Virus record (IMG/VR): IMGVR_UViG_3300025011_000016
Strand: one strand, 5' to 3'
From: a virus
Taxonomy: Duplodnaviria > Caudoviricetes
DNA length: 64,000 nt
The notes under the pieces: generated by a model
Seen by the model: the letters and a program-made list of their open reading frames with translations, nothing else
What the model was told of the DNA's origin: nothing
The model's database searches: none
Made by a program: the position numbers and the translations under genes
Shown: positions 1 through 64,000 of the stretch, one piece after another
How the letters are laid out: each line of letters begins with the position of its first letter
Numbering within the stretch: position 1 is the stretch's first letter

Positions 1-429
1 ATAAATACTGAATTATGTAATATAAATACTCTTAAATATTATATGGATAATTTCTTAACATGGCGTAAAACTCATGATATTAAACCTATATTTGCTGAAA
101 AGCAAATAACTTCTTTAGACTTTGGGGGTACTATAGATCTATATTGTGAGTTTGATAATAAGAAAACAATAATTGATTATAAAACAAGTAAAAGTTTTTA
201 TTCATCAATGTTTCTTCAATTAGCAGGTTATACAATGCTTTTAGAGGAGAAAGGTTATATAGTAGAGCAAGTTGGTATTGTATTATTACATGAAACTGAT
301 TATAAAGAAAAGTTTATAAGTCGAGATGAGTTATCAATATATATAGAGAATTTTAAATTAGTAGTGAAGTTATTTCATTCCTGGTTTGATTTAAATGCAG
401 AAATATGGAAACGTAAACTATATGAGTAG
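1..429 (+). CDS. PD-(D/E)XK (RecB/Cas4-like) nuclease, 5'-truncated by window edge
   Basis: Frame is open from base 1. Motifs GGTIDL..IIDYKTS..QLAGY are typical of the RecB-family nuclease fold. Confidence 0.75.
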   Translation: MNTELCNINTLKYYMDNFLTWRKTHDIKPIFAEKQITSLDFGGTIDLYCEFDNKKTIIDYKTSKSFYSSMFLQLAGYTMLLEEKGYIVEQVGIVLLHETDYKEKFISRDELSIYIENFKLVVKLFHSWFDLNAEIWKRKLYE

Positions 430-1627
430 TGAGAAAGCCTATGTGATAATAAATCTCGCTGATGTGCATTTCGGATCTTTACCTGCAAAAGAATTATATG
501 ATCAGTTAAATAAAATTTTCTTAAAGAAGTTGGAAGAACTTCCCATAGTAGATGCCATAATAATTGATGGTGATTTATGTCATTTTAAGTTATCTATGAA
601 TTCACCTCATGCAAAGTATTTAGCACAATTTATTTCTAGAATGATAGAGATTGTAAATAAAAAGAATGTTAAAACTAAGAAGAAAACTAAAATCAGAGTA
701 GTTAAAGGTACTAAATCACATGATGAACTTGATCAGTTAGAAGTATTAGAAGTGTTTGCTAAAAACTCTAAATGTGATTTTAGAGTTATATCAACTGTTG
801 AAGAAGAATATCTTTTTGATGATTTATTAGTGTTATATATACCAGAAGAATATTTGGACAATAAAGATGAATACTATAAGGATTATTTTTCTACTAAGAA
901 TAAATATGATATGATTTTTGGTCATGGTTTAGTGGGAGAAGTAGCTTTTGCCGCTAGTAAACAAGAAGGTGAAACTACTTTAGCTAAAGCTCCTATATTT
1001 AAATCAGATCAATTATTATATATATGTCGCGGAATTGTGTTCTTTGGTCACATTCATAATTCGCAAGTTATTAAAGATAGAATATTCTATGTTGGTTCAT
1101 TTTCCAGATATGCTTTTGGTGAGGAGAATGAAAAAGGCTTTTACATAACAACATACTCACCATCTAATGGTAATTTCTTAAATGAATTTGTCGTTAATAC
1201 ATTAGCAAAGAGATTTGATACTGTAATAATAGATTATGGATCGAGTTTATTTAAGAATTCAGATAATCAACAAATTGAATACTTAACAAGTATAGTTAAT
1301 AATTTAGTTATTGATAATTTAAGATTGATTATTAATATACCAGAAGATTATCCTAATGCTTTATTACTTACTAATATGATACATGAAACCTTTAGTAAAC
1401 AAATGAATATTAAAATCATCATAAACAATAATGCTAAGATGAGACAAAAACGAGAAACTGACGAAAAGATTAATTTGTTATTAACTAGATATGGATTAAT
1501 ATTTGATAAATCCATATCACATGAAGAAAAAATATCTGAATTTATTAAGATCAAATATAATAAAGAAATTTCCGTAGAGAAGATTCGTATGTATCTTTAT
1601 GAGAAGATACTTAAGGAGGCTATATAG
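422..1627 (+). CDS. sbcD: SbcD/Mre11-like metallophosphoesterase nuclease
   Basis: Motifs ADVHFG, IDGDLCH, GTKSHD, GHG and FGHIH. ATG 422 is the likelier start than 395. Confidence 0.85.
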   Translation: MSSEKAYVIINLADVHFGSLPAKELYDQLNKIFLKKLEELPIVDAIIIDGDLCHFKLSMNSPHAKYLAQFISRMIEIVNKKNVKTKKKTKIRVVKGTKSHDELDQLEVLEVFAKNSKCDFRVISTVEEEYLFDDLLVLYIPEEYLDNKDEYYKDYFSTKNKYDMIFGHGLVGEVAFAASKQEGETTLAKAPIFKSDQLLYICRGIVFFGHIHNSQVIKDRIFYVGSFSRYAFGEENEKGFYITTYSPSNGNFLNEFVVNTLAKRFDTVIIDYGSSLFKNSDNQQIEYLTSIVNNLVIDNLRLIINIPEDYPNALLLTNMIHETFSKQMNIKIIINNNAKMRQKRETDEKINLLLTRYGLIFDKSISHEEKISEFIKIKYNKEISVEKIRMYLYEKILKEAI

Positions 1628-1629
1628 TT

Positions 1630-4600
1630 TTGGTTAATAAGAAATTTAAACTATCTATAAATGAGCAACCAAAAAAAATTGCCATCAAATTTGACATTTC
1701 GATTTTGAATTCTATGATCGGGTTTTTATTTAAACAATCAGTGCAAATTAATAGGAAAGCTCTTAATAATATGAAAAAATTATTTGATATTATTGATACA
1801 ACGATATATGAAGGTAATGATAAACTTGAAGCACGACTTAATTTTATAAAAACAGCTTTGGACGCTCGCATAACTAAACAATTCGAAAATGAAAGTATGA
1901 TTATAAATTTCTGTCGCGGTGATACTTATAATAAAGATACTGAAGAAATTATATCAGCAATCGGGGCCTATCGCAGAATAAACTACGAGGAGATAAAATT
2001 TATAAACAAAGCAATCCAAGATAGATTGAAATACTCTTATCTATTAGATATTAAAGATAGAATGTATAATGTTGTAGAGAAAATAGATTCTGGGGATTTT
2101 GAAAGCTTTCAGGATGTTAATGATGAATTAGTTGGACTATGTTCTCACCTATTGAATAAAACCAGAAAAACAAGTGTTCTTGATGATGTGACAACTTTTA
2201 GTTTAGATTCAGAATCATTTGAAACATCGATTACAGATATAGTCAATGCTCTCAGAGATCCATCAAAAAAATATAGGTGGCATTGTAGAGTAATTTACAA
2301 TGATAAACTTCTTTAATTGCGGGAAATCTCTTAGAGCTTCTTAATTGAAGATTGAGTAATCTGCATCCAATATTGTTAATACAACAATAAGGTTCAACGA
2401 CTAGAGTGTAAACTCGTAGATATATGAAATATATCGAAATGGGAAGCATCCTTGATGAAAAAGGTTGATGATATAGTCTTGTATCTTAATGTAAATTAAG
2501 GAAGTTCATAAGAGAACTGTATAGGAGTACATACCTATATGAAAAAACGCACGTATTTTGAAAACAGGCTTGAAAATGCTGAACCAGATACTGGCCCCTG
2601 GCTTTATATCTAAACGATTGTATATGTTTTTAGGCTTACCAGCTTATAAATAAGGTTGGCTCATTGGTAACAATGTGATATAAACTTCTTTAATTGCGGG
2701 GAACTTCTCATAGCTTTATACTAATAAAGATTGGACAATCCGCATCCAATATTCTTATAATAAGAATAAGGTTCAACGACTAGAGTGTAAACTCGTAGAT
2801 ATCGATAATATTGAAATGGGAAGCTCTCTTATTATATAAGAGATGAAGAGATAGTCTGGTATCCTATATTAATATAGGGAAGTTCATTTGAGAACTGTAT
2901 AGATTAATTATCTATATGAACATATCGGGTTTTAAATCAGGTATATTATTGAAAACTGCTAGAGATATAAAAAAGTATAATAAAGGAATTAAACCTAAAA
3001 AAGCAGGTAAAAAACCATGTGTATTATTACTAACACTTGAAAACTCAATTAGTGAATCCGTAGAGAGATTATTTAACATGGTTAGTACTTCTGAGGATAT
3101 TAGGAATTTTACTCCTAAGCAAGTTATTAAGAAATTAAAAGAAGATGGTGAATTAGTATTAACTGATGATGACGATATTGATATTATTATTAAATATTAT
3201 CCAAATAGAAGTATTGATACCTCTGATATATATACTATAGTTGAAGAATTAGCTGATGATGACAAAGAGGTAATAGCTTTAATTTTAGACTATATTAAAA
3301 GAATACGACCTGCTGAAAAAGCTAGTGACGAAAAAGAAGAATTAAAGAATATTACCAATGAATTGAAGAATCTAGCTACAGAATTAGATATACCAGTTAT
3401 TTCAGCCCATCAATATAGGGTGGCTTTATAGAGTGATTTATAAAGAGAACTTTTTTAATTGCAGGAAACTCCTTAGGACTTTATATAATAAAGATTGGAC
3501 AATCTGCATCCAATATTGTTAATACGACAATAAGGTTCAACGACTAGAGTGTGAACTCGTAGATATATAAGTTAATGATATATCGAAATTGAAAGCATCT
3601 AATAAGATGGTGATATAGTCTTGTATCCTATAGAAATATAGGGAAGTTCTTAAGAACTGCATTATATTACGAATAATGTGAAAATCGCAAATGAATAGAG
3701 CTGGAGCAAGTTCAGTTGATGCCGCATTACAAGCTAATAAAGAAGACTTGGCTAAATTTGTAGGTAGAGCCAATGTTGGAAGTGCCTATATTTCATGGGC
3801 CGCATGATGGTAATGTCATGTTGATACTTTTTTAATTGCAGGAAACTCCTTAGGACTTTATATAATAAAGATTGGACAATCTGCATCCAAGATTCTTACA
3901 TAAGAATAAGGTTCAACGACTAGAGTGTGAACTCGTAGATACTTTATGTATCGAAATGGAAAGCAACCTAATTTATAGGTTGAAGAGATAGTCTGGAATC
4001 CTAATGAGAATTAGGGATGTTTGAATAGAACTGGATTATATTACAAGTAATCTGAACATTACGGGGAAGTTTGTATAGAAGCTTCAACATACAGTAATGT
4101 ATGTTTTAAATTTTCTTTAATTGTCGGGGATCTCCTTATAGCTTAAACTACTTTCAATATAGTAATAATGTTTAAGATTGGACAATCCGCATCCAAGTCT
4201 CCCAAAAGAGAAAGGTTCAACGACTAGAGTGTAAACTCGTAGATACATTACGTATCGAAATAAGAAACCCCTTTATATAAAAAATATAGAGGGTGAAGAT
4301 ATAGTCTTGTATCCTAATTAATAATAGGGAAGTTCATAAGAGAACTGTATAAGTTTATGACTTATATGAAAATAACGACTTGAAAACTCAGATTGGGTAT
4401 GTATCATAAACGTCGAGCGTAAGAAAGGAACCGATCAATATTACTTAACCTTTAAAAGAGTTAAGATTCGTTATAGAGATCCAAATGATTTAGGTTATTT
4501 CAATCATCCATTTGATATTCAAAATAGAATGAAGCTTATTGACGACATATATTTAGAAAAATCATTATCTGAAGAAAGTCTAATGAGTGATTTTGAAGGT

Positions 4601-4717
4601 ATTGACGAGAATGTAAATAAAAAAGGTAAACGTAATGCTGTTGAAAGAGACGTTATTGATGATGATGATAAAAATGATTTATTTGACTTCACTAGAGCTA
4701 TTAATAAAACTGCATAA
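1630..4717 (+). CDS. dnaB: DnaB-like replicative helicase, 6 exons / 5 group I introns (~552 aa spliced)
   Basis: Exons 1630-2263, 2550-2644, 2928-3410, 3688-3787, 4064-4070 and 4378-4717 join in frame (1659 nt). Splicing restores RDPS|RILKTG, Walker A GLPA|GFKS, ILDY, SAH|QMNR and GSA|WE|VLENSD. Confidence 0.9.
2264..2549 (+). ncRNA. Group I intron dnaB-I1 (ORF-less)
   Basis: P1 CCAT/GTGG with U-G pair. Core AATTGCGGGAAA, AATCTGCATCC, GTTCAACGACTA, GATATAGTC. Ends in G. Confidence 0.88.
2645..2927 (+). ncRNA. Group I intron dnaB-I2 (in Walker A)
   Basis: P1 CCAGCT/GGTTGG, full core motifs, terminal G before GGT TTT AAA TCA. Confidence 0.9.
3411..3687 (+). ncRNA. Group I intron dnaB-I3
   Basis: Core motifs present and bulged P1. 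Removal gives SAH|QMNR. Confidence 0.88.
3788..4063 (+). ncRNA. Group I intron dnaB-I4
   Basis: P1 GCCT/GGGC and core motifs. Followed by a 7-nt exon. Confidence 0.85.
4071..4377 (+). ncRNA. Group I intron dnaB-I5
   Basis: P1 GAAGT/GCTTC and core motifs. Frame is restored into the 4529..4717 ORF. Confidence 0.85.
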
Positions 4718-4758
4718 AAAAATAAAGAATACACTTAAATGTGTATTCTTTATTTTTT
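4714..4758. terminator. Palindromic bidirectional terminator between convergent genes
   Basis: AAAAAAATAAAGAATACAC-ttaaat-GTGTATTCTTTATTTTTT. Confidence 0.7.
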
Positions 4759-4767
4759 AAGGTTTTA

Positions 4768-5103
4768 TTATAAGTTCATATCAATCCGCTTGAAATTTAA
4801 TGTTAATCTATAACCTTCATTATAATGATCATCTGATTGTTCCAATATACCTAAAGTGACTAAATGTCTAATACCTCTTGAAACAGCGGATTTATGTATA
4901 TTGAGCAATCGACTTATTTTCACTTGGGTTATCTGTTTAAATTTTTTATCGTCTAAAGCAACTATTAGATAAATTAGTATTCGATACTCCGCTTTCGTTA
5001 AATCAACTTCCCCTTCAATAATAGTTTTACAAAAATTAATAATAAAATCATACCCATTATCACATTCCATCATAATAATAACCTCCGTTATTTTATACTG
5101 CAC
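4768..5103 (-). CDS. Winged-helix HTH DNA-binding protein (MarR/RepL-like)
   Basis: LTKAEYRILIYL..ITQVKISRLLNIHKSAVSRGIRHLVTLGIL has an HTH pattern. Confidence 0.7.
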   Translation of the reverse strand: MQYKITEVIIMMECDNGYDFIINFCKTIIEGEVDLTKAEYRILIYLIVALDDKKFKQITQVKISRLLNIHKSAVSRGIRHLVTLGILEQSDDHYNEGYRLTLNFKRIDMNL

Positions 5104-5155
5104 TAATGAGATTGGATAACTGGTAATATAATATTACCAGTTATCCAATATTTAA

Positions 5156-5548
5156 TTAGTCGTCTTCTCTTGGTGGATGTTTAATTTTAGATTTGGAACG
5201 ATCTTCTCTTGGGAATTTTAGACTTAGGCGAAACGTCCCTTTGTCCTCATCAATCAATCCACATACCCTTAACTTCTTTAGATTACGTAAGAAGGTTTTC
5301 TCTCTAATACCTAGCTCACGCATCATGGATGGTGGATGGATTACTCTGAAGGTTTGATGTGATAAGGTACGTAGAAAATAGATTAACATTCGATACTCAT
5401 TACGCCCCAGTGTTTCACCATCAACGATCATTTTAGAAAATGCTGTAAGATACTCCTCTCTTGTAAGTGATTTGGTGGCATCTGAATTGTCTGATAATTG
5501 TCTCAAAATCTCTTTTCTTCTTGCTGATTCAACTTGTCTTTGTGACAT
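5156..5548 (-). CDS. Winged-helix HTH protein, paralog of the adjacent gene
   Basis: LGRNEYRMLIYFL..SMMRELGIREKTFLRNLKKLRVCGLI. Has an RBS (GGAGGA) and an upstream TATATATTAT motif. Confidence 0.6.
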   Translation of the reverse strand: MSQRQVESARRKEILRQLSDNSDATKSLTREEYLTAFSKMIVDGETLGRNEYRMLIYFLRTLSHQTFRVIHPPSMMRELGIREKTFLRNLKKLRVCGLIDEDKGTFRLSLKFPREDRSKSKIKHPPREDD

Positions 5549-5680
5549 ATAAAATCATCCTCCCTTTAATATTATGTAGTATTCTTAGTAATAATATATA
5601 TTTATATATAGTAATAAATATTTTTCGTATTAACGTATTTAAACATAATGGTAAAGATATTATATAAGGAGGTTATTGAT

Positions 5681-7351
5681 ATGGCTAGAAAGATAAAAGT
5701 CCGACGAGGACTTGAAGCTAACATAAAACAACTTGATGAAGCCGAATTTGGATTTACTGTTAATACCAAAAAGACCTTTATAGGTTCTGATATTGGTAAT
5801 ATTGAATTGGCTAACCAGGGTAGTCTTGATGAGTATAAGGCTGATAATGCGAAATACTTTATTAATGCCTTACGTCCACCAGTACCTATAGTTGGAGTAC
5901 CTACAGATGGGAGCGACATTGGGCCTGCACTAACAAATATAATTAATTATGCCAATGGGATTAGAGTATTTTTACCGGAAGGTGACTATAATCTTTACAC
6001 TGAAATTGTCAGAAACAATACTTTAGCTGAAACGGAAAAAATTCCGTTAAAACTTTTCGGTGCAGGACTTGATAAGACTAGAATATTTAACTTTGTGGAA
6101 AATGGTAGTGCTATTAGAGCTGAAGCTAATATTGGTGCTGATGGTGTCGGATTTGGTGTATTCGCAAAGGGAGGGTATATTGAAGACCTTAGTATATTAG
6201 GGCAGATAGGTGTCGCTAATTCTAGCGGTTTAACAATATCTTCTAATTGGTTCTTTGATCTTAGAAAAGTATTGATATATGGTCACTCGGATTACGGTGT
6301 AAATGTTACGGGAGTTGTAGGCATAAACCCTGACTACGTAGCATCTTTAGGGCTTAATATTAAGTCATGTATCCTAACGAGTAATAGAATTAATCTCTAT
6401 TCAGATTTTTATAATGTAGTACCCATGTTATTGGTAGAACTATCTATGATTTCAACTGCAACGGAATATGGTGTGAAAATGGGACCATCAACACACATTA
6501 AGTTTTCGCAAAATAGTATATCTGGCAATACTTTGGGTGGGATATGGCTCTATGGTACAAGTTACAAGGGAAAGGGTATTGAAATTCTAAATAATGAATT
6601 TGATGATAATGGTAGTGGTATAGGAGACTTTAATATCCAACTTGAACGTGCAAGTATGCCCGATATTAAACACAATATGTTTATCCTTCGGACTCCGGGT
6701 GTCGATGGTGTTGTGTTAGGTACTGACACGGCTATAACTACAGAAAATGTTTGTTATTTTGCCGATGTAGACAAAAACACATTCAATGTAAATTATGACA
6801 TCACAACAGTCTCCGGTAATCCAGTTGGATTAAGGTGCAAAAATAGTGCTGACAATACCCGATATGGTAAAAGTTTTGTAAATTTATTAGGTGAAACTAG
6901 TGGTAAATTTATTCATGTTGCTGAAACATTGAAAACAGATGCCTCTAGGGGGTATATAAATACCGCTAATACACTTATAGAAAATGATTACAGAGATACT
7001 CCAGACAGGTATATAGTTGGACCATTCCGAAAAAAACGCTTCGAGGTAACAATAGCACAAGATTCCGTTTTCTCTTTTATTCCTGCTAAAGCCAATGGGA
7101 AGTTATACATTAGTAAGGATGGCTATGCCAACCAAACCGCTGATATAAGATATAGGTGTATTGTAGGAGCTGAGGTTTGTGCCCACAACGTTGTCATAGT
7201 CGGAACGATTGTTGATGTATCTATATTACCGTTGACGGGCACGACAGGAACGGTTAATCGCATGACTGTTAGTGCATCTGGTCATACAATAATGTTTGAA
7301 AATCGCCAAGGTGGGCCTGTGACTATCACGTTTGAGCAAGGTTCTGTTTAA
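5681..7351 (+). CDS. Tail fibre/spike with right-handed beta-helix (pectin-lyase-like) domain
   Basis: N-terminal ARKIKVRRG..EFGFTVNTKKTFIG tail-fibre anchor motif, then VFLPEGDY..LFGAG and parallel beta-helix-like N/G-rich repeats. RBS AAGGAGG precedes ATG 5681. Confidence 0.65.
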   Translation: MARKIKVRRGLEANIKQLDEAEFGFTVNTKKTFIGSDIGNIELANQGSLDEYKADNAKYFINALRPPVPIVGVPTDGSDIGPALTNIINYANGIRVFLPEGDYNLYTEIVRNNTLAETEKIPLKLFGAGLDKTRIFNFVENGSAIRAEANIGADGVGFGVFAKGGYIEDLSILGQIGVANSSGLTISSNWFFDLRKVLIYGHSDYGVNVTGVVGINPDYVASLGLNIKSCILTSNRINLYSDFYNVVPMLLVELSMISTATEYGVKMGPSTHIKFSQNSISGNTLGGIWLYGTSYKGKGIEILNNEFDDNGSGIGDFNIQLERASMPDIKHNMFILRTPGVDGVVLGTDTAITTENVCYFADVDKNTFNVNYDITTVSGNPVGLRCKNSADNTRYGKSFVNLLGETSGKFIHVAETLKTDASRGYINTANTLIENDYRDTPDRYIVGPFRKKRFEVTIAQDSVFSFIPAKANGKLYISKDGYANQTADIRYRCIVGAEVCAHNVVIVGTIVDVSILPLTGTTGTVNRMTVSASGHTIMFENRQGGPVTITFEQGSV

Positions 7352-7449
7352 GTCGTATTTGACGCATTATACGACATAAAAACGTATATTTAAATAATAT
7401 AATTAGAGATTTAAAATCTCTAATTATATTATTTTTTTTCAAAATTATA

Positions 7450-7896
7450 TCATAAACCATTCTCCTGTCTATTCTTTTTTAATTCATTTTTCTCTAAGAT
7501 TAATATTTCATTTAATAAATTAAAGACATCTGTAGTAAATAGTTTTAATTTCTTTAAATTGAATTGTGTTATGCTGGTTAAATTATTTATTCGTAATATA
7601 GATGACCATAATTCTGTAGTCCCATACATTTCAAAGCATAAAGCTTTCGGTTGATAAATATATTTAATGAATTCAGTTTCTGTTAAAGTAACGTCCATTA
7701 TTACAGATTGCAGATAATCAATATATTTATCAATTAAAGAGACATTATTTATAACAATAGTGGTTAAATCAGGTAATATTAAAGTTGATTTATAATGTAA
7801 CTTATCATGAGATATGTCTAACCTCTTATTATATGAAATAAGAGACTCTAAAGTATTACATTTGGTTATTTTATTAGCCATTATATTAGCCTCCAA
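7450..7896 (-). CDS. Baseplate wedge protein, T4 gp53/LysM-like
   Basis: YIYQPKALCFEMYGTTELWSSILRINNL matches the gp53-like pattern. Confidence 0.55.
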   Translation of the reverse strand: MEANIMANKITKCNTLESLISYNKRLDISHDKLHYKSTLILPDLTTIVINNVSLIDKYIDYLQSVIMDVTLTETEFIKYIYQPKALCFEMYGTTELWSSILRINNLTSITQFNLKKLKLFTTDVFNLLNEILILEKNELKKNRQENGL

Positions 7897-7908
7897 TTAT
7901 AATATTAA

Positions 7909-8499
7909 TTAAAGAGTATATTCCCCAGCTTTCTTATGTACCCCTAAGATTTTATCTGGTGTTATAGGAGTTCCATTTACCATAATACCCCAGTCTCCTT
8001 TAGATGATACTGTGCCACTTGATGAAGACGATCCGGTTGAATATCGTACAGTATCTCCAACATTTATCATTTCCAATATATCGTATGCTGGATTTCTAAT
8101 AAAAACAGGTTTACTATTATCAGCATATTGCTCATTGAATTCATCATCTATTAACCATATATTACGAATATTTTTATCAACTACTTTACACGCCAATCTA
8201 GTTCCTTTTAATATATTACTAGGGGTAAATCTAAACCAACAATTTTTAAATCGTTTTAATGTTACATAGTTTTGTACTATTATATCATTATTAGGGGTAG
8301 GTTTATTAGTTTTATCATTGATGAAAATATTGGTATCCACGACTTCTTTTAATCTTGATGGAATATTGGTATAATTAAAAAGTGGCATCAACTTAGGTAT
8401 AAATACTTTAAATATTGAACTGTTGTTAGGAGTATCCTCCATAATGAAACAATACTCTGTTGAATTTAATTCTAATTTCTCCAATGATTCAAATCCCAT
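7909..8499 (-). CDS. Hypothetical, probably virion/baseplate protein
   Basis: Clean ORF co-oriented with the gp53-like gene, with a late-type promoter motif upstream. Confidence 0.45.
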   Translation of the reverse strand: MGFESLEKLELNSTEYCFIMEDTPNNSSIFKVFIPKLMPLFNYTNIPSRLKEVVDTNIFINDKTNKPTPNNDIIVQNYVTLKRFKNCWFRFTPSNILKGTRLACKVVDKNIRNIWLIDDEFNEQYADNSKPVFIRNPAYDILEMINVGDTVRYSTGSSSSSGTVSSKGDWGIMVNGTPITPDKILGVHKKAGEYTL

Positions 8500-8584
8500 A
8501 AATTCACCTCATTTGTATCTTATATTAATATAATGTAGTTTAAAATAAAAAAATAAGTGATTGCTCACTTATTTCTTAAATGAA

Positions 8585-9460
8585 TTATTTAACCATTCTG
8601 TATTCAAGTTTAGTAATTAACTTAGTTGTCTTATCAACATTGGCTAAAATTTCTGTCGTTTTAGTATCATTGATAAATTTACAGTGAGTTTCATTCGTTA
8701 CGGCATTATCTATAGATTCATAAGGAGAACCGATATCCTTAGTTAGATCATCAAAAGGTGATCCAACCGTTATTCCGAAGATATCATACATACTTTTACC
8801 AGTTATCTTAACTGACTTAATGATACCTGTTGTACCATCAGTACAAAGTTCTAGATTACTAGAAATTAAATATAGATCATCAGACTCATTGGTAATGTAT
8901 TTACTTCTGATAGTTAAAGTGTCACCACTATTGATACGTTTCATAGTGGAATCCAGATAATTGGCAGCATTTAATGTCAACATATCATCCATAAGTGAAT
9001 GTGGTACAATTGACACTGTAGAAACTTTATCATTTTTAACTCCAGTTATCAACACAAGAAAACTAGATTTATCCCTTAAGTATATAGCCATAGTCCTATC
9101 ACCTTTTGGTATCAAACCATCGGGTGTGCCCAATCGTTTAACATTTTCATCGAACGATGAATCTAGAGTAACACCCGATAGTTTATATATGTCTGAAGTT
9201 TCTTTTGTGACTAGGTTATTGGCTAAGGTTATACTATTTACACCAGAATCCGAACCGATGAGCGAAACACCTGTATTATATTCATATTCAAATTGTTCTT
9301 TGTCATCACGTATAACTGTACTAGGCTTACCGACTTGCTTAACAACTTGTTGTTTATCGACAGCCATTAAATCAGATAAATCCCCTTTAGAAGTAGCACC
9401 ACAACCTGTTAACAGCATTAACATAATGGAACATAGAGTCATTAGAATGAATTTGCACAT
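8585..9460 (-). CDS. Lipoprotein with three internal repeat domains
   Basis: Signal peptide with lipobox LTGC. Repeated units ending GKP, GTP and GSP. Confidence 0.7.
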   Translation of the reverse strand: MCKFILMTLCSIMLMLLTGCGATSKGDLSDLMAVDKQQVVKQVGKPSTVIRDDKEQFEYEYNTGVSLIGSDSGVNSITLANNLVTKETSDIYKLSGVTLDSSFDENVKRLGTPDGLIPKGDRTMAIYLRDKSSFLVLITGVKNDKVSTVSIVPHSLMDDMLTLNAANYLDSTMKRINSGDTLTIRSKYITNESDDLYLISSNLELCTDGTTGIIKSVKITGKSMYDIFGITVGSPFDDLTKDIGSPYESIDNAVTNETHCKFINDTKTTEILANVDKTTKLITKLEYRMVK

Positions 9461-9498
9461 TTCTCTTTAACCTCTTTCTCTCTTTTAATTTATATGTT

Positions 9499-9663
9499 TT
9501 AGATAGTGGTACGTTGGGATACTTCAGTGAACTTGGAGAAACACAGTCGCATAGCATCTAGATTATCAGTAATAAGGGCTTTATTCATTTCAACTCGTAT
9601 TTCATCATACTTTCCTTTCCTTTCTTCAGCTTCCCTGTTTAACTTTTCAAGATACTCTTCCAT
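9499..9663 (-). CDS. Small hypothetical protein (54 aa, MEEYLEKLNREAEE...)
   Basis: Read manually. RBS AAGGAG, and a TATATATTAT motif at 9702-9711 (minus strand). Confidence 0.55.
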   Translation of the reverse strand: MEEYLEKLNREAEERKGKYDEIRVEMNKALITDNLDAMRLCFSKFTEVSQRTTI

Positions 9664-9792
9664 AAAATAACAACTCCTTAATTTAATTATTGCTTAATAT
9701 TATAATATATATTTGAAATTCACTATGTTACGTTTTTATTTATGTCAGTACATTTATATAAATGGATCTAGTGATAAAAAGGATTTGATGTT

Positions 9793-12615
9793 ATGAAAAT
9801 TGTACCTAATAAACAACAAAAGAAAGCTGTTATTGAATCAGTGAAATGGTTAAAGAGTGGTTATAAACAAGTCTTTGAAATATCAGGTCCTCCAGGATCA
9901 GGTAAAACCTTTATAGTTTATTTAATACGAAAGGCAATGAAGCTAAATCCCTTGGATGTTCTATTTATGGCATATGTAGGAAAAGCTACAATGGCTTTGA
10001 CATTACAAGGTAATAATGCAAAGACAATGCATAGTTCTATTTATGATAGGGTTGATTTACCTAAGATGGATGAGAATGGTAAGTTTATTTTAAAAAATGG
10101 TAGAATACTTACAACTCCTGGTTTTGTTAAGAAAAAATCTTTACCTGATAATATAAAACTTATAGTGGTGGACGAAGGTTCTATGATTAATGAAAAATAC
10201 GCTTTAGATATTTTAAGCTTCAAGTTACCAGTTTTAGTGCTCGGGGACTTAAATCAGCTTTTTCCTATCTTTGGGAAACCTTATTTCTTAAGACAACCTG
10301 ATATTATATTAACAGAAATTATGAGACAGGCTAAAGATGATCCTATTATTCATTTAAGTCAAAAGGCAATTAATGGTGAAATTATTGAGATAGGAAAATA
10401 TGGTGATAGATGTTTTGTTATTAATAAAGAAGATATCACAGACAATATGCTTACAAAAACAGATATCGTTATTTGTGGTAAAAATAAGACACGGGATCAT
10501 ATAAATAAATATGTTAGAGAAGAAATATATAAAATAGACAAGCCTTATCCAGTAAAAGGTGAGAAATTAATATGTAGACAAAATAATTGGGATATGTCTG
10601 TCGATGAAGGTAAAATATTCTTAGTTAATGGTCTTGTAGGTTACGTTGAAGAAACACATTTAGACACTTATAATAAAAGATCTTTATGTATTGATTTTAG
10701 GCCTGAGTTTTTAAAAGAAACTTGTTTTGAAAGAGTAGCAATTGATTCTTTTATGAGTCACGTTGCATAGTAATATGCAATTGCAACTACTTTAATTGCG
10801 GGAAACTCCTTAGAACTTTATCTACTAATGTAACATGATAAAGATTGGACAATCTGCAGCCAATGATCTATTCATAATAGATTTAGGTCCAACGACTAGA
10901 ATGGGAAAGTTCGTAGGGCTCAAGTGAGTGGGTGAGACTCCCTTAAATCGAAATGGGTGGCCCCATTATAATAATTAGTATAATGGGTGAAGATATAGTC
11001 TGTGCTTTAAGGAAACTTAGAGAATAACTAACCGTAAGTCTTAATAACTATTCTGTATATAATTATATTATACAGTTAACAAATAATATAAGAACGGGGG
11101 TGATATAAAATGATTAAGACTTTTAAAACAAGAATACGACCGAATAAAGAACAAGAGGTATATTTAAATAAGTGCTTTGGGTATAGAAGGTTTATATATA
11201 ATAATGCGTTAGAATACTTTAATACTCTTTTAAAATATAATAATAATGTTATTGATAAGGATTTAAAGAAGTTCTTTGATAAATTTGATTATATTACTCA
11301 TATATATTCTAAGAAAGAAAAGGGACCGGGATTTGAATGGACTAAAGAATATAATAAGTCCATAAAGAATGAAGTGGCTAGTGATGTTAACTTAGCTGTT
11401 AATAGATTTTTTAAAGATATTAAAAATAAGAAGCGTTGTAAACTGCATTTTAAAAGAAAGGTTCATGGAAATGGATCGTTTAGAATATATAGTAAGCATA
11501 AAACTAATGTTATGATTCTTGATATGAAATTATTCTCTTTTATTATTAATAGAGAATTTGGTCATATGTCATTAAAAACATATGAGGACATAAGTTTCTT
11601 ATATCATCATGATATAAAAACAATGACTATTAGTATGAAGAATTTTAAATATTATGTCTCATTTACTTATGAAATAGATGTTCCAAAGCATAAGCATGAG
11701 AAAGATACCATAGGTATAGATTTAGGGATACATAATCCGGTAGTTTGTTTTGATGGAAAAGATATCATAAATCCTAAATTTCCGAAAGGAATTATTAAGA
11801 AACTAGAGAAGAGAGCCGATAAATTTTCAACGATAGTTTCTAAGAAGAAATATGATAAATGTAATCCATCAAAGAACTATATAAAAGCGAGAACCAAGCT
11901 TAATTATATTCATGGTAAGATAGTGAATATTAGAATGGATTATATTCAGAAGGTTTCAACCTTCTTAACTAAGACTTATAGAAATATCGTAGTTGATGAA
12001 TTTAGTTTTAAAGAATTACTAACAGAGTCTGATGGTATTAAACGTATTAATAGAGGTATACATAGAGTAGGTGCCTTTACGTTTATGCAAGTGTTAAAAT
12101 ATAAATGTCACTTTTACGGCAGTGAATATATTTTAGCCGAACCTAATAGTACCATTACATGCTCTGAATGTAATCATAAACTTAAAACTAAGTTGAAGTT
12201 ATCCCAAAGAGTCTTTAATTGTCCTGATTGTGGATATATAGATGATAGGGATAATAATGCGGCTATTAATATTTATAAGTCATATAAGAATCTTTATTAA
12301 CTAACGTAAATAGAGATTTCGCCGTTGGTCGGACGGTTTAAAGAACCTTGACGGTTAAGTTATTGTGGTATCTAACGAATACTACTAACACGACAGTATA
12401 AGCATTTATTTACACCATATGAACAGAGAGATAATAAACGTAGCTATTATAATAAATTTGAATTTGCCAACGCAATAAGCGTTCATTTATCACAAGGATC
12501 ACAATATAATACAGTTTTAATATATAATGAAAGAATGGGAGATAAAGAGTATTATAAGAAATGGTTATATACAGCAATATCGAGAGCGGTATCCGGATTA
12601 GTATTGGCCGTTTAA
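9793..12615 (+). CDS. RecD/Dda-like SF1 helicase, 2 exons (~390 aa spliced)
   Basis: Exon 1 9793-10746 has GPPGSGKT and VDEGSM. Exon 2 12397-12615 has SVHLSQGSQY and LYTAISRA. Junction reads VAID|YKHLF. Confidence 0.88.
10747..12396 (+). mobile_element. IStron-like element 1: group I intron + tnpB + omegaRNA-like right end
   Basis: Inserted after TTGAT. P1 TGAT/GTCA, ribozyme core 10790-11000, tnpB downstream of the S element, conserved right end ...CTAACACGACAG. Confidence 0.88.
11110..12300 (+). CDS. tnpB: TnpB (IS200/IS605-family RNA-guided nuclease)
   Basis: N-terminal KTRIRP..EQ..L..CFG..RFIYN, RuvC-I GIDLG, zinc finger CSEC..CPDC, RuvC-III DRDNNAAINI. Confidence 0.92.
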   Translation: MIKTFKTRIRPNKEQEVYLNKCFGYRRFIYNNALEYFNTLLKYNNNVIDKDLKKFFDKFDYITHIYSKKEKGPGFEWTKEYNKSIKNEVASDVNLAVNRFFKDIKNKKRCKLHFKRKVHGNGSFRIYSKHKTNVMILDMKLFSFIINREFGHMSLKTYEDISFLYHHDIKTMTISMKNFKYYVSFTYEIDVPKHKHEKDTIGIDLGIHNPVVCFDGKDIINPKFPKGIIKKLEKRADKFSTIVSKKKYDKCNPSKNYIKARTKLNYIHGKIVNIRMDYIQKVSTFLTKTYRNIVVDEFSFKELLTESDGIKRINRGIHRVGAFTFMQVLKYKCHFYGSEYILAEPNSTITCSECNHKLKTKLKLSQRVFNCPDCGYIDDRDNNAAINIYKSYKNLY

Positions 12616-12646
12616 TACATAATATTATTTGAAAGGAGTTAGTATA

Positions 12647-12799
12647 ATGCAACCACCTAAGGTATTAACAGACTTAATGAAACCATTAACTGAGCAGAAC
12701 AATAGATTAATATCTGAAACTCTTACTGATAAGATCAATAGAGTTAAATCAAAGTTTAATTTATATCACGGTAAAGGTAAAAAGAAACGACGTAAATAA
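12647..12799 (+). CDS. Small basic hypothetical protein (50 aa)
   Basis: Read manually. RBS GAAAGGAG, K/R-rich C-terminus. Confidence 0.5.
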   Translation: MQPPKVLTDLMKPLTEQNNRLISETLTDKINRVKSKFNLYHGKGKKKRRK

Positions 12800-12820
12800 A
12801 ATAATAGGAGGTTCTATTAT

Positions 12821-13099
12821 ATGAGTTTGGAAAGTTTACTAGCATTTGTAGCTAATGTTGGAGAAGATAAAATTGCAGGTTTTTCATTTAATAATAGTGG
12901 CAGGGTAATGTTTACATCAAGTAAAAGTTTCTCATTGGACGGAAATGTGACTGATGATGGATATCTTAAAATTGGGGATAGTGATACCGATGGGAATATT
13001 TACTACATGTATAAACCGATTGCTACTATCGAATCGATTATTGTAGTAGATGATGCTCTTGCCCGTGACAAACTTAATCTACGATACATCTTCGGTTAA
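12821..13099 (+). CDS. Hypothetical protein
   Basis: RBS AAGGAGG and a clean ORF. Confidence 0.6.
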   Translation: MSLESLLAFVANVGEDKIAGFSFNNSGRVMFTSSKSFSLDGNVTDDGYLKIGDSDTDGNIYYMYKPIATIESIIVVDDALARDKLNLRYIFG

Positions 13100-13240
13100 C
13101 CATTAAAATATAGAGAGGGAATTTATCCCACTCTATATTTTATCATTATGATAAATTTAACTATAACTTCAATTATATATTATTAGCTTAGAAACAATTA
13201 ATCAATGTAGAGTAAATAAAAAAATAGGGGGAATTTTAAG

Positions 13241-13723
13241 ATGAGAGACAAAGACATTAAAGAGTTCGAACATTCCATGGAAAGAATCCAGGAAAAGAAA
13301 AAGTTAATTGAGCGAGAAGAAAAACAAATTATGGTTAGATGCGCGCATCAAAACCGTCGCCGTAAATTGAAGATCAAGCCAATAGATGAACGAGGTAATT
13401 TCAAGTGTAAAGATTGCAGCACCGAATTCAATATGAATCCGATTATCCGTGAGGATCTAAAGCGGGCAATTCAAATTCTGCATGATGCCATTCAGCAAAT
13501 TCGCTGCTTTGCAGATCCTGACGAGGATGGAAAGATGATCCGTCTTCTCGGAGAAGCTGACTTCAACAACGAAGAAATACAACGCTTATACGCCCGGACT
13601 CTGGACGCGTATAGTAAGAATCGGAAGAAAGATAAATTCGGTGATCGAGATCGTGACAATTTCGGTTCTTATGGAACTGGCGCTATTAGCTTCATCGGTT
13701 CTCGTAAGAAAGACCGCAAGTAA
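13241..13723 (+). CDS. Hypothetical protein with possible Zn-binding CxH..CxxC
   Basis: RCAHQ...CKDC, with TATATATTAT at 13174-13183. Confidence 0.6.
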   Translation: MRDKDIKEFEHSMERIQEKKKLIEREEKQIMVRCAHQNRRRKLKIKPIDERGNFKCKDCSTEFNMNPIIREDLKRAIQILHDAIQQIRCFADPDEDGKMIRLLGEADFNNEEIQRLYARTLDAYSKNRKKDKFGDRDRDNFGSYGTGAISFIGSRKKDRK

Positions 13724-13898
13724 TCATTCTATTTTACAAGTGCATAAGATGGGCAACTATCTTATGCACTATTTATATCTCTTTTATTTAGGGAATTATT
13801 TTTTAAGGATAATTGATTCCGTAACATAGAAAATAACAAATTATTATTAGAGTAACATATCGATAAGTAATAGAAGAAGGAGATGTGAAATAAAAAAT

Positions 13899-16800
13899 AT
13901 GGCTAAATTTACAGATGATCAAATAGAACACATAGAAAGTGACATAGAGAAGATTCAGACTAAGCCTAAATATAATTGGGCTATTATATAGTGATATATA
14001 ATATAAACTTTTTTAATTGACGGAAACTTCCTTAGAGTCTAAACTACTAAATTGATATTTTAGTATATTGATGGCTGAGTGTAATTAACTCAGGTATAGT
14101 AATAATGTTTAGGATTGGATAATCCGCATCCAAGTCTCTTATAATAAGAGAAAGGTTCAACGACTAAATGTAGAGCTCAAGTGAGTGGGTGGAAATCCCT
14201 TAAATCGAAATGGAAAGCATCTTTAATAAAAGATGATGATATAGTCTTATATCCTAATGAAAATTAGGGAAGTTCATAATAGAACTGCACAGCTCAGCAA
14301 ACTGTGTGAAATAATGAATATGTACGTCAGCTATTTAGCACACCTAGGCGCATTACATTTATCTAAAGAGGTAATAAATAATTCTATAGATGAATGTATT
14401 AATCAAAATTCACCAGCTAACGAAATTAATATATATTTAGATGAAGGTGAGAATACTTTACTAGTTGCTGATAATGGTAGAGGAATAGCTTTCGATAAAA
14501 TGGAAATTGTGTGCACTAAATTACAAGCAGGTAGTAAGTTTACCAGAGAGGGTAGTGGTGGAGCTTCTGCTGGAGAAAACGGGTGTGGCATTACGGCCGT
14601 GAATTCGCTGTCGGAACACTTTGAGATAATCTCAACTCGTTATGGTGAAAGGGCTATAATTGAATTTGAATCTGGTAAGTTGGTCAGGTCACCAGTAATT
14701 AAAAAAATCGGTGATAAAACTAAACACGGTACTACAGTAAAATTTAAACCCAATCCATTTTACATGGGTGACGATTGTGATATCCCAACAGATTTATTGA
14801 TTGAATGGATTGAAAAAATAGTTTATTTAATGCCATCAAATATAGAAATATCACTAAGTGTCTCCAGAAAAGGTAAAGAATCTGCAATAAATAAAAAGTA
14901 TCGTAATAAAAATGGTTTAAAGGACTATATTTTGAAATTGTGTAAAAAGCCTATTTTAGATCCAATTCATTTTATGAAATCTTTAAAAATTAAAGAATTT
15001 GATAAAGGTAGAGAGATCGAAAGATTCATTGGATTAGAAACAGCTTTTACTTACAATTCAAATAGTATGGAACCTATTATTGAATCATTTTGTAATTTTG
15101 TGGTCACTGTTGAAGGGGGTATTCACAACGATGCTGTTAAACAAGGTGTTGTCCAATTCTTAGTTAGGAAAACTAAGGAGGGTTTATCTGATAAAGAATC
15201 GAAAAATATTGATATACTACCTATAGACGCTACTCAAGGATTAGTGTTGACATTATACTTAAGTACCGATATGAATATGATGTTTGCATCACAAACGAAA
15301 GAAAAACTTTCTAATAATGCTTTCTTCAAACCACTCAGAAACATGACATTTAATTCATTGGATGAATACTTTAAAAAAGAAGTTAATGATTTAAAGAAGA
15401 TAACAAGTTTTATTAAGACTAATGCTAAAGCAAGAATTGAATCAAACAAAGCTAGAAATGCTGTTATTAAAGGTGAAACTACTTCATTCGAAGAACACAA
15501 AATGAAGAATTTCTCTCCTGCAAATAATTTAGGGAATGATTACAGAGAGTTATTTGTTATAGAAGGTAAATTAGATTGCCTTATTTTCTTTAATTGACGG
15601 GAAACTCCTTAGAACTTCTTAATTGAAGATTGGACAATCCGCAGCCAAGTCTCTTTATATAAGAGAAAGGTTCAACGACTAGAGTATGTAAGCTCGTAGG
15701 TTTATTTATAATCCGAAATGGGAAAACAATAGATTTATTCTATTGAAGAGATAGTCTAATATCCTAATTAACATTAGGGAAGTTCATAAGAGAACTGTAT
15801 AGAGTTATAATCTATATGAATGATTGGATTCAGCAAAGGGTAGTGCAAGGTTAGGTAGGGATACGGATACTCAGGCATTATTTGCAATGCGAGGAGTTCC
15901 ACTTAATAGTTTTAATCTAAAGTTAGATAAAGTTTTATTGAATGATGAATTTAGGGATTTAACTAAAGTATTAAAATGTAATATCGGTGAACGATTTGAT
16001 ATTACAAAACTAAATTATAAAAAAATAATCATACTTACGGATGCGGATTAATTCATAGTCCCATTATGTAGTGATATATAATGTAAACTTCTTTAATTGA
16101 CGGGAAACTCCTTAGAACTTCTTAATTGAAGATTGGACAATCCGCAGCCAAGTCTCTTTATATAAGAGAAAGGTCCAACGACTAATAGTAGGGCTCAAGT
16201 GAGTGGGGTAATAACACCCTTTAAATCGAAAATAGAGGCATCTTTTATAAGATGATGATATAGTCTACACTTTATTGAAAGATAAAGAAAGATAGCATCT
16301 TTACATTATCTAACGAATAATGTTAATATGAATGGATTGATGGTTTGAGAATAGCCTCACTAATTTGTGTATTCTTCTTATGTCATATGCCAGAGATAAT
16401 TAAGCAAGGATATTTATATAAATCAGTATCACCACTATATTTATTAAATGATACTAAGGGTCATTTTATTATTGATAAAAAAGAGTATGTATCAGTTTTT
16501 GAAAAAGCTGTTAGAAATAACATTAAAGTTATTGATCCAGAAACTAATATTGTTTATACTAATAATGAGATGAAAGAGTTACTATTAAAGAATAGGGGAT
16601 ATTTAGAGGAGTTATACCGAGTTAGTAATCATTTTGCAGTTAATCCTTTTATCATTGAATACATCACCATATATGGGGATCAATCAAATTTCATAAATAA
16701 AATGAAAAAGAAATTCCCTGAGTTAACACTTGATGAAGAAAATGTTTTATCTGGTATATATGAAGGAAAATATCAGATTATTATATTGGATAAAATATTC

Positions 16801-17172
16801 GAAAAGAGAATTGCAACTCTTCGTAATATGATAAGGATAGTTAATGATAATAAAATCCATTATATAGTGAATGATAATCATGGTAATCAAGTTGACTCTA
16901 GAGGAATATTAACTTTAGGGGAATTCCTAACAGTATGTCAAAAATATCAACCAGAGATCGTGTCCAGGTTCAAAGGTTTGGGTGAGCTACAGCCCAATGA
17001 TTTATGGAAAACCACTCTTGATTTTGAGTCCCGTACCTTGATACGTTTAACAATGTCAGATGTTTTAGATGAATTAGAAAAGTTCAAAATATTACATTCT
17101 AACGACTCTATAGAATCAAGGAAAAAGCTTATGGGTAACTTCAAGATCGATAGAGAGGACTTAGATAATTAG
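13899..17172 (+). CDS. gyrB: Type IIA topoisomerase/gyrase B subunit, 4 exons / 3 introns (~792 aa spliced)
   Basis: Exons 13899-13967, 14317-15567, 15827-16048 and 16336-17172. Restores KP|NMY, TOPRIM EG|DSA and TDAD|IDG. Also NSIDE, DNGRG and RFKGLGE. Confidence 0.92.
13968..14316 (+). ncRNA. Group I intron gyrB-I1
   Basis: P1 AGCCT/GGGCT and core motifs. Confidence 0.88.
15568..15826 (+). ncRNA. Group I intron gyrB-I2
   Basis: P1 AAGGT/GCCTT and core motifs. No P2 hairpin. Confidence 0.9.
16049..16335 (+). ncRNA. Group I intron gyrB-I3
   Basis: P1 GGAT/GTCC and core motifs. Confidence 0.9.
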
Positions 17173-17191
17173 TTTTATATAAGATGAAAAT

Positions 17192-17887
17192 GTGAAATTC
17201 AACCCAACTATTCATTTAAAAGGAGTGTTTGTTATTATTAATGATTTAACTGGTAGGGAATTTGGTAGGTGGAAAGTTATTAAAATAACTGATGAGAGAA
17301 CTAAAGATGGTAATGTTAAATGGTTATGTGAATGTAGTTGTGAGAAGCGCACAACAAAAACTGTCAGTGGATCAAATTTAGTAAAAGGAGTTTCAACAAA
17401 CTGTGGATGTGTTCGTACAGAAAAAGTGAAAAAGCGGGCAAAACATGGTCTGTGGAACACTAGAATTTATAAAACATGGCATAGTATGAATAGAAGGTGT
17501 TCAAATCCTAAAGATTCGAATTATGTGAATTATGGAGGTCGTGGAATTACAGTATGTGAAGAATGGAAAGAAGTCATACCTTTTTATAATTGGGCTATAA
17601 ATAATGGTTATTCCAAAAAATTAACTATTGATAGAATAGATAACGATAAAGGATATTATCCTGAAAATTGCCGTTGGGTGAGTATGTATGTTCAAAGTAG
17701 GAATAAACGGAGTAATAATTTTATCACCTTTGAAGGTAAAAGTAAAATTATTACTGATTGGGCAAAATATACTGGATATGATATAACTACTATTAGACAT
17801 AGGATAAATAATAATTTACCTATTGAGGAAATATTAGCACGTAAACCGAATAGATATTTTATTGATATAAATATATTGAGTAAATGA
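17192..17887 (+). CDS. Free-standing HNH-type endonuclease
   Basis: WLCECSC..CGC, YGGRGITVCEEW and TIDRIDNDKGYYPENCRW. The true start may be slightly downstream. Confidence 0.8.
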   Translation: MKFNPTIHLKGVFVIINDLTGREFGRWKVIKITDERTKDGNVKWLCECSCEKRTTKTVSGSNLVKGVSTNCGCVRTEKVKKRAKHGLWNTRIYKTWHSMNRRCSNPKDSNYVNYGGRGITVCEEWKEVIPFYNWAINNGYSKKLTIDRIDNDKGYYPENCRWVSMYVQSRNKRSNNFITFEGKSKIITDWAKYTGYDITTIRHRINNNLPIEEILARKPNRYFIDINILSK

Positions 17888-17888
17888 T

Positions 17889-20303
17889 GTGGAGGGTATA
17901 ATGATGTCAGTAAATGATCGGAAACTGAATAATCAGGTTTATGATAAAAATATAGTGATTGGAAATATTGGTGATATATGCACTGGATATATGAAGATAT
18001 TTGGTGCAAATAATAATTTAATGCGCCACATCCCAATAATCGCGGACGGTTTGAAGCCCGGAGAACGACGTATTTTATATACAATGTCAGAAGTTATGGG
18101 TATTACACATAAGGGTAAACATAAGAAGTGTATGGGAATTGTGGGACGTACGGCTGATATACACCCTCACGGCGACCAGGCCTTATACAGCACATTAGTT
18201 AAACTAGCGCAGAAATGGCAAAATACAATTTGTCTGATTGATGGATCTGGAAATTTCGGTAGTCCGACTGGAGAAACTGAGGCTAGTATGCGATATACGG
18301 AGGCCCGTTTGAGTTTTTATTCATATAAATGTTTCTTTGAAGAATTTAACCCAAATATAGTAGATATGAAATTATCATATAATGGAGAAATATATGAGCC
18401 TGAATTCTTACCATCTAAATACCCAAATGTTTTAATTAATCAAGCATTTGGGATTGGATACGGTTTATCTAGCTCCATTCCAACATATAATTTCAAAGAA
18501 GTTATTGATTTAACAATTAAATTAATGAATGATCCTGATTATGGAGATATTGTTTTAATACCTGATAGTCCTTCAGGTTCTCATATTATTGATGATGGTC
18601 AGTTTGAGACTATATCGAAAACTGGTAAAGGTAAATTTAAAATGAGGGGAACAATTGAGATTGATAGTGAAAATAATATAGTAACCATTACTTCAGTACC
18701 TCTATATGTAAATAGTGATGATGTAAAAGCCGATATAATTGATTTATTCAAGGAAAATAAGATGCAGGGATTGAAGAAAATCGATGACCAATCTTCTGAA
18801 AGAAATGGTACTAAAGTAATATTTTATTTAAAAAAGGAAGTCGATCCCGTTTCGATTATGCATAGTATCTACACTAAGACTAATATGGAAAAGACTTATC
18901 CGATAAATTTTAAACTCATAGATGACTATCAAGATGTTGATTATAATATACGATCCCTTTTGTTAACTTGGCTAGACCAACGGAGAGAAGTTAAACGCCG
19001 TCTATTTAATCATACTCTCATCAAAGCGAAAGAAAGACAACATGTTTTAACCATTCTATTATTCATATTAAACAAAGATAATGCTGAGAAAACTATGAGT
19101 ATCGTTAAGAAGTCTGAAAATAAAAAAGAGATTATTAAGAAATTAATGAATTCATATGGCATTACATCATTACAGGCGGATACTATTGCCGAAATGAAAT
19201 TAACTGCATTTTCTAAAGAATCACTCAATAGATATATAAAAGAGAAAGTTGATATTGATGAGAAGGTTACTAAATATGAAAAACTTGTGCGTTCCATTAA
19301 GAAAATTGATAAAATTATTAAAGAAGAATTAGAAGAAGGAATTAAACTATTCGGTGAGCCAAGACGGAGTAAGATTATTAACATTGATGGTGAGGTTAAA
19401 ATTCGAGATACTAATCATTTAGTTTCATTTACATTAAATGGATTTGTTAAGAAATTACCTGAAGGATGTACATCTATTGGTTTCATTAATCAGAATGATT
19501 ATCCTATAGAGATTATTGAGATAAGGAATACAACAGATTTATTGATCTTTGATGAAAGTGGAAAAATATCTAAGCTTCCTGTTCATTTATTACAAAACAG
19601 TGAATTAACAGGAGAAGGTGAAAAGCTAAGTAAATATTGTAATATTAATGGTAGTATAAAAACTATAATACCAAAACCTACTACTGAGATATTATCTCAA
19701 GTTAAAATACCAATATATTTCTTAATGATAACTACCAATGGTATTATTAAGAAGACTTTAGCAAATTCATATACTAATATCAAAAATGATTTAATAGGTC
19801 TTATTGTTAAAGATGGCGATACATTAAGATCGGTTAAGCTATTGGCTGGAGACAAAGACGTGGTTATTTATACTAATAAAGGATTCGGTGTCAGACTTAA
19901 ATCTGATGACATTAAAACTACAAGTAGAATGTCTATTGGTATTAAAGCTTTAGAATTAGGTCCTAATGAGATAGTTATTGGTATGGATCTTGTTAATGAA
20001 AAGGATAAATACTTATTTGCATTAACTAATCATGGCACGGGTAAGAAATGTTTACTTAGTGCATTTAAAACTATGGACAGAAATAGTAAGCCCTTAAGAA
20101 TTATATCATTAGAGACTAATGAAGAGGTCATATTTATAAAAACTGTTAAAGGTAATGAAAATTTCAAAGCTTATATGAAAAATAAGATCGAAACTATAAA
20201 TATTGAAGAAGTATTTGAGTTGCCACGCTTATCAAAGGGTAAGAAGATACTGGGTGTACTCAAAGGAGATACTATAATTGACATCAAAGAAGTAACTAAG
20301 TAA
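17889..20303 (+). CDS. gyrA: Gyrase A / type IIA topoisomerase A subunit
   Basis: DGLKPGERR, HPHGD, catalytic MRYTE and C-terminal beta-pinwheel-like repeats. Confidence 0.93.
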   Translation: MEGIMMSVNDRKLNNQVYDKNIVIGNIGDICTGYMKIFGANNNLMRHIPIIADGLKPGERRILYTMSEVMGITHKGKHKKCMGIVGRTADIHPHGDQALYSTLVKLAQKWQNTICLIDGSGNFGSPTGETEASMRYTEARLSFYSYKCFFEEFNPNIVDMKLSYNGEIYEPEFLPSKYPNVLINQAFGIGYGLSSSIPTYNFKEVIDLTIKLMNDPDYGDIVLIPDSPSGSHIIDDGQFETISKTGKGKFKMRGTIEIDSENNIVTITSVPLYVNSDDVKADIIDLFKENKMQGLKKIDDQSSERNGTKVIFYLKKEVDPVSIMHSIYTKTNMEKTYPINFKLIDDYQDVDYNIRSLLLTWLDQRREVKRRLFNHTLIKAKERQHVLTILLFILNKDNAEKTMSIVKKSENKKEIIKKLMNSYGITSLQADTIAEMKLTAFSKESLNRYIKEKVDIDEKVTKYEKLVRSIKKIDKIIKEELEEGIKLFGEPRRSKIINIDGEVKIRDTNHLVSFTLNGFVKKLPEGCTSIGFINQNDYPIEIIEIRNTTDLLIFDESGKISKLPVHLLQNSELTGEGEKLSKYCNINGSIKTIIPKPTTEILSQVKIPIYFLMITTNGIIKKTLANSYTNIKNDLIGLIVKDGDTLRSVKLLAGDKDVVIYTNKGFGVRLKSDDIKTTSRMSIGIKALELGPNEIVIGMDLVNEKDKYLFALTNHGTGKKCLLSAFKTMDRNSKPLRIISLETNEEVIFIKTVKGNENFKAYMKNKIETINIEEVFELPRLSKGKKILGVLKGDTIIDIKEVTK

Positions 20304-20369
20304 TAAAAAATATACATCTGTTCACATATATAGGTAGTATATTAAGAGAAAGAGTGGGGTTTTAATAGA

Positions 20370-20933
20370 ATGGGAGAATTCATATTCTTAAGTAACTATG
20401 TAAAAGATTCTGAACGTATTACCGATATAACAGGATATCTATTAAGTCAAAAGATACAATATTATATTGGTGAGCCTTTAGAAGTTTCTGAAGGTTTGGA
20501 ATCAGAACTTGTTGGAATATATATTATTTTACCTACTACTTATGAAACTATTAATGATATATTCGATCGTAGGGAATTCATAAAGAATATACCCATTCAT
20601 CGAAGATTCATTATGACATATGAGGAAGAATTTAGACCAAAGATAGATAAGTTTTTATCTATATTATCAAATAAGAAATCGATACAATCTTTCAATTATA
20701 CTAAGAGTAAAGGAATACTTATGCTAATTACTGAAGTTGATGATAAAGTGGGATGTATTCCTGCTGATGTATTACTTAAATTAAATAAGAGTTTTGATAC
20801 CTTGACATATAGTTTAGACATGGACAGAGTAACACAGATATGCAATATATTTGGTTGTGATGTCGACGAGTTAACACATATACTTAGTGATGGTTTATGG
20901 ACTAAATTTGGAATTGATATATACAATCTATAA
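20370..20933 (+). CDS. Hypothetical protein
   Basis: Clean ORF followed by a palindromic terminator. Confidence 0.6.
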   Translation: MGEFIFLSNYVKDSERITDITGYLLSQKIQYYIGEPLEVSEGLESELVGIYIILPTTYETINDIFDRREFIKNIPIHRRFIMTYEEEFRPKIDKFLSILSNKKSIQSFNYTKSKGILMLITEVDDKVGCIPADVLLKLNKSFDTLTYSLDMDRVTQICNIFGCDVDELTHILSDGLWTKFGIDIYNL

Positions 20934-20939
20934 ATGATT

Positions 20940-20983
20940 AAAATAAAAGATATACGATTTAAATCGTATATCTTTTATTTTTT
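20940..20983. terminator. Perfect palindromic bidirectional terminator
   Basis: AAAATAAAAGATATACGATTT/AAATCGTATATCTTTTATTTT between convergent genes. Confidence 0.7.
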
Positions 20984-22252
20984 TTAAGCCTCATGATTAG
21001 ATACTAACTCGAATAACTCTCTAAAATCTACCATATTATGAAATACCTTTATTGTCATGTAATTAAGCATCCACGAGAAAATCCGCCTACTATTGTCATT
21101 CTTATTGAAATCGAGATAATATTCATTAATAAATTTTTCAGAACTCTCTATATCATCTTCAAGAGTTTTTCTTAATCTGGGATTTAAATCAGGATCTTTT
21201 AAATCCCTCTTTAGTTTATCTAATTGAGAATTTATTCTAACGGCGTCCTGTGGATGAGGATCGGCGATAGCCGTTAACATTCCCAAGGTTACATTAAGCA
21301 GATCATAACCCCAGTTTAATAGGGGAATTTTGTATATAATTTGATCGGAAATAAGGTTTTCTCGTTTATGTAGTTTATTTTGGAAGCTCATCATGGCTGG
21401 ACCATATCCATATGTGGAAGCAAAACTATCTGAGTATTTTTCTCCAGCATAACCAAATATATTTCTTGAATTTAAAGCACCCAACACTATAAGTTCGGGA
21501 CCTTTAATTACATTAATAAAACTCTTAACTTTAAAATACGCCATAATATTTAAATAACCTTCCCAAAAAGTTGTAGCTGCTCTAAGTAATCCAGGAAATT
21601 TATTTATCAATAATGACTCGACTAATTTTATCGTATTTGTATATTTACCCCCTAAATTAAACACATCATATATTCCTAAAACCATAAGTGTGTTTATAAT
21701 ATATACAGGACCATTTTTTATAAATTCTGGGACTAACATAATATCTAGTGGTAATTTAGACAGGAGTGTGAACATTGATATATCCATATTATGACCTATT
21801 TCATGAAGTATGACTGCCATAATTTCTTCTGCTGTTAAATCAGCGTATAATACTAACAGTATATCTATATTCACACCCACGTGCATAGTAGATACATCTG
21901 TAGATCCCGTATTATCTCGATGAAAGAAATTAAAAGCTCTTGGTATAGTAAATGCATTAAACGGGGTTGTTAATAATACAGGCTTCATAGGATAATAGAA
22001 ACATAAATAGAATTCACCAAATCCAAATTTCTGTTTAAATAACTTCTCTATAAGAATAACACTATCATTCTTATTCAGATCAGTTATTTTTATTGGGGTA
22101 TTAATTTTTTCTTTTAAATCGGAAAATTTGGGATTATCTTTTCGTATTATTTGTATTATTTTATCCAGTTCTTTTTCTATAATAAGAAATTCTTTAGGTT
22201 TACCATAATATGCTTCGGTAACAGGTTTCATAAATGATGTTAATATGCCCAC
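20984..22252 (-). CDS. HExxH zinc-metalloprotease-like protein, probably virion-associated
   Basis: AVILHEIGH..EKYSDSFA, with an AACA-N6-TA motif upstream on the minus strand. Confidence 0.55.
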   Translation of the reverse strand: MGILTSFMKPVTEAYYGKPKEFLIIEKELDKIIQIIRKDNPKFSDLKEKINTPIKITDLNKNDSVILIEKLFKQKFGFGEFYLCFYYPMKPVLLTTPFNAFTIPRAFNFFHRDNTGSTDVSTMHVGVNIDILLVLYADLTAEEIMAVILHEIGHNMDISMFTLLSKLPLDIMLVPEFIKNGPVYIINTLMVLGIYDVFNLGGKYTNTIKLVESLLINKFPGLLRAATTFWEGYLNIMAYFKVKSFINVIKGPELIVLGALNSRNIFGYAGEKYSDSFASTYGYGPAMMSFQNKLHKRENLISDQIIYKIPLLNWGYDLLNVTLGMLTAIADPHPQDAVRINSQLDKLKRDLKDPDLNPRLRKTLEDDIESSEKFINEYYLDFNKNDNSRRIFSWMLNYMTIKVFHNMVDFRELFELVSNHEA

Positions 22253-22283
22253 GATAAATCACTTCCTTCTATATATTCGATAT

Positions 22284-22310
22284 TAAACTATTGTTTAAAA
22301 CAATCATTTA
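22284..22310. promoter_or_regulatory. Back-to-back divergent late-type promoters (AACA-N6-TA on both strands)
   Basis: TA-aactat-TGTT-taa-AACA-atcatt-TA between divergent genes. Confidence 0.6.
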
Positions 22311-22342
22311 AATAGATAATGTTGATAGGTAGGTGTATTTAT

Positions 22343-23506
22343 ATGGCTAAAGATGACAGTGTTTTATTAGATGAGTTATATCCTTTAGTTGAAAAGGGTT
22401 TATCTAAAAAGGAAAATAGTATGAAGATAAAGAAAGCTGTTGGTGAGTTCTTAGATAGAAATTCTGAGAAATTAACTACTATTGGCCCGATCCATCAAAT
22501 GATGTTTACAGATGAAGATATGAAAAAACTATACGATGCTATCGAAGTTCCACCTGAGCAGATAAAAGAGATAATTAAGAAATCTCCATATATACAAACT
22601 CAGTGGAAGATTATGAATAATCCATTTAATTCAGCTTGTGTATTAGCACTCAGATTTTATAAATTACATAAGAATGATGAAATGGTTAATTCAGTCTTAA
22701 TATATCTAACTATGTCTATGTATCCATCATTATTTCATAAATACTTTCAGTTTGAACCCAATGAAAACATAATGAATTATACTATTAATAGCTTATCTAA
22801 TAAATTTAAAATTAAACAAACTGGTACTATATATGGGGCATTAATAGATACTGTTAGAGTGAATGATACAAAATATGGAGATGAGGTATTACATGGGACT
22901 GATAAAGAATTAGTAGATTATATTAACTCTATTAAAACTCGTTTGAATAGTTTATTAAAACATATCTCTATTGAGTTTTATAAGAATCATGAAAATAAAA
23001 ATTATATGAATTCAGACTCTGATAATTTAGAAGAAGAAAACTATCATGAAGCTGACAGTAATTTATATGCAATTGAAAGGATAACTAATAATGTAGTTCT
23101 TAAATTAACAGTAGAAGGGCCTAATATTAAATTGATCAATATGGCTGCTGAATTATCACAAGTTAGTAGAAATGAATTAAGGAATTATGTAAATTCAATG
23201 GTCTTAAATAATAATAGAGATGATATCAAAATTATAGTAGAGAGTATATTATTCTTATTTTTATTTGATTCACAAAATCAAATTCAAGAATTAAGTAGTA
23301 ATAAATTTCTATTGTATTGTAGAGAGATGTATCGAAAGTCTAATACAAATGATGAAAACATAATAAAGATAAAGAAGATATTAGACTCATGGTTAACTGA
23401 CTTAGGAACATATAAAAAGACCCAAAGATTAGCTACTATTAACTCATTTAGAAAAGCTTTATTTATGTTTTTTGTTATAAGTATCCAGAATGCAAATGTA
23501 GTTTAA
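22343..23506 (+). CDS. Hypothetical protein (jumbo-phage type)
   Basis: Long clean ORF. ATG 22343 follows AGGTG. Confidence 0.65.
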   Translation: MAKDDSVLLDELYPLVEKGLSKKENSMKIKKAVGEFLDRNSEKLTTIGPIHQMMFTDEDMKKLYDAIEVPPEQIKEIIKKSPYIQTQWKIMNNPFNSACVLALRFYKLHKNDEMVNSVLIYLTMSMYPSLFHKYFQFEPNENIMNYTINSLSNKFKIKQTGTIYGALIDTVRVNDTKYGDEVLHGTDKELVDYINSIKTRLNSLLKHISIEFYKNHENKNYMNSDSDNLEEENYHEADSNLYAIERITNNVVLKLTVEGPNIKLINMAAELSQVSRNELRNYVNSMVLNNNRDDIKIIVESILFLFLFDSQNQIQELSSNKFLLYCREMYRKSNTNDENIIKIKKILDSWLTDLGTYKKTQRLATINSFRKALFMFFVISIQNANVV

Positions 23507-23755
23507 AGATGATACGAATATGATTTAAATCATATTCGTATCATCTTTATCTTCCTCTATATAGACATCTTCACATTTTAAACCTCTAATTAACATACTC
23601 TCAAATATATCATCGGGAATTTCATTTACCAAGTATTTATTATATGAGTTGAGTTTACAACCGGCTTCTACATCTTTGACACCTATGAATTAGTTCATTC
23701 ATTAACATATCAGCTCCTTTATTTATATGTAAACACTTTTTTATAGTATAATGAA

Positions 23756-23767
23756 AACATTTTATTA
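23756..23767 (+). promoter_or_regulatory. Late-type promoter AACA-N6-TA upstream of the split RBS
   Basis: AACA-ttttat-TA. Implies a ~24-nt leader containing AAAGGAGG before the intron. Confidence 0.55.
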
Positions 23768-23790
23768 ATTGAGACATTATAAAGGAGGAT

Positions 23791-24381
23791 TCATATTGAG
23801 TCTCGTTGCATAGTAATATGTAATTGTAACTACTTTAATTGCGGGAAACTCCTTAGTGCTTAAAACACTTTTAAAGTAACAAAGTTTAAGATTGGACAAT
23901 CCGCAGCCAAAGTTATTATTTAATAACGAGGCTCAACGACTATCCCAATGGTACTAAAATGTACATTAGGAGTAGGGCTCAAGTGAGTGGGTGAGATTCC
24001 CTTAAATCGAAAAGGGTAGCCCCATTATTATAATGGGTGAAGATATAGTCTGTGCTTTAAGGAGACTTAGAGATATAACTTAACCGTAAGTAAGTCTTAA
24101 TAATTCATTCTTAATAAGATATTATTATAGTTATAACAAATAATATAAGAAGGGGGTGACGATAAATGTTTAAAACTTTTAAATACATCTGACTAAAAAA
24201 GCTATGTATTGACACGAAACTTATAAATAATGGCGATAACCAAGCCTATTAATAATATTTATAAGTTGTAAAAATCTTTATTAACTAGCGTAAATAGAGA
24301 TTTCGCCGTTGGTCGGACGGTTTAAAGAACCTTGACGGTTAAGTTATAAGTGGTATCTAACTAATACTACTAACACGACAG
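23791..24381 (+). mobile_element. Mini IStron-like element 2 (tnpB internally deleted) in the SD-AUG spacer
   Basis: Inserted after GGAT. P1 GGAT/GTCT, intact ribozyme core, tnpB remnant and same right end ...CTAACACGACAG. Confidence 0.88.
24166..24290 (+). pseudogene. tnpB: tnpB remnant (start MFKTFK and last codons only)
   Basis: Same RBS/leader as the full copies, then a stop after 8 codons. The 3' part aligns with ...ATTAATATTTATAAGT..AATCTTTATTAA of element 1. Confidence 0.75.
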
Positions 24382-24385
24382 GAAT

Positions 24386-26063
24386 ATGTCTATTACTAAA
24401 CAGGCTAGAAAACAAATGGAATTATTAATTTATTCAGTATTTACAGCTTTAGATCCAACTGGTTCTAATACTGCTAAATATAAAGAATTATTTGGTAAAA
24501 TGAATGATACTCAATTTGATAAATTCTTCAAAGATTTCTTTAAAGAGGAAGATGAGTATCTTATATTAGACGTTATTGATTATGAGTTAAATCTTCAAAT
24601 GGAAGATGTAGAAAGAGCTGCAAAGATTCTTGATGTACCTTTATTCGAAAAAGTTGCAATGCCATTTATTAACAACAATACAGAAAATCCTGTTGTTACT
24701 CAATATGAAGTTCCGGTTGGTTACATTAACTTGAAACGGGTTCAACAAATATTAGCTAAAAAAAATACTACATCTACAGAAATATCAACACGTTCTGCTA
24801 TAACAGGACAAGTTGTTGGTAAGGATAAAAATGCCAGAGATTCAGATCAGGAGAATTTTGCTCTTGTCACTTTAAATGCTACGAACACATTACGTGAGCT
24901 TTTGGGTTATGTTGCTTAGCCCCTATATACGGTAACGTATATAGCAAACTTCTTTAATTGCAGGAAATTCCTTAGAGCTTATTATATGAAGATTGGATAA
25001 TCTGCATCATATTTTCTAATGATTAAAATATTTTCTTACTAATAAATATACAATATTTTAAAGGATGTGAATTATAAAAATGTATATAGTCATTCGTAAA
25101 GATAGAGAAATATTTAAACTTGTAACATATCCTAAAGTCAAACCTGATACTTATGAAGTTAGTAATTATGGTAATATTAGAAATTTAAAAACTGGCAAAT
25201 TAGTAAAATTATTTCCCGATACAAAAGGTTATCCTTTTGCAAATCTTATGTATAAAAAATCCATTGCTCGTAGTGTTAATATCCATAGGTTGGTAGCGTG
25301 GGAATTTGTAGATGGATATGATATAGATCGAGGGAGAACTAATGTTAATCATCTGGACAGCGATCCTACTAATAATTATTATGAAAACCTTGAATGGGTT
25401 ACAACTAAAGAAAATAATCAACATGGTATTAAACATGGTAAGATTAGATTTGGTGCAGGTGGTAGTCTAAATTATAAAGCTAGATATAATGAAGAATTTT
25501 GTTCGTAAACTATGTCCATACATTGAAAAAGGACTCACTCAAATGGAAATAATGCATATTTACGGTTATAAAACAAGAAAAGAAAATAAAAGTTTATATT
25601 CTTTAATAGATGGAATTTACTGGGGTGTGTGGAGAGAGGTATCAAAAGAATTTAATATTAATATAAAACAAGAAAAATGTTCAACGACTATCCTTTAGAT
25701 GTGAAATTCATCATTAGGAGTAGGGCCTAAGTAGGTGGGTGAGACTCCCTTAAATCGAAATAAGAAGCATCTTATATAAGATGATGATATAGTCTTGTAT
25801 CCTATATAACTATAGGGAAGTTCATAAGAGAACTGCATAGATTAACGAACTATGTGAAAGTATCGCCCAGGAGTGATGACCTTGTGATGAAAAATCAAAT
25901 GTATGCTAGTATAGCTCAAAAAGGATATGTATCACTAGATGAACTACCGAACGATGTTGCCAATAAAACAACGCTGAATACAATTGATGTGCATCTTATT
26001 GGCTTAGGTATTAAAAGCGATTTAATCACTCAAGGATTATTAGTTAGAAAGACTATGAAATAA
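24386..26063 (+). CDS. RNA polymerase beta-subunit C-terminal fragment (~239 aa spliced; probably virion RNAP)
   Basis: Exons 24386-24907 and 25866-26063. VPVGYINLKR..ARDSDQENFAL..TLRELLG|PRSDD parallels bacterial RpoB VTVGYMYMLKL..RFGEMEVWAL..TLQEMLTVKSDD. Confidence 0.75.
24908..25865 (+). mobile_element. Group I intron with HNH endonuclease ORF in P6 region
   Basis: P1 GGGT/GCCC. Q motif lies before and R/S motifs after the ORF. Ends ...GTATCG. Confidence 0.88.
25080..25698 (+). pseudogene. Intron-encoded NUMOD4/HNH endonuclease, frameshifted
   Basis: HRLVAWEF..NHLDSDPTNNYYENLEW. One extra T in GAATTTTGTT (~25500) splits EEF|VRKLC into ORFs 25080..25508 and 25489..25698. Confidence 0.75.
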
Positions 26064-26104
26064 AAAAATAATAAGATGAGTTTAACTCATCTTATTATTT
26101 TTTC
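26063..26104. terminator. Perfect palindromic bidirectional terminator
   Basis: AAAAATAATAAGATGAGTT-t-AACTCATCTTATTATTTTT between convergent genes. Confidence 0.7.
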
Positions 26105-26672
26105 AATATGTTATTATACCTCTATTAGTACGAAACCATCCAAAATCAGTTTTTTCCATGGGATGTATAATAAAACCCTTATTATTGAGCTTCTGAAAAT
26201 ATTTCAAGTAATCAGGCTCATTATCACCAATTAATAATTTATTTAACAAAGCTGAAGCTTCTTCCTCTAATGAACCCGGACGGAGCTCTATAAAAATATA
26301 ACCCATGCGTACTTCAGATTTGATAGGCGTGGTACCTTTATGTATTAGATTGAGGATATTTACTAATGTAATGAAATTCATTTCTGATGTGCAGTGTAAT
26401 TCAGTCGAGAACCTTGATGTAATATTTGATAATTTCTTAACGCCGCTCTTAATGAGATAATCAATAGCTTCAAAATCAATTATGCCGTCCAAGGGTTTAT
26501 TTTCATCGAAGGTTACTTGTAAACAATCCAATTCATTTATAGTGCTAACACTATCCTTCCCCTCAATAATACAACCCACGACAGGATTATATCCTCTGAT
26601 TTTAAAGACCCTTCCATTTGGTAATTTGAAATATACATTTTTATCAAACATCACTATATCACTCCGATTCAT
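26103..26672 (-). CDS. Hypothetical protein
   Basis: Clean ORF in an operon with the upstream HExxH gene. Confidence 0.6.
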   Translation of the reverse strand: MNRSDIVMFDKNVYFKLPNGRVFKIRGYNPVVGCIIEGKDSVSTINELDCLQVTFDENKPLDGIIDFEAIDYLIKSGVKKLSNITSRFSTELHCTSEMNFITLVNILNLIHKGTTPIKSEVRMGYIFIELRPGSLEEEASALLNKLLIGDNEPDYLKYFQKLNNKGFIIHPMEKTDFGWFRTNRGIITY

Positions 26673-26675
26673 TTA

Positions 26676-27167
26676 TTACATTGATTTTAAAACATCTAGT
26701 CGTTTTATCAATTCAGTATTTTTAGGTAATTGAGTAACTATGTATTCTAACCCATGTATGGATTTTTCAATACCAATATTATTAACAGCATATGTATCAG
26801 CATCCAATTCTTTTTGATCAACTTGTTGAAATTTAGCTTTAAATGGACGCAGGAATGCATTCCATTGAGTTAATTGTTTACCTTCAAAATGACCACATTT
26901 AAAATGACCAATTTCATGAGCCAGTATAAATATTCGAGTATCTTCATCAGCATTCATATATAGTTGATCGACATATATTATTAAATCATTTAAACAGGTT
27001 TGGACTAAGGCAAATTTTATATTTTTAAAATTAAGTAGAGCCTCATCTAGAGCAACCGATATGTTTATACCATCATAAACAAATTGACTTAATAATGGGA
27101 CGGGTCGTTGTTTACCACATATTTCACCGAATATTAATTTAACATTACTAATAAAAGTTTTTAACAT
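26676..27167 (-). CDS. HExxH metallopeptidase-like protein (M48/ImmA-like)
   Basis: FILAHEIGH..ELDADTYA, with TATATATTAT at 27205-27214 (minus strand). Confidence 0.65.
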   Translation of the reverse strand: MLKTFISNVKLIFGEICGKQRPVPLLSQFVYDGINISVALDEALLNFKNIKFALVQTCLNDLIIYVDQLYMNADEDTRIFILAHEIGHFKCGHFEGKQLTQWNAFLRPFKAKFQQVDQKELDADTYAVNNIGIEKSIHGLEYIVTQLPKNTELIKRLDVLKSM

Positions 27168-27297
27168 TTGTCAAAACACCTTTCATTTTATTATACCTAC
27201 TATTATAATATATATTTATTTTATCACATATTACTAATATTGAATATTATTAGTATTGGAACATAGAAATAATTAAATTAAAGGAGTTGAGGTTATT

Positions 27298-27468
27298 ATG
27301 AATAATGAAGACACTGAATTATATGTAGTTACTGAAGTAGGAACTTTCGGGGAATTGAATATTGATGATCCTACCAAGAAAAAACTAAAAAGAAAAGACG
27401 AAGATATCATGTCAGTTATAAAAGAAGCCACTGAAATTAACCTTAGTAATATTATACCACAAAGATAA
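27298..27468 (+). CDS. Small hypothetical protein (56 aa)
   Basis: Read manually. RBS AAAGGAG and AACA-N6-TA at 27260-27271. Confidence 0.5.
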   Translation: MNNEDTELYVVTEVGTFGELNIDDPTKKKLKRKDEDIMSVIKEATEINLSNIIPQR

Positions 27469-27594
27469 CTTATTGAATGTATATAAGAAGATATTAATAT
27501 CTTCTTATATACATTTTAAGTTTTACTAAAAGTTAATTATCAATATAAATATATATTATCATGGTATAGATCAAGCCTATTAATATATTAAGGA

Positions 27595-28740
27595 GTGATA
27601 ATATTGCTAAAGTTATGTATTATTGGATTGGGTAATTGTGGTAATCAAATCGCTGAATTAGCAAAGAAAGAGAAGAATATTCCGGGTATCGCTATTAATA
27701 GTTCTGAAAAAGATCTTACTACTATCAATACTGTTGATAAGATCCTAATAGGCGATATGATGGGTAGTGGTAAAGATCGGAATGAAGCTAAACGCTTCAT
27801 AACTCAAAATATTCAGTTGATACTTCAACAAGAAGTATTTAAAAAGCTGATAGAAGAAAGTAACGTGATATTCATAGCTTCTTCTACTAGTGGCGGAACT
27901 GGCTCTGGTATGACACCGATCTTAACTGAAATACTTACGAAAATTTACCATGGGAAAAGATTCGTTGTCATTCATGTTTATCCGGCAATTAGTGAGTCTG
28001 TTGCGGCTCAACAAAACTCACTGGACTATTTAAAAGAGTTGAGACAATTTATTCCCAATATTACCTATATGGCTTATGATAATCATCGTAGGTCAAATGA
28101 GCCGACTGACAGAATGATGACTGAAATCAACATGCAAGTGGTTAATGACATTTGTGTGATCCGTGGAGATTATCAATACTCAACTCAATATAGTTCAATT
28201 GATGAAAAGGATATGCTTAAGTTAATTGAAACTCCAGGCCGGTTGTTGATAACAACTGTAAATGGTTTAAAGGAAAAAGATCTTGATGAAAAATCTGTTG
28301 AGGATATCTTAATATTTGATATCAAGAACACTTCAGTAGCAGTGGAAATTGAGCGTGACCGACTTATAAAAAGAATAGGTCTGATCACGAACTTAAATGA
28401 TAAAATCCATAAAGCATTCAATACTAAGTTAATTATCTTCAAAGAATTTATCGGTGAGCCGGTAGAAGGATTCGAACATATCCATATCAATAAAGGCCCA
28501 GATGAATCTAATCAAATTATTGTAATAATGTCTGGCTTATCAGTTCCAGACGATCGTATTCAGAAAATGATTCAAAGGATTGAAGAAGTTCGATCGGAGT
28601 TAATGAAAGTTCAAGGATCATCTATCCTCGATTCCATAAAAACCGAGGATATTGATATATTACGAGAAAACTCTGGACGGTTTGATCCAGAGAGTCAAAT
28701 TAACCTGACTGACGTTATGGCAAAATATCTTAAGCGTTAA
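27595..28740 (+). CDS. tubZ: Tubulin/FtsZ-family GTPase (TubZ/PhuZ-like)
   Basis: GLGNCGNQIA, GSGKDR and tubulin signature STSGGTGSG. Confidence 0.88.
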   Translation: MIILLKLCIIGLGNCGNQIAELAKKEKNIPGIAINSSEKDLTTINTVDKILIGDMMGSGKDRNEAKRFITQNIQLILQQEVFKKLIEESNVIFIASSTSGGTGSGMTPILTEILTKIYHGKRFVVIHVYPAISESVAAQQNSLDYLKELRQFIPNITYMAYDNHRRSNEPTDRMMTEINMQVVNDICVIRGDYQYSTQYSSIDEKDMLKLIETPGRLLITTVNGLKEKDLDEKSVEDILIFDIKNTSVAVEIERDRLIKRIGLITNLNDKIHKAFNTKLIIFKEFIGEPVEGFEHIHINKGPDESNQIIVIMSGLSVPDDRIQKMIQRIEEVRSELMKVQGSSILDSIKTEDIDILRENSGRFDPESQINLTDVMAKYLKR

Positions 28741-28834
28741 AACATTCAAATGATATCTTTATGAGGTGTAGTAATAAAATACATTTCATATAACAAAAAA
28801 GTAATCGTATAAAAATTAAGGAGGATTTATTGAG

Positions 28835-29704
28835 ATGAGTTTTAAAGATGTTTTGGAAGCAAAGATGCGTAAAATGAGCAAGGGTGAAAAAGTTGAGTTG
28901 CTGAGCGATAATGCGTCGGCCATTGTCAGCTTCTACATTAAGAAGGCATACCGAGAGCAGGATAATGTGACGGCATTGTTTGACAAAATGGAAGATGATC
29001 GGGAGAAGTTCGCTCCCACATTGATAAAAATGTTAAAGGAAGCTAAGAAAGAGGAACGGGATATTGATCTCGGCCTTGCCAGTGTTATCGGGGATTTCCT
29101 GGAGAAACGTAGCCCGAAATTAACTCAAGAAAACATTGATCTTTATGCCGATGCAGTTGATCAAATTCTAAAAGGCCGGGTAAAGAAAGTCAATAAGAAA
29201 CTTCAATTAGACAAAGGACTTATTAAGGAATTACTGGTAATTGTCCCAGATAAAGACTATGTATCCGATGTCAAATATATCGGCAACTATGTCGGCAGAA
29301 TTCTACGAAAACTATACTACATTACCAAAGATGATGAAATCGGTATCACTACCGTTAAAACTTTAACGAAACTCTTTAAGGAATTATTTGACGAGGAAAT
29401 GTTACCGGCCATCGCGACCGCTATTCTTCTCGAACGGAAATCCAGTATGGGTAATTTTAATGATAAACAAATCGCCATCTGGAATCTGTTAACAGATACT
29501 GCTTTGACAATCTACAATAAACTCGATAAAGATGTTCTTATCGATCAGATTGAGAATTATGTTAAGCGACGAGTATGGGATGCTGAAAAAGGAAAAGACT
29601 TTGCCCGCCGCATTCAACTGGATCAATTACCGGAAGATTATGACAAAATTTCCAAAGTTGTCAAGAAGCTTTCTTCCAAAGAAAAGACTAAGAAATATCT
29701 ATAG
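28835..29704 (+). CDS. Hypothetical helical protein
   Basis: Strong RBS AAGGAGG, visibly higher GC codon usage and AACA-N6-TA at 28792-28803. Confidence 0.65.
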   Translation: MSFKDVLEAKMRKMSKGEKVELLSDNASAIVSFYIKKAYREQDNVTALFDKMEDDREKFAPTLIKMLKEAKKEERDIDLGLASVIGDFLEKRSPKLTQENIDLYADAVDQILKGRVKKVNKKLQLDKGLIKELLVIVPDKDYVSDVKYIGNYVGRILRKLYYITKDDEIGITTVKTLTKLFKELFDEEMLPAIATAILLERKSSMGNFNDKQIAIWNLLTDTALTIYNKLDKDVLIDQIENYVKRRVWDAEKGKDFARRIQLDQLPEDYDKISKVVKKLSSKEKTKKYL

Positions 29705-29841
29705 ATATATTTAAAGAATGGGAAAGAATTCTCATATATATTCTTTCCCATATCTTTTTAATTTGACGGTCATAATTCCAAAATTTGACTGTTATATGTA
29801 AGTAAAAGAGAGAAAAAAATAAGAAGTGGGGAGAGATTAAT

Positions 29842-30717
29842 ATGATTTTAATGTATAATGAAACCAGAACTCCTTGGGTTGTAAAAGTTATCAACGATAA
29901 GGCTATTTGTTTAACTAAGGTTAAATCCTATACCCGAGGCGAGGAAATCGTTAAGCGCAGCGCACATATTTTCAGTTACAGTAATATCTTCGATGTTCCT
30001 GAAGGTGTTAGCATGGAAGACATAACGAAGAAATTCGTCAATATGAATGACGTGAAAATACTCATGGGGAAATCTTCTTCTGTTACTTTCAGTAAGAAGG
30101 ATTTCAATCCTTTCATTACGGCAAGTGACTATCTGCTCAAAGACATCTGTTTAATTTCTATCGACCTAAAAGGCCGTAAAATTATCAACGTCTCACATGA
30201 AGACATTTTCATTTTGGAGAATTTCATCCTCGGTGGCGAACTGACTATGATTGCATCTCTAAATGCATTCGACAGTGCTCTCAAAATTAAGTTATGGGAT
30301 TCTGAAACTAATACTGTTAACGTATACACCTTTACTTGTGAAGGTGTAGTACCTTGTCTAGTATGTAGTGAAGAAGTCCCACTCGGTAATGAAGAGGAGT
30401 ATGTGTTATATCTAAGAAAATTCAGACCGGGTAGACCGACTCACACCATTTTAGCTCTTGAAAAGGATCTAGCGAAGGTTAACAAAGCCGTTGACCCTGA
30501 ACGCTATAATATTATTACCATAACGGCGGATAATACCGACGAGATTCTTAAACCACTTATATTGGATAACCATAAAGCCATTACGCTGTTTACCGGCAAG
30601 CAACTTACAAAACATAGCGATATTCGCTATAGGGAACTAGCCAATATCCTTTTCACCAATTTCAATTTATTCTATGAGCTGTTTGACAACGGCAAGGTAT
30701 TCAAATCTAAAATCTGA
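29842..30717 (+). CDS. Hypothetical protein
   Basis: Clean ORF with terminators on both sides. Confidence 0.65.
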   Translation: MILMYNETRTPWVVKVINDKAICLTKVKSYTRGEEIVKRSAHIFSYSNIFDVPEGVSMEDITKKFVNMNDVKILMGKSSSVTFSKKDFNPFITASDYLLKDICLISIDLKGRKIINVSHEDIFILENFILGGELTMIASLNAFDSALKIKLWDSETNTVNVYTFTCEGVVPCLVCSEEVPLGNEEEYVLYLRKFRPGRPTHTILALEKDLAKVNKAVDPERYNIITITADNTDEILKPLILDNHKAITLFTGKQLTKHSDIRYRELANILFTNFNLFYELFDNGKVFKSKI

Positions 30718-30839
30718 TAAATAAAAAATAGCTAACCTTATTGGTTAGCTATTTTTTTATATCTCCTATATATTTTTAAGTTTATATTATGTGTTAAACT
30801 ATCTATTAAAGGAATAAAAATAATAGGAGGAAAAAGAAA

Positions 30840-32111
30840 ATGGCTAATAGCTTCTTAGATCGTTTAAGATCAATTGATAAAAAAGGGTTATTCACCCCAA
30901 CACAAACATCAATCAGTTATGCCAGTGGTTTTGTACCATTTGATTATCGAAATGGGTATATGGTTGAGGTAAGAGATTTACAAGAAACCTTAATAGATTC
31001 ATATCCATCAGTCGGTGTTATTGGAGGTACCTTTTTAACGATTATTGGAAAATCTGGTGTTGCAAAAACAACATTTGCCGCTCAACTGGCAGCTCAGATA
31101 GTTAATAGGTTTACAGATAATGCATTCGTGCAACACTATGATCTTGAACAAGCATTGACATATACTCGTATTAAGAATATCACAGGTATGACTCAACAAC
31201 AACTTGATGATAAATATATATTAAAACAAGAAAAGAATTATATTGAAGATATTTATGACGCAATTATGTTAGTTGCAAATCAAAAAGAGGAATTTAAGAA
31301 GGATTTTATTTATAATACAGGATTAAAAGATGAATTCAATAGACCCATACATGCGTATGTACCAACTGTAATGATCATAGATAGTCTCCCTACACTAGCA
31401 TCCAAAGAAGCCTCTGATTCAATAGAAGGTGGTACGTATACACTCAGACTGGCAAAAGCTGTTACTCAATTTTACAAACGATTGATGCCGATCATAAAAA
31501 CATATAATATTACGGTTATAGCTGTAAACCATATAAATGTTAAGATGGACATAAACCCCTTGGCTAAGACTCAGCCACAGCTATTGTATTTGAAAATGGA
31601 TGAGAGTATACCTTGCGGCCATGCAGCAATATATTTCGCAAATCTATTAGTAAAATTTATTGCTGTAGGTTCTAGTAAATTTACTACTGAAAAAGATGGT
31701 TTCGACGGTGTTACTATAAGATGTGAATTTCTTAAATCACGCACTAATAAGGCCGGTCAATCCTGTAATATGGTATATAATCAATCAACGGGTTTTGACC
31801 CCATAATGACACAATATCAATTTGCTAAAGATAATAATTTAATTGATGGACGGAATCCATATCAATATGTAATTGATAATAAAGATATAAAATTCGATTC
31901 GAGGCATTTTAGAAAAGCTTTTCTTACTGATGAAAAACTCAGATTTGCATTATTTAATAAAACAGTACCCATTCTCGAAAAACAATTATCTCATGTAGAT
32001 CCAGAGGATGCTAATAATATGTCAATAAGTGAAATATTCGAACGTCTTGAACGAACACAAGAAACTGCTTCCAATGAATTATCTATTGGTGATATTTTAA
32101 AAATTAGTTAA
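30840..32111 (+). CDS. recA: RecA/UvsX-like recombinase
   Basis: Walker A GKSGVAKTT, YDLEQAL, Walker B IIDSL and IAVNHI. Confidence 0.82.
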   Translation: MANSFLDRLRSIDKKGLFTPTQTSISYASGFVPFDYRNGYMVEVRDLQETLIDSYPSVGVIGGTFLTIIGKSGVAKTTFAAQLAAQIVNRFTDNAFVQHYDLEQALTYTRIKNITGMTQQQLDDKYILKQEKNYIEDIYDAIMLVANQKEEFKKDFIYNTGLKDEFNRPIHAYVPTVMIIDSLPTLASKEASDSIEGGTYTLRLAKAVTQFYKRLMPIIKTYNITVIAVNHINVKMDINPLAKTQPQLLYLKMDESIPCGHAAIYFANLLVKFIAVGSSKFTTEKDGFDGVTIRCEFLKSRTNKAGQSCNMVYNQSTGFDPIMTQYQFAKDNNLIDGRNPYQYVIDNKDIKFDSRHFRKAFLTDEKLRFALFNKTVPILEKQLSHVDPEDANNMSISEIFERLERTQETASNELSIGDILKIS

Positions 32112-32137
32112 ATATAAAAAAGGAGGAAAATAATATT

Positions 32138-32476
32138 ATGAGTAAATTATATACGTTAAAACAAATTCGGGAATTTGCAAAGGTGTACCTTCAACCAGAA
32201 TCTGAAACTGATAAATGTCGTGTTGTAGAAAATTCTCGTTTAAAGGTTTTTCTATGTGCCATTGCCGTAGATGATATAATTGATATTTTTCTAGATAATT
32301 ATTTACGAGTGGGTGATATTGTTGTCAATAACGATGGTGTTAAAGGTATTATTATCACAAAAGATCATGATACTATAACCGTAAACTATGGAGATAATTC
32401 TTGTATTATATATAGGGATATAGATGAAATAACCAAAGTGCAACATACCGTCAAAATGAGGAGTTTAGTGAAATGA
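32138..32476 (+). CDS. Hypothetical protein
   Basis: RBS AGGAGG. Paralogous to the next ORF. Confidence 0.6.
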   Translation: MSKLYTLKQIREFAKVYLQPESETDKCRVVENSRLKVFLCAIAVDDIIDIFLDNYLRVGDIVVNNDGVKGIIITKDHDTITVNYGDNSCIIYRDIDEITKVQHTVKMRSLVK

Positions 32477-32832
32477 AAGACAAAACTTATACTATTGAAC
32501 AAATAAAATCATATGCTGCGTATTGGTTAAAACCAGCAACTTGTTCTGATGTTAAAGATAGTGTTATTGAAAACGAACGATTGCAATCTTTTATACACTA
32601 CATTGACATGGAAGACGATAGTTCAAATATCGATAAGGTCTTAGAGAAACAATTAAAATCTGGTGATGTTGTATATGATCCAAATAATGTTATCGGAGTT
32701 GTTCGCACTATATATGGTAACGGTAGAGTCTCTGTGCAACAATTATCAGGGGATACAATTATTCAATGTTCATATGATACCCCAAAAGTATTATCTAAGT
32801 TAAATCCTTTATTCACAGGAAAATTAAGATGA
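32473..32832 (+). CDS. Hypothetical protein, paralog of the previous ORF
   Basis: Shared YT(L/I)xQIxxxAxxxLxP..EN.RL..F..GD(I/V)V pattern. ATGA overlap. Confidence 0.6.
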   Translation: MKDKTYTIEQIKSYAAYWLKPATCSDVKDSVIENERLQSFIHYIDMEDDSSNIDKVLEKQLKSGDVVYDPNNVIGVVRTIYGNGRVSVQQLSGDTIIQCSYDTPKVLSKLNPLFTGKLR

Positions 32833-33425
32833 TTGAAAAAGAGATTAAGGTTCTAAATATTGATAAAACTACTATTGAGACATTATTGATATCTAAAGGT
32901 TGTGCGTTATGTAAGGATGAGATTCAAGAGAATATTACCTATAGGGGAGATAGTTTAGGTTCCATACGATTGAGGAAAACTACATCTTCATTAACTGGTA
33001 ATGTATCATATGAATTAACTCGGAAAACTGATATTGAGAAACTTGATAATGAAGAATGTGTAATGCAAAATGAAAAGAGTATTGATATATCTGAACAAGA
33101 ATTTTGTACTGCTCAAAAACTATTTAACTGTATAGGTTTAATACAGGGAATTAGAGGAAAGAAACATCGTAGAAGTTTCCATTTAAATGGATTCTTATAT
33201 GAAATTGATAAATGGGTAGATGAAATTCTACCCATTACCTATTTAGAAGTAGAAACTCAAAATCCGAATTTAAGAATTATTAATGGATTAAAACAAATTT
33301 GGTCTGATGATGAAATTGCTACATTAGTTATAAGCACCGATGGTATTGGTACATTAGTTAAAATTCATAAGAATGTTGGAATTGAAGCTTATATTGAATC
33401 CCTTATGGTATTTCGTAGATCATAA
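32829..33425 (+). CDS. CYTH-domain protein (class IV adenylate cyclase/triphosphatase fold)
   Basis: N-terminal EKEIK (ExExK), IRLR, K.RRSF, EIDKW and YLEVE. Confidence 0.75.
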   Translation: MIEKEIKVLNIDKTTIETLLISKGCALCKDEIQENITYRGDSLGSIRLRKTTSSLTGNVSYELTRKTDIEKLDNEECVMQNEKSIDISEQEFCTAQKLFNCIGLIQGIRGKKHRRSFHLNGFLYEIDKWVDEILPITYLEVETQNPNLRIINGLKQIWSDDEIATLVISTDGIGTLVKIHKNVGIEAYIESLMVFRRS

Positions 33426-33527
33426 GTAAATAATATTTATATATTATTAATGTGAAAGGAGGTCATTGATGATAATATTTAAATACTCCAGTGTGATAAA
33501 ATAATATGAAGAAAGAAGGGAACCATA

Positions 33528-36500
33528 ATGGCAGTAACACCACCAAAGAAAGTGGTCCCAAATTTATCATTGAAAGAAACATTGCAAGAGAAGGAACAAT
33601 TATATCATGGTAAAGATGATATATTCGGAATGACATTACTTACCAATCCAGGGTATATTAGTGCATCTCGAAACATTATGTTTACTTCTCATTTAAGACA
33701 ATTCGTAAATTTGAATAAACCGGATTTCCCAAAAGTATTAACGAATTATGAAAATCTTGTTGGTAAACATTCAACTGGATATTTCAAACCTAAGAATGAT
33801 TTAATCGTTGTGGATAAGATACCCAAGTTTAATGATATAAATGATGCAAATCATTTATATCTATTATTCTTATATGATAAGAAGACTAATACTTACTCCG
33901 TTATACAGAAAAAGATCGTTGAAGATCTAACAGAGAAGTTTGGTTTTAAATATAAGAATGATCTTATGGATTCTAAATCTATCGGAGATAAAATACAAGG
34001 AGGTAAAACATTATATTCATCCACATCATATGATGAAGATGATAATTATAACTATGGTAGAAATATTAAGTTTATGTATCTACTTGAAAACAATACTATT
34101 GAAGATGCCATAAAGTGCTCTGAATCGTTATCTAAAGAAATGACTTCGACTGAGGTTGAAACTGTAAAGATATCATTCAATGATAATGAAATCATGTGTA
34201 ATCTTTATGGCAACAATGATGAATACAAAGGTTTTCCAGATATTAATGAAAGGGTTAAAGATAAGATCATATGTGCCAAAAGAAGAATTCATAACAATCA
34301 ATTATTATTCGATCTAAAGAAATCAAATCTACGTAAGATTAATTTTATGTCAGATAACTTATTCTTTATTGATGGAAAGATTGTTGATATTACTATCTAT
34401 TCAAATAAACCTATTGGAGAAATTGAAGATAATATCTTTAATCATCAAATGTTAAAATACCTTAAAATGCAAAAAGAATTTTATACTAAAGTTTTAGATA
34501 GGTGTAAAAAGATAATTGCATCTGGAGCTAAATATTCAAATGAAATAAATTTCTATTATAAGAAAGCTAAGAATATATTAGACGATAATTACATGTACAA
34601 GGAAGAAGATAACAGTGTATTTAGTAATATGGTTATTGAATTCCTTGTTGAACGAGAAGTTCCTTTATCAGTAGGACAGAAGATTACTGGTCGTTACGGT
34701 AATATAATTGCTGTATTTTCTTTAATTGTCGGGGATATCCTTATAGCTTAAACTACTATTAGTAACAAGTTTAAGATTGGACAATTCGCAGCCAAGATTG
34801 TTAATAAACAATAAGGTTCAACGACTAGAGTGAAAACTCGTAGATTCGAAAGAATTGAAATGGGAAAACGATAGATTTTAATCTATTGAAGATATAGTCT
34901 AATATCCTAATGGAAGTTAGGGAAGTTCATAAGAGAACTGCATTATATAATAATGTGAATACTTGAATAAAGGTATTATAAGTCAGATCATACCAGATGA
35001 AGAAATGCCATTTCTTGAAACTGGTGAACGTGTCGATTGTATATTCAACTCCCTAAAATTTTGGGGCTTTATGTAGTGATATATAATGAAAACTACTTTA
35101 ATTGCGGGAAAATTCTTATGGCTTTATAATATAAAGATTGGACAATCCGCAGCCAAGATTGTTAGTAAACAATAAGGTTCAACGACTAGAGTGAGAACTC
35201 GTAGATATTAATATCGAAATTGGTAGAATCTTCTATATAGAAGATTATGAGATAGTCTGGTATCCTATATAACTATAGGGAAGTTCATAAGGGAACTGCA
35301 TTAATTAATAATTACTGTGAACACAACGAGGTGTGATAAATCGCTTAACTGAGAAGGTCCGGGCGATGTAAAACCTTTCTAATTGCGGGGACATTTGTTA
35401 ATTTCAATTTACCAAGTTAATATATTAATGGCTTAGTCCAATCAACTAAGGTATGGTAATAAGAATTGAAATTGAGTAATCCGCAGCCAAGATTGTTAAT
35501 AAACAATAAGGTTCAACGACTAGAGTGAAAACTCGTAGGTTTATTTATAAGCCGAAACGGAAGGCTGGTAATACTTAATATTATTAGAAGATATAGTCTA
35601 AAACATTTGTGAACTCATTTCAGTTATATGAGCAGTCAATAAATTTTATATGTAATCGCATAAGAGAAAGAATTGCGATAACAGAAGATATCTCTATAAA
35701 AGAACAAATGGTATTTAGTATTGTGGGTCATTTTAATCCTGAAGAACAAAGAAGACTTAGGATATATTATGATAAGTTATCAGATAATGGTAAGGATCAT
35801 TTCTTCGATGATATAGTCAAGCAAGGTATCTATATACACATTCCTCCACTTTGGGAAGACGTATGTTTATTCGATAAACTAAGAGCAATATATGCTGAAT
35901 TCACATGGATAAAACCATACTCAGTTTATGTGAATAAATTTGGAAGAAAGATCAAAATGATGAAGGATTTAATTGTCGGAGAAATGTATGTTCTTAAATT
36001 AAATCAAACTTCAAAGAAAGGTTTTTCAGCCAGATCCACTGGTTCGTTATCGAAGAGAGGAATTCCTATTTATTTATATGGGACTATATAGAGTAATCTA
36101 TATTGTGAAAACATTTTAATTGACGGGAAACTCCTTAGAACTTCTTAATTGAAGATTGGACAATCCGCAGCCAAGTCTCTTATAATAAGAGAAAGGTTCA
36201 ACGACTAATTTAGAGCTCAAGTGAGTGGATGAGAATCCTTTTAAATCAAAATAAATGTCATCCGTAAAAATAATAAATAACGGATGGTGATATAGTCTTG
36301 TATCCTATATAGTTATAGGGAAGTTCATAAGAGAACTGCATAGATTAACGACCTATGTGAAAGTATCGGAGAAATCAAATAAAGCAAAAACCCATCAAGA
36401 ATTATATCCACATACGCCTCAATTTGTAGGGGCTGTTGTATAGTAATATATAATGAATCTTTCTTAATTGACGGGAACCTTCTTAGAGCCTTATTTACTA

Positions 36501-37552
36501 AACTATAAGTATTATAGTGGCCAGAATAATTAACTGGGTATAGTAATAAAAATAAGGATTGGATAATCCGCAGCCAAGATTCTTATATAAGAATAAGGTT
36601 CAACGACTATCGAAAGCTTTTAATTAAGTTAGTAGAGTAAGCTCACAAGTCAATAATGGTGAGTTAAAACAGAAAGCTCCTAGAAATAGGATAAAGATAT
36701 AGTCTGCTATCTCAAGGAAACTTGAGGAGTTCATAATGGAACTGCATAAATTGACGATTTATGTGAACAAAAAAGGATACGAATTGGAGATTACTTATAT
36801 AGTTTCCCTGCATAGTAATATGCAGTTTAACAACTCTTTTAATTGACGGGAAACTCCTTAGTGCTTTATAATATAAAGATTGGACAATCCGCAGCCAAGC
36901 CTCTTTATGAGAGAAAGGTTCAACGACTAGAGCATTGCTCATAGATTTACAAGTTAATGGTAAGTCGAAATGGAGAGCTCTATTAATAAACTTTATTAAT
37001 AGATGAAGATATAGTCTGCACCTTAAAGAAATTTAAGGACAATCTTTTGAATTGTAATACATGTTACGAATGTATTTAACATATTGGCAGGAAAATATTA
37101 ACAGTATGATAGGTGTCGATCCAGACATCATAGCTAAACTACATTTATTCTATAGGTCTTCAGTTGTTGGAAGAAGAAACTTAGGTGAAACTTTGGCAAC
37201 TAGACTTAAGTTATTAAATGATTTTAAGTATTCTGCGGAATTCAAAAATAGAAATGTTGAAATTTTACAGGCATATTTAAAAGCTATGGGCGTAAAGATT
37301 GTATTTGAAAATGAGAATATGTATATTGAAATCTATACTGATCAGTTAGAAGAATATTCATCTGAGGGTAGGATATATATATGTACTAAACGTGAGTTTG
37401 AAGCCGTTCAGAGAGAAGCAGAAGTTCGCAGAGAGTTCCGTGAGGATAAGTGCTTAGTGGGAACTCATGCTGAAGTTGAAGCTATTATTCAAGCTCGTAT
37501 CAGCGATCTAAACAAACGAGATACTCATTATGTAATTGACATAAATTTATAA
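33528..37552 (+). CDS. RNA polymerase beta-subunit C-terminal half (probably non-virion RNAP), 7 exons / 6 introns (~755 aa)
   Basis: Exons 33528-34700, 34966-35054, 35329-35345, 35610-36067, 36369-36419, 36777-36791 and 37088-37552 (2268 nt). Restores KITGRYG|NKG, FNSL|GVINR|LNSFQ, GIP|EK and TP|IRIGD|QEN. Confidence 0.88.
34701..34965 (+). ncRNA. Group I intron betaC-I1
   Basis: P1 TACGGT/GCTGTA and core motifs. Confidence 0.88.
35055..35328 (+). ncRNA. Group I intron betaC-I2
   Basis: P1 CCCT/GGGG and core motifs. Confidence 0.88.
35346..35609 (+). ncRNA. Group I intron betaC-I3 (no recognisable P9 domain)
   Basis: P1 ATCGCT/GGCGAT and core motifs. Only 11 nt lie between GATATAGTC and the terminal G. 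Confidence 0.8.
36068..36368 (+). ncRNA. Group I intron betaC-I4
   Basis: P1 TCCT/GGGA and core motifs. Confidence 0.88.
36420..36776 (+). ncRNA. Group I intron betaC-I5
   Basis: P1 GCCT/GGGC and core motifs with a variant P7-P8 region. Confidence 0.85.
36792..37087 (+). ncRNA. Group I intron betaC-I6
   Basis: P1 GGAGAT/GTTTCC and core motifs. Confidence 0.85.
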
Positions 37553-37693
37553 GGTGTGTTTATCACACCTTATTCTTTTTTTATTTCCGTATATATAGGA
37601 TTTATAAGTATATATTATAATATTAATAAACCTAAGAGTGTAAGTTAAGTTATACATATAAAGAGATATTTAGAAGGAGAGGAGAAATTTACT

Positions 37694-38518
37694 ATGATCC
37701 TTAAGAAAAATCTATTACCTATTATTAATACAACTGGAATTGCAAAGGTTATTGTGGTTGCTACTCAAAAAGGTGGATCTGCTAAGACAACATCTACATG
37801 TAATCTAGCTGTTGCTATGGCGGAACGAACAGGTAAACGAGTTGCCATAATTGATTTCGATCCACAAGGTCATGTTAGTACAACTTTTGGATATGATAAG
37901 ACAGCATATAAATCTACAATATATGATGTCCTTATTGGAGATCAACCATTAAGTTCAATCCGAGTAAAAACCAAATATGGAGTAGACATATATCCATCTA
38001 ATAGGGAACTTGCCAATATTGAACATGAAATCATCTTAAACAGAATTATGTTTCCAAGAGACAAGTTTGTGCTTAGAAATGTTATTGATGATATAAAACA
38101 TAGATATGATTATATCTTCATTGATACACCACCGAGTTTAAGTTTGATAACATTAAATGCTCTAGTGGCGGCAGATGAAATTCTTATTCCTGTCCAAATG
38201 GAACCATTGGGTGCTGACGGTCTAGTTGAATTGTTAGAAACTATAAGTTCAATAGTTAGACAATACAATCCCGATATTGTTATCAAAGGGGTTATTGGTA
38301 CTATGCTCGATAGACGAGCTAAGTCTATGGTTACTCAACTTGTCCAGGATATAAATATGTTCTGTGACAAAAATAAGATTCATATCTGTGAGACTTTCGT
38401 TAGGAGAGCGCCACGAATGTCTTATATTGGCGGTATACCTGTTATCTTAGGTGATCGTAAATGTGAAGCCGTTATGGATTATAAAAAAATATTAGAGGAG
38501 CTGTTCTGTTATGAGTAA
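37694..38518 (+). CDS. parA: ParA/Soj-family partition ATPase
   Basis: Deviant Walker A QKGGSAKTT, IDFDPQG and IDTPPSL. Confidence 0.92.
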   Translation: MILKKNLLPIINTTGIAKVIVVATQKGGSAKTTSTCNLAVAMAERTGKRVAIIDFDPQGHVSTTFGYDKTAYKSTIYDVLIGDQPLSSIRVKTKYGVDIYPSNRELANIEHEIILNRIMFPRDKFVLRNVIDDIKHRYDYIFIDTPPSLSLITLNALVAADEILIPVQMEPLGADGLVELLETISSIVRQYNPDIVIKGVIGTMLDRRAKSMVTQLVQDINMFCDKNKIHICETFVRRAPRMSYIGGIPVILGDRKCEAVMDYKKILEELFCYE

Positions 38519-39092
38519 GAAAGAAAAAATGCAACGTAGTACGTTAACACATTCACTTGAGCCGGTTGAATCACAAGGCTTTGATGACGAAGATTCTATT
38601 AGAAATGAGGAGGAAACTGCAATGAACAAAATTACCGAGGGAGAACAATCTAAACCGGATGGGAATATTGAAAATTTAATCGGGAGTATCAACAAAGAAG
38701 AAATCACTAGTGATAGTCAAATAAATGAAGTTTCAGGCACTACGGATGATAATGATCAACGTGTCCGTGTTCAATTACCCGAAAACGCGCTATATGATCA
38801 CAATGCAAAACAAGTGGTTGCCTTTGATTGTAGAGTTGGCGTTATATTGAATGGTGTGGAATTCAATCCAGAACAAATTGTTCAGAGAATATGGGATAGT
38901 ATCGAACGAAAAAGACTTGAGGGAATTAACGAGCCGCCCCGTATCATTCAATGGAAAAATAAACGTGAAGTCGAAAAGCCTAAACTAATAATTATTCCGG
39001 ACGTTCCTAAACAGGTATCAAAACCTGTAGTTACTCATAAGCCGGGTGCAGCTATATCAGCAATTGGAAGACAATTCGGAATGATGATTTAG
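38511..39092 (+). CDS. Hypothetical protein, translationally coupled to parA (candidate partner)
   Basis: 8-nt overlap with parA and an acidic, low-complexity N-terminus. Confidence 0.55.
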   Translation: MSKKEKMQRSTLTHSLEPVESQGFDDEDSIRNEEETAMNKITEGEQSKPDGNIENLIGSINKEEITSDSQINEVSGTTDDNDQRVRVQLPENALYDHNAKQVVAFDCRVGVILNGVEFNPEQIVQRIWDSIERKRLEGINEPPRIIQWKNKREVEKPKLIIIPDVPKQVSKPVVTHKPGAAISAIGRQFGMMI

Positions 39093-39186
39093 CAAATTAA
39101 TAGGAGGATTTTACAGATCCTTCTTTTTTTTCTCTTAATATCAAATTTAAATATATATTATATAGTTGGATTAAAAAATATATGGG

Positions 39187-42100
39187 GTGAAAGATATGGA
39201 TAAGCAAAATATAATATCACAATTAAGTGATATTCATCAAAGGTTATTAGAAAAAGAAGATTTTGTTGATACTATACAGAGACTAGAATTAATGAAGATC
39301 AATAGACTTATCAATTATCTTTTATATGCAATTACTGAATATGATCCAGATGACAAATTAATACTTCAATTATTAATAAGGATATTGCAAAATATCTTTA
39401 ATAATAGTAGTGAAATATCTCCTGTGACCGATGAGGATTATGATAAATTATATGAGTTAAACAGACAATTTAATAATGAAGAAATTGTTGGATCGTCTTT
39501 TAATAAATCCAATAAGATAATTTCAAGTCATAAATATCCTGATTTGAGAGGAACTCTAGATAAGGTCCATTTCATTAGAATTAAAGATAAGGGTAAAGAC
39601 AAACGAAGATCTATAGAAGATTTTATTAATACTGTAGAAAATAAAATAGGCAGATCTTTAACTAAGGATGAATCATTCGCCTATCTATTTCCTAAATGGG
39701 ATGGTATATCATGTATATTCGAATGTGATGAAAATGGTAATACCGATAAGGCATTATCTAGAGGTGATACTGATATAAATGAAGCGGTCGACTGGACTAA
39801 ATTGTTTAAAGGATCTAATTTCAAGTATGTGTTCGGTAATGATATAAATAGATTATTTGGTTTAAAAACAGAGATTGTAATGAGTCGTTCAAATTATAAA
39901 TTAATATGTGAAAAAGAAGGAGATCTTAAAAGTCCAAGGAGTGCCGTATCGTCTATATTAACTTCATTAACTGGTGACACATCGAATTTACCATATCTAA
40001 CTATAATACCTTTACAGACTCAGGAGTTTGAAACTAAATCTATATATACTCCAACTATAGTATATGATGAGTTTCCATACAGTGGAGGATATTTAAACAA
40101 TTTAGATGAGATCGAATTAAGAATGTTGGAGTTAAGAGAACGTATTTATACTGAAATGGATATAGATACAGATGGTGTGGTTTTTCGTTTAGCTGATCCA
40201 TATATACAAAAACTATTGGGTCGGGAAGATAAGATAAATAAATATGAGTTTGCATATAAATTCCCTCCAGAACAAAAGAAAACTATAATTAAAAATGTTA
40301 ATTTCTCAGTTGGTCTTTTAGGTTCAGTGCGACCAGTAGCAGTAATAAAACCTGTTACAATAAAAGGTAATACTATAACCAATATATCATTGGGTTCTAT
40401 AGATAGATTTGAAGAATTGGATTTAAGATTAGGTGATGAAGTTATAATAAAATATGATGTTATACCATACCTATCAATAGATTCAACATGTAGAAAAGGA
40501 GATGGGACTAAGTTTACAACTCCAACAAAATGTATATATTGTAAGGAAGAATTAGTTAAAGATCCCATATTGAAATGTATTAACGAAAAATGTAATTGTC
40601 GAATTATAGGTAAGATTCTAAACTATACTAGTAAGATGAGTATTTCAAATATGGATGTTGGAACAGTAACCACTTTATTTGAAAATAAGTTATTACGATC
40701 TATTGGTGATCTATATAAACTCAAAGATCATAAATCTGATATAGTTTCATTAAGTGGTTTTGGTGAAAAATCCTTTAATAATATTATTAAAGGTATTGAT
40801 TCAAGACGAGATGTTTATGATTATGAGTTATTGGGTTCATTGGGTATTACAGATATAGGTAGGAAAATGTTTAAGCGAATTTTAAATATATATTATATTG
40901 ATGAACTTATAGATTCAAGTACATGAGTCTCATTGCATAGTGATATGTAATAGTAATTACTTTAATTGCGGGGATCTCCTTAGAACTTAAAACACTCTAA
41001 AGTAATAATGTTTAAGATTGGACAATCCGCAGCCAAGATTCTTAATAAAGAATAAGGTTCAACGACTATCCCAGTGGATGTGAAATTCATCATTAGGAGT
41101 AGGGCTCAAGTGAGTTGGGTGAAATCCCATTAAATCGAAATGAGTAACCCCATTATAAACCATTATAATGGGTGAAGATATAGTCTGTGCTTTAAGGAAA
41201 CTTAAAGATATAACTTAATCGTAAGTCCTAAAAATTTCATTTATATATTATTACTATGATACTAACAAATAATATAAGAAAGGAGGTGAATTAAATTGAT
41301 TAAAACTTTTAAAACAAGAATACGACCGACGAAAGAACAAGAAGTATATTTAAACAAATGCTTTGGATACAGAAGGTTTATATATAATAATGCTTTAGAA
41401 TACTTTAATACGATCTTAGAATTCAATGGTAATAATCTGGATAAAACATTAAAGAAGTTCTTTAATAAGTTTGATTATATCACTAATATATATTCTAAGA
41501 AAGAAAAAGAACCTGAACTGGAATGGACTAGGGAATATAATAAAAACATAAAGGATCAGGTATCTAGTGATTTTAATATAGCTGTTAATAGATTCTTTAA
41601 CGATATTAAAAATAAGAAGCGATGTAAACTTCATTTTAAAAGAAAGATCCATGGAAATGGGTCTTTTAGAATATACAATAAAAATAAAGGTAATGTTAAA
41701 ATTCTTGATAAAAACATATTCTCTTTTATTATTAATAGAGAATATGGTCATATGTCATTAAAAACATATGAAGATATAAGCTTTTTATATCATCATGATA
41801 TAAAAACTATGTCTATTCGTATGAAGAATTTTAAATATTATGTTTCATTCACCTATGAATTGGACATTCCAAAGCATGATCATGAGAAAGACATCATAGG
41901 TATAGACTTAGGGATACATAATCCAGTAGTTTGTTTTGATGGAAAAGATGTCATAGCTCCTAAATTTCCGAAAGGAATTATTAAGAGACTAGAGAAGAAA
42001 GTCGATAAGTTTTCAACGATAGTTTCTAAGAAGAAATATGATAAACGTAATCCATCAAAGAACTATATAAAAGCGAGAACCAAGCTTAATGATATTTATA

Positions 42101-42952
42101 TTAAAATAACAAATATCAGAATGGATTATATCCAGAAGGTATCTACATTTTTAGCTAAAACTTATAAAAACGTTATAGTTGATGAATTTAGTTTTAAGGA
42201 TGTATTAACAGAGTCTGATGGTATTGAGCGTATAAATAGAGGTATACACAGAGTTGGTGCCTTTACATTTACCACAGTGTTAAAATATAAATGCCACTTT
42301 TATGGTAGTGAATATATTTTAGCATTACCTAACAGTACGAACACATGCTCTGTTTGTAATCATAAAGTTAAAACTAAAATGAAGTTATCTCAAAGAGTCT
42401 TTAATTGCCCACAATGTGGACATATAGATGATAGAGATAACAATGCGGCTATTAATATCTATAATACATTTAAACGATCTTTATTAACTAACGTAAATAA
42501 AGATTTCGCCGTTGGTCGGACGGTTCAAAGAACCTAAACGGTTAAGTTATTATGGTATCTAACGAATACCATTAACACGACAGTTATGCCTAAAGAATAA
42601 GATGGGAGGGCTGTTATTAATCCGTGGGATTAAAGAAATAACAGCCGTTAAAATTATTGAGGGCATAAAGTCGAATAAAAAACTTATTGATTTATTACGA
42701 TCCGAGATTAATTTAAGGAGGGATGTAAGACGATATACAATTAAAGTATGTTTTACTAAAGTTAGAGATAAAGATTTTGAGAAATTTCTTGAAAGTAAGA
42801 ATGTATTGGTTCTTGAAAAATATAATAAGGAGGTTGATGTGTTAATCATACCTTATAAAGATATTGATTCAGTCAAAGTTACTACTGCGAAGAAAGATGG
42901 TAAGGATATCGTAACCATCGATGAAGCTTATAAGATGTTTGGTTATAAGTAG
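39187..42952 (+). CDS. ligA: NAD-dependent DNA ligase, 2 exons (~698 aa)
   Basis: Exon 1 39187-40914 has PKWDG, DGVV, AYKF and a C4 zinc finger. Exon 2 42584-42952 has HhH and BRCT-like tail. Junction LID|LCLK is in frame. Confidence 0.9.
40915..42583 (+). mobile_element. IStron-like element 3: group I intron + tnpB
   Basis: Inserted after TAGAT. P1 AGAT/GTCT, core motifs and right end ...TTAACACGACAG. Confidence 0.88.
41296..42537 (+). CDS. tnpB: TnpB, close paralog of 11110..12300
   Basis: Same motifs (GIDLG, CSVC..CPQC, DRDNNAAINI). TTG start after AAGGAGG. The ORF reads into the right-end RNA. Confidence 0.92.
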   Translation: MIKTFKTRIRPTKEQEVYLNKCFGYRRFIYNNALEYFNTILEFNGNNLDKTLKKFFNKFDYITNIYSKKEKEPELEWTREYNKNIKDQVSSDFNIAVNRFFNDIKNKKRCKLHFKRKIHGNGSFRIYNKNKGNVKILDKNIFSFIINREYGHMSLKTYEDISFLYHHDIKTMSIRMKNFKYYVSFTYELDIPKHDHEKDIIGIDLGIHNPVVCFDGKDVIAPKFPKGIIKRLEKKVDKFSTIVSKKKYDKRNPSKNYIKARTKLNDIYIKITNIRMDYIQKVSTFLAKTYKNVIVDEFSFKDVLTESDGIERINRGIHRVGAFTFTTVLKYKCHFYGSEYILALPNSTNTCSVCNHKVKTKMKLSQRVFNCPQCGHIDDRDNNAAINIYNTFKRSLLTNVNKDFAVGRTVQRT

Positions 42953-43027
42953 CATTAATAAGAAATTATTTGCTACCTAACATATTAGTAAGGAAAAAAT
43001 AAAAAGAAGAAATGGGAGGGTTTAAAC

Positions 43028-43393
43028 ATGTCTAATTCAAACGAACAAGACAATTCACGCCTAATCGAAATCCGGGAAAACGTAAAGGAAATCAGCAAAA
43101 TTGCGGATCGGGCCGCCAAGTACCTTGATGAGGAAAACCGTATTACGATTACTCACTCACTGGCGATTCCGACGATCGTGTACGCATTCATGCGAGAAGC
43201 GATCAACTTCCTTACTGAAAATAAGGTGGTTGGTTCAGATATTGAAATTAATTTAATGCAGCTTTTGGATCTTGGTATTTCATACCGCGAAAACGACGAA
43301 GCCGAGAAAGAGGGTAATTTTACTCCTTATGCTCGACCGGGACAGGAATTTAAACTCCTCGTTAAGAGCGATGAAGATACTGAAGAGGCCTAA
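43028..43393 (+). CDS. Possible HU/IHF-like DNA-binding protein
   Basis: C-terminal IEINLMQLLDLGISYRE..PYARPGQEFKLLVK resembles the HU V.L.gFG.F...R..P.F.PGK.LK..VK pattern. The protein is acidic. Confidence 0.4.
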   Translation: MSNSNEQDNSRLIEIRENVKEISKIADRAAKYLDEENRITITHSLAIPTIVYAFMREAINFLTENKVVGSDIEINLMQLLDLGISYRENDEAEKEGNFTPYARPGQEFKLLVKSDEDTEEA

Positions 43394-43525
43394 AACTGGC
43401 AACGACATAGACAATGAGTTATTAACTAACTCATTGTCTATGTCAATTTAATGATACAATTTTTTTATTAATTAAGAGATGTTTTGTAATAGTTTAAACA
43501 TTATAGAGAGTTGGGGGAGTAATTC

Positions 43526-46500
43526 TTGAAGGACTTCATAAAGGATTATAACAACACCAATGAAGAAAATATCAATTTTGATCTAATGACACGATCACAT
43601 GATGCTGATTTAACAGAGTATGTTGTTAATACCTGTAAATCATTAGAAGTTCTTAAATATATTAAATTCATTGGTTATGAATATATAACTGATGAAACGA
43701 AAATAGATATTAATTACTATATGAGTACGAGGAAGAAAAGTAAGAAGAAAAATGAAACAAAGTATATGTACCTGCAAGATAGTCGATATGGTGAAATGCA
43801 TTTAAAGTTTCATTTAAAATGTAAAGATCGATCATTAACTTTTATCAAGAAGATATTATTACCAGTGGCTGATGATAATGATTATTATTTAGTTAAAGGT
43901 AAAAGACATTCATTATTATATCAACTAGTTGATAGTTCAACTTATACAACTAGACAGAATTTAACATTAAAATCATTAAGACCTATTACGATGAAACGAA
44001 CTGAAAGAATATATTCAGATACAGATGGTACTAAACATTCAGCTCCTTCATATGCAATTTATATCTTCAAGAAAGAAGTAGATATATTATTATTCTATTT
44101 TGCAAAGATAGGTGTGTCAAGAACTTTAGAATATTTTTCAGTAAATCATATAATGAAGTTTAAATCAGAAATTGAAGATACTATCAATAATATATATTTC
44201 TCAATTAATAGTAAATTACATGTAGAGATCAATAGACATTTCTTTGATAAATATCCATATGTTAAGAGTATAGTATTTATGATATTGAATATTTGCACTA
44301 ATAGATTAACTGTTGAAGATCTAGAAAATAAATCTTTCTGGATTGAAAAGATAGGCTCTATGAATGCGACTAATGCATATAACTATCTAGAAAAAGGTAC
44401 TAATACTTTAGTATTCTTTGATAGGTTATTAGATGAAACAACTAAGAATATTTTAAAAATTCATGATGAGAATAATAAAAATATATACTCTGTAATTCGT
44501 TGGATTAAATTATAGTCCCATTATAGAGTGATCTATATTGAAAACTTCTTTAATTGTCGGGAAACTCCTTAGTGCTTTATAAAGATAAAGATTGGACAAT
44601 CCGCAGCCAAGATTCTTATAATAGGAATAAGGTTCAACGACTAATTTAGAGCTCAAGTGAGTGAGTTTAATATAACTCTTAAATCGAAATAAGAAGCATC
44701 TTATATAAGATGATGATATAGTCTGTGCTTTATTGAAAGATAAAGAAAGATAACATCTTTACATTATCTAACGAATAATGTTAACACTCAGGTTTCAAAA
44801 CTTTAATGAATTACGTAAGAAAGATAATCTTGATCTTGCCAATAAACGTTTACGATGTAATGAACTCATCGCATCATTATTAACTAAAGCTTTTAGTACT
44901 AGAGTTGATAGAATTATTGGTTTTGGTAATAAAGTTACGTTAGATAACATTAAGGAAATATTCAAATTTCCAGGTGATGTAATAATGCAGCAATTGCATA
45001 AGTCAGGATTATTTAGATATGATATTTTATTGTCCATTATAGTAGTGATATTATAATGAATTTTCTTTAATTGGCGGGGACATTCTTAGGGCTTAAACTA
45101 CTAAAATATATCAGTGATGATATACTAACTAAGAGTAACTAACTTAGTATGAGTAATAATGTTTAAGATTGGACAATCCGCAGCTAAGCATCTTTATATA
45201 AACCCCCATAATTATTAATACGTTATACAATATAAAGGAGAGGTGTGACTGTAATGAAAGGACGATTGGGTGAAAATAAATGTCCCTCTTGTTACGAATA
45301 ATTATTCAATTAATTCTGAGGGATTTATTAGGAATGATAAATTCAATAGAATTTTGACCCGATGGAAAAATAATAGAGGTTATGAAGCTGTGCAATTATC
45401 ATGTATTGATGGTATAACAAGAAGTTTTACAATTCATAGATTGATGGCTCATCATTTTATACCAGGGTTCGACATTTCAGATAGATCCATTGTTGTTCAT
45501 CATAAGGACAGTGTAAATAAAACTAACTCATTAGATCTTCTAACCGTTTGTACTCAAAAAGAAAATATTAAGTATTCTATCGAAGAAGGTAATAAACCAA
45601 ATGGTGAAAAACATCCGATGGGTAAATTTCCAGATGAGCTGGCTAATAAAATAGTTGCCTTATTACAAAAAGAAAAAAGTACCGATGAAATATTTAATAT
45701 ATTAGATTTAGAAGTTAAGAAGAATATGCGTATATTTATAAATGATCTTAGAGCTAAACGAACCCGATTGTATTTAACTGAAGGTTTGGATTTAAAGAAG
45801 CATGTGCAGGAAAAACATGATATAAACTTGGTGAAGAGGGTGATTCGTTATATGAAGATAGGTATGACGGTAGATAATATAATCAATATGATTGGAAAAG
45901 GAAATGCTGGTAGGCATGAAAGGGAGAGATACTCCTCGTTAATACAAAGGATACATGACGGGAAAGCGTGGGGAAGATTATATAAAGATGATAGTTCAAC
46001 GACTAATGATGACTACATGGTTATTAAAATTAAAATGTAGTTATAGATTTACAAGCTAATGGTAAATCGAAATGGGGAACACCTCATATTAAGTTGATAT
46101 GAGATGAAGATATAGTCTGGTATCCTAATATTAAATTAGGGAAGTTCATAAGAGAACTGGGTTTCGTTGCGGAAAACCTGAACCTGGGGATAAAATTAAC
46201 GATCTCGACTTCTTTAGTAAGTTCAAATATACCCTAAATTTTGGGGCGTTATAGAGTGATCTATATAGATAAAATTCTTTAATTGTCGGGGAACTCCTTA
46301 GAACTTCTTAATTGAAGATTGGACAATCCGCAGCCAAGATTGTTGATAAACAATAAGGTTCAACGACTAGAGTATAACTCGTAGATATATAAGTTAATGA
46401 TATATCGAAATAAGTTTAATCTTCTTATAGAAGATTGTGATATAGTCTTGTATCCTATATAACATTAGGGAAGTTCATTTGAGAACTGTATAGAGTTACG

Positions 46501-47746
46501 ATCTATATGAAAGTATACGTAAAGGACCAAATTCCTTGGGTTTTAATAAATAGGCCCATGATCTTTTAATTGCGGGAAACTCCTTAGTACTTCTATATGA
46601 AGATTGGACAATCCGCAGCCAAAATTGTTGATAAACAATAAGGTTCAACGACTAGAGTATAACTCGTAGATATATAAGTTAATGATATATCGAAATATAG
46701 AACTATCGAAAGATAAAGAGATAGTCTGGTATCCTAATTAACATTAGGGAAGTTCACAGGAGAACTGCATTATTTTACGAATAATGTGAACTCATCGAAT
46801 AAAAATGATAATAATATCTCAGTTAAATATCGCGGCATACACCCGAGTTATCTGGCCCGCGTAGATATTAACGTTTGCGGTGAACGTAGAAATATAATTG
46901 CCGCCTTTTCTTTAATTGACGGGAACTCCCTTATAGCTTAAACTACTAATAGTAACAAGTTTAAGATTGGACAATCCGCAGCCAAGATTGTTATAAAACA
47001 ATAAGGTTCAACGACTAGAGTGATAACTCGTAGATTCGAAAGAATTGAAATGGGAAAACGATAGAGTTATTCTATTGAAGATATAGTCTAATATCCTAAT
47101 ATAAGTTAGGGAAGTTCATAAGAGAACTGCATAGATTGATAAACTGTGTGAATAAATGAATTCAGACCCTAGAAATAAATTTGGGGCAATATCGAGTGAT
47201 CGTTATTGTTAAACTACCTTGACTGCGGGAAACTTCTTAGAGCTTTAAATTGATAAAGATTGAACAATCCGCACCCGATATTCTATATAATAGAATAAAG
47301 TTCAACGACTAGAGCATATTTGCTCGTAGATATAAAGTTATATCGAAATTAGTAGAATCTCTTAGGAGATTATGAGATAGTCTGGTATCCTATATAACTA
47401 TAGGGAAGTTCATAAGAGAACTGTACTATTTAACGAATAGTATGAACACACGGGAACTAGTGGTATTATAACACCATTCTGTAAAACTAGTGGATTATTC
47501 TTCGATGGTGCATTTGAACCAGAAAGTTTTAAATATGATTTTGATAAGGAGATAACTGACTTTAGAAAATCAACTAGTAATAACATAATTGTTGATACTC
47601 ACTATGATAATATATCTGAGTATTTTGAAGGTAGAGAACGATTTAAAGAAATGAATAGTCGAATCAAAATATCAGAGATTGAACGAACTGATAATAGTAA
47701 GTATTATATTAAAATTAAGCTTGCTAGTAATACTGATGATATATAA
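43526..47746 (+). CDS. RNA polymerase beta-subunit N-terminal half (probably non-virion RNAP), 7 exons / 6 introns (~556 aa)
   Basis: Exons 43526-44505, 44792-45023, 46189-46235, 46520-46541, 46798-46881, 47159-47170 and 47453-47746 (1671 nt). Restores KFKYT|LKGPNSLG|NKN..RGIHPSYLARVDINVCG|NSDP|GTSG, matching the RpoB fork-loop region. Confidence 0.85.
44506..44791 (+). ncRNA. Group I intron betaN-I1
   Basis: P1 GGAT/GTCC and core motifs. Confidence 0.87.
45024..46188 (+). mobile_element. Group I intron betaN-I2 with HNH ORF
   Basis: P1 GAT/GTC. Q precedes the ORF, R lies inside the ORF 3' end, and S is at 46107. Confidence 0.85.
45270..46040 (+). CDS. Intron-encoded HNH homing endonuclease
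   Basis: IHRLMAHHF..VHHKDSVNKTN..TQKEN. GTG start. Confidence 0.8.
   Translation: MKINVPLVTNNYSINSEGFIRNDKFNRILTRWKNNRGYEAVQLSCIDGITRSFTIHRLMAHHFIPGFDISDRSIVVHHKDSVNKTNSLDLLTVCTQKENIKYSIEEGNKPNGEKHPMGKFPDELANKIVALLQKEKSTDEIFNILDLEVKKNMRIFINDLRAKRTRLYLTEGLDLKKHVQEKHDINLVKRVIRYMKIGMTVDNIINMIGKGNAGRHERERYSSLIQRIHDGKAWGRLYKDDSSTTNDDYMVIKIKM
46236..46519 (+). ncRNA. Group I intron betaN-I3
   Basis: P1 CCCT/GGGG and core motifs. Confidence 0.87.
46542..46797 (+). ncRNA. Group I intron betaN-I4
   Basis: P1 TGGGT/GCCCA and core motifs. Confidence 0.87.
46882..47158 (+). ncRNA. Group I intron betaN-I5
   Basis: P1 GCGGT/GCCGC and core motifs. Confidence 0.87.
47171..47452 (+). ncRNA. Group I intron betaN-I6
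   Basis: P1 CCCT/GGGG and slightly divergent core (GACTGCGGGAAA, AATCCGCACC). Confidence 0.85.
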
Positions 47747-47821
47747 GGAAACTAAAATTTCCATTATATTCCTGCTCTAATAAAATAAAGATAAGGGCTT
47801 AAAAACCCTTATTTTTTTAAA

Positions 47822-47855
47822 TATATATTATATAATGAATCAAGTAAATATATAA
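47822..47855 (+). promoter_or_regulatory. Early-type promoter cassette, copy 1 of a 34-nt exact repeat
   Basis: TATATATTATATAATGAATCAAGTAAATATATAA, identical at 48615-48648. Confidence 0.65.
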
Positions 47856-47870
47856 AGGGGGAATTACATA

Positions 47871-48539
47871 ATGACTGACAAAGAAAAAATTAAACAACAT
47901 CCTGCGTATATCCAGTACATTAAAAACCCTAGTAAAAAACTTCAAAAAATTGCACTTAAGAAAAGTGGAGGTAGTATATTCAAGTATATTAAAAAACCAA
48001 GTAAGAAAATTCAATTTCTTGCAGTTTCATTATTTGATCGTAATATTAAATACATCAAAAATCCGCGTGAAGGATTGCAATTAGCGGCAGTTCAAAATGA
48101 TGGATCGAATATTCAATATATTAAAAATCCGAGTACTATGATTCAACATAAGGCGGTATCTACAAATGGTGACGCTATTAAATATATCAAAAATCCGAGT
48201 GAGGAAATACAATTAGCTGCTATATATGAAAACCCATGGAGTATTAAATATATCAATAACCCCAATAAACGTGTGCAGTTAGCTGCTGTGACGTTAGTTG
48301 GTCATGTAATTCAATACATTAATACAGACCTTGACAAAGACGTGCAGTTAGCTGCAATAAAAGAGAATAAATATGTAAGTAAATATGAACATGAAAACAT
48401 TACCATCGACCCATATGATACGGATGATGGATGTTCTGTGTTGCCATATCGATATATGCGTCGTGATATATTACCATTCGCGTATATTCAAAACCCAGAT
48501 CCTGATGTAATTGACTATATGGTGCGGAATATATTATAA
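47871..48539 (+). CDS. Tandem-repeat protein (~23-aa IxYIKNPSxxxQLAAV repeats, DUF4116-like)
   Basis: About 7 repeat units are visible in the translation. Confidence 0.7.
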   Translation: MTDKEKIKQHPAYIQYIKNPSKKLQKIALKKSGGSIFKYIKKPSKKIQFLAVSLFDRNIKYIKNPREGLQLAAVQNDGSNIQYIKNPSTMIQHKAVSTNGDAIKYIKNPSEEIQLAAIYENPWSIKYINNPNKRVQLAAVTLVGHVIQYINTDLDKDVQLAAIKENKYVSKYEHENITIDPYDTDDGCSVLPYRYMRRDILPFAYIQNPDPDVIDYMVRNIL

Positions 48540-48614
48540 ATATAAAACTAAAAATAGGAATGTTGCATCTTTCAATATTCCTATTTTTTTATTAAACTTA
48601 ATAAAGTATTTAAC

Positions 48615-48648
48615 TATATATTATATAATGAATCAAGTAAATATATAA
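48615..48648 (+). promoter_or_regulatory. Early-type promoter cassette, copy 2
   Basis: Exact duplicate of 47822-47855, followed by GGAGG. Confidence 0.65.
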
Positions 48649-48661
48649 GGAGGTAAATGAC

Positions 48662-49000
48662 ATGACTATTCAAGTATCATATTCCGATGAGTATAAAGGT
48701 ATACATGGGGTTTCAATTGCTACTTATACACCAAGTGGTTTTAATGGTAAAGTTTACAAGAAATTAGCTCCTTCTAAATTATTAGTACATAGATTCAAAA
48801 CTATCACTGATAATACTTTACGTAAGGAAATATATAAAGAAGAGGTTTTGGACAAATTAGATCCATATGAAGTTTTGGATAAACTTGGAGTGAATATAGT
48901 GCTATTGTGTAATAGAGGAAGAGATACGTTTCCTCATCATATCGAAGCCGCTAAATGGCTATCTGAGAAAACTGGTATAGAATTATTGGAGGTTGAATAA
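48662..49000 (+). CDS. DUF488-like protein
   Basis: YKKLAPS..Y..EVL..L..IVLLC..HH..AKWL pattern. Confidence 0.45.
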   Translation: MTIQVSYSDEYKGIHGVSIATYTPSGFNGKVYKKLAPSKLLVHRFKTITDNTLRKEIYKEEVLDKLDPYEVLDKLGVNIVLLCNRGRDTFPHHIEAAKWLSEKTGIELLEVE

Positions 49001-49002
49001 AT

Positions 49003-49524
49003 ATGCTTTTTAATAATGTGCCAAAACAATATTTGATTCTTGAATGTACATTGATCACCGGCGTTAAAGAATATTTCTATATTGAAAACTTAGCTGCAAA
49101 TACTCTTAACTATTTAGACACTAATAGGACACCAGTAAGGTGTTATAAAATTAAAGACCTGTATTTAGGAAATACTGCTCTTATTTTAGAGAACTTAGAT
49201 AAGACTAAGGTTATTAATTTACATATAAATAACCTTTTGACCTATTCAAATATAACTAAGAATATTTTATTAATGAGTTTACGTGAATATAATGAGTTTA
49301 TCACTAAAAATTGTATCACTGATTGTATTCATTGGAAATCACCTCATTGTAAATTAAATATTGAGAATACTGATGATCTAGGAGTGCATTGTAATAATAT
49401 TGCTTTACTACATAATACACCCGATAATGAGAAAGGTGGTATTATAAAAGTATATTCTGTCTGGGATGGAATTAAAATGTTTGTCCACAAACTAATCAAA
49501 ACAATATATAAAGGTGGTGGATAA
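49003..49524 (+). CDS. Hypothetical protein
   Basis: Closely packed operon ORF. Confidence 0.55.
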   Translation: MLFNNVPKQYLILECTLITGVKEYFYIENLAANTLNYLDTNRTPVRCYKIKDLYLGNTALILENLDKTKVINLHINNLLTYSNITKNILLMSLREYNEFITKNCITDCIHWKSPHCKLNIENTDDLGVHCNNIALLHNTPDNEKGGIIKVYSVWDGIKMFVHKLIKTIYKGGG

Positions 49525-49527
49525 ACG

Positions 49528-49749
49528 ATGAAGAAAATGCCAACTATTGTAATTGAATTTAATAAGGATATTATTTTCACATTCAGTAAGTATATTAGTA
49601 ATGATGATATCAGAATATCTACATTAACTCTTATTGGAAAAACTACTGATGGAGATTGTGAATGTATTGTAAACTCCCGTTATATTGTGAAAATTGACCA
49701 TAGAGATATTATGAAGATTACTTATGTGAAGGAGAATGTAAATGTTTAA
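49528..49749 (+). CDS. Hypothetical protein
   Basis: Paralogous to the next ORF (IEFN..I.F..GD..C.VN..Y.V.ID.RDI). Confidence 0.55.
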   Translation: MKKMPTIVIEFNKDIIFTFSKYISNDDIRISTLTLIGKTTDGDCECIVNSRYIVKIDHRDIMKITYVKENVNV

Positions 49750-50023
49750 TCATCAACCTATTAAAATCGAATTTAATGATGAGATACGCTTCACTGAGCT
49801 TTGTGATGGTAATGTTGAAGAGTTACGAACTGCTGAATTGTTGTTGGTTGAAAAAAGTTCATGTGGAGATTTGTTATGTGTAGTTAATGAAGGACAATAT
49901 CTTGTAGATATAGATAGTAGGGATATTAAAAACGTACGATATATTGAAACTTTAAAAAGTTATATTAAGAGAGTGAGCTTAAATCATTTTGATATTGATA
50001 CTTTAGATTGGGATAAGAAATAA
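49742..50023 (+). CDS. Hypothetical protein
   Basis: Overlapping start, paralog of the previous ORF. Confidence 0.55.
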   Translation: MFNHQPIKIEFNDEIRFTELCDGNVEELRTAELLLVEKSSCGDLLCVVNEGQYLVDIDSRDIKNVRYIETLKSYIKRVSLNHFDIDTLDWDKK

Positions 50024-50097
50024 CTACATAATGAACTCATATATAAAGGGAAGAATTTATCTTCCCTTTATATTTTTATTATTAAAGAGGTGATATA

Positions 50098-50829
50098 TTG
50101 ACACAAACAAATGGAGAATTGGAAAAAATAAGCAGGGTTATAATACGACCAACTAAAGAATTATCATTAAGAATGCATGTTAGATTATTAAGAGAAACCG
50201 ATGGGAGAAAAGAAAACTTCCATAAAGTAGTTACATATGGTAGTAAGAACTACCTTAGTTTAGATATTCAAGGATATCTTACTCTTGAACTTAAAAGAGA
50301 TGACTGGTCACCAGATAAATGGCTGAGAATAACTCAAGCTAATATTTTTCATGTCATTAAAGGTTTTAAAGCGATGTTAAACTCTATATATACTGGAGAT
50401 ATATTCGCAGTCACTAAAGGTAAGAAAACGATTATGTATAAGGGCAAAGTTAATGAGCATACCCAAAACTTAAATAATTTGGGTACTAATAATTGGTTAA
50501 GGATTTCACCGGCAATTATATATGATGAAAATGACATATCATATGAAGGAGTGATTCTATATATTAATAAAACTGAAAACTATGTACCATTATCAATTGA
50601 TGAATTTGAATCATTATTATATGCTCTTGAAAAAGTAGATATTTTCTTATATTCACAGGAGATACTGAATTATTTTATGCTTAGTCTAAAAGATCAAAAA
50701 TTAGAAATTCAACCTACATTTAAGAAAGTATTTAATAAATCCGATCATCCTATATTTAATAAGGAAGCTGAAGAAGTTAAAAGTACAATATTCAAAGAAG
50801 AAAGTCCTAAAGAATTCTTTGGTATTTAG
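50098..50829 (+). CDS. Hypothetical protein
   Basis: TTG start after GAGGTG and a clean ORF. Confidence 0.6.
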   Translation: MTQTNGELEKISRVIIRPTKELSLRMHVRLLRETDGRKENFHKVVTYGSKNYLSLDIQGYLTLELKRDDWSPDKWLRITQANIFHVIKGFKAMLNSIYTGDIFAVTKGKKTIMYKGKVNEHTQNLNNLGTNNWLRISPAIIYDENDISYEGVILYINKTENYVPLSIDEFESLLYALEKVDIFLYSQEILNYFMLSLKDQKLEIQPTFKKVFNKSDHPIFNKEAEEVKSTIFKEESPKEFFGI

Positions 50830-50879
50830 AAATATATATTATAATGCTAATATAACAAAATAAAGGAGGTAAAAATACT

Positions 50880-51263
50880 ATGAAACTATTAGATAAATAC
50901 GAGGATATCTCTACATCATTAGAGCATATCGTAAGGAACTTTAGCTTATATCAAATCAAAGATATTAATTTCTACACTGAGCCACAAAAAGATCAAAGGA
51001 TTAAAGACATAATTCTATATATAAAAGGAGTCACTTTGTATGATCCTATCAGTGGAAGAGAGGTTGAGATTGCATGTAAATATGATGGACCTTTCTTAAC
51101 AACCTTTAATATATTCTCAGTTACTATTTCAAACTCATTAGATAGTTCAATTATTACTATATCAACTAATATTGATGCTCTTGAAGAATCTATTGAGCGT
51201 ACCAACATAATTAAGATCATTGGATTGTTAAAAACTAAGCGTAGACAAAGATCGAGTAGATAA
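50880..51263 (+). CDS. Hypothetical protein
   Basis: RBS AAGGAGG, with TATATATTAT at 50833-50842. Confidence 0.6.
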   Translation: MKLLDKYEDISTSLEHIVRNFSLYQIKDINFYTEPQKDQRIKDIILYIKGVTLYDPISGREVEIACKYDGPFLTTFNIFSVTISNSLDSSIITISTNIDALEESIERTNIIKIIGLLKTKRRQRSSR

Positions 51264-51271
51264 AAAGAGGT

Positions 51272-51931
51272 GTGAGGATGAAAGAAGAGAAGATAAGAGT
51301 GTTCATGGGGAGATTGGTATTGACTTCAGGGGATGAATTTCATGAAGTTGAATTATTCTATCCGAGTAAGAAACTTAAGAAAGGTTTCGGTTACATTAAA
51401 GGAAATCTAGTATATATTTTTCATGGTCGGATAGAAAAGTTTAAGAAGAGTAGTCTAAAAGCTGGGGTATATAGTAAAGGTAATGAGTACATATTTATTG
51501 AACCGACTATAGATAAAAGTCTATATTCTCTAGATAACATAATCGAATTGAATCTTGATAAGATATTTAACGAAGTTTCCAAGGATGAGACTAACTTTAT
51601 TTCACCAGAAGATATTGAGGTCATAAATATTAATGCTGAAGTTTATGTACCTACGATAAAGGAAGATGATGATTTTCTAAAGTACATTGTTAAGAGAATA
51701 ATCATTGAGAAAAAAATTAATCTTAAAAACTATAAGGGCAAATTCACCAATCAATATGCCCTTAATAATATGAAATCTGGTTTAAACAAAGAAACCAAAA
51801 TGACAGTAACTAATTTTAAAATCTGGTGTGAAATCCTAGATGTCAAATGGGAAATTATGATTTCTGATAATGGAACTGATAAGTTGAATCCATTATCAGA
51901 TGATATAATAGTTTCTAGTAATCAATTCTAA
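51272..51931 (+). CDS. Hypothetical protein
   Basis: Clean ORF. Confidence 0.6.
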   Translation: MRMKEEKIRVFMGRLVLTSGDEFHEVELFYPSKKLKKGFGYIKGNLVYIFHGRIEKFKKSSLKAGVYSKGNEYIFIEPTIDKSLYSLDNIIELNLDKIFNEVSKDETNFISPEDIEVININAEVYVPTIKEDDDFLKYIVKRIIIEKKINLKNYKGKFTNQYALNNMKSGLNKETKMTVTNFKIWCEILDVKWEIMISDNGTDKLNPLSDDIIVSSNQF

Positions 51932-52178
51932 AATTAGGGAAGGGGTGTTTTTATAGTGTGGCCCAGTTGGTATGAAAATTATTATTCAAGTTCATTCTGT
52001 AGTTGTATGGATATTGATTTTGAAAGTATTCAATATTATTTATTTGAATGGCGTGAATTAACAAGTAAAGTAATTCGATGTTATATAGATAAAGGGGATT
52101 TACGTTCTTCTCATCCACCGTAGTATTTAATCAATTTGATATCTATATAAATTTAAATAAAAGAGGAGAGAGTGTAGG

Positions 52179-52595
52179 ATGAGTGAATTTTGGTTATCTG
52201 AAAAGTCTAAGGAGAAAATCGATAAACACATTATAGATGTCTTTATCGATAGTATTAACTTTGCTATGGATTTGTGCACTATCGATAATCAAGATAGTGA
52301 AGAAAATCCCCTTACCCAGAAACATATCGAATGTATAATTAGGAATAGTAAAACTGTAATTAGTCATTGGTATCCACCAGAGTGTATACATGATGTTGAA
52401 ATAACATTCGTTGGTCGTATGGCTAAAATACAAGTTGATGTTGATTTTGAAGTCATTGAGAAATATTTATTGTCACAGAATAACGGTAAGCCTCCATCGG
52501 GTAGCAGTATAACCCATGAAAATAAACCTAAAAAATCTAAATCAAAACCTAAGAATACTAAACCCATAATTACTAAACCGAATTACTTAAACTAA
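52179..52595 (+). CDS. Hypothetical protein
   Basis: Clean ORF with a K/P-rich tail, followed by a terminator. Confidence 0.55.
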   Translation: MSEFWLSEKSKEKIDKHIIDVFIDSINFAMDLCTIDNQDSEENPLTQKHIECIIRNSKTVISHWYPPECIHDVEITFVGRMAKIQVDVDFEVIEKYLLSQNNGKPPSGSSITHENKPKKSKSKPKNTKPIITKPNYLN

Positions 52596-52691
52596 TAAAA
52601 ATAACGGAGAGAAATCTCCGTTATTTTTTTATAATCACTTTTAAAACAAGAGTTAACAAATTTATAATAGACTTACGAATGGAGTGATTAA

Positions 52692-55358
52692 ATGCGAATA
52701 CTTTATTTATGTCTTAAGAATTATGCTAGTATATATACTGCAATGAAAAAGAAGAAATTAATATTGGATCTTAGTAAATCTAAGAATAGGATAGTGTTAT
52801 TAATTGGAGACAATGGTACAGGAAAGACATCAATTATGAGTGCACTACAACCATTTGCTTATTCAGGTAATGGTGATGTACGTAACTCTGAAGATTTAAT
52901 ACTACCTGAAGTTGATGGTTATAAAGAGATCCATATAGAAAATGGAGAAGTTGTTTATATCATAAAACATCACTATATTTATAATAAAACTACTGGAAGA
53001 ACTATTAAGAGTTTCATTACTAAAGATGGTATTGAACTAAATTCAAATGGTAATGTTAAATCATTTATAGAGATAGTATTATTGGAACTGGGTCTTGAAA
53101 TTGATTTTTTAAAATTATTAAGATTGGGATCGAATGTGACTAATTTCATAGATATGAAAGCATCTGAAAGAAAGAACTTTACATCTGAATTATTATCAGA
53201 TATTGACATATACTCACAATTTTATAAAAAAATAAATGAAGATACTAGAATATTAAAAACCGTGTTAAGATCGGTTATAGAGAAGATCGATAAATTAAAA
53301 ATCCTAGATGAACAAGATATAGTTAATGAAATATTATTATTGAGTAATAAATTAACTGATTTAAATCTAAAGAAAGATAATATTAATAGTTCTATGTGGA
53401 CTAAACGAGGCGCTTTAGAAAGTCTAGTTCCAGAGGGAGTTAAAGAATTTTTAACTACATTAAATGATGAAAGTGAACAGGCTAAAGTTTTAGCTAATAT
53501 AATAAAACATGATCGAGATAAACTTAAGAAACTGGATGTAATAATTATAGATAGTGTCGATGATAGTTTAATGACTATCTCATCCAATATAAATAATAAT
53601 GAGAATTTGATTACCACCAATACTAATATGATAAATTTCTATTTTAAACAATTAGAAATCTATTTTACACAAAAAGACGAAAAAGAAAATAGTCTAAAGT
53701 ATATATCATCAGATTCAGAATATAGTAAATTAAGTGATATGTATCTACAGTTCAGTAAGACTAAAGAAAAATATGATAAATTATATAAAAATTATGTATC
53801 TAAATGTACTAAAGAAGATATGTTAACCGCTCTTAGACTAATGCAAGAAATTGATAGTTTCATATCCAATATCCATACATTTAATCATGATGGGGTAGTT
53901 AAAGTCATTGATCACATCATGAATAGAGATAACATTGATTACATAATTAAAGAAAATGTTAATGATATTGACAGTAAGATTTCCAATCTAAAACTTATGA
54001 ATTCAAATAATGATACTAATAAGAATAAAGTATTCATACTAATGAAACCAACAGAATGTAGAGTAAATAATTGCTCGTATATAAATTTCTATAAAACTAT
54101 GAGTGGGAATACAAATGAGACTCCAATTAGTAAAATTAAGAAGGATATTAATATATTAGAAGATAAAAGAGAATTCTTTTTATCATTAGGAGATATTAAT
54201 AAGAATATAGAGTATATATTACTTCTTATTAAATCAAATTCAGTTCTTATTAATAAGATGCCCGAACCATTCTTTGATATAACAAAATTATTAACCTCAA
54301 TTAAGAATTGTTTACCTTTCTTTAATGAAAATAAAGTAACTGCATATATAACTGCTTTAGAAGAATTAGAAGATTATAGACAGTTGAAAGATAAGCTTAA
54401 AGATATTAAAAAGGAATTAACCTTTATAGAGAAAAATGCCGTATCATTATCATCCATGAGAAAAGAATTAAGTGATTTAGATATTAACATTTACAAGATA
54501 CAAACGGATATAGAGAAATTAAAGACAGATAACTTAAAACTTACTAAAAGAAACGATAATTTTAGGGTTTTATTCGAGTCTTTAAGTACGTACAAAGAGA
54601 TATCTCTAAATATCGAGCTTAAACGAAAAGAACTAGAACGTTTGCTCTCGTCGATAGAAAATAAGAAAGGGATAAGTAAAAGGATCGAAGAATTTGTACT
54701 TTTCAAACAAGATCAAGAGAAAAAAATCATCGTGTTAAATAATGAAATAAAGAAAATTGAAGATAATATCAATAATAATAAATTTAAACTAAAAGAATTT
54801 GAGTTATTAAGTAAAGAAAGAATTCTTTTGGAAGATAAGTTTGACGAAATAAGTATTTTGAGAGAAGCTCTTTCATCTAATAAAGGAATGCCATTATTAT
54901 TTATTCAGTTATATCTTAAGAATACCAAAATGATAGTTAATAACCTATTGGACTTTATATTTAAGGGCGAATTAGAGATTGATGATTTTGAAATTAATGA
55001 TAAAGAGTTTAAAATCCCTTATATTAAAAATGGCATTAGAGTAAATGATATTATATCCACGTCCCAAGGTGAAATGAGTTTTGTATCTTTAGCATTATCA
55101 TTCGCATTAATAACTCAATCTATAGAGAAATATAATATATTATTATTAGATGAAATTGATTCGACATTAAGCCAAAAAAATAGACCTTTGTTTCTAAGCA
55201 TACTTGAAAAACAATTGGATATCATAAATGCTAAACAAGCTTTTCTTACAACACATAGTAATGTATTTGATAATTACCCAGTTGATCTAATAATAACATC
55301 AGATGTTAATATAGATAATTATACTGACGTTAATATATTATTTTCATATGCGGCATAA
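52692..55358 (+). CDS. sbcC: SbcC/Rad50 SMC-like ATPase
   Basis: Walker A GDNGTGKT, long coiled coil, signature-like SQGE, Walker B LLDEID and TTH. Confidence 0.88.
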   Translation: MRILYLCLKNYASIYTAMKKKKLILDLSKSKNRIVLLIGDNGTGKTSIMSALQPFAYSGNGDVRNSEDLILPEVDGYKEIHIENGEVVYIIKHHYIYNKTTGRTIKSFITKDGIELNSNGNVKSFIEIVLLELGLEIDFLKLLRLGSNVTNFIDMKASERKNFTSELLSDIDIYSQFYKKINEDTRILKTVLRSVIEKIDKLKILDEQDIVNEILLLSNKLTDLNLKKDNINSSMWTKRGALESLVPEGVKEFLTTLNDESEQAKVLANIIKHDRDKLKKLDVIIIDSVDDSLMTISSNINNNENLITTNTNMINFYFKQLEIYFTQKDEKENSLKYISSDSEYSKLSDMYLQFSKTKEKYDKLYKNYVSKCTKEDMLTALRLMQEIDSFISNIHTFNHDGVVKVIDHIMNRDNIDYIIKENVNDIDSKISNLKLMNSNNDTNKNKVFILMKPTECRVNNCSYINFYKTMSGNTNETPISKIKKDINILEDKREFFLSLGDINKNIEYILLLIKSNSVLINKMPEPFFDITKLLTSIKNCLPFFNENKVTAYITALEELEDYRQLKDKLKDIKKELTFIEKNAVSLSSMRKELSDLDINIYKIQTDIEKLKTDNLKLTKRNDNFRVLFESLSTYKEISLNIELKRKELERLLSSIENKKGISKRIEEFVLFKQDQEKKIIVLNNEIKKIEDNINNNKFKLKEFELLSKERILLEDKFDEISILREALSSNKGMPLLFIQLYLKNTKMIVNNLLDFIFKGELEIDDFEINDKEFKIPYIKNGIRVNDIISTSQGEMSFVSLALSFALITQSIEKYNILLLDEIDSTLSQKNRPLFLSILEKQLDIINAKQAFLTTHSNVFDNYPVDLIITSDVNIDNYTDVNILFSYAA

Positions 55359-55402
55359 TAAAAAAAGAAGTTGTGTATTAATACACAACTTCTTTTTATT
55401 AT
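55357..55402. terminator. Palindromic terminator after sbcC
   Basis: AAAAAGAAGTTGTGTATT/AATACACAACTTCTTTTT. Confidence 0.65.
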
Positions 55403-55602
55403 TCCAATATAAGCTCACAACCAAAATCTAATAAATCCTTTTCCTCAAAATAAACACCCCATGGTATAATACTCATTTCAAAAACCTCTTTCATATTATA
55501 TTTTTATTCTATCTATTAATATAATATATACTTGAATATATCAACATTACGAATCTTATAAATTAATGAGGATGTACATATTATGTACATCCTCATTAAT
55601 TT

Positions 55603-56850
55603 TCAATTATCTGTGGGTGAATACCATTCTATTACTTTATATGCTCTTCCAGATACATCAGTAGCATAGTTTCCATCATTACTAAATTTAATTTTACCAA
55701 CATCTCTCTTAGTTGGTATGGGGTAATCATTTATTTGTTGTGAGTCTCTATCTAGAGCGATAAAGTGCCATTCACCGGTGTCTATACATTTCTTTATATA
55801 GATTTGAACACCACGATTTTCATATTCAATATATTTATTACCGGCTTCACTTCTAAAGGGTCTATCCATACCATCAAGCCTATCTTGAATCATCTGATCG
55901 TACCTGTCGGTATCTTCATCATTATCTGACATACCCCGTAAGTTACCTAATAATTCACGGGGATCTAAACCCTCATCCTCTTTAGTATTACCATAATCTC
56001 TGATAAAGTTACCCCTACCATGACTAATAATTTTAGATAAATAAGCTGAAGCTAAACGATCATTACTATTACCACCTTCAGCTTCTTTAGTTTTAGCATC
56101 TACTTTGAATTTGAAATCAGTAACTATCTTCTTAACATTGGCTATCTCTTTTATAACAGATAATTTATTTACTTTAGATGCTAAAACAGTTTGTGCCAAG
56201 TCAGTTATATACTTACTGATACCACGAACTTTAGCATCTTCCATTTGTCGATATTTCTTTTCTAAATCTTTAGAAAATATATTAACTTCATTTAATAATG
56301 CGTATAAGAGAGTAAGTTCTTCAGCGAATTCTTTTTTATAGGGATTATCTTGCTTTTTAAGTTTATCATAACCTCGTCTTTGTTCATCGATAATACCATC
56401 TTCAATATCATCATCTTCATCTCGATGTAAGAGTTCATCAATATCAATAAGATTAGATAAGGCATCGTCATTTTTATTACCGATTTCATTCTCTTCTGAA
56501 AAATCAGTAATTGTTCCCATTGACATCATAGTTGCATTTAATCCACTATGTTTTTTATTCTTCTTTTTTTTCTTAGTATGTGATGAGAATAATATTTGTT
56601 CAGGTTCATCTTGAATAATAACTTGTTTAGATTCACTCTTAGGTTTTTCTTTAACTTCCTTTATTGGTTCTATAATAGGATTTATTTTTGCCTTAGGCTC
56701 TGGACTTTTAGGTTTAGTATATTCAGGACTATATTTTGTCTGATTAACAACAGGTATACGTTTTTTTAAAGATTTAATCTCAGAAATCATATCATTTCTA
56801 TTAATAGGCATATTAATTTGGATATGGTATCTTTCGTCCATAAAAACCAC
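55603..56850 (-). CDS. Hypothetical protein with acidic and basic low-complexity tracts
   Basis: Long clean minus-strand ORF with RBS AAGGG. Confidence 0.65.
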   Translation of the reverse strand: MVFMDERYHIQINMPINRNDMISEIKSLKKRIPVVNQTKYSPEYTKPKSPEPKAKINPIIEPIKEVKEKPKSESKQVIIQDEPEQILFSSHTKKKKKNKKHSGLNATMMSMGTITDFSEENEIGNKNDDALSNLIDIDELLHRDEDDDIEDGIIDEQRRGYDKLKKQDNPYKKEFAEELTLLYALLNEVNIFSKDLEKKYRQMEDAKVRGISKYITDLAQTVLASKVNKLSVIKEIANVKKIVTDFKFKVDAKTKEAEGGNSNDRLASAYLSKIISHGRGNFIRDYGNTKEDEGLDPRELLGNLRGMSDNDEDTDRYDQMIQDRLDGMDRPFRSEAGNKYIEYENRGVQIYIKKCIDTGEWHFIALDRDSQQINDYPIPTKRDVGKIKFSNDGNYATDVSGRAYKVIEWYSPTDN

Positions 56851-56989
56851 CCTTCCTTAGTAATATGTATTAATTATTATAATGAATGACATTGATCATG
56901 ATAAATGTTTATATATTATAATAAGGTACAGTTTGAATTATTATTTTCGTTTTAACAATTGTATAATAGAAAGGTGTTGATTTATATTT

Positions 56990-59900
56990 ATGGATTTCAT
57001 GAAAGGTATTAATAAAGAGAATGTCATGTTAATTAATATAATATATCATAATAAGAGAAAAGAGAATAATTATAATGATTACTTAGATATTATCACTAAA
57101 GATTTAACCACAGGTGAAAAAATACTTACAACTATCGAGAATCCTGAAATGGATATATATTTTACAAAAGAGGAGCATAGAAATTATGACTATAATAAGA
57201 ACTTTATGGAAATTGATAAGACTGATAGACATAGATTTAAATATAAAGATCTAACTAGATCCATAGCTAAAATGGCTGGGCCTAGTTATGAGAACTTCAT
57301 TAAACAATCTATAGAAACACAAAATTATGCTAGAATAAATAATATCCATAAATATAAATATGTATTTGGATCTGATGTTGATATTGAAAATTGGTATAGA
57401 ATTCAATGGTTATTAAATTATGATAATAATAAACCTAAATCCGTAACTAAGCTATTTCTCGACATAGAAGTCGACGGTCGGGATGTACCTGGATTCCCCA
57501 GAGATGGTGAAGTGCCAATTAATGCTGTAACGATAGTAGATGAATTTAGTAATCAATCATTTACATTCTTATTGGATAATCCATTAAACCCTCAAATAGA
57601 AGATTTTAAAAATGATGTGGAATCTTTTGTTGAAGAACTACATAATGATTTTGATGAATCATATGGGGAATTAAAATATAACTTATTTATTTATGATGAT
57701 GAAGTTCAAATGTTAATAGATGTATTTAAATTGATTAACACTCTGAACCGAGATTTCCTATTAGTGTGGAATATGAGTAAAATGATGCTCCTTATAAAGG
57801 CGACTTTATAAGAAAATTTCTTTAACTGCTGGAAACTCCTTAGAGCCTTTATTATCAGAGTATAATAATATAAAGGATTGGGCAATCAGCAATCAAGTTC
57901 AATAACAAACTAAGTTTTATTACATTTATTAGAGGAGGGTAAAACATGTATATAGTAATACGCAAAGATAAAGAAGTATTTAAATTATCAACTTATCCTG
58001 GGATTAAAAAAGATATGTATTCTATTAGTAACTACGGGTCTATACGTAATAATGTGACAAACGAGATATTTTTTCCAACATCGAGAAACTCAGCAGGTTA
58101 TGTACACACTTCTTTATGTACAGAATCATTTAAAGTTTACACTAGTGTTTTGGTATCACGTTTAGTTGCTTGGGAATTTTGTGATGGTTATGATAAGGAA
58201 CTAAATAGGGTGGAAGTCAATCATAAAGATATCAACAGGGCTAATAATTATTATGAGAATTTAGAATGGGTGACTCGGGGAGAAAATACTAAATTTGCCT
58301 ACGTGCATGGCAATCGTAAGGTGATAGTGCCAGATTCTAGGGGACCAAGAGCAAAGATACGCGGATCATTAAATCCCAAGAATGTTTTCAGTGAAGAGTT
58401 TGTACATGAACTCTGTCAGTTATTCACGGACGGTAAGAGCACTAAAGAGATATTAAAAATATTCAATACGAGTAAAAAATTAAATACACAACTCTATTCA
58501 TTACTCATGACTTTGAAACATAGAAAAGGATGGGGACATATTACGGAAAAATATGTATATTGATATTTGTTATTGAAAAGATTCAACGACTAGAGTGAGA
58601 ACTCGTAGACCCTTTTCATGGGGTGGACATAATAAGTCCTTCGCGAAATGGGAAACATCTCCGATGTGGAGATGAAGATATAGTCTGATATCTTAGGGAA
58701 ATCCTAAGGAAGTTCATAAGAGAACTGCGTAGTATAAAAAACTATGTGAACTGTTTGTTCGATGTGCCGTACATGATCGCACGTATGTTAGAATTAGGAA
58801 TGAATCCTGTTGAAGTGATGTGTCATAAAGATTTTAAAATACAAGAAGCTTTTTTCAAAAAAGATCTTCGAAATTTTATGATAGCTAATAAAGGAGATTA
58901 TTTTAAGATATCATCTTATACTGTATATTTAGACCAAATGATAGTATATGCCAGTTTAAGAAAAGGAGGTAGTCAGTTACGATCAAATGCTCTTAGCTAC
59001 ATTGCTCAAGTTGAAATTGGTGATGAAAAATTAGACTATTCTGAAGATGCTAATATCAAAACTTTACCATATGTTAATTACAAGAAATTCGTTAAATACA
59101 ATATCAAAGACGTTTTACTACAACTTGGAATTGAGAGAAAAACTCATGATATTGATAATGTTTATTTAAGATCGTATACAAATGTAACAGCTTATTCAAA
59201 AGTATTTAGACAAACGGTATTTTATAGTGCCGGTGATTCTTTAATTGACGGGAAACTCCTTATAGCTTCTTAATGAAGATTGGACAATCCGCAGCCAAGA
59301 TTCTTATAATAAGAATAAGGTTCAACGACTAGAGTATAACTCGTAGGTTTAATAACTGAAATGGGAAACCGATAGAATTTATTCTATTGAAGATATAGTC
59401 TATTATCCTAAAGTAATTTAGGGAAGTTCATAAGAGAACTACATTATCTTACAAATAATGTGAATTATAGGTTCTTAAAAAACAGAGCATTTTTAGAGTT
59501 TTATAAACAAGGTTTGATTATTGGTAATAATACCAATATTGATTATGGATTACCTCCTCAGATAGCTAAAGAAAAAGATGAGGATGATGAGAAATTTGCA
59601 GGTGCATTAGTTGGTGATCCTGAATTGAATAGTAAGACTGGTATAATGATGTTAGGAACTCCAAGTAAATACATCTATGATAACGTTGTAGATATGGATA
59701 GCTTTGTCCCATTATGTAGTAATATGTAATGAAAACTTCTTTAATTGACGGGGAACTCCTTAGAACTTCTTAATCGAAGATTGGACAATCCGCAGCCAAG
59801 ATTCTTATTATATAGAATAAGGCTCAACGACTATCCCATTGGTATTGAAATATACAACAGGAGTAGGGCTCAAATGAGTGGGTGAAATTCCCTTAAATCG

Positions 59901-60600
59901 AAATAAGAAGCATCTTATATAAGATGATGATATAGTCTGAACTCATATGAGAATATGAGAGAGTTTACTTTATATTATCTAATAAATAATATTAACAAAT
60001 TGATGGGTAAATATTGCTCATATAAAACTTCTTTAATTGACGGGAAACTCCTTAGAACTTCTTAACTGAAGATTGGACAATCCGCAGCCAAGATTCTTAC
60101 ATAAGAATAAGGTTCAACGACTAGAGTGTGACTCGTAGATATAAAGTTATATCGAAATGAAAAGCTCTCTTAATAAGAGATGAAGATATAGTCTAATATC
60201 CTATATAATTATAGGGAAGTTCATAAGAGAACTGTATAGAGTTACGATCTATATGAATACCATGGCGTTTTATCCTAATATGATTATGGCTTTTAATATA
60301 TCACCAAATTGTATAATCGGTAAATTACTCTTAGACACAACCATAGAAGACCTATATAATATCAAAGATATTGAAGCCGATATATATGATTGTGGGCGAG
60401 ACTTCGTAGATAACATGTTAATTAACAATCCTGGTAACATGGGCAGTAAATGGTTTAATCTTCCGAAAATAGAAGAACTTAATGAGTTAATACGAGAGAA
60501 GTTCTTAATGAATAAGAAGACTAAACTAATTATACCTGACTCATATAAAGATAAGTTATTTATTGAGAATCTAGTAATAAATATTAAAGGAGTGAAATGA
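56990..60600 (+). CDS. Family-B DNA polymerase, exonuclease + motif A part of a split enzyme; 5 exons / 4 introns (~606 aa)
   Basis: Exons 56990-57778, 58758-59218, 59471-59699, 60003-60008 and 60265-60600. ExoI FLDIE, ExoII WNMS|FD, ExoIII YNIKD and motif A VVDMD|MG|AFYP. Confidence 0.88.
57779..58757 (+). mobile_element. Group I intron pol-I1 with HNH ORF
   Basis: P1 GAGT/GCTC. Divergent core (AACTGCTGGAAA, AATCAGCAA), R GATTCAACGACTA and S AAGATATAGTC. Confidence 0.87.
57946..58563 (+). CDS. Intron-encoded NUMOD4/HNH homing endonuclease
   Basis: SRLVAWEF..NHKDINRANNYYENLEW. Paralog of 25080. Confidence 0.85.
   Translation: MYIVIRKDKEVFKLSTYPGIKKDMYSISNYGSIRNNVTNEIFFPTSRNSAGYVHTSLCTESFKVYTSVLVSRLVAWEFCDGYDKELNRVEVNHKDINRANNYYENLEWVTRGENTKFAYVHGNRKVIVPDSRGPRAKIRGSLNPKNVFSEEFVHELCQLFTDGKSTKEILKIFNTSKKLNTQLYSLLMTLKHRKGWGHITEKYVY
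59219..59470 (+). ncRNA. Group I intron pol-I2
   Basis: P1 CGGT/GCCG and core motifs. Confidence 0.87.
59700..60002 (+). ncRNA. Group I intron pol-I3
   Basis: P1 GGAT/GTCC and core motifs. Ends AAATTG. Confidence 0.85.
60009..60264 (+). ncRNA. Group I intron pol-I4
   Basis: P1 TGGGT/GCTCA and core motifs. Confidence 0.85.
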
Positions 60601-60601
60601 A

Positions 60602-61258
60602 ATGATTAATTCACCTATAATGGAATTAACCTCGAAGGACATTAAGAAGTTAAATGAATTCAATCAAATTGTAAAAAGAGTTTTTAATGGTATTTATATA
60701 TTTAGTGATGGGATAATTATGACTGATCCAGAAATAGGTAATAGAGTTAATAAAGGTGTTCATTTTGCAACAACTTCAATACAACCTATTGATAATATAC
60801 CGAGTAATTATTATATGTCTCTTAAATGTGATAAGATATTTAAATTCATTCGTGATAATAAAAAGAATATACGATATTTAACAATAGATGGAGGTGATTT
60901 ATATATTGATCTTAAAGATGAGAGTAAAGAAATTATTGGACGTATTTTTGATGCTGATGATAATCTTTATTTGAAGAAACGCGCCATATCAAACACTATA
61001 GAGTATCATAAAACACATTCATCATTAGTGTCTCAGAATGTTATTGAATCATTATCTGATAACGAAATATATACTTATGGTGATGATGAATATAGAGTCC
61101 GAATAACTAAGGAATTATTACCGGCTCTAAAGAGGGATATGAAAGTTAATATTTCATTCAGAGATGAAGTCGGTGATCCAACACTTTTTTATATTATATT
61201 ATCTGTGGATAAAGGTGATGTTATAACATATCATATGTATAAGTGTATAAAGTACTAA
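60602..61258 (+). CDS. Hypothetical protein
   Basis: RBS AAAGGAG, directly after the polymerase stop. Confidence 0.6.
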   Translation: MINSPIMELTSKDIKKLNEFNQIVKRVFNGIYIFSDGIIMTDPEIGNRVNKGVHFATTSIQPIDNIPSNYYMSLKCDKIFKFIRDNKKNIRYLTIDGGDLYIDLKDESKEIIGRIFDADDNLYLKKRAISNTIEYHKTHSSLVSQNVIESLSDNEIYTYGDDEYRVRITKELLPALKRDMKVNISFRDEVGDPTLFYIILSVDKGDVITYHMYKCIKY

Positions 61259-61373
61259 TATAAAATAATGGTATGAATTTAATTCATACCATTATTTTTT
61301 TTGCTAAATTTCACTAATTAAATTATTCAGGAACAGAACTATAATATATCATACATGAAAGGGAAGGTGTATA

Positions 61374-63166
61374 ATGGCTAATCCCAAAGATAATGATTCG
61401 AATTTAGTCAAAAAAGTAGAAAAACCTTTGGCTAAATTAAATACTCTATTTAATGATATCATGGATACTATTTCGTTTAACACTTTTAATACGGATAGTA
61501 AGCATGAGAAAGAATTACAGAAATTTGCTAAGGAAATTGATGAGGTTGTTTCCCAAGAAATTAAGAACTTAACCACATTTACGGGAGATGACATATCAAC
61601 TTTCTTAGTAAAATTATTTAATGAATATGATAATAATGCCAATACTGACTTTAAGAATATCGAAGATATATTCAATACAAAAGACAATAGTGTTTTTCAA
61701 TTCTTTCAAGATAAATATAAAAATGTAAATTTATTATATGATGATCTAAATATGATCTGTAGTAAATTATCGGAATTAAATGAAGCCGTCTTAGCGACTA
61801 GAGATGCTATTGTAACTTCAGACGATATAGGTCAATCGATAACGCGTACATTGAAATTTAAAGAAGTTGTTGAAAGTAATGAGAATACAAGTTATATAAA
61901 GCTTATTGAGAATATGGAAAAGAAATTTAAATTAACTCAGAAACTTAAGAATCATATCATTCCAAAAACACTTCAATATGGTAAGTATTATGCGTATATA
62001 ATACCATATGCTAAATTATTTGAAAGATATTACAATGATAAGGTAAAAGATGATAGAATGGTTTCCTCTTTAGAGTCATCAGTAACACCTGACTTTATAA
62101 CTGAAGTTAAAGAAAGTGTAAATGCTATATCTAAAACGAATATATTACCTAACGATATGTCTAAAGCACTAAAAGGTTATTTAGAAGGTATTGAAGTTCA
62201 TAATGATGAGATCGCAATTCCAGTTATTGAAGGAATTGATATCAGTATATTATTAGAGGATATGTTAGATGATCCTGATGAATTTAAATCAAATGTTGAA
62301 AAAACATTAAAGAATTCCACTAAGAAATCTAAAGGAAAAACTACTACCGATATATTTCCAGAATCAACTATTAATATGAAAAAATCGAATAAAGATAGTG
62401 ATTTTGTTAATATAAAAGGTTGTTATGTTAAGCTAATAGAACCTAGAAAAATAATACCTGTAAAGATACTTGATCAAGTAATTGGGTATTATTTTATTCA
62501 TGATACAGCATATGATACTCATAAATCCCCATTTACTACAACTATTAAAATGAATCCCGCTAATAATACCAATGATGCTGAAAATATGTTCTTATCTAAA
62601 ATAACAGATAAAGTTGTTAAAGCATTCGATAAAAGTTTTTTAGAAAAGAATATTAAGTTTAAAGAACTTATTATGAATGCTTTAACATATAATGATATTT
62701 ACAAAAAGCAACTAAAATTTCAATTTATACCTAAGGATTATATCCAAGAATTTACCGTTAATGAAGATGAGGAAGGTGAAGGTACATCTATATTAATGCC
62801 TTCATTGTTTTATGCTAAATTATACTTAGCGTTACTTATCTTTAAGATGATGTCTATCATCACTAAATCTAATGATACCAAAGTTAATTATGTAAAACAA
62901 TCTGGAATTGATACTAATGTTGTTAATAAGGTTCAAGAAGTTGCTCGGTCAATTAAGGATCGTCAGGTAAATTTCATGGACATATTGAATTATAATAGTA
63001 TTATCTCTAAGATTGGAGCTAATAAGGAGCTCTTTATTCCTGTGGGCCGCTCTGGGGAACGTGGACTTGAATTTGACATTATTTCAGGGCAAGAGATTTC
63101 CCTGAACACAGAACTAATGGAAATGCTAAAATCGAGCTTCATTAGCTTGACTGGAGTCCCCTCGGT
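61374..63166 (+). CDS. Probable portal protein, exon 1 (continues beyond the window)
   Basis: Large late-promoter gene. QYGKYYAYIIP, KSNDTKVNYVK and LTGVPS resemble T4-gp20-like portal landmarks. Interrupted by an intron. Confidence 0.5.
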
Positions 63167-64000
63167 AAAATAATATATAGCCGATGATAAACTTCTTTAA
63201 TTGACGGGAATATCCTCAGAGCTTTAAACTACTAAACTAGTATAGTGATATGCTAAGTGGCTAGGAGTAATTAACCTAGGTATAGTAATAATGTTTAAGA
63301 TTGGATAATCCGCAACCAAGATTCTAATGTTATTAAATATTATTTCTTATATTCATCATAACAGAGCTATAAATATAATTATATGAAAGGATTGTGAGTA
63401 ATGCGAAATATAGTTGAAATATTTAAACCGATTTATATTTATGGTGAACGCACTAATTATTTAGTTAGTGATTGGGGGACTGTAATGAATGGGACTACCA
63501 AGAAGGAGTTAAAACAACGTCTTAATGCTGATAACTATTATGAAGTTACATTATGGGTAAATAATAAAGCCGTTAATCGAAGGATACATAGATTGGTGGC
63601 CGAAACCTTTCTTGAGAATCCAAATAATTATCCTGTAGTAAATCATAAAAAAGGTGGATTAACAGAGGATGGGCAATGGAATAATTGTGTTTTAAACTTA
63701 GAACATACAACTATTTCATATAATACAAAACATGCATATGATACGGGTTTAAAGAACCCTTTAGTTGGAGAGGAATGTGGGTTTAATATATATCCGGAAC
63801 CATTAATAGATAAAATTATCAATAAACTATTAATGGCTATACCACCGGACATTATAGCCGATGAACTTGGGGTAAAAGTATCATTAGTTACAAGTGTGCG
63901 TGATGGATATTCATGGAAACATAAAATTAAAGGTCTTGTTTTTCCTAAACCTGCTTTTGCCCACACTAATGAATATACATATGAATTAAAATTTAAAATT
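63167..64000 (+). mobile_element. Group I intron (3' end outside window) with HNH ORF
   Basis: P1 TCGGT/GCCGA, AATTGACGGGAA and AATCCGCAACC, followed by an ORF. Confidence 0.82.
63401..64000 (+). CDS. Intron-encoded NUMOD4/HNH endonuclease, 3'-truncated by window
   Basis: Read manually: MRNIVEIFKP..IHRLVAETFLENPNNYPVVNHKKG..NNCVLNLE. Open to the end of the window. Confidence 0.8.
   Translation, partial: MRNIVEIFKPIYIYGERTNYLVSDWGTVMNGTTKKELKQRLNADNYYEVTLWVNNKAVNRRIHRLVAETFLENPNNYPVVNHKKGGLTEDGQWNNCVLNLEHTTISYNTKHAYDTGLKNPLVGEECGFNIYPEPLIDKIINKLLMAIPPDIIADELGVKVSLVTSVRDGYSWKHKIKGLVFPKPAFAHTNEYTYELKFKI

Follow-up and report, generated by a model that had tools for sequence, protein, structure and literature searches.

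The 64-kb stretch examined here (64,000 nt, hereafter the window) of an uncultured giant groundwater phage, IMGVR_UViG_3300025011_000016, contains 29 group I introns, 28 complete and one cut by the window end, and on balance these appear to be resident introns that were copied within the lineage into new, guide-matched sites, a few copies being old and most being lineage-specific gains. This reading is supported because most of the comparable introns find their nearest relatives inside the window, because well-supported clades cross gene boundaries and because relatedness tracks the 5' exon only.

The phage is a jumbo phage distantly related to AR9/PBS1, and its RNA polymerase (RNAP) beta-C shares 42% amino acid identity with that of AR9/PBS1 (tblastn). 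DnaB, the PIF1/AAA_30 helicase, GyrB and LigA were assigned by Pfam, RNAP beta-C, beta-N, DNA polymerase and portal by tblastn to AR9/PBS1, and the virion-RNAP-like gene, first read as a small beta gene, is homologous to that of the AR9 virion RNAP subunit gp077. The introns, all on the + strand, are distributed over dnaB (5), the RecD-like helicase gene (1), gyrB (3), the gp077-like gene (2), beta-C (6), ligA (1), beta-N (6), the DNA polymerase gene (4) and the portal gene (1), and 22 of the 29 are ORF-less, with sizes of 252–357 nt; the total, the counts per gene and an ORF-less class of 250–360 nt had already been proposed from the sequence alone and are borne out by the Rfam model RF00028 together with a family profile HMM. 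RF00028 (cut-off 50 bits) gave 22 matches above the gathering score, at 56.6–95.4 bits and E-values of 1e-11 to 2.5e-23, all on the + strand, and two further introns scored below threshold (43.1 and 26.1 bits). The remaining five, which are of IStron type, interrupted by an ORF or truncated at the end of the window, were recovered by the family HMM, which was trained on the 22 ORF-less copies and delineated 29 elements in the window and no more, of which four are interrupted by an ORF and none is intergenic or antisense. Every copy is sense-oriented within a transcribed gene, one of these in a 5' UTR, and intron DNA amounts to 14,183 nt, or 22% of the window. The nearest sampled relative is G001, a 250-kb IMG/VR contig, and the wider comparison set comprised ten related contigs, eight rated complete (187–292 kb) and two fragments. 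The introns and their ORFs are listed below with the last bases of the 5' exon and, after the semicolon, the basis of the call.

2264–2549, +: intron 1, dnaB, ORF-less, CCAT; RF00028 (65.6 bits), gap-free against the uninterrupted G001 DnaB
2645–2927, +: intron 2, dnaB, ORF-less, AGCT; RF00028, G001 DnaB alignment
3411–3687, +: intron 3, dnaB, ORF-less, CCAT; RF00028, G001 DnaB alignment
3788–4063, +: intron 4, dnaB, ORF-less, GCCT, followed by a 7-nt micro-exon (4064–4070); RF00028, G001 DnaB alignment
4071–4377, +: intron 5, dnaB, ORF-less, AAGT; RF00028, G001 DnaB alignment
10747–12396, +: intron 6, RecD/PIF1-like helicase gene, IStron with group I core, tnpB and right end ...AACACGACAG, TTGAT; family HMM match, TnpB domains, relatives' ORFs continuous through the site
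11110–12300, +: tnpB of intron 6, 396 aa; PF12323, PF01385 and PF07282
13968–14316, +: intron 7, gyrB, ORF-less, GCCT; RF00028, comparison with relatives
15568–15826, +: intron 8, gyrB, Toprim motif between EG and DS, ORF-less, without P2, AGGT; RF00028
16049–16335, +: intron 9, gyrB, between DAD and IDG, ORF-less, GGAT; RF00028
23791–24381, +: intron 10, gp077-like gene, in the gap between Shine-Dalgarno sequence and ATG, tnpB-deleted IStron; RF00028
24908–25865, +: intron 11, gp077-like gene, with HNH ORF, GGGT, site also filled in G001 and G004; Pfam, family HMM
25080–25508, +: HNH/NUMOD4 endonuclease ORF of intron 11; PF13392, PF07463
34701–34965, +: intron 12, beta-C, between GRYG and NKG, ORF-less, without P2, CGGT; RF00028
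35055–35328, +: intron 13, beta-C, ORF-less, CCCT, followed by an 18-nt micro-exon; RF00028
35347–35658, +: intron 14, beta-C, divergent, orthologue of the same-site G001 intron; RF00028, tree
36068–36368, +: intron 15, beta-C, ORF-less, TCCT; RF00028, orthologue alignment
36420–36776, +: intron 16, beta-C, ORF-less, GCCT, followed by a 15-nt micro-exon; RF00028, orthologue alignment
36792–37087, +: intron 17, beta-C, ORF-less, AGAT; RF00028, orthologue alignment
40915–42583, +: intron 18, NAD-dependent DNA ligase gene (ligA), IStron with tnpB, AGAT, 3' end ...AACACGACAG; family HMM, Pfam
41296–42537, +: tnpB of intron 18, 413 aa; Pfam
44506–44791, +: intron 19, beta-N, ORF-less, GGAT; RF00028
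45010–46186, +: intron 20, beta-N, with an ORF, GGAT; family HMM
45270–46040, +: ORF of intron 20, 256 aa, without Pfam match
46236–46519, +: intron 21, beta-N, ORF-less, CCCT, followed by a 22-nt micro-exon; RF00028
46542–46797, +: intron 22, beta-N, ORF-less, GGGT; RF00028
46882–47158, +: intron 23, beta-N, ORF-less, without P2, CGGT, followed by a 12-nt micro-exon; RF00028
47171–47452, +: intron 24, beta-N, ORF-less, CCCT, site also filled in G001; sub-threshold RF00028
57779–58757, +: intron 25, DNA polymerase gene, between NMS and FDVPY (which we take to be Exo II), with HNH ORF, GAGT; sub-threshold RF00028
57946–58563, +: HNH endonuclease ORF of intron 25; PF13392
59219–59470, +: intron 26, DNA polymerase gene, ORF-less, without P2, CGGT, G001 having at this site an intron with a homing endonuclease gene; RF00028
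59700–60002, +: intron 27, DNA polymerase gene, presumably motif A, ORF-less, GGAT, followed by a 6-nt micro-exon; RF00028
60009–60264, +: intron 28, DNA polymerase gene, presumably motif A, ORF-less, GGGT; RF00028
63167–64000, +: intron 29, portal gene, cut by the window end, CGGT, with a NUMOD4 ORF from 63401; family HMM, Pfam

Removal of the introns exactly restores the reading frames and yields gap-free alignments to uninterrupted orthologues for DnaB (571 aa), GyrB, beta-C exons 4–7 and Pol. All 29 introns have a U at the 5' splice site, and all 28 complete ones end in the terminal G (omega G). The sequence-only reading had also held that each intron carries its own exon-matched internal guide sequence, and P1 does form with the intron's own exon in 29 of 29 cases (the U.G plus 3–6 further exon pairs), whereas only 22% of swapped intron/exon combinations reach at least 3 further pairs. 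In the closest intron pairs, such as introns 12 and 23, the guide sequences differ exactly where the exons differ. Moreover, of 39 consensus pairs, 22 change on both sides yet still pair, with covariation in P8, P9 and the terminal hairpin, and judged from these sequence patterns the introns are genuine group I ribozymes whose structure is still under selection.

With regard to their relatedness, the introns are less uniform than first described. Three sequence blocks quoted as near-identical do recur (24, 18 and 17 matches with at most 3 mismatches, where 0 are expected for each), but the copies are 62–90% identical, and the first two blocks correspond to P3'/P8 and J8/7-P7, which belong to the core of all group I introns; block 1 in degenerate form occurs in more than 112 IMG/VR contigs, giant viruses included. 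Only the P9-P9.1 block is family-specific, with 59 IMG/VR stretches from about 40 contigs, many of jumbo-phage size. The attribution to largely one family was likewise overstated, since at least four subfamilies can be told apart and the copies are as diverged as same-site orthologues between phages: over aligned columns, identity is 81–91% for paralogues, 78–81% for same-site orthologues and 71–80% for exons. The paralogues are therefore old and do not represent a recent burst, and the argument from timing is a weak one.

The proliferation of a minimal ribozyme to new sites in the genome or lineage finds support in the intron tree, which is based on about 235 columns and has poorly resolved deep nodes. 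For 21 of the 25 comparable introns the nearest relative lies inside the window, and the window label requires 7 changes on the tree compared with 20.5 when shuffled; a phylogeny joining each intron to the same-site intron of another phage was thus not recovered, intron 14 being the only one paired in this way (100/99). For the pair formed by intron 24 and its same-site counterpart in G001, a sister relationship is rejected (AU p=0.038). The groups {6,10,18}+{9,19,27} and {13,24} are well-supported, window-only clades that span different genes, and {12,23,26,8} groups at 91/99, but L161 and the intron 14/G001 pair fall inside it. Similarity of the intron cores correlates with the last 3–6 nt of the 5' exon (r 0.19–0.24, p 0.0004–0.003); the 3' exon and exon positions -11 to -6 show no such correlation. 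Subfamilies also keep target words across unrelated genes, namely xGAT, CCCT and (C/A)GGT.

These patterns bear on classical same-site homing, by which each intron would have arrived through nuclease-driven gene conversion from an unsampled co-infecting phage, the similarity within the genome being due to a common local pool of donors, to gene conversion between copies or to a combination of the two. All sites lie in conserved motifs of essential genes, which is the usual signature of homing. Introns 11 and 25 (HNH_3) and 29 (NUMOD4) carry homing endonuclease ORFs, and the ORF of intron 20, with 25–58% identity to G001 and G004 ORFs that also match the HNH ORFs of the window, is probably of the same type; many HNH paralogues are present in relatives. 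Furthermore, sites 11, 14, 24 and 26 are filled in both the window phage and G001, the family-specific tail occurs in those roughly 40 IMG/VR contigs, and the exon identity of sampled relatives (71–80%) is low enough for closer donors to be unsampled. However, the 22 ORF-less copies lack an endonuclease ORF, same-site sisters other than that of intron 14 are missing among the sampled phages, related introns occupy unrelated genes, and relatedness follows 3–6 nt of the 5' exon only, while homing nucleases read long sites spanning both exons. As already argued from the sequence, homing fits the spread of paralogues poorly; it would merely shift the original ectopic events to other genomes, and we regard it as rather unlikely.

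The occupancy of sites in relatives likewise supports copying to new sites. The syntenic ~68 kb of G001 contains 9 introns compared with the 29 of the window, only 4–5 of them at common sites, and about 22 window sites are empty in G001, many of them also in G002 and G004. The beta-C of AR9 (gp088) is uninterrupted where the window phage has six introns, and the ten related contigs have 1–16 RF00028 matches each. It is conceivable that an ancestral load of introns was lost precisely from the relatives by recombination with intron-less alleles, and that concerted evolution homogenised the remaining copies. Precise loss by recombination is easy in phage populations, the divergence of paralogues approximates that of orthologues, and the introns of relatives also cluster by genome. 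Nonetheless, about 22 independent precise losses would be needed in G001, with similar numbers in G002, G004 and AR9, conversion by itself would not be expected to yield target words specific to subfamilies, and relatives hold introns at sites that are empty in the window (in G002 at ~3050 of dnaB; in G001 at distances of 9 nt from site 12 and 27 nt from site 29), making this the least probable of the explanations considered. The introns of relatives are found a few codons away within the same motifs, which argues for repeated independent insertion.

A further explanation involves the IStrons of the window. Introns 6 and 18 show the group A IStron build, in which a group I intron is followed by tnpB and the right end lies at the 3' splice site, and intron 10 derives from such an element by deletion of tnpB, with the last 164 nt of the IStron, right end included, retained (blastn against IStron 18); at least one further IStron lies elsewhere in the phage genome, outside the window. 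The 5' words are TTGAT (intron 6), AGGAT (10), TAGAT (18) and ATGAT (L206 copy), the 3' end is ACAG in all, and the TnpB paralogues share 84–85% identity, their next relatives reaching 38% or less. The ORF-less introns might be non-autonomous mini-IStrons moved as single-stranded DNA by IS200/IS605-type transposition, with the host or some other region of the phage genome providing a Y1 TnpA in trans, and with the guide sequence doubling as a left-end guide for the 5'-flank target. The ends resemble those of group A IStrons (xxGAT and ...CAG, compared with TTGAT and TCAG), in which the left subterminal palindrome is part of P1 (PMC4227781); target specificity resides on the 5' flank only, as in IS200/IS605 elements, and the GGAT-type introns 9 and 19 share the IStron terminal hairpin loop and the adjacent TTAA. 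However, in five ORF-less copies tested by blastn against IStron 18 (9, 12, 13, 19 and 27), the alignment covers the ribozyme core only (~10–300), with no remnants of TnpB, omegaRNA or right end. The sequence-only reading had asked for a search for a reverse transcriptase or tnpA elsewhere in the genome: neither a reverse transcriptase nor a Y1 tnpA (PF01797) was found among the window ORFs, and tnpA was also not found in the ten related jumbo-phage contigs. Relatives devoid of TnpA and TnpB vary in their intron sites all the same, the only TnpB-bearing related contig has just 4 RF00028 matches, and intergenic or antisense copies, usual for IS200/IS605 elements and their miniature derivatives, are missing. 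Judged by these alignments, the 22 ORF-less introns do not appear to be IStron derivatives, and their mobilisation in trans by an IStron machinery, one of the candidates initially put forward, is not supported and appears improbable, more so than homing.

Copying within the lineage could be pictured as follows. A few copies would be old residents common to relatives, and most would have been gained in this lineage as resident introns were copied into sites set by only 4–5 exon bases that pair with the internal guide sequence of the copy (P1), so that a subfamily would keep its target word across unrelated genes. Integration may have proceeded by RNA-guided reverse splicing into transcripts followed by a return to DNA, which we favour, or alternatively by illegitimate break repair from which only P1-compatible products survive; the P1 match cannot tell the mechanisms apart, since no insertion would be viable without it, however it arose. 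Persistence would be confined to conserved motifs of essential genes, where neither an imprecise loss nor a failure to splice is tolerated. The nuclease-bearing copies (the three with HNH/NUMOD4-type ORFs, the fourth with an ORF of the same family and the TnpB IStrons) may be responsible for horizontal homing, in the course of which ORF-less introns nearby would be transferred through co-conversion, and guide sequence and exon would co-adapt afterwards. We infer the integration chemistry, the hitch-hiking by co-conversion and gain rather than loss, and gene conversion among copies could mimic the clustering by genome. The nine interrupted genes contain only 41% of the usable target 4-mers and yet accommodate 29 of 29 introns (P about 8e-12), thus guide matching alone does not set the distribution, and selection or a second targeting layer is needed on top of it. 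More tentatively, and with the odds rather against it, the lineage might offer a natural example, still legible in the sequence, of group I introns transposing ectopically, directed by the intron's own guide sequence, through reverse splicing or a DNA-level equivalent, repeated in protein-coding genes with no nuclease gene in the moving copy. If so, the aquifer population would hold intermediates in the form of polymorphic and newly filled sites.

The question of the route that takes group I introns to new sites is a long-standing one, as homing covers same-site spread only and, to our knowledge, natural evidence of site-hopping comes almost entirely from rRNA genes. Here, dozens of paralogous ORF-less introns across nine protein genes, the availability of sequenced relatives whose occupancy varies from one site to the next, and a measurable rule, by which related introns have in common only 4–5 guide-pairing exon bases, make the question testable. 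There is also a practical warning: with 22% intron and exons down to 6–7 nt, the genes for replication, transcription and packaging in such phages will be broken up by standard gene callers.

Among known systems, ectopic reverse splicing has been seen for the Tetrahymena intron, which inserts into E. coli rRNA, and in the site-hopping of rDNA introns; the site is set by 4–6 nt complementary to the guide sequence, and the 3' flank is irrelevant. The window introns show this pattern, with a guide-matched 5' exon and no influence of the 3' flank, but reverse splicing is known from experiments and from phylogenetic inference on rRNA genes, and it needs a reverse-transcription step whose enzyme was not found among the window ORFs. 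We know of no documented reverse-splicing swarm of group I introns in phage protein-coding genes. Fungal mitochondrial genes are similarly intron-rich, cox1 for example having up to ~19 group I introns, and resemble the window in local intron density, in the location in conserved motifs of essential genes and in the very short exons. Their introns, however, mostly carry LAGLIDADG or GIY-YIG genes, home site-specifically and belong to several subgroups, and are not ORF-less paralogues with common target words.

The Bacillus phages AR9 and PBS1 (Takahashivirus) are the closest cultured relatives and have introns in split RNA polymerase genes. As in the window phage, LigA follows beta-C, and AR9 gp077 is joined from three pieces, with an HNH gene in one of its group I introns; nevertheless, AR9 has a handful of introns in total, and its beta-C has none compared with the six found here. 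Jug (jumbo gut) phages of Bacteroides/Phocaeicola are likewise huge phages with numerous short group I introns, most of them without an ORF, interrupting essential genes (terL, nrdD, DNA polymerase); metatranscriptomes support the splicing of about half of those predicted, and the phages also have stand-alone HNH and other homing nucleases (PMC12880540). They belong to another phage lineage, and their average of 18.5 introns per 360–402-kb genome is exceeded by the denser 29 per 64 kb of the window; their description reports no analysis of paralogy or target words and no TnpB IStrons (PMC12880540).

Introns 6 and 18 most resemble the group A IStrons CdISt1/CdiIStrons of Clostridioides difficile, strain 630 of which has 8 IStron copies, all without a full tnpA, and 3 free-standing introns (PMC4227781; 10.1101/2023.11.20.567912). 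Both share the order of group I intron, tnpB and right end at the 3' splice site and the lack of a full tnpA, and they resemble each other in an insertion after xxGAT and a CAG end. Conversely, the elements described here reside in a virulent-type jumbo phage, follow a looser TAM-like word (TTGAT, AGGAT, TAGAT, ATGAT) and encode an isolated TnpB clade, with 38% or less identity to anything else.

A search of the window with the Rfam group I intron model RF00028 returned 22 matches above the gathering score, all on the plus strand and with E values from 1e-11 to 2.5e-23, together with two further matches below the threshold. Counting cores by the conserved P7 3' strand gives 28, and a profile HMM of the family, built from the 22 ORF-less copies, recognises exactly 29 elements, four of them split by an ORF and one cut at the window end. 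The 29 introns counted in the sequence-only reading, as well as their distribution among genes, are therefore confirmed, and the three sequence blocks that it had described occur 24, 18 and 17 times in the window, against zero by chance. The introns, numbered in window order, are distributed as follows.

Group I introns per gene in the window
dnaB: five introns
RecD/PIF1-like helicase gene: one intron
gyrB: three introns
homologue of AR9 gp077 (a virion RNAP subunit of the Bacillus jumbo phage AR9): two introns, of which one (intron 10) parts the Shine-Dalgarno sequence from the start codon
RNAP beta-C gene: six introns
NAD-dependent ligase gene: one intron
RNAP beta-N gene: six introns
DNA polymerase gene: four introns
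portal gene: one intron

The ORF-less copies measure 252-357 nt, HNH/NUMOD4-type ORFs lie inside introns 11, 20, 25 and 29, and introns 6 and 18 are full IStrons, that is, group I introns bearing tnpB. The ORF of intron 20 (window 45270-46040) has no Pfam match; it shares 58% identity with an ORF located right at the end of G004, and about 30% with ORFs of G001 that also match the HNH ORFs of the window (both being IMG/VR contigs of related jumbo phages), and it probably encodes a divergent homing nuclease. Intron DNA adds up to 14,183 nt, or 22% of the window, and the shortest exons between introns are 6, 7, 12, 15, 18 and 22 nt long. With regard to the surrounding genes, the replication module includes a tubulin/FtsZ-like (PhuZ-like) gene (27595-28740) and a ParA/MinD-like ATPase gene (37694-38518), and two small winged-helix (MarR/ArsR-like) ORFs lie on the minus strand directly downstream of dnaB (4768-5548).

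Intron boundaries were placed by combining P1 pairing, the reading frame and, most decisively, the alignment of spliced products to uninterrupted orthologues from related phage contigs. Spliced DnaB aligns without gaps over about 550 aa, the query coordinates of spliced GyrB are exactly contiguous, and the same kind of alignment fixed boundaries in beta-C exons 4-7, DNA polymerase and beta-N, including the junctions of beta-C exon 5 and intron 14. A rule by which every intron would end in CG was discarded, as it is contradicted by these alignments. A U precedes all 29 introns, and each of the 28 complete ones ends in G. The sites fall in catalytic or otherwise conserved motifs; from the sequences, we read these as EG/DS and DAD/IDG in GyrB, GRYG/NKG in beta, and Exo II (at NMS/FDVPY) and motif A in the polymerase, where the slash marks the insertion point. 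In the stretch 23791-24386, intron 10 separates the Shine-Dalgarno sequence (AGGAGGAT) from the start codon (ATG) of the gp077-like gene. The normal spacing of a ribosome-binding site is thus reached only once the intron has been spliced out, and translation of this gene could be coupled to splicing. In beta-C, the spliced product falls about 20 aa short of AR9 gp088 after GVINRF (35329-35700), the NRLNPSQLIEQ segment of AR9 being missing, and G001 looks the same; a micro-exon hidden in the divergent intron 14 is possible. Near its 3' end, this intron also carries a hairpin (ATCGCA...TGCGAT) that mimics its P1 (ATCGCT...GGGCGAT).

Strong indirect evidence suggests that these introns are functional ribozymes. 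The consensus structure computed from the 22 ORF-less copies has 39 pairs; 22 of these are preserved through two-sided changes, among them pairs in P8, P9 and the terminal hairpin. Every intron forms with its own exon a P1 consisting of the U.G pair and 3-6 further pairs, while three pairs are reached in only 22% of cases when exons are swapped. Moreover, the introns interrupt essential genes, and taking them out restores the reading frames exactly. The copies are less alike than the 'near-identical' blocks of the earlier description would imply, since identities on HMM match columns are 62-88% among members of the largest group and 59-77% for copies from different groups; the closest pairs reach 81-91% over aligned columns. 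Blocks 1 and 2 correspond to the universal P3'/P8 and J8/7-P7 core. In degenerate form, block 1 is present in more than 112 IMG/VR contigs, giant viruses included, and it was rejected as a family marker because of this spread. The P9-P9.1 block is specific to the family and was found in 59 IMG/VR DNA stretches from about 40 contigs, many of them of 220-290 kb.

The proposal that the introns had proliferated within the genome into new sites was examined by setting an intron phylogeny against insertion sites; it would have been contradicted had each intron been closest to same-site introns of other phages. This is not the pattern found. Of 25 comparable introns, 21 have their nearest neighbour in the window, at 77-90% identity, with best outside matches of 66-75%. 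In the IQ-TREE analysis, from which P1/P2 columns were left out, deep nodes are poorly resolved, and two clades consist of window introns only: introns 6 (helicase), 10 (UTR) and 18 (ligase) with introns 9 (gyrB), 19 (beta-N) and 27 (polymerase), supported at 98/95, and introns 13 (beta-C) and 24 (beta-N), at 98/87. Introns 12 (beta-C), 23 (beta-N), 26 (polymerase) and 8 (gyrB) fall within a 91/99 clade that also contains L161, a stretch outside the window, and the pair formed by intron 14 and its G001 counterpart. Mapping the label 'window' on the tree requires 7 changes against 20.5 on shuffling, and none of 500 shuffles was as low. Only intron 14 is sister to the same-site intron of another phage (100/99), and intron 24 and the G001 intron at its site do not form a sister pair (AU p=0.038). 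As the same-site alternative fails, copying within the lineage is supported.

The occupancy of sites in related phages was compared using relatives gathered by scanning for the P9-P9.1 motif that is specific to the family. Megablast of the window against cultured phages gave no useful match, and a search for related loci based on a single protein retrieved no relative. The nearest cultured relatives are AR9/PBS1-like jumbo phages, whose beta-C shares 42% protein identity, is uninterrupted in AR9 and is followed by LigA, as in the window phage. The nearest sampled relatives are the IMG/VR contigs G001 (250 kb), G002, G003 and G004, with exon nucleotide identities to the window of 71-80%. Over the syntenic ~68 kb, G001 has 9 introns against 29 in the window; about 22 window sites have no intron in G001, whose orthologous ORFs continue uninterrupted. 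Sites 11, 14, 24 and 26 are common to both at the nucleotide level, and site 21 is probably shared, as the beta-N intron of G001 that contains a homing endonuclease gene sits there and not at site 20. Sites 12 and 29 were rejected as shared, the G001 introns being displaced upstream by 9 nt and downstream by 27 nt, respectively. The dnaB of G002 carries an intron at a position that is empty in the window. G001 also has two tandem introns 14 nt apart (L178:4998-5711, corresponding to G001 84998-85711, minus strand) in a gene just upstream of beta-C, and the matching stretch of the window is intron-free; relatives thus have private sites of their own.

The choice of sites appears to follow the guide sequence. 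The target word, i.e. the last bases of the 5' exon, is constant within each well-supported group (xGAT, CCCT or (C/A)GGT). Among 25 introns, core similarity, computed without P1/P2, correlates with how alike the 5' exons are in their final 3-6 nt (r 0.19-0.24, p 0.0004-0.003 by permutation). Likeness of the 3' exons over the first 4-6 nt shows no such correlation (p 0.41-0.53), nor does likeness at exon positions -11 to -6 (p 0.86). Introns 12 and 23 form the closest pair, and their guide sequences differ exactly where the exons differ; the beta-C intron of G001 has almost the 5' end and GGGT target of window intron 11, which interrupts a different gene. Such a 5'-exon-only pattern is the footprint expected of guide-directed insertion and not of protein homing nucleases, because these read long sites across both exons. 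Guide matching alone is nevertheless insufficient to account for the distribution, since the nine interrupted genes hold 41% of usable target 4-mers and 29 of the 29 introns (P about 8e-12). Something more is required, be it selection that keeps copies in essential conserved motifs or a further layer of targeting.

An IStron machinery had been among the candidates for moving the introns. Introns 6 and 18, with a group I core, a tnpB encoding HTH, OrfB and TNB domains, and a common right end ...AACACGACAG, are true IStrons. They are similar to those of group A, for which insertion follows TTGAT and the element terminates in TCAG. A further copy lies in the same genome after ATGAT (tnpB at L206:6001-7239, outside the window), and intron 10 is an IStron without tnpB, having an internal deletion of about 1.1 kb and retaining the last 164 nt. 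The three TnpB paralogues (window 11110-12300 and 41296-42537; L206:6001-7239) are 84-85% identical to each other and at most 38% to others, and by these values form an isolated clade. The window's TnpB is found on k141_209228, a 248.6-kb contig of a groundwater metagenome assembly that carries the window itself, and TnpBs sharing about 29% identity with those of the phage occur on many other ENA contigs of jumbo-phage size (about 230-250 kb). For the bulk of the copies, the IStron mechanism is unsupported. The ORF-less introns align to the IStron only in the ribozyme core, as seen in the five copies compared (introns 9, 12, 13, 19 and 27), and were rejected as deleted IStrons on this ground; neither Y1 tnpA nor RT was found among the window's ORFs, nor tnpA in ten related contigs. 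TnpB is absent from nine of these ten, yet the same intron family is present, and intron sites differ in those compared in detail (G001, G002 and G004). Nor does TnpB track intron load: the ten contigs, eight rated complete (187-292 kb) and two fragments, have 16, 8, 8, 4, 2, 8, 8, 2, 4 and 1 RF00028 matches, the sole TnpB-bearing one having 4. The nearest ORF-less kin of the IStrons are the GGAT-type introns 9, 19 and 27, of which 9 and 19 have the same terminal hairpin loop as the IStron. Acquisition of a tnpB cassette within this subfamily is the most likely origin of the IStron. In a test for covariation of the last 4 intron nt with the 4-nt word preceding the terminal hairpin, as a right-end guide of the IS200/IS605 kind would produce, the upstream word proved constant (ACTG), which left the test uninformative.

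As for the age of the expansion, identities of 81-91% between paralogues are near those of same-site orthologues with G001 (78-81%) and of exons (71-80%), which argues against a recent burst. The expansion would be roughly as old as the split from the G001 lineage or somewhat younger, which fits the sites empty in G001. The reading that fits best is guide-matched copying within the lineage, with later retention in essential motifs: copies would be placed at sites matching their own guide sequence, by reverse splicing or by break repair filtered by splicing ability, and those inserted would then be retained in essential motifs, with a minority of nuclease-bearing copies providing horizontal drive. 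The swarm offers an unusually clean signal for the long-standing problem of how group I introns come to occupy new sites, and represents an extreme form of something already known, namely intron-rich huge phages and IStrons.

Follow-up and report, generated by a model that had tools for sequence, protein, structure and literature searches.

In an uncultured giant phage of the Caudoviricetes, the gene for the replicative helicase contains two group I introns separated by only seven nucleotides, GGGAAGT, which raises the question of whether so short a word can be an exon. The gene lies in a stretch of DNA of 64,000 nucleotides (IMG/VR record IMGVR_UViG_3300025011_000016), referred to here as the window. 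From the comparison of sequences described below, GGGAAGT at positions 4064-4070 is very likely a genuine 7-nt exon, created by two group I introns lying 7 nt apart.

Map of the split gene and its five introns

The whole split gene occupies positions 1630-4717 of the plus strand, which carries all of its parts, and encodes a divergent DnaB-like replicative helicase in six exons interrupted by five group I introns. The exon map was drawn under two rules: the last base of each exon ahead of an intron is a U paired to a G of the guide sequence, and each intron ends in a G. Under these rules the phases agree at all junctions, and the six exons joined give 1659 nt that form a single open frame of 552 amino acids with zero internal stops. 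No second helicase copy was found in the 64-kb window.

Exon 1 (1630-2263) begins with a TTG start codon 11 nt after the sequence AAGGAGG and ends in phase 1 with GATCCAT. It is followed by group I intron 1 (2264-2549), which was recognized by a match to the Rfam group I model RF00028 at 2241-2501 (65.6 bits) and by the alignment of all five introns. A 5′ splice site after position 2250, as implied by the Rfam placement of P1, was rejected as out of frame; the site at 2263 is in frame, and the P1 formed there, CCAU/GUGG, is the same pair as that of intron 3. Exon 2 (2550-2644; 95 nt) ends with CCAGCT. Intron 2 (2645-2927; RF00028 match at 2635-2879, 73 bits, and five-intron alignment) interrupts the Walker A segment between GLPA and GFKS. 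Exon 3 (2928-3410; 483 nt) encodes the RecA-like core up to the residues ISAH, and intron 3 (3411-3687; RF00028 match at 3401-3643, 69.9 bits, and five-intron alignment) interrupts a QLNR-type motif between H and QMNR.

Exon 4 (3688-3787; 100 nt) ends in phase 1 with GGA AGT GCC T, encoding G-S-A and the first base of a tryptophan codon. Intron 4 (3788-4063) is 276 nt long, carries no ORF and matches RF00028 at 3778-4016 with 89.3 bits. The heptamer follows as exon 5 (4064-4070), flanked by CATTACG, ending in G4063, on its 5′ side and by TTGTATAGAAGCTTC on its 3′ side. Beyond it lies intron 5 (4071-4377), which is 307 nt long, likewise without an ORF, and matches RF00028 at 4061-4329 with 56.9 bits. 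Exon 6 (4378-4717) opens with A CTT GAA AAC TCA GAT; its first base, A4378, completes a GTA codon, LENSDWVCIINVER follows, and the gene ends with TAA at 4715-4717.

Read across these junctions, the T of exon 4 and the first two bases of the heptamer form TGG, the next three bases form GAA, and the last two, GT, are completed by A4378 to GTA, giving W438, E439 and V440. The predicted spliced junction is AGTGCCT-GGGAAGT-ACTTGAAAAC, with the reading GCC-TGG-GAA-GTA-CTT, or GSA-WEV-LENSD. The preliminary description of this locus had proposed exactly this exon, with parts of three codons in the seven bases. The letters are as it described them, a complete group I intron stands on each side, and the open join of 552 amino acids bears out the W-E-V reading.

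All five introns of the helicase gene exceed the RF00028 gathering score of 50 bits, and introns 4 and 5 match the full model (1-253). Intron 5 has the lowest score of the five, 6.9 bits above the threshold; its core segments are conserved with its sibling introns. The five introns are related to one another, as reflected by repeat families with five members and by an alignment over their full length, and introns 3 and 4 share 97% identity over 73 nt. Since the RF00028 model ends at P9, the 3′ ends were taken from the five-intron alignment, which places them 44-48 nt beyond the end of the model. This tail after P9 consists of two small hairpins followed by TGAAnAnnnCG as the last bases of the intron, in register in all five introns. 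The terminal guanosine (omega-G) is G4063 in intron 4 and G4377 in intron 5. At 22 introns in 64 kb, the phage carries an extreme load.

The 5′ ends of introns 4 and 5 are marked by pairing of the upstream exon with a guide inside the intron. In the P1 of intron 4, G3784-U3787 pairs with G3797-C3800 (GCCU/GGGC), with the wobble U3787·G3797 at the splice site. The P1 of intron 5 comprises the pairs G4066-C4085, A4067-U4084, A4068-U4083, G4069-C4082 and U4070·G4081, and is extended by the intron pairs U4071-A4080 and U4072-A4079. This hairpin is present in both the minimum free energy and the centroid fold of 4022-4112 (z -2.7). Five of the seven exon bases, G4066-U4070, are thus held by G4081-C4085, in agreement with the earlier proposal that the P1 of intron 5 draws on the heptamer to this extent. 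A P10 candidate was found for intron 4, in which GGGA pairs with U3791-C3794 (GGGA/UUUC). It is weak: two of its pairs are G·U, it shares 2 nt with the P1 strand of intron 5, and the introns at the same site of two relatives (L013 and L022, described below) do not preserve it. For intron 5, a convincing P10 was sought in the sequence and none was found.

The likeness of the introns bears on the possibility that repeated copies were falsely joined during assembly, so that two introns came to stand side by side by error. Long similar stretches, such as the 73 nt shared by introns 3 and 4, could invite such a join, and the window is an assembly from an uncultured phage. A false join would nonetheless have to account for guides that each match their own upstream exon and for an intervening 7 nt that restore the frame and match the expected coding bases exactly, and the probability of an artefact of this kind is close to negligible.

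Intron-less homologs and singly interrupted relatives

Megablast of positions 1600-4800 against 50,697 phage records gave no match, so the phage has no close cultured relative among these records. In tblastn searches, the tail of the protein matched the DnaB-like helicase of the Bacillus jumbo phages AR9 and PBS1. The AR9 gene, g007, is uninterrupted, and its product aligns without gaps across the micro-exon (VGSAWEVLENSD against IGESALMQENTD). Scans of IMG/VR and of JGI metagenome contigs yielded 44 related loci, referred to by L numbers, in many of which the gene is in one piece and 42-71% identical to that of the window.

At the position of the micro-exon, the 16 intron-less homologs compared (42-71% identical) show W-[E/D]-[V/I/L], gap-free, and the tryptophan is nearly invariant, being present in 15 of the 16. 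Over this region the proteins read VGSAWEVVENSDW in L007, VGSAWEVIENSDW in L014 and VGTAWEIMENSDW in L008. L007 is the closest homolog, with 71% amino acid identity and an uninterrupted gene, in which the unbroken DNA reads GCT TGGGAAGTT GTAGAAAAC. Nucleotide identity to L007 is 63-79% in the five larger exons and seven of seven in the micro-exon. The comparison with intron-less homologs that had been suggested for the peptide GSAWEVLENSD thus comes out in favor of the exon: L007, L014 and the other intron-less homologs aligned, AR9 g007 among them, have three residues at this place and no gap.

These homologs also bear on whether 3788-4377 might leave the transcript as one unit, by exon skipping or as a composite intron, with the heptamer outside the main mRNA. 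An exon of 7 nt gives little to hold on to, which would favor removal in one step. The resulting join of T3787 to A4378, however, reads TAC TTG AAA ACT CAG ATT GGG TAT GTA TCA TAA, a shifted frame that stops after 10 codons and loses the conserved C-terminal 115 residues, while the homologs all retain the W-[E/D]-[V/I/L] and ENSD segment in frame. Because skipping shifts the frame it would be destructive and would yield no in-frame variant. Removal of the whole segment as the main route is therefore very unlikely, and a skipped product would be a by-product at most.

A second possibility is a pseudogene in the course of decay, or a dead intron 5 ribozyme; in either case the "exon" would have no function. 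This would suit the low Rfam score of intron 5, at 56.9 bits the lowest of the five, and an extreme load of 22 introns in 64 kb. Decay is difficult to reconcile with six exons that are intact, in phase and free of stops and frameshifts at 63-79% identity (seven of seven in the micro-exon) to an intact homolog, with guides that still match their exons, and with the lack of another helicase copy in the window; a dead intron 5 is at odds with the conservation of its core segments among its siblings. Both forms of this explanation are highly improbable.

The two insertion sites themselves are found in relatives, one at a time. Occupation of the intron 4 site and not of the other is seen in five distinct loci: L013, L022 (identical to L043), L040, L026 and L041. 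These genes are interrupted after GC[C/G]T, exactly at the intron 4 site, and where the 3′ exon is on the contig it starts with GGGAA(A/G)T, either as GGGAAAT or as GGGAAGTTATGGAAAAC, and runs straight into the segment encoding ENSD. L026 and L041 differ by a synonymous change of the alanine codon, GCG in place of GCC, and their guide is GCGC in place of GGGC. This paired difference (GCCU/GGGC versus GCGU/GCGC) is a compensatory change in P1.

The site of intron 5 alone is occupied in L036, where the gene reads TGGGAGAT before the intron and TATAGAGAAT after it, encoding W-E-I-I-E-N-S-D. Its P1, GGAGAU/GUCUCC, differs from that of the window, GAAGU/GCUUC, by two compensatory pair changes. Among the interrupting elements of these relatives, Rfam assigns that of L022 to the group I introns, at 64.9 bits. 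Those of L013, L036, L040, L026 and L041 gave no Rfam match, even at an E value of 0.01; they are read as introns from core segments that they have in common with the introns of the window and from an excision that is exact and in frame, together with ORFs for HNH/NUMOD4 homing endonucleases in the elements of L013, at site 4, and of L036, at site 5.

None of the 44 loci from IMG/VR and the metagenomes has both introns, so the 7-nt exon is without an evolutionary replicate. Collectively, these sequence comparisons indicate that the two sites are real and are used separately, and that both are filled in the phage of the window. Occupation of both known sites, which lie 7 nt apart, leaves an exon of 7 nt between them. 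In local alignments, introns 4 and 5 score 92-146 against their siblings in the same genome and 20-42 against the introns at the same sites of relatives. This greater similarity to siblings suggests either that the ORF-less family of this phage colonized the two sites or that intron cores were homogenized within the genome.

Placement of the heptamer and its predicted splicing

The heptamer is not rare locally. GGGAAGT also occurs at 4327-4333 inside intron 5, and the nearly identical GGGATGT at 4014-4020 inside intron 4; inside the introns this word belongs to a piece that is conserved at the junction following P9. The region between exons 4 and 6 was therefore scanned for mini-exons without bias, taking every substring of 3788-4377 with a length of 1 modulo 3 and at most 40 nt. 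The scan comprised 7,987 candidates, 3,041 of which contain no stop; each was placed between the flanking exons, and the join was scored with a profile made from the 16 intron-less homologs. The top-scoring word among the 7,987 was GGGAAGT, and 4064-4070 ranked first on its own among the 205 that follow a G and have U as their last base. The margins of the scan are small, at 1-3 bits, because only three residues are at stake. The specificity of the heptamer is positional: it lies exactly between two independently defined intron ends.

The same scan delimits where else a micro-exon might be placed. Alternative placements that are in frame come within 0-3 bits of 4064-4070, among them the intron-internal words at 4327-4333 and 4014-4020 and a shift of both boundaries by one base (+1/+1) to GGAAGTT at 4065-4071, which encodes W-K-L and scores 3 bits lower. 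The words at 4327 and 4014, however, are preceded by A rather than G, and either would leave one flank without a ribozyme. GGAAGTT would lose the conserved E/D and turn the U·G wobble into a U-A pair, and it contradicts the relatives with site 4 alone, whose 3′ exon must begin with GGGAA. A micro-exon at any of these other places is extremely improbable. Neither these placements nor skipping, decay or misassembly account for the comparative data as well as an exon at 4064-4070 does. The availability of the shifted word does qualify one earlier statement, that the heptamer is needed to keep the frame into the last exon: it restores the frame for the splice sites given here, but the +1/+1 shift is in frame as well.

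With GGGAAGT at 4064-4070 as the exon, a splicing pathway can be proposed in which both ribozymes would be active and each intron would fold on its own. In intron 4, GCCU at 3784-3787 would pair with the guide GGGC, and a guanosine would open the RNA at U3787; the freed exon 4 would then be joined to G4064, after the terminal G4063. In intron 5, GAAGU at 4066-4070 would pair with the guide GCUUC for opening at U4070, and exon 5 would be joined to A4378, after G4377. Either order would be chemically possible, because intron 5 would not depend on exon 4, and intron 4 would depend on hardly anything, if anything at all, past its own 3′ end. Since the two active sites would act on bases only 7 nt apart, the reactions probably follow one another and do not take place at the same time.

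A stronger proposal is that the 7-nt spacing forces an obligatory order or hand-over between the ribozymes, and that mis-ordered splicing gives rise to a truncated helicase fragment that has a separate role. Under such a scheme G4066-A4067 would be contested by intron 4, for its contacts with the 3′ exon, and by intron 5, for its P1. If this were so, helicase output would depend multiplicatively on five splicing events, and the frame-shifted, N-terminal fragment might act, for example, as a dominant-negative form or as a device for the timing of replication. We consider an obligatory order of this kind unlikely.

Position in the protein and comparison with known systems

Exon 3 alone matches two Pfam families, DnaB_C (PF03796; 1.5e-11, 44.6 bits, cut-off 27) and divDNAB (PF20307; 1.6e-11, 44 bits, cut-off 26). 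The L007 homolog matches divDNAB with 99.5 bits over residues 172-505, a range that includes the W-E-V position. The Walker A segment of the family, GLP[AGK]GFKS, departs from the canonical GxxxxGK[ST] in that F replaces the G before K, and its K and S are invariant within the family; this deviation is consistent with the Pfam name "divergent DnaB-like ATPase". The gene had been described as encoding the replicative helicase DnaB. Its product is indeed DnaB-like, but it belongs to the divergent family PF20307 and not to classical DnaB.

In an AlphaFold model of L007 (pLDDT 74), the best Foldseek matches were T4 gp41 and chains of DnaB hexamers (E 6e-16 to 1e-11), which span about 500 aligned columns and correspond to the two-domain DnaB/gp41 fold. 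The model places W435-E-V in a short helix (434-440) that immediately precedes a core strand (443-452), and the block around W-E-V has a pLDDT of 83-87. When the PDB was searched by sequence, using either L007 or the profile of the 16-homolog alignment, the alignments ended at the QLNR motif, short of W-E-V. From the pattern G-S-A-W-E-x-x-E-N-S-D and the model, we infer that the W-E-V segment corresponds to DnaB motif H4. In the modelled structure, both insertion sites fall inside this helix, which is conserved, belongs to the RecA-like domain and comes right before the ENSD segment.

Short exons between group I introns have been described in organelles. Mini-exons of less than about 4 codons "occur regularly" between mitochondrial group I introns (MFannot paper, PMC10352661), and a 1-nt exon of the placozoan cox1 gene has RNA-seq support (PMC5436844). 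Similar to the mitochondrial mini-exons, the phage micro-exon consists of a small number of conserved coding bases set apart by two group I introns that are independent of each other; it is recognized by the conserved residues that a join without it would lack, and it would have originated when a second intron inserted beside the first. Unlike them, it lies in a bacteriophage replicative helicase gene rather than an organelle gene, and its two introns are small, ORF-less members of a single family that expanded in this genome. It also differs from the RNA-seq-backed exon of placozoan cox1 in being predicted from sequence.

Among phages, the multi-intron gene orf142 of Twort is one that we take to be among the closest known systems. 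Genes split by introns are reported for AR9-like jumbo phages, namely AR9/PBS1 and Staphylococcus MarsHill-like phages, in passages of a preprint (bioRxiv 10.1101/2020.12.14.422802). Passages of an article on Bastillevirinae (PMC11878797) mention a short exon flanked by a pair of introns in phage phiNIT1 and exon skipping in Twort and SIOphi. As in AR9/PBS1, the MarsHill-like phages and the Bastillevirinae, the group I introns of the window lie in essential replication or transcription genes of large phages of Firmicutes. Unlike the gene of the window, the AR9 helicase gene g007 has no intron. Five introns in one coding sequence of 1.66 kb are a denser arrangement than the cases described for those multi-intron phages in the passages cited. 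A non-exhaustive search of the phage-intron literature found no comparably short phage exon. The micro-exon takes a known habit of mobile introns to an extreme; it is not a new kind of system.

For annotation, an exon of 7 nt is invisible to gene callers and to ORF tracks. Overlooking it would leave the helicase in the annotation as a broken gene or as separate pieces, and genes in other intron-dense phage genomes would fare likewise. For RNA biology, the locus offers a compact natural test case of two group I ribozymes with reaction sites 7 nt apart, in which the exon lends five of its seven bases to a P1 helix and which poses the questions of order, interference and exon skipping. With respect to evolution, two homing sites, separated by 7 nt within a conserved helix of the helicase, are used separately in related phages; in the phage of the window, small ORF-less introns of its own family fill both.

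Intron content and short exons of the window

Searches with Rfam identified 22 above-threshold group I intron matches in the 64-kb window, every one on the plus strand and concentrated in a few genes. For a phage, this number of introns is exceptional. The shortest exon seen in the window was the 7-nt micro-exon of the DnaB-like helicase gene (exon 5, 4064-4070), which lies between introns 4 and 5. Other candidate very short exons between adjacent introns were noted at 35329-35345 (~17 nt), 36776-36791 (~16 nt) and 46520-46541 (~22 nt), each positioned by eye from conserved 3' tails and P1 pairings.

Shared exon/guide pairs

Comparison of the exon bases preceding each intron with the guide, the intron-internal sequence that pairs with them in P1, revealed that the same 4-5 exon bases precede different introns of the window, which bear identical guides. 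Helicase introns 1 and 3 (2260-2290 and 3407-3435) have the identical exon/guide pair CCAU/GUGG. The pair GCCU/GGGC is common to helicase intron 4 (3778) and the introns at 13958, 35045 and 36410, and GGAU/GUCC is common to the introns at 16039, 23781 and 44496. No second intron in the window has the GAAGU/GCUUC pair of helicase intron 5. This sharing of guides is consistent with the spread of an ORF-less intron family by a guide-directed, reverse-splicing-like process.

The micro-exon word GGGAAGT is also found within introns as the conserved junction after P9, at ~2877, ~3641, 4014-4020 (as GGGATGT) and 4327-4333. The intron 5 guide GCUUC might, in principle, pair with the post-P9 junction of sibling introns.

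Introns and neighbors of related helicase genes

Introns 4 and 5 of the window (3788-4063 and 4071-4377) lack an ORF, whereas the same-site introns of the related helicase loci L013 and L036 contain homing-endonuclease ORFs with HNH and NUMOD4 domains (L013:4767-5420, 218 aa, and L036:4779-5549, 257 aa). In Bacillus phage vB_BsuM-Goe21 (L002, 2446-3413), the helicase is interrupted after residue ~245 in our numbering, at most two residues from the window intron 2 site in the Walker A segment. This insert of ~970 nt carries an annotated 200-aa ORF, and the pieces of the helicase are annotated as separate hypothetical proteins. Among the related loci L010, L011/L031 and L012, together with L021 and L022, interruptions occur at or near the window intron 3 site (residues ~399-415) and near residue ~284, an insertion site that is empty in the window.

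Upstream of the window helicase gene (1630-4717), positions 1-429 encode a fragment of a PD-(D/E)XK/Cas4-like nuclease and positions 395-1627 a metallophosphatase resembling Mre11/SbcD. In AR9, the metallophosphatase g002 is likewise upstream of the helicase. Four tRNA genes are located immediately downstream of the L013 helicase gene (L013:5973-6525).

Follow-up and report, generated by a model that had tools for sequence, protein, structure and literature searches.

One family of small group I introns has probably expanded within a jumbo phage lineage, mostly by ectopic insertion of resident copies. The DNA analysed, a stretch of 64 kb referred to here as the window, stems from a phage of ~248 kb from Rifle groundwater that is distantly AR9/PBS1-like and has split RNA polymerase beta genes. 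The window holds 29 group I introns, every one on the plus strand, whose DNA sums to 14.2 kb or 22 % of its length; at least 31 are present in the whole genome. Nine essential genes are interrupted, with five introns in dnaB, one in a helicase gene, three in gyrB, two in the small beta gene, six in beta-C, one in the DNA ligase gene, six in beta-N, four in the DNA polymerase gene and one in a virion structural gene (Table 1). Only one of the 29, I10 in the small beta gene, lies in a 5'UTR. ORF-less introns number 22 and measure 252–357 nt, and the exons separating tandem introns are only 6–22 nt long.

An earlier note on this DNA had claimed 29 introns, exactly this distribution over the genes and 22 ORF-less introns of 250–360 nt, all of which our searches bear out, although the gene it called portal is identified by PHROGs only as a virion structural protein. 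The search with the Rfam model RF00028 proposed there returned 22 matches above the gathering score and a further one of 43 bits; without exception they lie on the plus strand. The P7-3' motif GA[GT]ATAGTCT occurs 28 times, to which the last intron is added, starting at 63167 and incomplete since it extends past the window end at 64000. A family HMM recovered all 29 introns, those bearing ORFs as split matches. Compensatory changes are found in 33 of the 52 consensus base pairs, and independent assemblies are 100 % identical over I01–I08.

Judged by their sequences, the elements are group I introns with correctly placed junctions. In-silico removal turns every interrupted gene into an open reading frame, and the spliced products align end to end with intron-free orthologues in single HSPs at 57–74 % identity, with no indels and no unaligned residues within 6 aa at any of the 27 junctions checked. 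Each of them is a ribozyme bounded by U.G pairing at its 5' splice site and by a final G. The individual exon-matched internal guides described in the earlier note were likewise recovered: a P1 of 4–6 bp between the intron's own 5' exon end and its guide was detected by script in 26 of 29 introns, and for I11 and I15, where the script picked another helix, it was read by eye, leaving I14 as the only intron without an assigned P1. Local protein conservation averages 0.78 over the 27 junctions versus 0.66 over all positions (p 3e-4); the introns are located in conserved protein motifs except for the two tnpB-bearing IStrons, which sit in poorly conserved stretches (local identity 0.42 and 0.50).

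Table 1. Introns and associated features of the window. A slash marks the insertion point; G numbers and L054 denote relatives.
Feature	Position	Strand	Description	Evidence
I01	2264..2549	+	ORF-less, dnaB, after TCCAT	RF00028 65.6 bits; junction aa 211 gap-free vs G001
I02	2645..2927	+	ORF-less, dnaB Walker A region (GLPA/GFKSG)	RF00028 73 bits
I03	3411..3687	+	ORF-less, dnaB (SAH/QMNR); site also occupied in L054	RF00028 69.9 bits
I04	3788..4063	+	ORF-less, dnaB; G002 occupied at same site	RF00028 89.3 bits
Micro-exon	4064-4070		7 nt, between I04 and I05 (dnaB)	
I05	4071..4377	+	ORF-less, dnaB, 7 nt downstream of I04; G002 site empty	RF00028 56.9 bits
I06	10747..12396	+	IStron, PIF1/RecD-like helicase gene; 5' ribozyme, tnpB, conserved 3' end; target TTGAT/, end TAACACGACAG/	family HMM 133 bits; site empty in 11/11 relatives
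tnpB of I06	11110..12300	+	396 aa	Pfam: HTH_OrfB_IS605, OrfB_IS605, Cas12f1-like TNB domains
I07	13968..14316	+	ORF-less, gyrB (KP/NMY)	RF00028 74.7 bits
I08	15568..15826	+	ORF-less, without P2, gyrB (IEG/DSA)	RF00028 65.5 bits
I09	16049..16335	+	ORF-less, gyrB Toprim motif (TDAD/IDG), target CGGAT/	RF00028 95.4 bits
Free-standing ORF	17192..17887	+	between gyrB and gyrA	blastn: annotated HNH endonuclease genes, Clostridium and other phages
I10	23791..24381	+	tnpB-deleted IStron, 5'UTR of small RNAP-beta gene	RF00028 86.3 bits
I11	24908..25865	+	HNH-ORF intron (ORF 25080-25508), small RNAP-beta gene	split HMM matches; Pfam NUMOD4, HNH_3
I12	34701..34965	+	ORF-less, without P2, RNAP beta-C (RYG/NKG); G004 site occupied	RF00028 56.8 bits
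I13	35055..35328	+	ORF-less, beta-C; then 6-nt micro-exon 35329-35334	RF00028 76 bits
I14	35335..35652	+	divergent, older, beta-C; same-site orthologues in G003 and G004	RF00028 56.6 bits
I15	36068..36368	+	ORF-less, beta-C	RF00028 78.7 bits
I16	36420..36776	+	ORF-less, P5 extension, beta-C; then 15-nt exon 36777-36791	RF00028 74 bits
I17	36792..37087	+	ORF-less, beta-C, target GAGAT/	RF00028 94.6 bits
I18	40915..42583	+	IStron, NAD-dependent DNA ligase gene; target TAGAT/, end TAACACGACAG/	family HMM 145 bits
tnpB of I18	41296..42537	+	413 aa	Pfam; BLASTP 83% identity to I06 copy; dN/dS 0.19
I19	44506..44791	+	ORF-less, RNAP beta-N, target TGGAT/, end TAACACTCAG/	RF00028 84.8 bits
I20	45010..46186	+	HNH-ORF intron (ORF 45270-46040), beta-N, target AGGAT/	split HMM matches; PHROGs HNH endonuclease
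I21	46236..46519	+	ORF-less, beta-N; then 22-nt exon 46520-46541	RF00028 59.1 bits
I22	46542..46797	+	ORF-less, beta-N	RF00028 68.7 bits
I23	46882..47158	+	ORF-less, without P2, beta-N; then 12-nt exon 47159-47170	RF00028 69.6 bits
I24	47171..47452	+	ORF-less, beta-N	RF00028 43.1 bits (< gathering score); family HMM 201 bits
I25	57779..58757	+	HNH-ORF intron (ORF 57946-58563), family-B DNA polymerase ExoII motif (WNMS/FDVPY)	HMM 3' half; Pfam HNH_3
I26	59219..59470	+	ORF-less, without P2, DNA polymerase gene	RF00028 71.6 bits
I27	59700..60002	+	ORF-less, 3' of motif-A aspartate, DNA polymerase; then 6-nt micro-exon 60003-60008	RF00028 85.6 bits
I28	60009..60264	+	ORF-less, DNA polymerase motif A (D/MG/AFYP)	RF00028 69.5 bits
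I29	63167..64000	+	without P2, NUMOD4 endonuclease ORF (from 63401), virion structural gene	HMM 5' half; Pfam NUMOD4

The near-identity first noticed among the introns applies to blocks of the core and not to whole cores, which share 54–91 % identity (mean 71 %) with the maximum between I12 and I23. Three such blocks occur in 12, 14 and 9 exact copies, or 22, 18 and 17 with up to two mismatches, and gave no match in shuffled sequence. As a 24-nt block is found exactly in 46 other, unrelated IMG/VR contigs, the blocks represent the general core of the intron class and cannot serve as a sign of recent copying. Together with a tnpB dS of 0.41–0.50, the range of core identities indicates that many copying events are old. 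Proliferation within the genome was to be judged by whether each intron lies closest to same-site introns of other phages or to its neighbours. When cores were compared, 26 of 28 window introns proved closest to another intron of the window. In our tree, built on 227 columns, window-only clades receive bootstrap values of 93–100 % (I12 with I23, 100; four P2-less introns, 99; the IStrons, 98; I13, I21, I22 and I24, 93). Same-site pairs share 66–78 % core identity and are not sisters except for I14, which groups with its G003 orthologue at 100; the AU test rejects monophyly of the four same-site pairs (log-likelihood difference 160, p 7e-5).

The phylogeny thus favours expansion within the lineage, and so does the proposed comparison of presence and absence. 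RF00028 matches in the relative genomes number 0, 8, 16 and 5, the complete genome G001 being the one with zero introns, and none of the 11 relatives has an intron in gyrB or the helicase gene. Most window sites are unoccupied in all sampled relatives, which conversely carry introns at sites vacant in the window phage. Some window introns are old or shared with relatives: I14 is old, and I03, I04, I11, I12 and I14 have same-site counterparts (an ORF-less copy at the I11 site of G003).

Sequence information at the insertion sites is restricted to positions -4 to -1, with none 3' of the insertion and without duplication, which is consistent with guide pairing and not with a long homing endonuclease site. 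Similarity of the flanks ends at 4 nt, within clades as well. Targets across the family are diverse (GAT, GGT, CCT, CAT and others), yet the core phylogeny, calculated with P1 and P2 left out, is associated with target identity, whether taken as 3-mer or as 4-mer (p 5e-5 to 2e-4 by permutation). Related introns follow the same 3–4 nt, the bases paired with their guide, and I12 and I23 carry guides that diverge at exon-matching positions. Instead of a guided mechanism, this association could also reflect untargeted insertion followed by selection for introns that are able to splice.

Four copies of the family are IStrons: I06 and I18 with intact tnpB, I10 with tnpB deleted, and a fourth beyond the window. 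All follow xxGAT (TTGAT, AGGAT, TAGAT and ATGAT) and share identical last 11 nt, and their 3' 106 nt are 91–97 % identical versus 79–90 % for the ribozyme part. I10 is placed between the Shine-Dalgarno sequence AGGAGG and the ATG and retains 8 tnpB codons besides the IStron 3' end. The tnpB copies show 83–85 % mutual identity with dN/dS of 0.19–0.20, and the I06 TnpB matches ISDra2 TnpB structures (E 5e-26) and contains the acidic residues of RuvC as well as the cysteines of the zinc finger. Against 5.8 billion proteins, identity stays at or below 34 %, four near-identical clusters excepted. The earlier note had listed IStron machinery among several candidates and suggested looking elsewhere in the genome for tnpA or a reverse transcriptase. 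Neither TnpA (Y1 or serine type) nor a reverse transcriptase was detected among the 50 window ORFs scanned with Pfam, which include all but a few of those over 100 aa and lie within the third (approximately) of the genome that was readable. TnpA, TnpB and reverse transcriptase were likewise not detected in the relatives with 8–16 family introns, nor TnpA in any of the four relatives holding 0–16. IStron machinery is represented by two tnpB genes within window introns, but the intron-rich relatives show that it cannot be the general driver.

We propose that most copies would be resident introns inserted at new sites once the lineage had diverged from the relatives sampled, either within this genome or within a pool of close relatives recombining with it. 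A new copy would land or survive only where the last 3–5 exon bases pair with its parent's internal guide, so that sister introns would have target tetranucleotides in common. Mobility modules of three or more kinds occur in the family. In the four IStron-type copies, a peripheral helix close to the 3' end has received a tnpB of IS200/IS605 type together with a conserved segment of 3' RNA; their xxGAT targets and invariant ends are what transposase-cut termini would give. By analogy with published IStron work, these copies should home by means of TnpB, whose guide RNA would direct cleavage of the intron-less allele (GAT motif and 3' exon) in co-infecting relatives. HNH-type endonuclease ORFs in four further copies suggest classical homing. 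The other 21–22 ORF-less copies, devoid of a mobility gene, may have moved by guide-paired reverse splicing, by IS200/IS605-like single-strand transposition in trans or by break repair; no known machinery accounting for their spread was found in the window or in relatives.

Reverse splicing as the general route, in which excised intron RNA enters other phage transcripts at guide-pairing sites before a DNA copy is recombined into the genome, would explain why the target determinant is exactly the 4–6 nt paired in P1, why targets are common to sister introns while I12 and I23 have guides that differ where they match exons, and why all copies, the one in the 5'UTR included, are sense-oriented in transcribed regions. 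We consider it unlikely, as no reverse transcriptase was found among the scanned window ORFs or in relatives and selection in essential genes would also impose sense orientation and P1 compatibility. Quite unlikely is a reading in which all copies, the ORF-less ones too, descend from IStrons as non-autonomous elements and are transferred in single-stranded form by a TnpA from elsewhere in the phage or its host, with internal-guide bases doubling as the left-end guide of the transposon. The site profile resembles that of IS200/IS605 elements (4–5 nt directly 5', none 3', no duplication), the IStrons belong to the same ribozyme family, 5' subterminal palindromes overlap the P1 domain in group A IStrons (PMC4227781), and C. 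difficile harbours non-autonomous IStrons beside free-standing introns (bioRxiv 10.1101/2023.11.20.567912). However, no TnpA was found among the scanned window ORFs or in the four relatives, the ORF-less 3' tails vary in length (8–13 nt) and sequence whereas IStron ends are invariant, the P2-less subfamily lacks the 5' hairpin, and the target range is wide.

It is just as improbable that other phages with intron-containing alleles were the separate source of each intron at its particular site, through homing endonucleases acting in cis or trans, followed by vertical inheritance with loss of most endonuclease genes and without any transposition inside the genome. HNH-type ORFs persist in four introns, an HNH-like ORF lies between gyrB and gyrA, the most conserved motifs hold introns as is typical for homing sites, five introns are matched at the same site in relatives, and I14 clusters with its orthologue. 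Yet same-site pairs are non-sister in every other case and their monophyly is rejected, most sites are vacant in all sampled relatives, site similarity stops at 4 nt even within clades, and the first colonisation of every site would still require an ectopic event. We give equally little credit to introns that are old at their sites and only mimic recent paralogy through frequent gene conversion, although conversion could explain part of the clustering by genome. Phage recombination is very active, same-site introns of different genomes each resemble their own genome's introns, and assembly L078 fuses the I08 region to the I15 region over a common 93-nt stretch, so recombination between copies is possible, with an assembly chimera explaining the fusion equally well. 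Conversion fails to explain sites that are empty in all relatives and in the intron-free G001, a link of core clades to target tetranucleotides is not among its predictions, and copies still 9–46 % divergent speak for weak homogenisation.

The probable expansion of a resident family by ectopic insertion would set the window apart from classical phage introns. The T4 td, nrdB and sunY introns and those of SPO1-family polymerase genes and Twort occur as a handful per phage, each bound to its own site. Like these, the window introns are of the common phage type, lie in conserved motifs of DNA-metabolism genes, may hold HNH ORFs in peripheral loops and can share one gene (review PMC3984707); unlike them, they form dozens of paralogous, mostly ORF-less copies. 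In the phage-nucleus jumbo phage PhiPA3, the endonuclease gp210, encoded by an intron in an RNA polymerase gene, can cleave intron-less alleles of co-infecting relatives and is used in competition (PMC11620839). The window phage, too, has intron-encoded nucleases in RNA polymerase genes that would be capable of this, but the nuclease of two window introns is the RNA-guided TnpB instead of an HNH enzyme. Many small group I introns and HNH or other endonuclease genes also split essential genes in Jug phages and the crAss-like phages cited with them (PMC12880540). Jug phages have a mean of 18.5 introns per 360–402 kb, compared to 29 in the 64-kb window and 31 or more in the 248-kb genome; how their introns spread is not analysed in that paper. 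The window phage differs by one dominant family, tandem introns 6–22 nt apart and IStron copies.

Group A IStrons of the CdISt1 type are group I introns fused to an IS200/IS605 element (Tourasse et al. 2014, PMC4227781; Zedaveinyte et al., bioRxiv 10.1101/2023.11.20.567912), with TTGAT-like pentamer targets, a TCAG end and ORF A often absent (PMC4227781). The phage copies share the 5' ribozyme, tnpB (ORF B) and conserved 3' RNA in a peripheral 3' helix, a TTGAT-like pentamer with final U, a 3' end in CAG, multiple copies per genome, ORF-deleted variants and the lack of an intact TnpA; no remnant of ORF A was seen in them. They differ by residing in jumbo-phage helicase and ligase genes and an RNA polymerase 5'UTR, not in a bacterial chromosome, by their targets (TTGAT, ATGAT, TAGAT, AGGAT) and ACAG end, by the low identity of their TnpB to known proteins, and by the company of 25 related introns without an IS part. 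Intron-rich huge phages and IStrons are both known kinds, of which the window represents a new variant.

The 29 group I introns counted in the earlier note, 22 of them ORF-less and 250-360 nt long, were all recovered. Searching with RF00028 from Rfam (gathering score 50 bits) returned matches on the + strand only, 22 of them scoring 56.6-95.4 bits and one scoring 43.1 bits, and the motif of the 3' strand of P7, GA[GT]ATAGTCT, occurs 28 times in the window. A family HMM, that is, a profile built from the 22 small copies, found every intron, again on the + strand only and with strong scores for 27 of 29; I14 is divergent and I25 was matched over its 3' half only. Six ORF-containing introns were seen only as split matches of this HMM in two halves, and not by RF00028. 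The introns, numbered I01-I29 by position, total 14,189 nt or 22% of the window, the last of them (I29) starting at 63167 and continuing past the window end. The ORF-less copies measure 252-357 nt (n=22), and the remaining seven contain tnpB (I06, I18), a tnpB remnant (I10) or HNH-type ORFs (I11, I20, I25, I29). Subgroup IA2, defined by an IA2-type core and by the extra helices P7.1 and P7.2 between P7 and P3', is a candidate assignment: the alignments show two short hairpins between the 5' strand of P7 and the 3' strand of P3. To this subgroup belong the IStron ribozymes and the majority of the group I introns of viruses (PMC4227781, PMC11835236). No tRNAs were found in the window.

Splice sites were set by the U.G pair in P1, the terminal G and frame continuity across conserved motifs. 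T is the last base of each of the 29 5' exons, and G that of each of the 28 complete introns. A P1 of 4-6 bp was detected by script in 26 introns; for I11 and I15, where the script picked a different helix, P1 was identified by eye, and I14 is without a clear P1. All nine spliced genes are open, and spliced DnaB, helicase, GyrB, small beta, beta-C, ligase, beta-N and polymerase each correspond to one uninterrupted ORF (59-74% identity) of G001, the complete genome of a relative, without an indel or unaligned residue within 6 aa of the 27 junctions compared. When 22 copies of the phage and its relatives were folded to a consensus, 33 of 52 consensus pairs had compensatory changes, which indicate that the predicted fold is under selection. 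An assembly artefact was ruled out by the I01-I08 region, which is 100% identical among independent assemblies of the same phage, and by the colinearity of the spliced genes with those of relatives. Given the open spliced ORFs, the gap-free junctions, the identical assemblies and the compensatory changes, the elements are real introns under selection, with splicing predicted.

Six pairs of introns leave intervening exons of only 6, 6, 7, 12, 15 and 22 nt, and so many close pairs would be improbable if placement were random (p 5e-4). The 6-nt exon of the polymerase gene, ATGGGT, makes up the whole P1 5' strand of the intron that follows. Protein conservation at the junctions is above average (local identity 0.78 vs 0.66, p 3e-4); the interrupted motifs include the DnaB Walker A region, KP/NMY, EG/DSA and DAD/IDG of GyrB, RYG/NKG of RNA-polymerase beta, and ExoII and motif A of the polymerase. 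Unlike the other introns, I06 and I18 lie where the protein is poorly conserved (local identity 0.42 and 0.50), which fits another mode of site choice.

Micro-exons between tandem introns, and the intron preceding the small RNA-polymerase beta gene
Feature	Position	Strand	Remark
Micro-exon	4064-4070		7 nt
Micro-exon	35329-35334		6 nt
Micro-exon	60003-60008		6 nt
I10	23791-24381	+	5'UTR, between Shine-Dalgarno AGGAGG and ATG of small beta gene; non-coding location

As I10 puts 591 nt between the Shine-Dalgarno sequence and the start codon, it takes splicing to bring the ribosome-binding site together, and translation of the small beta protein should depend on this step; the coupling could serve regulation. 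The endonuclease ORFs of I11 (NUMOD4 and HNH_3), I25 (HNH_3), I29 (NUMOD4) and I20 (PHROGs HNH families) each interrupt the P6 region, a peripheral loop. The ORF of I11 apparently lies in two overlapping frames (25080-25508 and 25489-25698) and may be frameshifted or decaying. The peripheral hairpin GGGAAGTTCATAAGAGAACTG of the type-A introns (e.g. at 2497-2519) is almost invariant, loop included, and is also kept in relatives with a protein identity of only 60-70% (contigs L054 and L063-L071), so that its conservation seems to exceed the apparent need of a peripheral helix. The replication and transcription genes are interspersed with a gene of the tubulin/FtsZ family (27595-28740) and one for a ParA/MinD-type ATPase (37694-38518).

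Near-identical blocks shared by the introns had been taken in the earlier note as evidence of proliferation within the genome. Such blocks are present, one of 24 nt having 24 copies in the window at ≤3 mismatches and none in shuffled sequence, but the introns themselves are not near-identical: measured on 227 columns with P1 and P2 left out, core identity averages 71% (range 54-91%). Exact copies of the 24-nt block are also present in 46 unrelated IMG/VR contigs, which rules it out as a sign of recent copying; the blocks represent the core that introns of this type have in common.

The relatives of the phage in IMG/VR have GyrA proteins 56-69% identical to its own. G001, a 218-kb genome with terminal repeats, has zero group I introns; RF00028 matches per whole genome number 0 in G001, 8 in G002, 16 in G003 and 5 in G004. 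For gyrB and the helicase gene, no intron is present in any of 11 relatives. Counterparts at the same site exist for I03, I04, I11, I12 and I14, a beta-C intron of G003 is 9 nt off the I12 site, structural-gene introns of G002 and G003 are 26 nt off the I29 site, and some intron sites of relatives are empty in the window phage. The gyrA gene of G004 contains a family intron (contig L057, 11288-11438) and is intron-free in the window; a RecA/KaiC-like ATPase gene of G003 has two tandem family introns 26 nt apart (contig L064, 4002-4706), and its homologue in the window (30840-32111) is intron-free.

The earlier note had named the pattern that would speak against proliferation, namely introns closest to those at the same site in other phages, and we ran this comparison on a maximum-likelihood tree of 68 cores. 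Window-only clades were found: I12 with I23 (bootstrap 100), the four P2-less introns I08, I12, I23 and I26 (99), I13, I21, I22 and I24 (93), and the IStron copies (98). I14 alone groups with its same-site orthologue (bootstrap 100), and constraining the four other same-site pairs as sisters lowers the log-likelihood by 160 units (AU p 7e-5). Together with the empty sites in relatives, these clades and the rejected sisterhood favour the view that resident copies gave rise to new ones within the lineage. Proliferation within the genome thus stands in part: the tree and the empty sites favour it, but I14 forms an ortholog pair, and gene conversion among the window copies or exchange with unsampled close relatives possibly contributes to the relatedness seen.

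Over 28 insertion sites, information is limited to positions -4 to -1, with G/C at -4 and -3 and T at -1, and no conservation was found downstream; a long shared homing site was looked for around the sites, overall and within clades, and none is present. The last three exon bases are GAT and GGT at 8 sites each, CCT at 7, CAT and AGT at 2 each, and GCT and TGT at 1 each, and in 16 of 28 cases they equal those of the nearest core relative (permutation p 5e-5), so that core relatedness predicts the target. GGT precedes all five P2-less introns, CCCT the sisters I13, I21 and I24, and CCAT I01 and I03. I12 and I23, whose cores are 91% identical, have guides that differ where they match their different exons. 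This pattern is as expected if insertion, or later survival, needs pairing with the guide of the parent. Replication-strand bias was not usable for testing IS200/IS605 insertion, being confounded by gene orientation and by the required sense-strand insertion.

The IStron copies I06 (helicase) and I18 (ligase) consist of a 5' ribozyme, then tnpB, then the 3' splice site, and the host ORFs are restored across them. Both tnpB genes encode HTH_OrfB_IS605, OrfB_IS605 and Cas12f1-like TNB domains (Pfam), and the protein matches solved ISDra2 TnpB structures (E 5e-26), with the RuvC acidic residues and zinc-finger cysteines present. Beyond the window, the genome has a third tnpB gene; the three genes are 83-85% identical (dN/dS 0.19-0.20, dS 0.41-0.50) and are old paralogues under selective maintenance. 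I10 retains eight tnpB codons and the full 3' end. The four IStron copies follow xxGAT targets (TTGAT, AGGAT, TAGAT, ATGAT) and all end in the same 11 nt, ..GACAG; identity over the final 106 nt is 91-97%, I10 included, vs 79-90% for the ribozyme parts, as would be expected if this stretch held a guide-RNA (omega) scaffold and the transposon right end. Between ribozyme and tnpB the IStrons have neither room nor an ORF for TnpA (ORF A, Y1).

Published group A IStrons insert after a T-rich pentamer (TTGAT, ATTAT, TTTAT), end in TCAG and often occur without ORF A (PMC4227781). The four copies described here resemble them in the TTGAT-like target, the ..CAG end and the missing ORF A, although their targets and ..GACAG end are near the published motifs and not identical to them. 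Known IStron hosts are Clostridia, Bacillus, Fusobacteria and C. botulinum phages (PMC4227781). Outside four close clusters, a search of 5.8 billion proteins gave 34% identity for the nearest TnpB, and homologues in INPHARED are ~30% identical. Neither a 21-nt piece of the IStron 3' end, searched for exactly, nor TnpB peptides in back-translation had a match in 185,579 bacterial and archaeal genomes, so this search gave no clue to the host. In contig L083 (ENA ERZ909591), from a strain in another Rifle sample and 96.3% identical to window positions 8785-12402, the helicase IStron sits at the identical site, yet its TnpB is only 88% identical.

About a third of the genome was read; the source contig (ENA ERZ28564140 scaffold_24) measures 248,478 bp. 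No further intron was found in the ~10 kb upstream of the window, and a distant 9-kb piece has two more, which brings the genome total to at least 31. These two include a NUMOD4-bearing intron of the family, located outside the window and ~1 kb upstream of the IStron with the third tnpB (contig L080, 1978-2853). All INPHARED matches were distant, with 60-80% identity to AR9-like phages and HNH genes. Contigs of the same phage from other assemblies (L074, L075 and L079) end inside I01 (2415) and I08 (15758), and contig L078 (ENA ERZ28564294 scaffold_2500) fuses the I08 gyrB region to the I15 beta-C region at a shared 93-nt stretch, aligning to window positions 6842-15681 and 36115-37863; it is either a chimera formed from intron repeats in assembly or a real inter-intron recombinant. 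As contigs stop or become chimeric at introns, the family fragments metagenome assemblies, and gene calling suffers likewise, nine genes being broken into ~35 fragments.

It has long been asked how group I introns free of homing endonucleases arrive at new sites; the usual answer is reverse splicing, with thin natural evidence. The earlier note had suggested searching for a transposase or reverse transcriptase, and this search came back empty: neither TnpA (Y1_Tnp or serine) nor reverse transcriptase was found by Pfam among 50 window ORFs, nor in four relatives, though two of these hold 8 and 16 family introns. The 3' tails of the ORF-less copies vary in length and sequence; IStron ends are invariant. 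Mobilisation by a transposase thus has good support for the GAT-type IStron copies alone. The 21 remaining copies that lack an ORF may have arrived by reverse splicing, by single-strand transposition in trans, or by break repair followed by selection for splicing. A more specific proposal, which we regard as improbable, is that ORF-less introns reach new sites by a nucleic-acid-guided step, their 4-6 nt internal guide picking a DNA or RNA target either in reverse splicing without a reverse transcriptase of the phage's own or in IS200/IS605-type single-strand transposition with the ribozyme guide acting as the left-end guide. If the transposition version were true, a change of guide would retarget insertion and splicing together. 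Under either version of the guided step, the phage would document dozens of ectopic insertions of group I introns that took place in nature, and the IStron copies would be the autonomous or ancestral form.

The observation made in the earlier note is confirmed and its interpretation supported only in part. Huge phages with many group I introns are already known, such as the Jug phages with a mean of 18.5 introns per 360-402 kb (PMC12880540, which also cites crAss-like phages), as are IStrons. New are the density of 0.45 introns per kb, a single dominant family with phylogenetic and target evidence of ectopic spread, tandem introns with exons of 6-7 nt between them, and group A-type tnpB IStrons in jumbo-phage genes beside ORF-less and HNH-bearing relatives.

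The short exons between tandem introns offer a test of the minimal exon context for a group I intron. With ~29 related copies and relatives holding 0-16, clear parent-daughter pairs, short guide-pairing targets and a transposon-bearing subfamily, the spread of such introns becomes testable in one system. IStron TnpB, with RNA from the 3' end of the element, cuts the empty site (bioRxiv 10.1101/2023.11.20.567912); by extension, TnpB in the phage would cut the intron-less allele of a co-infecting relative. Placed inside self-splicing introns of replication genes, it could be a programmable weapon of homing or competition between co-infecting phages.

Follow-up and report, generated by a model that had tools for sequence, protein, structure and literature searches.

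A transposase-less, multi-copy family of IStron-type elements with TnpB as a candidate homing nuclease in an AR9/PBS1-like jumbo phage

The window analysed here, a stretch of 64,000 nucleotides, comes from an uncultured AR9/PBS1-like jumbo phage of groundwater that is represented by contigs of 248-272 kb (272,509 bp and 248,564 bp). A gene for a RecD-like helicase of this phage is split by an element, E1, in which a group I ribozyme is followed by a tnpB gene and a conserved right end. The features of this locus are the following:

9793-10746, + strand: helicase exon 1 (RecD-like SF1), ending ...GCA ATT GAT; Pfam AAA_30 and AAA_19
10743-10760, + strand: P1 helix of E1, exon TGAT and intron TC paired with the internal guide sequence (IGS) GAGTCA, from the sequence and the Rfam alignment
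10747-12396, + strand: E1, full IStron-type element of 1650 nt inside the helicase gene, recognised by its boundaries, ribozyme and tnpB
10747-11022, + strand: group I ribozyme core of E1, P1 to P9; Rfam RF00028
11024-11035, + strand: 5′ strand of the bracket helix (P9.1-like), pairing with 12351-12363
11110-12300, + strand: tnpB of E1, 396 aa, with the Shine-Dalgarno sequence GGGGGTGA ahead; Pfam HTH_OrfB_IS605, OrfB_IS605 and Cas12f1-like_TNB
12290-12337, + strand: candidate omegaRNA scaffold within the loop closed by the bracket helix, with hairpin A at 12290-12317 and hairpin B at 12321-12337
12351-12363, + strand: 3′ strand of the bracket helix
12365-12396, + strand: terminal hairpin (loop CTAACGA) and tail TAACACGACAG, up to the terminal G of the intron, by homology to ORF-less introns
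12397-12416, + strand: putative guide/target of E1, the first 20 nt of exon 2, unique in the window
12397-12615, + strand: helicase exon 2, 72 aa and stop; Pfam UvrD_C_2, 2.6e-11

E1 forms a single family with two further elements of the window, E2 and E3:

23791-24381, + strand: E2, a 591-nt derivative without ca. 1 kb of tnpB
24274-24381, + strand: right end of E2, with hairpins A and B, the bracket 3′ strand, the terminal hairpin and the tail
39187-40914, + strand: exon 1 of LigA (NAD-dependent DNA ligase); PDB LigA 1v9p, E 1e-33, aligned to chain residue 527
40915-42583, + strand: E3, full element of 1669 nt inside ligA
41296-42537, + strand: tnpB of E3, 413 aa, TTG start, the ORF continuing through hairpins A and B
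42584-42952, + strand: ligA exon 2, in frame, a helix-hairpin-helix and BRCT-like region (join ELID/LCLKNK)

A preliminary description of this DNA had reported three related elements at these positions, and all of the features ascribed to them are present there. Their junctions (slashes mark the element boundaries) read TTGAT/TCTTTT...CGACAG/TATAAG in E1, AGGAT/TCATAT...CGACAG/GAATATG in E2 and TAGAT/TCAAGT...CGACAG/TTATGC in E3, so that both the insertion directly after GAT and the conserved right end of ca. 100 nt terminating in CGACAG, as described, can be read from the sequence in all three. The right-end core, TTTCGCCGTTGGTCGGACGG, occurs exactly three times in the window (none expected in shuffled sequences). 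The tnpB gene is intact in E1 and E3; E2 is homologous to full copies over nucleotides 1-392 and the last 114 nt, with a degenerate remnant in between.

At least three further copies were found in the same phage, two of them inside genes (terminase and a virion gene) and one, truncated at its 5′ end, in intergenic DNA. Copies of the family occupy six loci, each with its own flanks (helicase, RNAP-beta leader, ligA, terL, virion gene and intergenic site), and the joining of six different 3′ flanks to one right end counts for mobility. At least three additional flanks after position 12396 were seen in metagenome reads. Identity between copies is 84-89% for tnpB and 93-97% for the 96-nt right end. 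A locus (L011) that resembled a variant form of the helicase copy, followed by another 3′ flank, proved to be a chimeric assembly of the 5′ part of E1 and the 3′ part of the virion-gene copy. No match to E1 was retrieved by megablast from 50,697 phage records, and none to the right-end pattern from a viral contig collection, where the sole match to a hairpin-B pattern (L035) was due to chance. The right-end pattern retrieved five loci from metagenome contigs; one (L009) is genuine and the other four are chance matches in GC-rich DNA.

As read from the sequence, removal of E1 would rejoin the RecD-like helicase exactly: the two exons align with residues 1-317 and 318-388, respectively, of an uninterrupted homolog (P0135), with neither gap nor overlap. 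The closest uninterrupted helicase is only 65% identical, which we count against the homing model considered below. In ligA, the BRCT match of exon 2 is weak (E 0.043). The exons of the virion gene align with positions 11-436 and 480-878 of phrog_18960. E2 separates the Shine-Dalgarno sequence AAAGGAGG from the ATG (24386) of a gene that matches phrog_3233, RNAP beta. The assignment of the elements to helicase, ligase and RNAP genes holds for the split helicase and ligA genes, whereas E2 lies outside the RNAP coding sequence, in its leader. Assembled contigs of four groundwater DNA runs, inspected over positions 9500-25500, contained no joint across E1 or E2 among those listed, a result that is uninformative either way.

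Rfam Intron_gpI (RF00028, model positions 1-253, gathering score 50 bits) matched E1, E2, E3 and the terminase copy with full-model scores of 80.8, 86.3, 80.3 and 83.9 bits, respectively. Scans of long stretches missed E1 and E3 (64-kb scans) and locus L022 (12-kb scan), and short stretches were scanned separately. The hallmarks of a group I intron are present: a U.G pair in P1, which marks the 5′ splice site of E1 after position 10746, a terminal G, and restoration of the host frame on removal. The sequence therefore supports the coincidence of the element ends with the predicted splice sites. The IGS is GAGTCA opposite TGAT in E1 and the terminase copy, and GAGTCT opposite GGAT or AGAT in E2, E3 and the virion-gene copy; the covariation of IGS and target proposed for the three elements extends to 5/5 sites when copies beyond the window are counted. 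An automated P1 finder applied to all introns was noisy and served as a rough guide only. P10 pairing with exon 2 is convincing in E3, possible with a bulge in E1 and E2 and weak in the terminase and virion-gene copies; it was not counted as evidence.

HTH_OrfB_IS605, OrfB_IS605 (RuvC) and the zinc-ribbon TNB domain (Cas12f1-like_TNB) all scored above curated cut-offs in the E1 and E3 proteins, and each tnpB start codon has a Shine-Dalgarno sequence ahead of it. Along with the Rfam matches, these bear out the earlier recognition of an IStron-type composite, a group I intron with tnpB and without tnpA, in a jumbo phage. ISDra2 TnpB was the best PDB match from a natural element (E 5e-26 with E1 TnpB). 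ISDra2 TnpB has D191 and D361 at the places of D204 and D381, but the position of its E278 is taken by Asp296, followed by Glu297, in 8/8 variants; D204, D296/E297, D381 and the four zinc-finger cysteines (CxxC...CxxC) are invariant in the eight. The RuvC-II residue of the E1 family is Asp, whereas ISDra2 TnpB and the TnpB of the Staphylococcus phage Machias have Glu, which again counts against the homing model. The dN/dS of 0.13-0.20 (at dS of 0.42-0.67) supports an intact tnpB under purifying selection. The E1-family TnpB is at most 34% identical to any protein outside its own clade; beside the genes of the nearest TnpBs beyond that clade (P0005, P0013 and P0026, 30-33% identical), no group I introns were found.

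Downstream of the ribozyme core, a predicted 13-bp bracket helix loops out tnpB. Its duplex energy is -14.6 to -21.6 kcal/mol in all splicing-competent copies, and the helix is present in the minimum-free-energy fold of the whole E2. Hairpins A and B are nearly invariant in six copies, including E2, where coding constraint is lacking and where they persist though the adjacent tnpB remnant has decayed; they are also conserved in the 5′-truncated copy, which is not splicing-competent, and the ORF-less sister introns lack them. The terminal hairpin of E3 has one compensatory pair. At E values up to 1, Rfam returned only the intron over E1, with no guide-RNA family matching the right end.

Pairing is possible between the hairpin-B loop, GUCG, and the CGAC at tail positions -6 to -3. 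In related elements of the Staphylococcus jumbo phages Machias and LY01, four copies pair a GUC loop with a GAC tail, and the fifth has changed on both sides, to GGU and ACC; this loop-to-tail covariation amounts to a single event. A pseudoknot that uses the terminal nucleotides is part of a characterised IStron guide RNA (PMC13521648). In the Machias relatives the tnpB stop codon lies ca. 195-200 nt ahead of the end of the element, which fits a scaffold reaching the splice site. Conserved hairpins A and B and the loop-to-tail covariation are thus indirect evidence for reading the right end as a guide RNA. The 20-nt flank of E1 is preceded by CGACAG and not by GAT, and the window contains each 16-nt putative guide only once, directly after CGACAG; each copy has a 3′ flank of its own, with CGACAG rather than GAT in front, as TnpB logic requires.

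More than 25 sites of the window are occupied by ORF-less introns of the same ribozyme family, without transposon ends, and these limit what the right end and the GAT can tell. At 16307 and 44765, the 3′ ends of ORF-less introns consist of sequence homologous to the terminal hairpin and the TAACAC tail. Since the last ca. 32 nt are shared in this way and a further 13 nt pair with sequence immediately downstream of P9, part of the right end belongs to the ribozyme and is not necessarily scaffold. Hairpins A and B, with which the ribozyme can dispense, are candidate guide-RNA scaffold. Likewise, the published TAM of ISDra2 TnpB is TTGAT, and GAT, taken in the preliminary description as a sign of a TAM, does precede E1, E2, E3 and the terminase and virion-gene copies; however, GGAT also stands ahead of the ORF-less sister introns at 16039 and 44496, and P1 by itself needs GAT, so the trinucleotide is not independent evidence for a TAM.

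The absence of a transposase between ribozyme and tnpB was upheld, as there is no ORF in that interval. No copy of the family contains tnpA, and the 82 stop-to-stop ORFs of the 64-kb window with lengths of 80-270 aa gave no match to Pfam Y1_Tnp or Resolvase. Absent tnpA does not exclude membership of the IStrons, since tnpA-less IStrons have been published; phage-borne IStrons, IStrons with tnpB only and the proposal that tnpA-less IStrons may home are likewise on record (PMC4227781, PMC13565253). The defining arrangement is found here: a 5′ ribozyme, tnpB within the same element, ends that are splice sites, and several unrelated loci. The five insertion sites (TTGAT, AGGAT, TAGAT, ATGAT and TAGAT) have only GAT in common, which the ORF-less sister introns share; group A IStrons insert 3′ of TTGAT, ATTAT or TTTAT. 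All family copies end in ACAG and not in the TCAG of group A, with which one ORF-less sister intron ends. The 130 nt at the left end and the 170 nt at the right end share no conserved word of 7 nt or longer and no similar hairpin for a Y1 TnpA. The family is a transposase-less variant of known IStron elements.

On balance, we consider it somewhat more likely than not that this transposase-less, multi-copy IStron-type family of an AR9/PBS1-like jumbo phage combines splicing with RNA-guided homing by TnpB. Each element is a group I intron taken from the many related introns that the phage itself possesses; a P9.1-like peripheral helix loops out tnpB and the two hairpins, and the terminal hairpin and the tail ...CGACAG lead up to the 3′ splice site. 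It would be transcribed with the host gene and removed exactly by the ribozyme, as the structure and the exact exon joins suggest, so that essential genes would stay functional. By homology to IS605/IStron TnpB systems, a fraction of the transcripts may be bound by TnpB as guide RNA, with hairpins A and B and the 3′ tail as scaffold and the first ca. 16-20 nt of exon 2 as guide. In co-infecting relatives the complex would then cleave alleles that lack the intron, in which NGAT runs directly into exon-2 sequence; repair templated by the intron-bearing genome would install a copy of the element, and E2, without tnpB, would be served in trans. Colonising new sites cannot be the work of TnpB and would probably occur by the mechanism that spreads the ORF-less introns, for example reverse splicing guided by the 4-6 nt IGS and subsequent adjustment of the IGS. 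A nuclease that spreads the intron between phages is plausible; the "phage-versus-phage weapon" of the preliminary description is pure inference.

Three other explanations have to be weighed against homing. The tnpB module may be an IS605-like element nested in the P9.1 loop, in which case the guide RNA would end before the bracket 3′ strand, the guide would be intron sequence identical in all copies, and only module-less introns, not intron-less genes, would be converted. We hold this to be quite improbable. A helix does bracket tnpB as it does endonuclease genes in intron loops, the terminal hairpin and tail have their homologs at ORF-less intron 3′ ends, and the looped-out right-end part of Machias (ca. 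135 nt, three hairpins) is by itself of sufficient length for a scaffold. In the E1 family, however, the looped-out non-coding part is only ca. 50 nt, which is short compared with any characterised TnpB scaffold; there is no GAT after the bracket 5′ strand, no module-less intron with an E1-type bracket helix occurs in the window, and the composite always moves as a unit. Moreover, E2 has kept hairpins A and B though a shared guide would bring it no benefit of its own, and changes in the hairpin-B loop are matched by changes at nucleotides -5 to -3 relative to the splice site.

A classical IStron cycle, in which a TnpA of the Y1 or serine type, supplied by another phage locus or by the host, excises the element and inserts it next to NGAT, would agree with ISDra2 TnpB, of published TAM TTGAT, being the top natural-element match, and the search for transposases covered 64 kb of phage contigs of 248-272 kb. 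Group A IStrons, too, insert after TTGAT-like pentanucleotides and often lack tnpA yet spread (PMC4227781). We nevertheless consider such a cycle unlikely, given that Y1_Tnp and Resolvase are absent from the window, the two ends share no subterminal hairpin or sequence for a Y1 transposase, the terminus is ACAG, and the ORF-less introns occupy their many sites without transposon ends. A third explanation, also improbable in our view, is a TnpB that does not cut and is kept to tune or chaperone splicing through RNA binding, or as a guided DNA binder with a weakened nuclease. The change of the RuvC-II Glu to Asp in 8/8 variants would be accounted for, as would the lack of target alleles among the listed joints of the four assembled runs, and TnpB and guide-RNA folding do modulate IStron splicing (10.1101/2023.11.20.567912; PMC13521648). 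But the catalytic position is still acidic with a Glu adjacent, RuvC-I and RuvC-III are intact, as is the zinc finger, and dN/dS is low across the whole protein. It is also full length, in contrast to known nuclease-dead derivatives, from which residues or the C-terminus have been lost.

IStrons and TnpB-driven homing of transposons are established. The group A IStrons, CdISt1/CdiIStron of Clostridioides difficile and relatives, consist of an IA2 intron and an IS200/IS605 element (PMC4227781, 10.1101/2023.11.20.567912). Like them, the present elements have a 5′ group I intron with tnpB downstream, ends that are splice sites, insertion after a T-ending pentanucleotide related to TTGAT and a last G of ...CAG, and they are multi-copy, with tnpA-less and internally deleted derivatives. 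Unlike group A, they have no tnpA in any copy, no matching end hairpins, an NGAT target and an ACAG terminus; their ribozyme comes from the phage's own intron family, the bracket helix loops out tnpB, and the host is a jumbo phage (248-272 kb contigs) rather than a bacterial chromosome.

Group B IStrons comprise CbISt3 and CbISt4 of the Clostridium botulinum phages c-st and D-1873 and CboIStron (PMC4227781; 10.1101/2023.11.20.567912; PMC13521648). CbISt3 and CbISt4 resemble our elements in residing on phage genomes, but group B is of the IS607 type, with a serine TnpA, insertion after GG, the end CGG and a G-C pair at the 5′ splice site. Experiments with CboIStron demonstrated TnpB cleavage, homing and element retention, splicing, and competition between guide-RNA and intron folds at the right end; it differs in that only 18 nt of its right end are needed for splicing. 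The intron endonuclease gp210 of PhiPA3 (PMC11620839) offers a parallel of another kind, an intron in an essential jumbo-phage gene with the endonuclease gene in a peripheral loop, and homing and interference between co-infecting phages have been proposed as the role of such introns. There the protein recognises the target and a new site needs a new specificity, whereas here the guide would come from the 3′ flank.

What is new is a transposase-less IStron family in essential genes of virulent jumbo phages, undescribed in the literature searched. If TnpB cuts intron-less alleles, the element would be a natural RNA-programmed homing intron, aimed at each new site after any move, and a candidate agent of phage-phage exclusion. 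Ribozyme and guide-RNA parts would overlap in the bracket helix, the terminal hairpin and the loop-to-tail pairing, so that a single RNA would compactly serve two mutually exclusive fates.

TnpB introns are present in three copies in Machias (MW349128) and two in LY01 (OR836606), with no tnpA, and their tnpBs are annotated only as "transposase" or "hypothetical protein". They share with the E1 family a compact group I core (43.7 bits, full model), a bracket helix, a 35-38% identical tnpB, the hairpin-B motif TCGCC...GGTC, the tail TAACAnGACAG and insertion after GGAT or AGAT with a matching IGS. They differ in a much smaller ribozyme (ca. 175 nt), a longer right end, an unrelated bracket-helix sequence and the retained RuvC-II Glu. 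It is possible, though we would not call it probable, that in AR9/PBS1-like jumbo phages of groundwater and Staphylococcus alike TnpB has replaced protein homing endonucleases, giving transposase-independent RNA-guided homing in which the exon sets the target, a pseudoknot couples the guide RNA to the 3′ splice site and phages compete. Since the Staphylococcus phages can be cultured, the idea is testable by ordinary phage genetics. One copy of the Machias/LY01 type splits gyrB exactly, at LEAVRHRSD/MYVG.

The three stretches that the preliminary description had assigned to one family (E1, E2 and E3) indeed have their ends, ribozyme and right end in common. Each begins directly after GAT with TC, followed by the P1 loop and the internal guide sequence GAGTC(A/T), and each terminates in TAACACGACAG. 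Full-length matches to the Rfam group I intron model (threshold, 50 bits) scored 80.8, 86.3 and 80.3 bits for E1, E2 and E3, respectively. E1 and E3 contain one ORF each, of 396 and 413 aa; three TnpB Pfam domains are recognised in both, each above cut-off, and both match ISDra2 TnpB structures at E 5e-26. E2 has kept its ribozyme, ~29 nt from the start of tnpB and the terminal 114 nt of the element; between them, ~1 kb has been lost and the little that remains is degenerate. Exactly three instances of the right-end core are present in the window; shuffled sequences had none. Three more copies were found on contigs encoding related TnpBs.

Copies of the element family and a homologous Machias intron (slashes, element boundaries)
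E1, window 10747-12396, + strand: full copy in a RecD-like helicase gene
E2, window 23791-24381, + strand: internally deleted copy in the RNAP β leader
E3, window 40915-42583, + strand: full copy in ligA
L001: full copy in a terminase gene, ATGAT/...CGACAG/GAGTTT
L022: full copy splitting the gene of a ~900-aa virion protein, TAGAT/.../ATAAGG
L020, 2200-3788: 5'-truncated intergenic copy behind two long palindromes, element nt 1-243 lost
L024, 1230-2882 (MW349128, about 227900-229552): Machias gyrB intron

The claimed covariation between internal guide and target held at 5/5 sites whose 5' flank is known: the final base of the internal guide sequence pairs with exon position -4. A further contig, L011 (ERZ909591 k127_43395), considered as an E1 variant, was rejected as a chimeric assembly across the repeat: its 5' part comes from the helicase copy, and its tnpB and 3' flank from the copy in the virion gene.

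Judging from the exons, the element boundaries are the splice sites. Helicase exon 1 (AAA_30) aligns to residues 1-317 and exon 2 (UvrD_C_2) to residues 318-388 of an uninterrupted 389-aa homologue from another phage-sized contig, with no gap or overlap. Removal of E3 restores the LigA reading frame; exon 1 aligns with solved LigA up to residue 527, and exon 2 gives only a weak BRCT match. The virion-gene exons of L022 align to positions 11-436 and 480-878 of phrog_18960. Thus, the helicase and ligase genes are interrupted as had been proposed, but the RNAP β coding sequence is not: E2 (within window 23781-24391) sits upstream of the ATG, between it and the Shine-Dalgarno sequence AAAGGAGG. 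Since normal Shine-Dalgarno-ATG spacing is expected only in spliced RNA, translation of the RNAP β subunit may depend on E2 splicing.

The best tblastn matches among deposited phages were in Staphylococcus jumbo phages Machias (three copies) and LY01 (two copies), in elements of ~1.65 kb. These likewise follow GGAT or AGAT, their internal guide sequence matches the insertion site, and they share the hairpin-B motif TCGCC...GGTC and the tail TAACAnGACAG (see below). They differ in having a compact group I core (43.7 bits over the full model), a tnpB 34-38% identical to that of E1 and, in the two Machias copies for which this was shown, a bracket helix of 13-14 bp unrelated in sequence. Machias gyrB is split exactly at LEAVRHRSD/MYVG by a 1653-nt TnpB intron; in the Machias record, gyrB exon 1 is a hypothetical protein, tnpB is a transposase and GyrB starts at the Met of MYVG. 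In LY01, the copies carry the annotation hypothetical protein. The paper on these phages reports introns, not TnpB.

The closest TnpBs (83-99% identical) are encoded on groundwater metagenome contigs of 248,564 and 272,509 bp. The window encodes GyrA, GyrB, tubulin, split RNAP β subunits and virion proteins, and by gene content its source is an AR9/PBS1-like jumbo phage. The tubulin is a 382-aa PhuZ/TubZ-like protein (27592-28737; Tubulin/FtsZ GTPase domain, Pfam E 1.5e-17), and a partial ORF at the window start (1-426) has Cas4/PD-(D/E)XK nuclease domains (Pfam E 6e-5). At least 26 group I introns belonging to a single family interrupt genes for replication, transcription and virion proteins in the window; all lie on the + strand, and most have no ORF. 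This count is based on 26 P3/P4 and 30 P7 motifs; Rfam gave 22-23 matches per scan, an undercount, since long-stretch scans skipped window 10738-11022 and 40905-41207, as well as L022 2132-2420. Scanned alone, the two skipped window introns score ~80 bits; that of L022 is 87% identical to such introns. In the ribozyme-core tree, the ribozymes that bear TnpB fall into a single clade (support 0.999) within the window set, with the ORF-less introns at 16039 and 44496 as nearest relatives. HNH_3 and NUMOD4, Pfam domains of homing endonucleases, were each recognised in two window ORFs; therefore, protein endonucleases and TnpB coexist, as predicted from these domains, as intron cargo in one genome. 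Judged by sequence, one candidate homing endonuclease lies at 25071-25505, within a longer intron (24956-25786).

Directly after P9, ATAACTTAACCGT is the exact complement of ACGGTTAAGTTAT, located ~46 nt before the 3' end. The resulting 13-bp bracket helix, which loops out tnpB, is present in every splicing-competent copy and is found in the minimum-free-energy fold of the entire E2. It is followed by a 7-bp hairpin (loop CTAACGA) and the tail. At their 3' ends, the two ORF-less sister introns have this hairpin loop and a tail of the form TAACAC...CAG; they, too, are inserted after GGAT. Because they have both, GAT and the last ~32 nt are ribozyme properties: GAT cannot serve as independent evidence of a TAM, and this part of the conserved right end does not speak for the proposed guide-RNA scaffold. 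Hairpins A and B inside the loop (12290-12337 in E1), absent from the ORF-less introns, still point to a guide RNA. Across six copies they hardly vary, and in E2 they are kept despite decay of the adjoining tnpB remnant. They are also kept in L020, which retains only P7(3')-P9, intact tnpB and the right end; its bracket helix has a degenerated 5' strand and a preserved 3' strand, and the copy is, from its structure, incapable of splicing. Between copies, tnpB has dN/dS of 0.13-0.20 at dS of 0.42-0.67. D204, D381 and four zinc-finger cysteines are unchanged in eight variants; a caveat as to TnpB function is that Asp296, directly followed by Glu, occupies the position of the RuvC-II Glu of ISDra2 and the Machias relatives. 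At the sequence level, selection acts on both tnpB and the cargo hairpins.

In the window family, the hairpin-B loop GUCG can pair with CGAC of the tail. Four of the five Machias/LY01 copies have loop GGUCA and tail GACAG; in the fifth (loop GGGUA, tail ACCAG) three pairs are retained via two double changes. This covariation, which counts as a single event, links a hairpin of the cargo with positions -5 to -3 relative to the splice site. Together with the pseudoknot involving terminal nucleotides in a characterised IStron guide RNA (PMC13521648), it is the best available argument that the scaffold would extend to the 3' splice site, with exon 2 as the guide. The putative guides each occur once in the window, after CGACAG and not after GAT. 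In Bacillus phage vB_BceS_LY4, a RAGATH-18 RNA (76 bits; L014 3671-3732) lies directly 3' of a tnpB; unlike the right end of the E1-E3 family, this guide-RNA-like motif is recognised by Rfam.

The DNA presents a composite anatomy, exact exon restoration and multiple copies with different flanks; the preliminary description of the elements stands, and its interpretation does so in part. We envisage that the element would splice itself out and that an alternative RNA fold would provide the TnpB-bound guide RNA. TnpB would then cut NGAT plus exon-2 targets in intron-less relatives, with repair leading to homing; E2 would be served in trans. New sites would be colonised not by TnpB but via the mechanism by which the ORF-less introns have spread. 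We consider such RNA-guided homing plausible, its chances being about even or slightly better.

E1-E3 are a variant of the known IStron kind. IStrons were described in 2000-2014, including copies in C. botulinum phages c-st and D-1873, and tnpB-only and internally deleted copies are already published (PMC4227781). For CboIStron, TnpB cleavage, TnpB-driven homing and retention, and conflict between splicing and guide RNA were shown (10.1101/2023.11.20.567912; PMC13521648), and a 2026 review considers that tnpA-less IStrons could spread via intron homing (PMC13565253). In contrast to published IStrons, the E1-E3 family has no transposase: none of the 82 window ORFs of 80-270 aa is a Y1 or serine transposase. 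Transposase-type ends are also missing, with no hairpin or sequence of the Y1-transposase recognition type common to both element ends. The family further differs in its relaxed NGAT target and ACAG terminus, in having taken its ribozyme from the introns of the phage itself, in the bracket helix that encloses the cargo and in its location in essential genes of jumbo phages. Outside the clade, the nearest TnpBs share at most 34% identity and are not intron-encoded, which suggests a separate fusion event.
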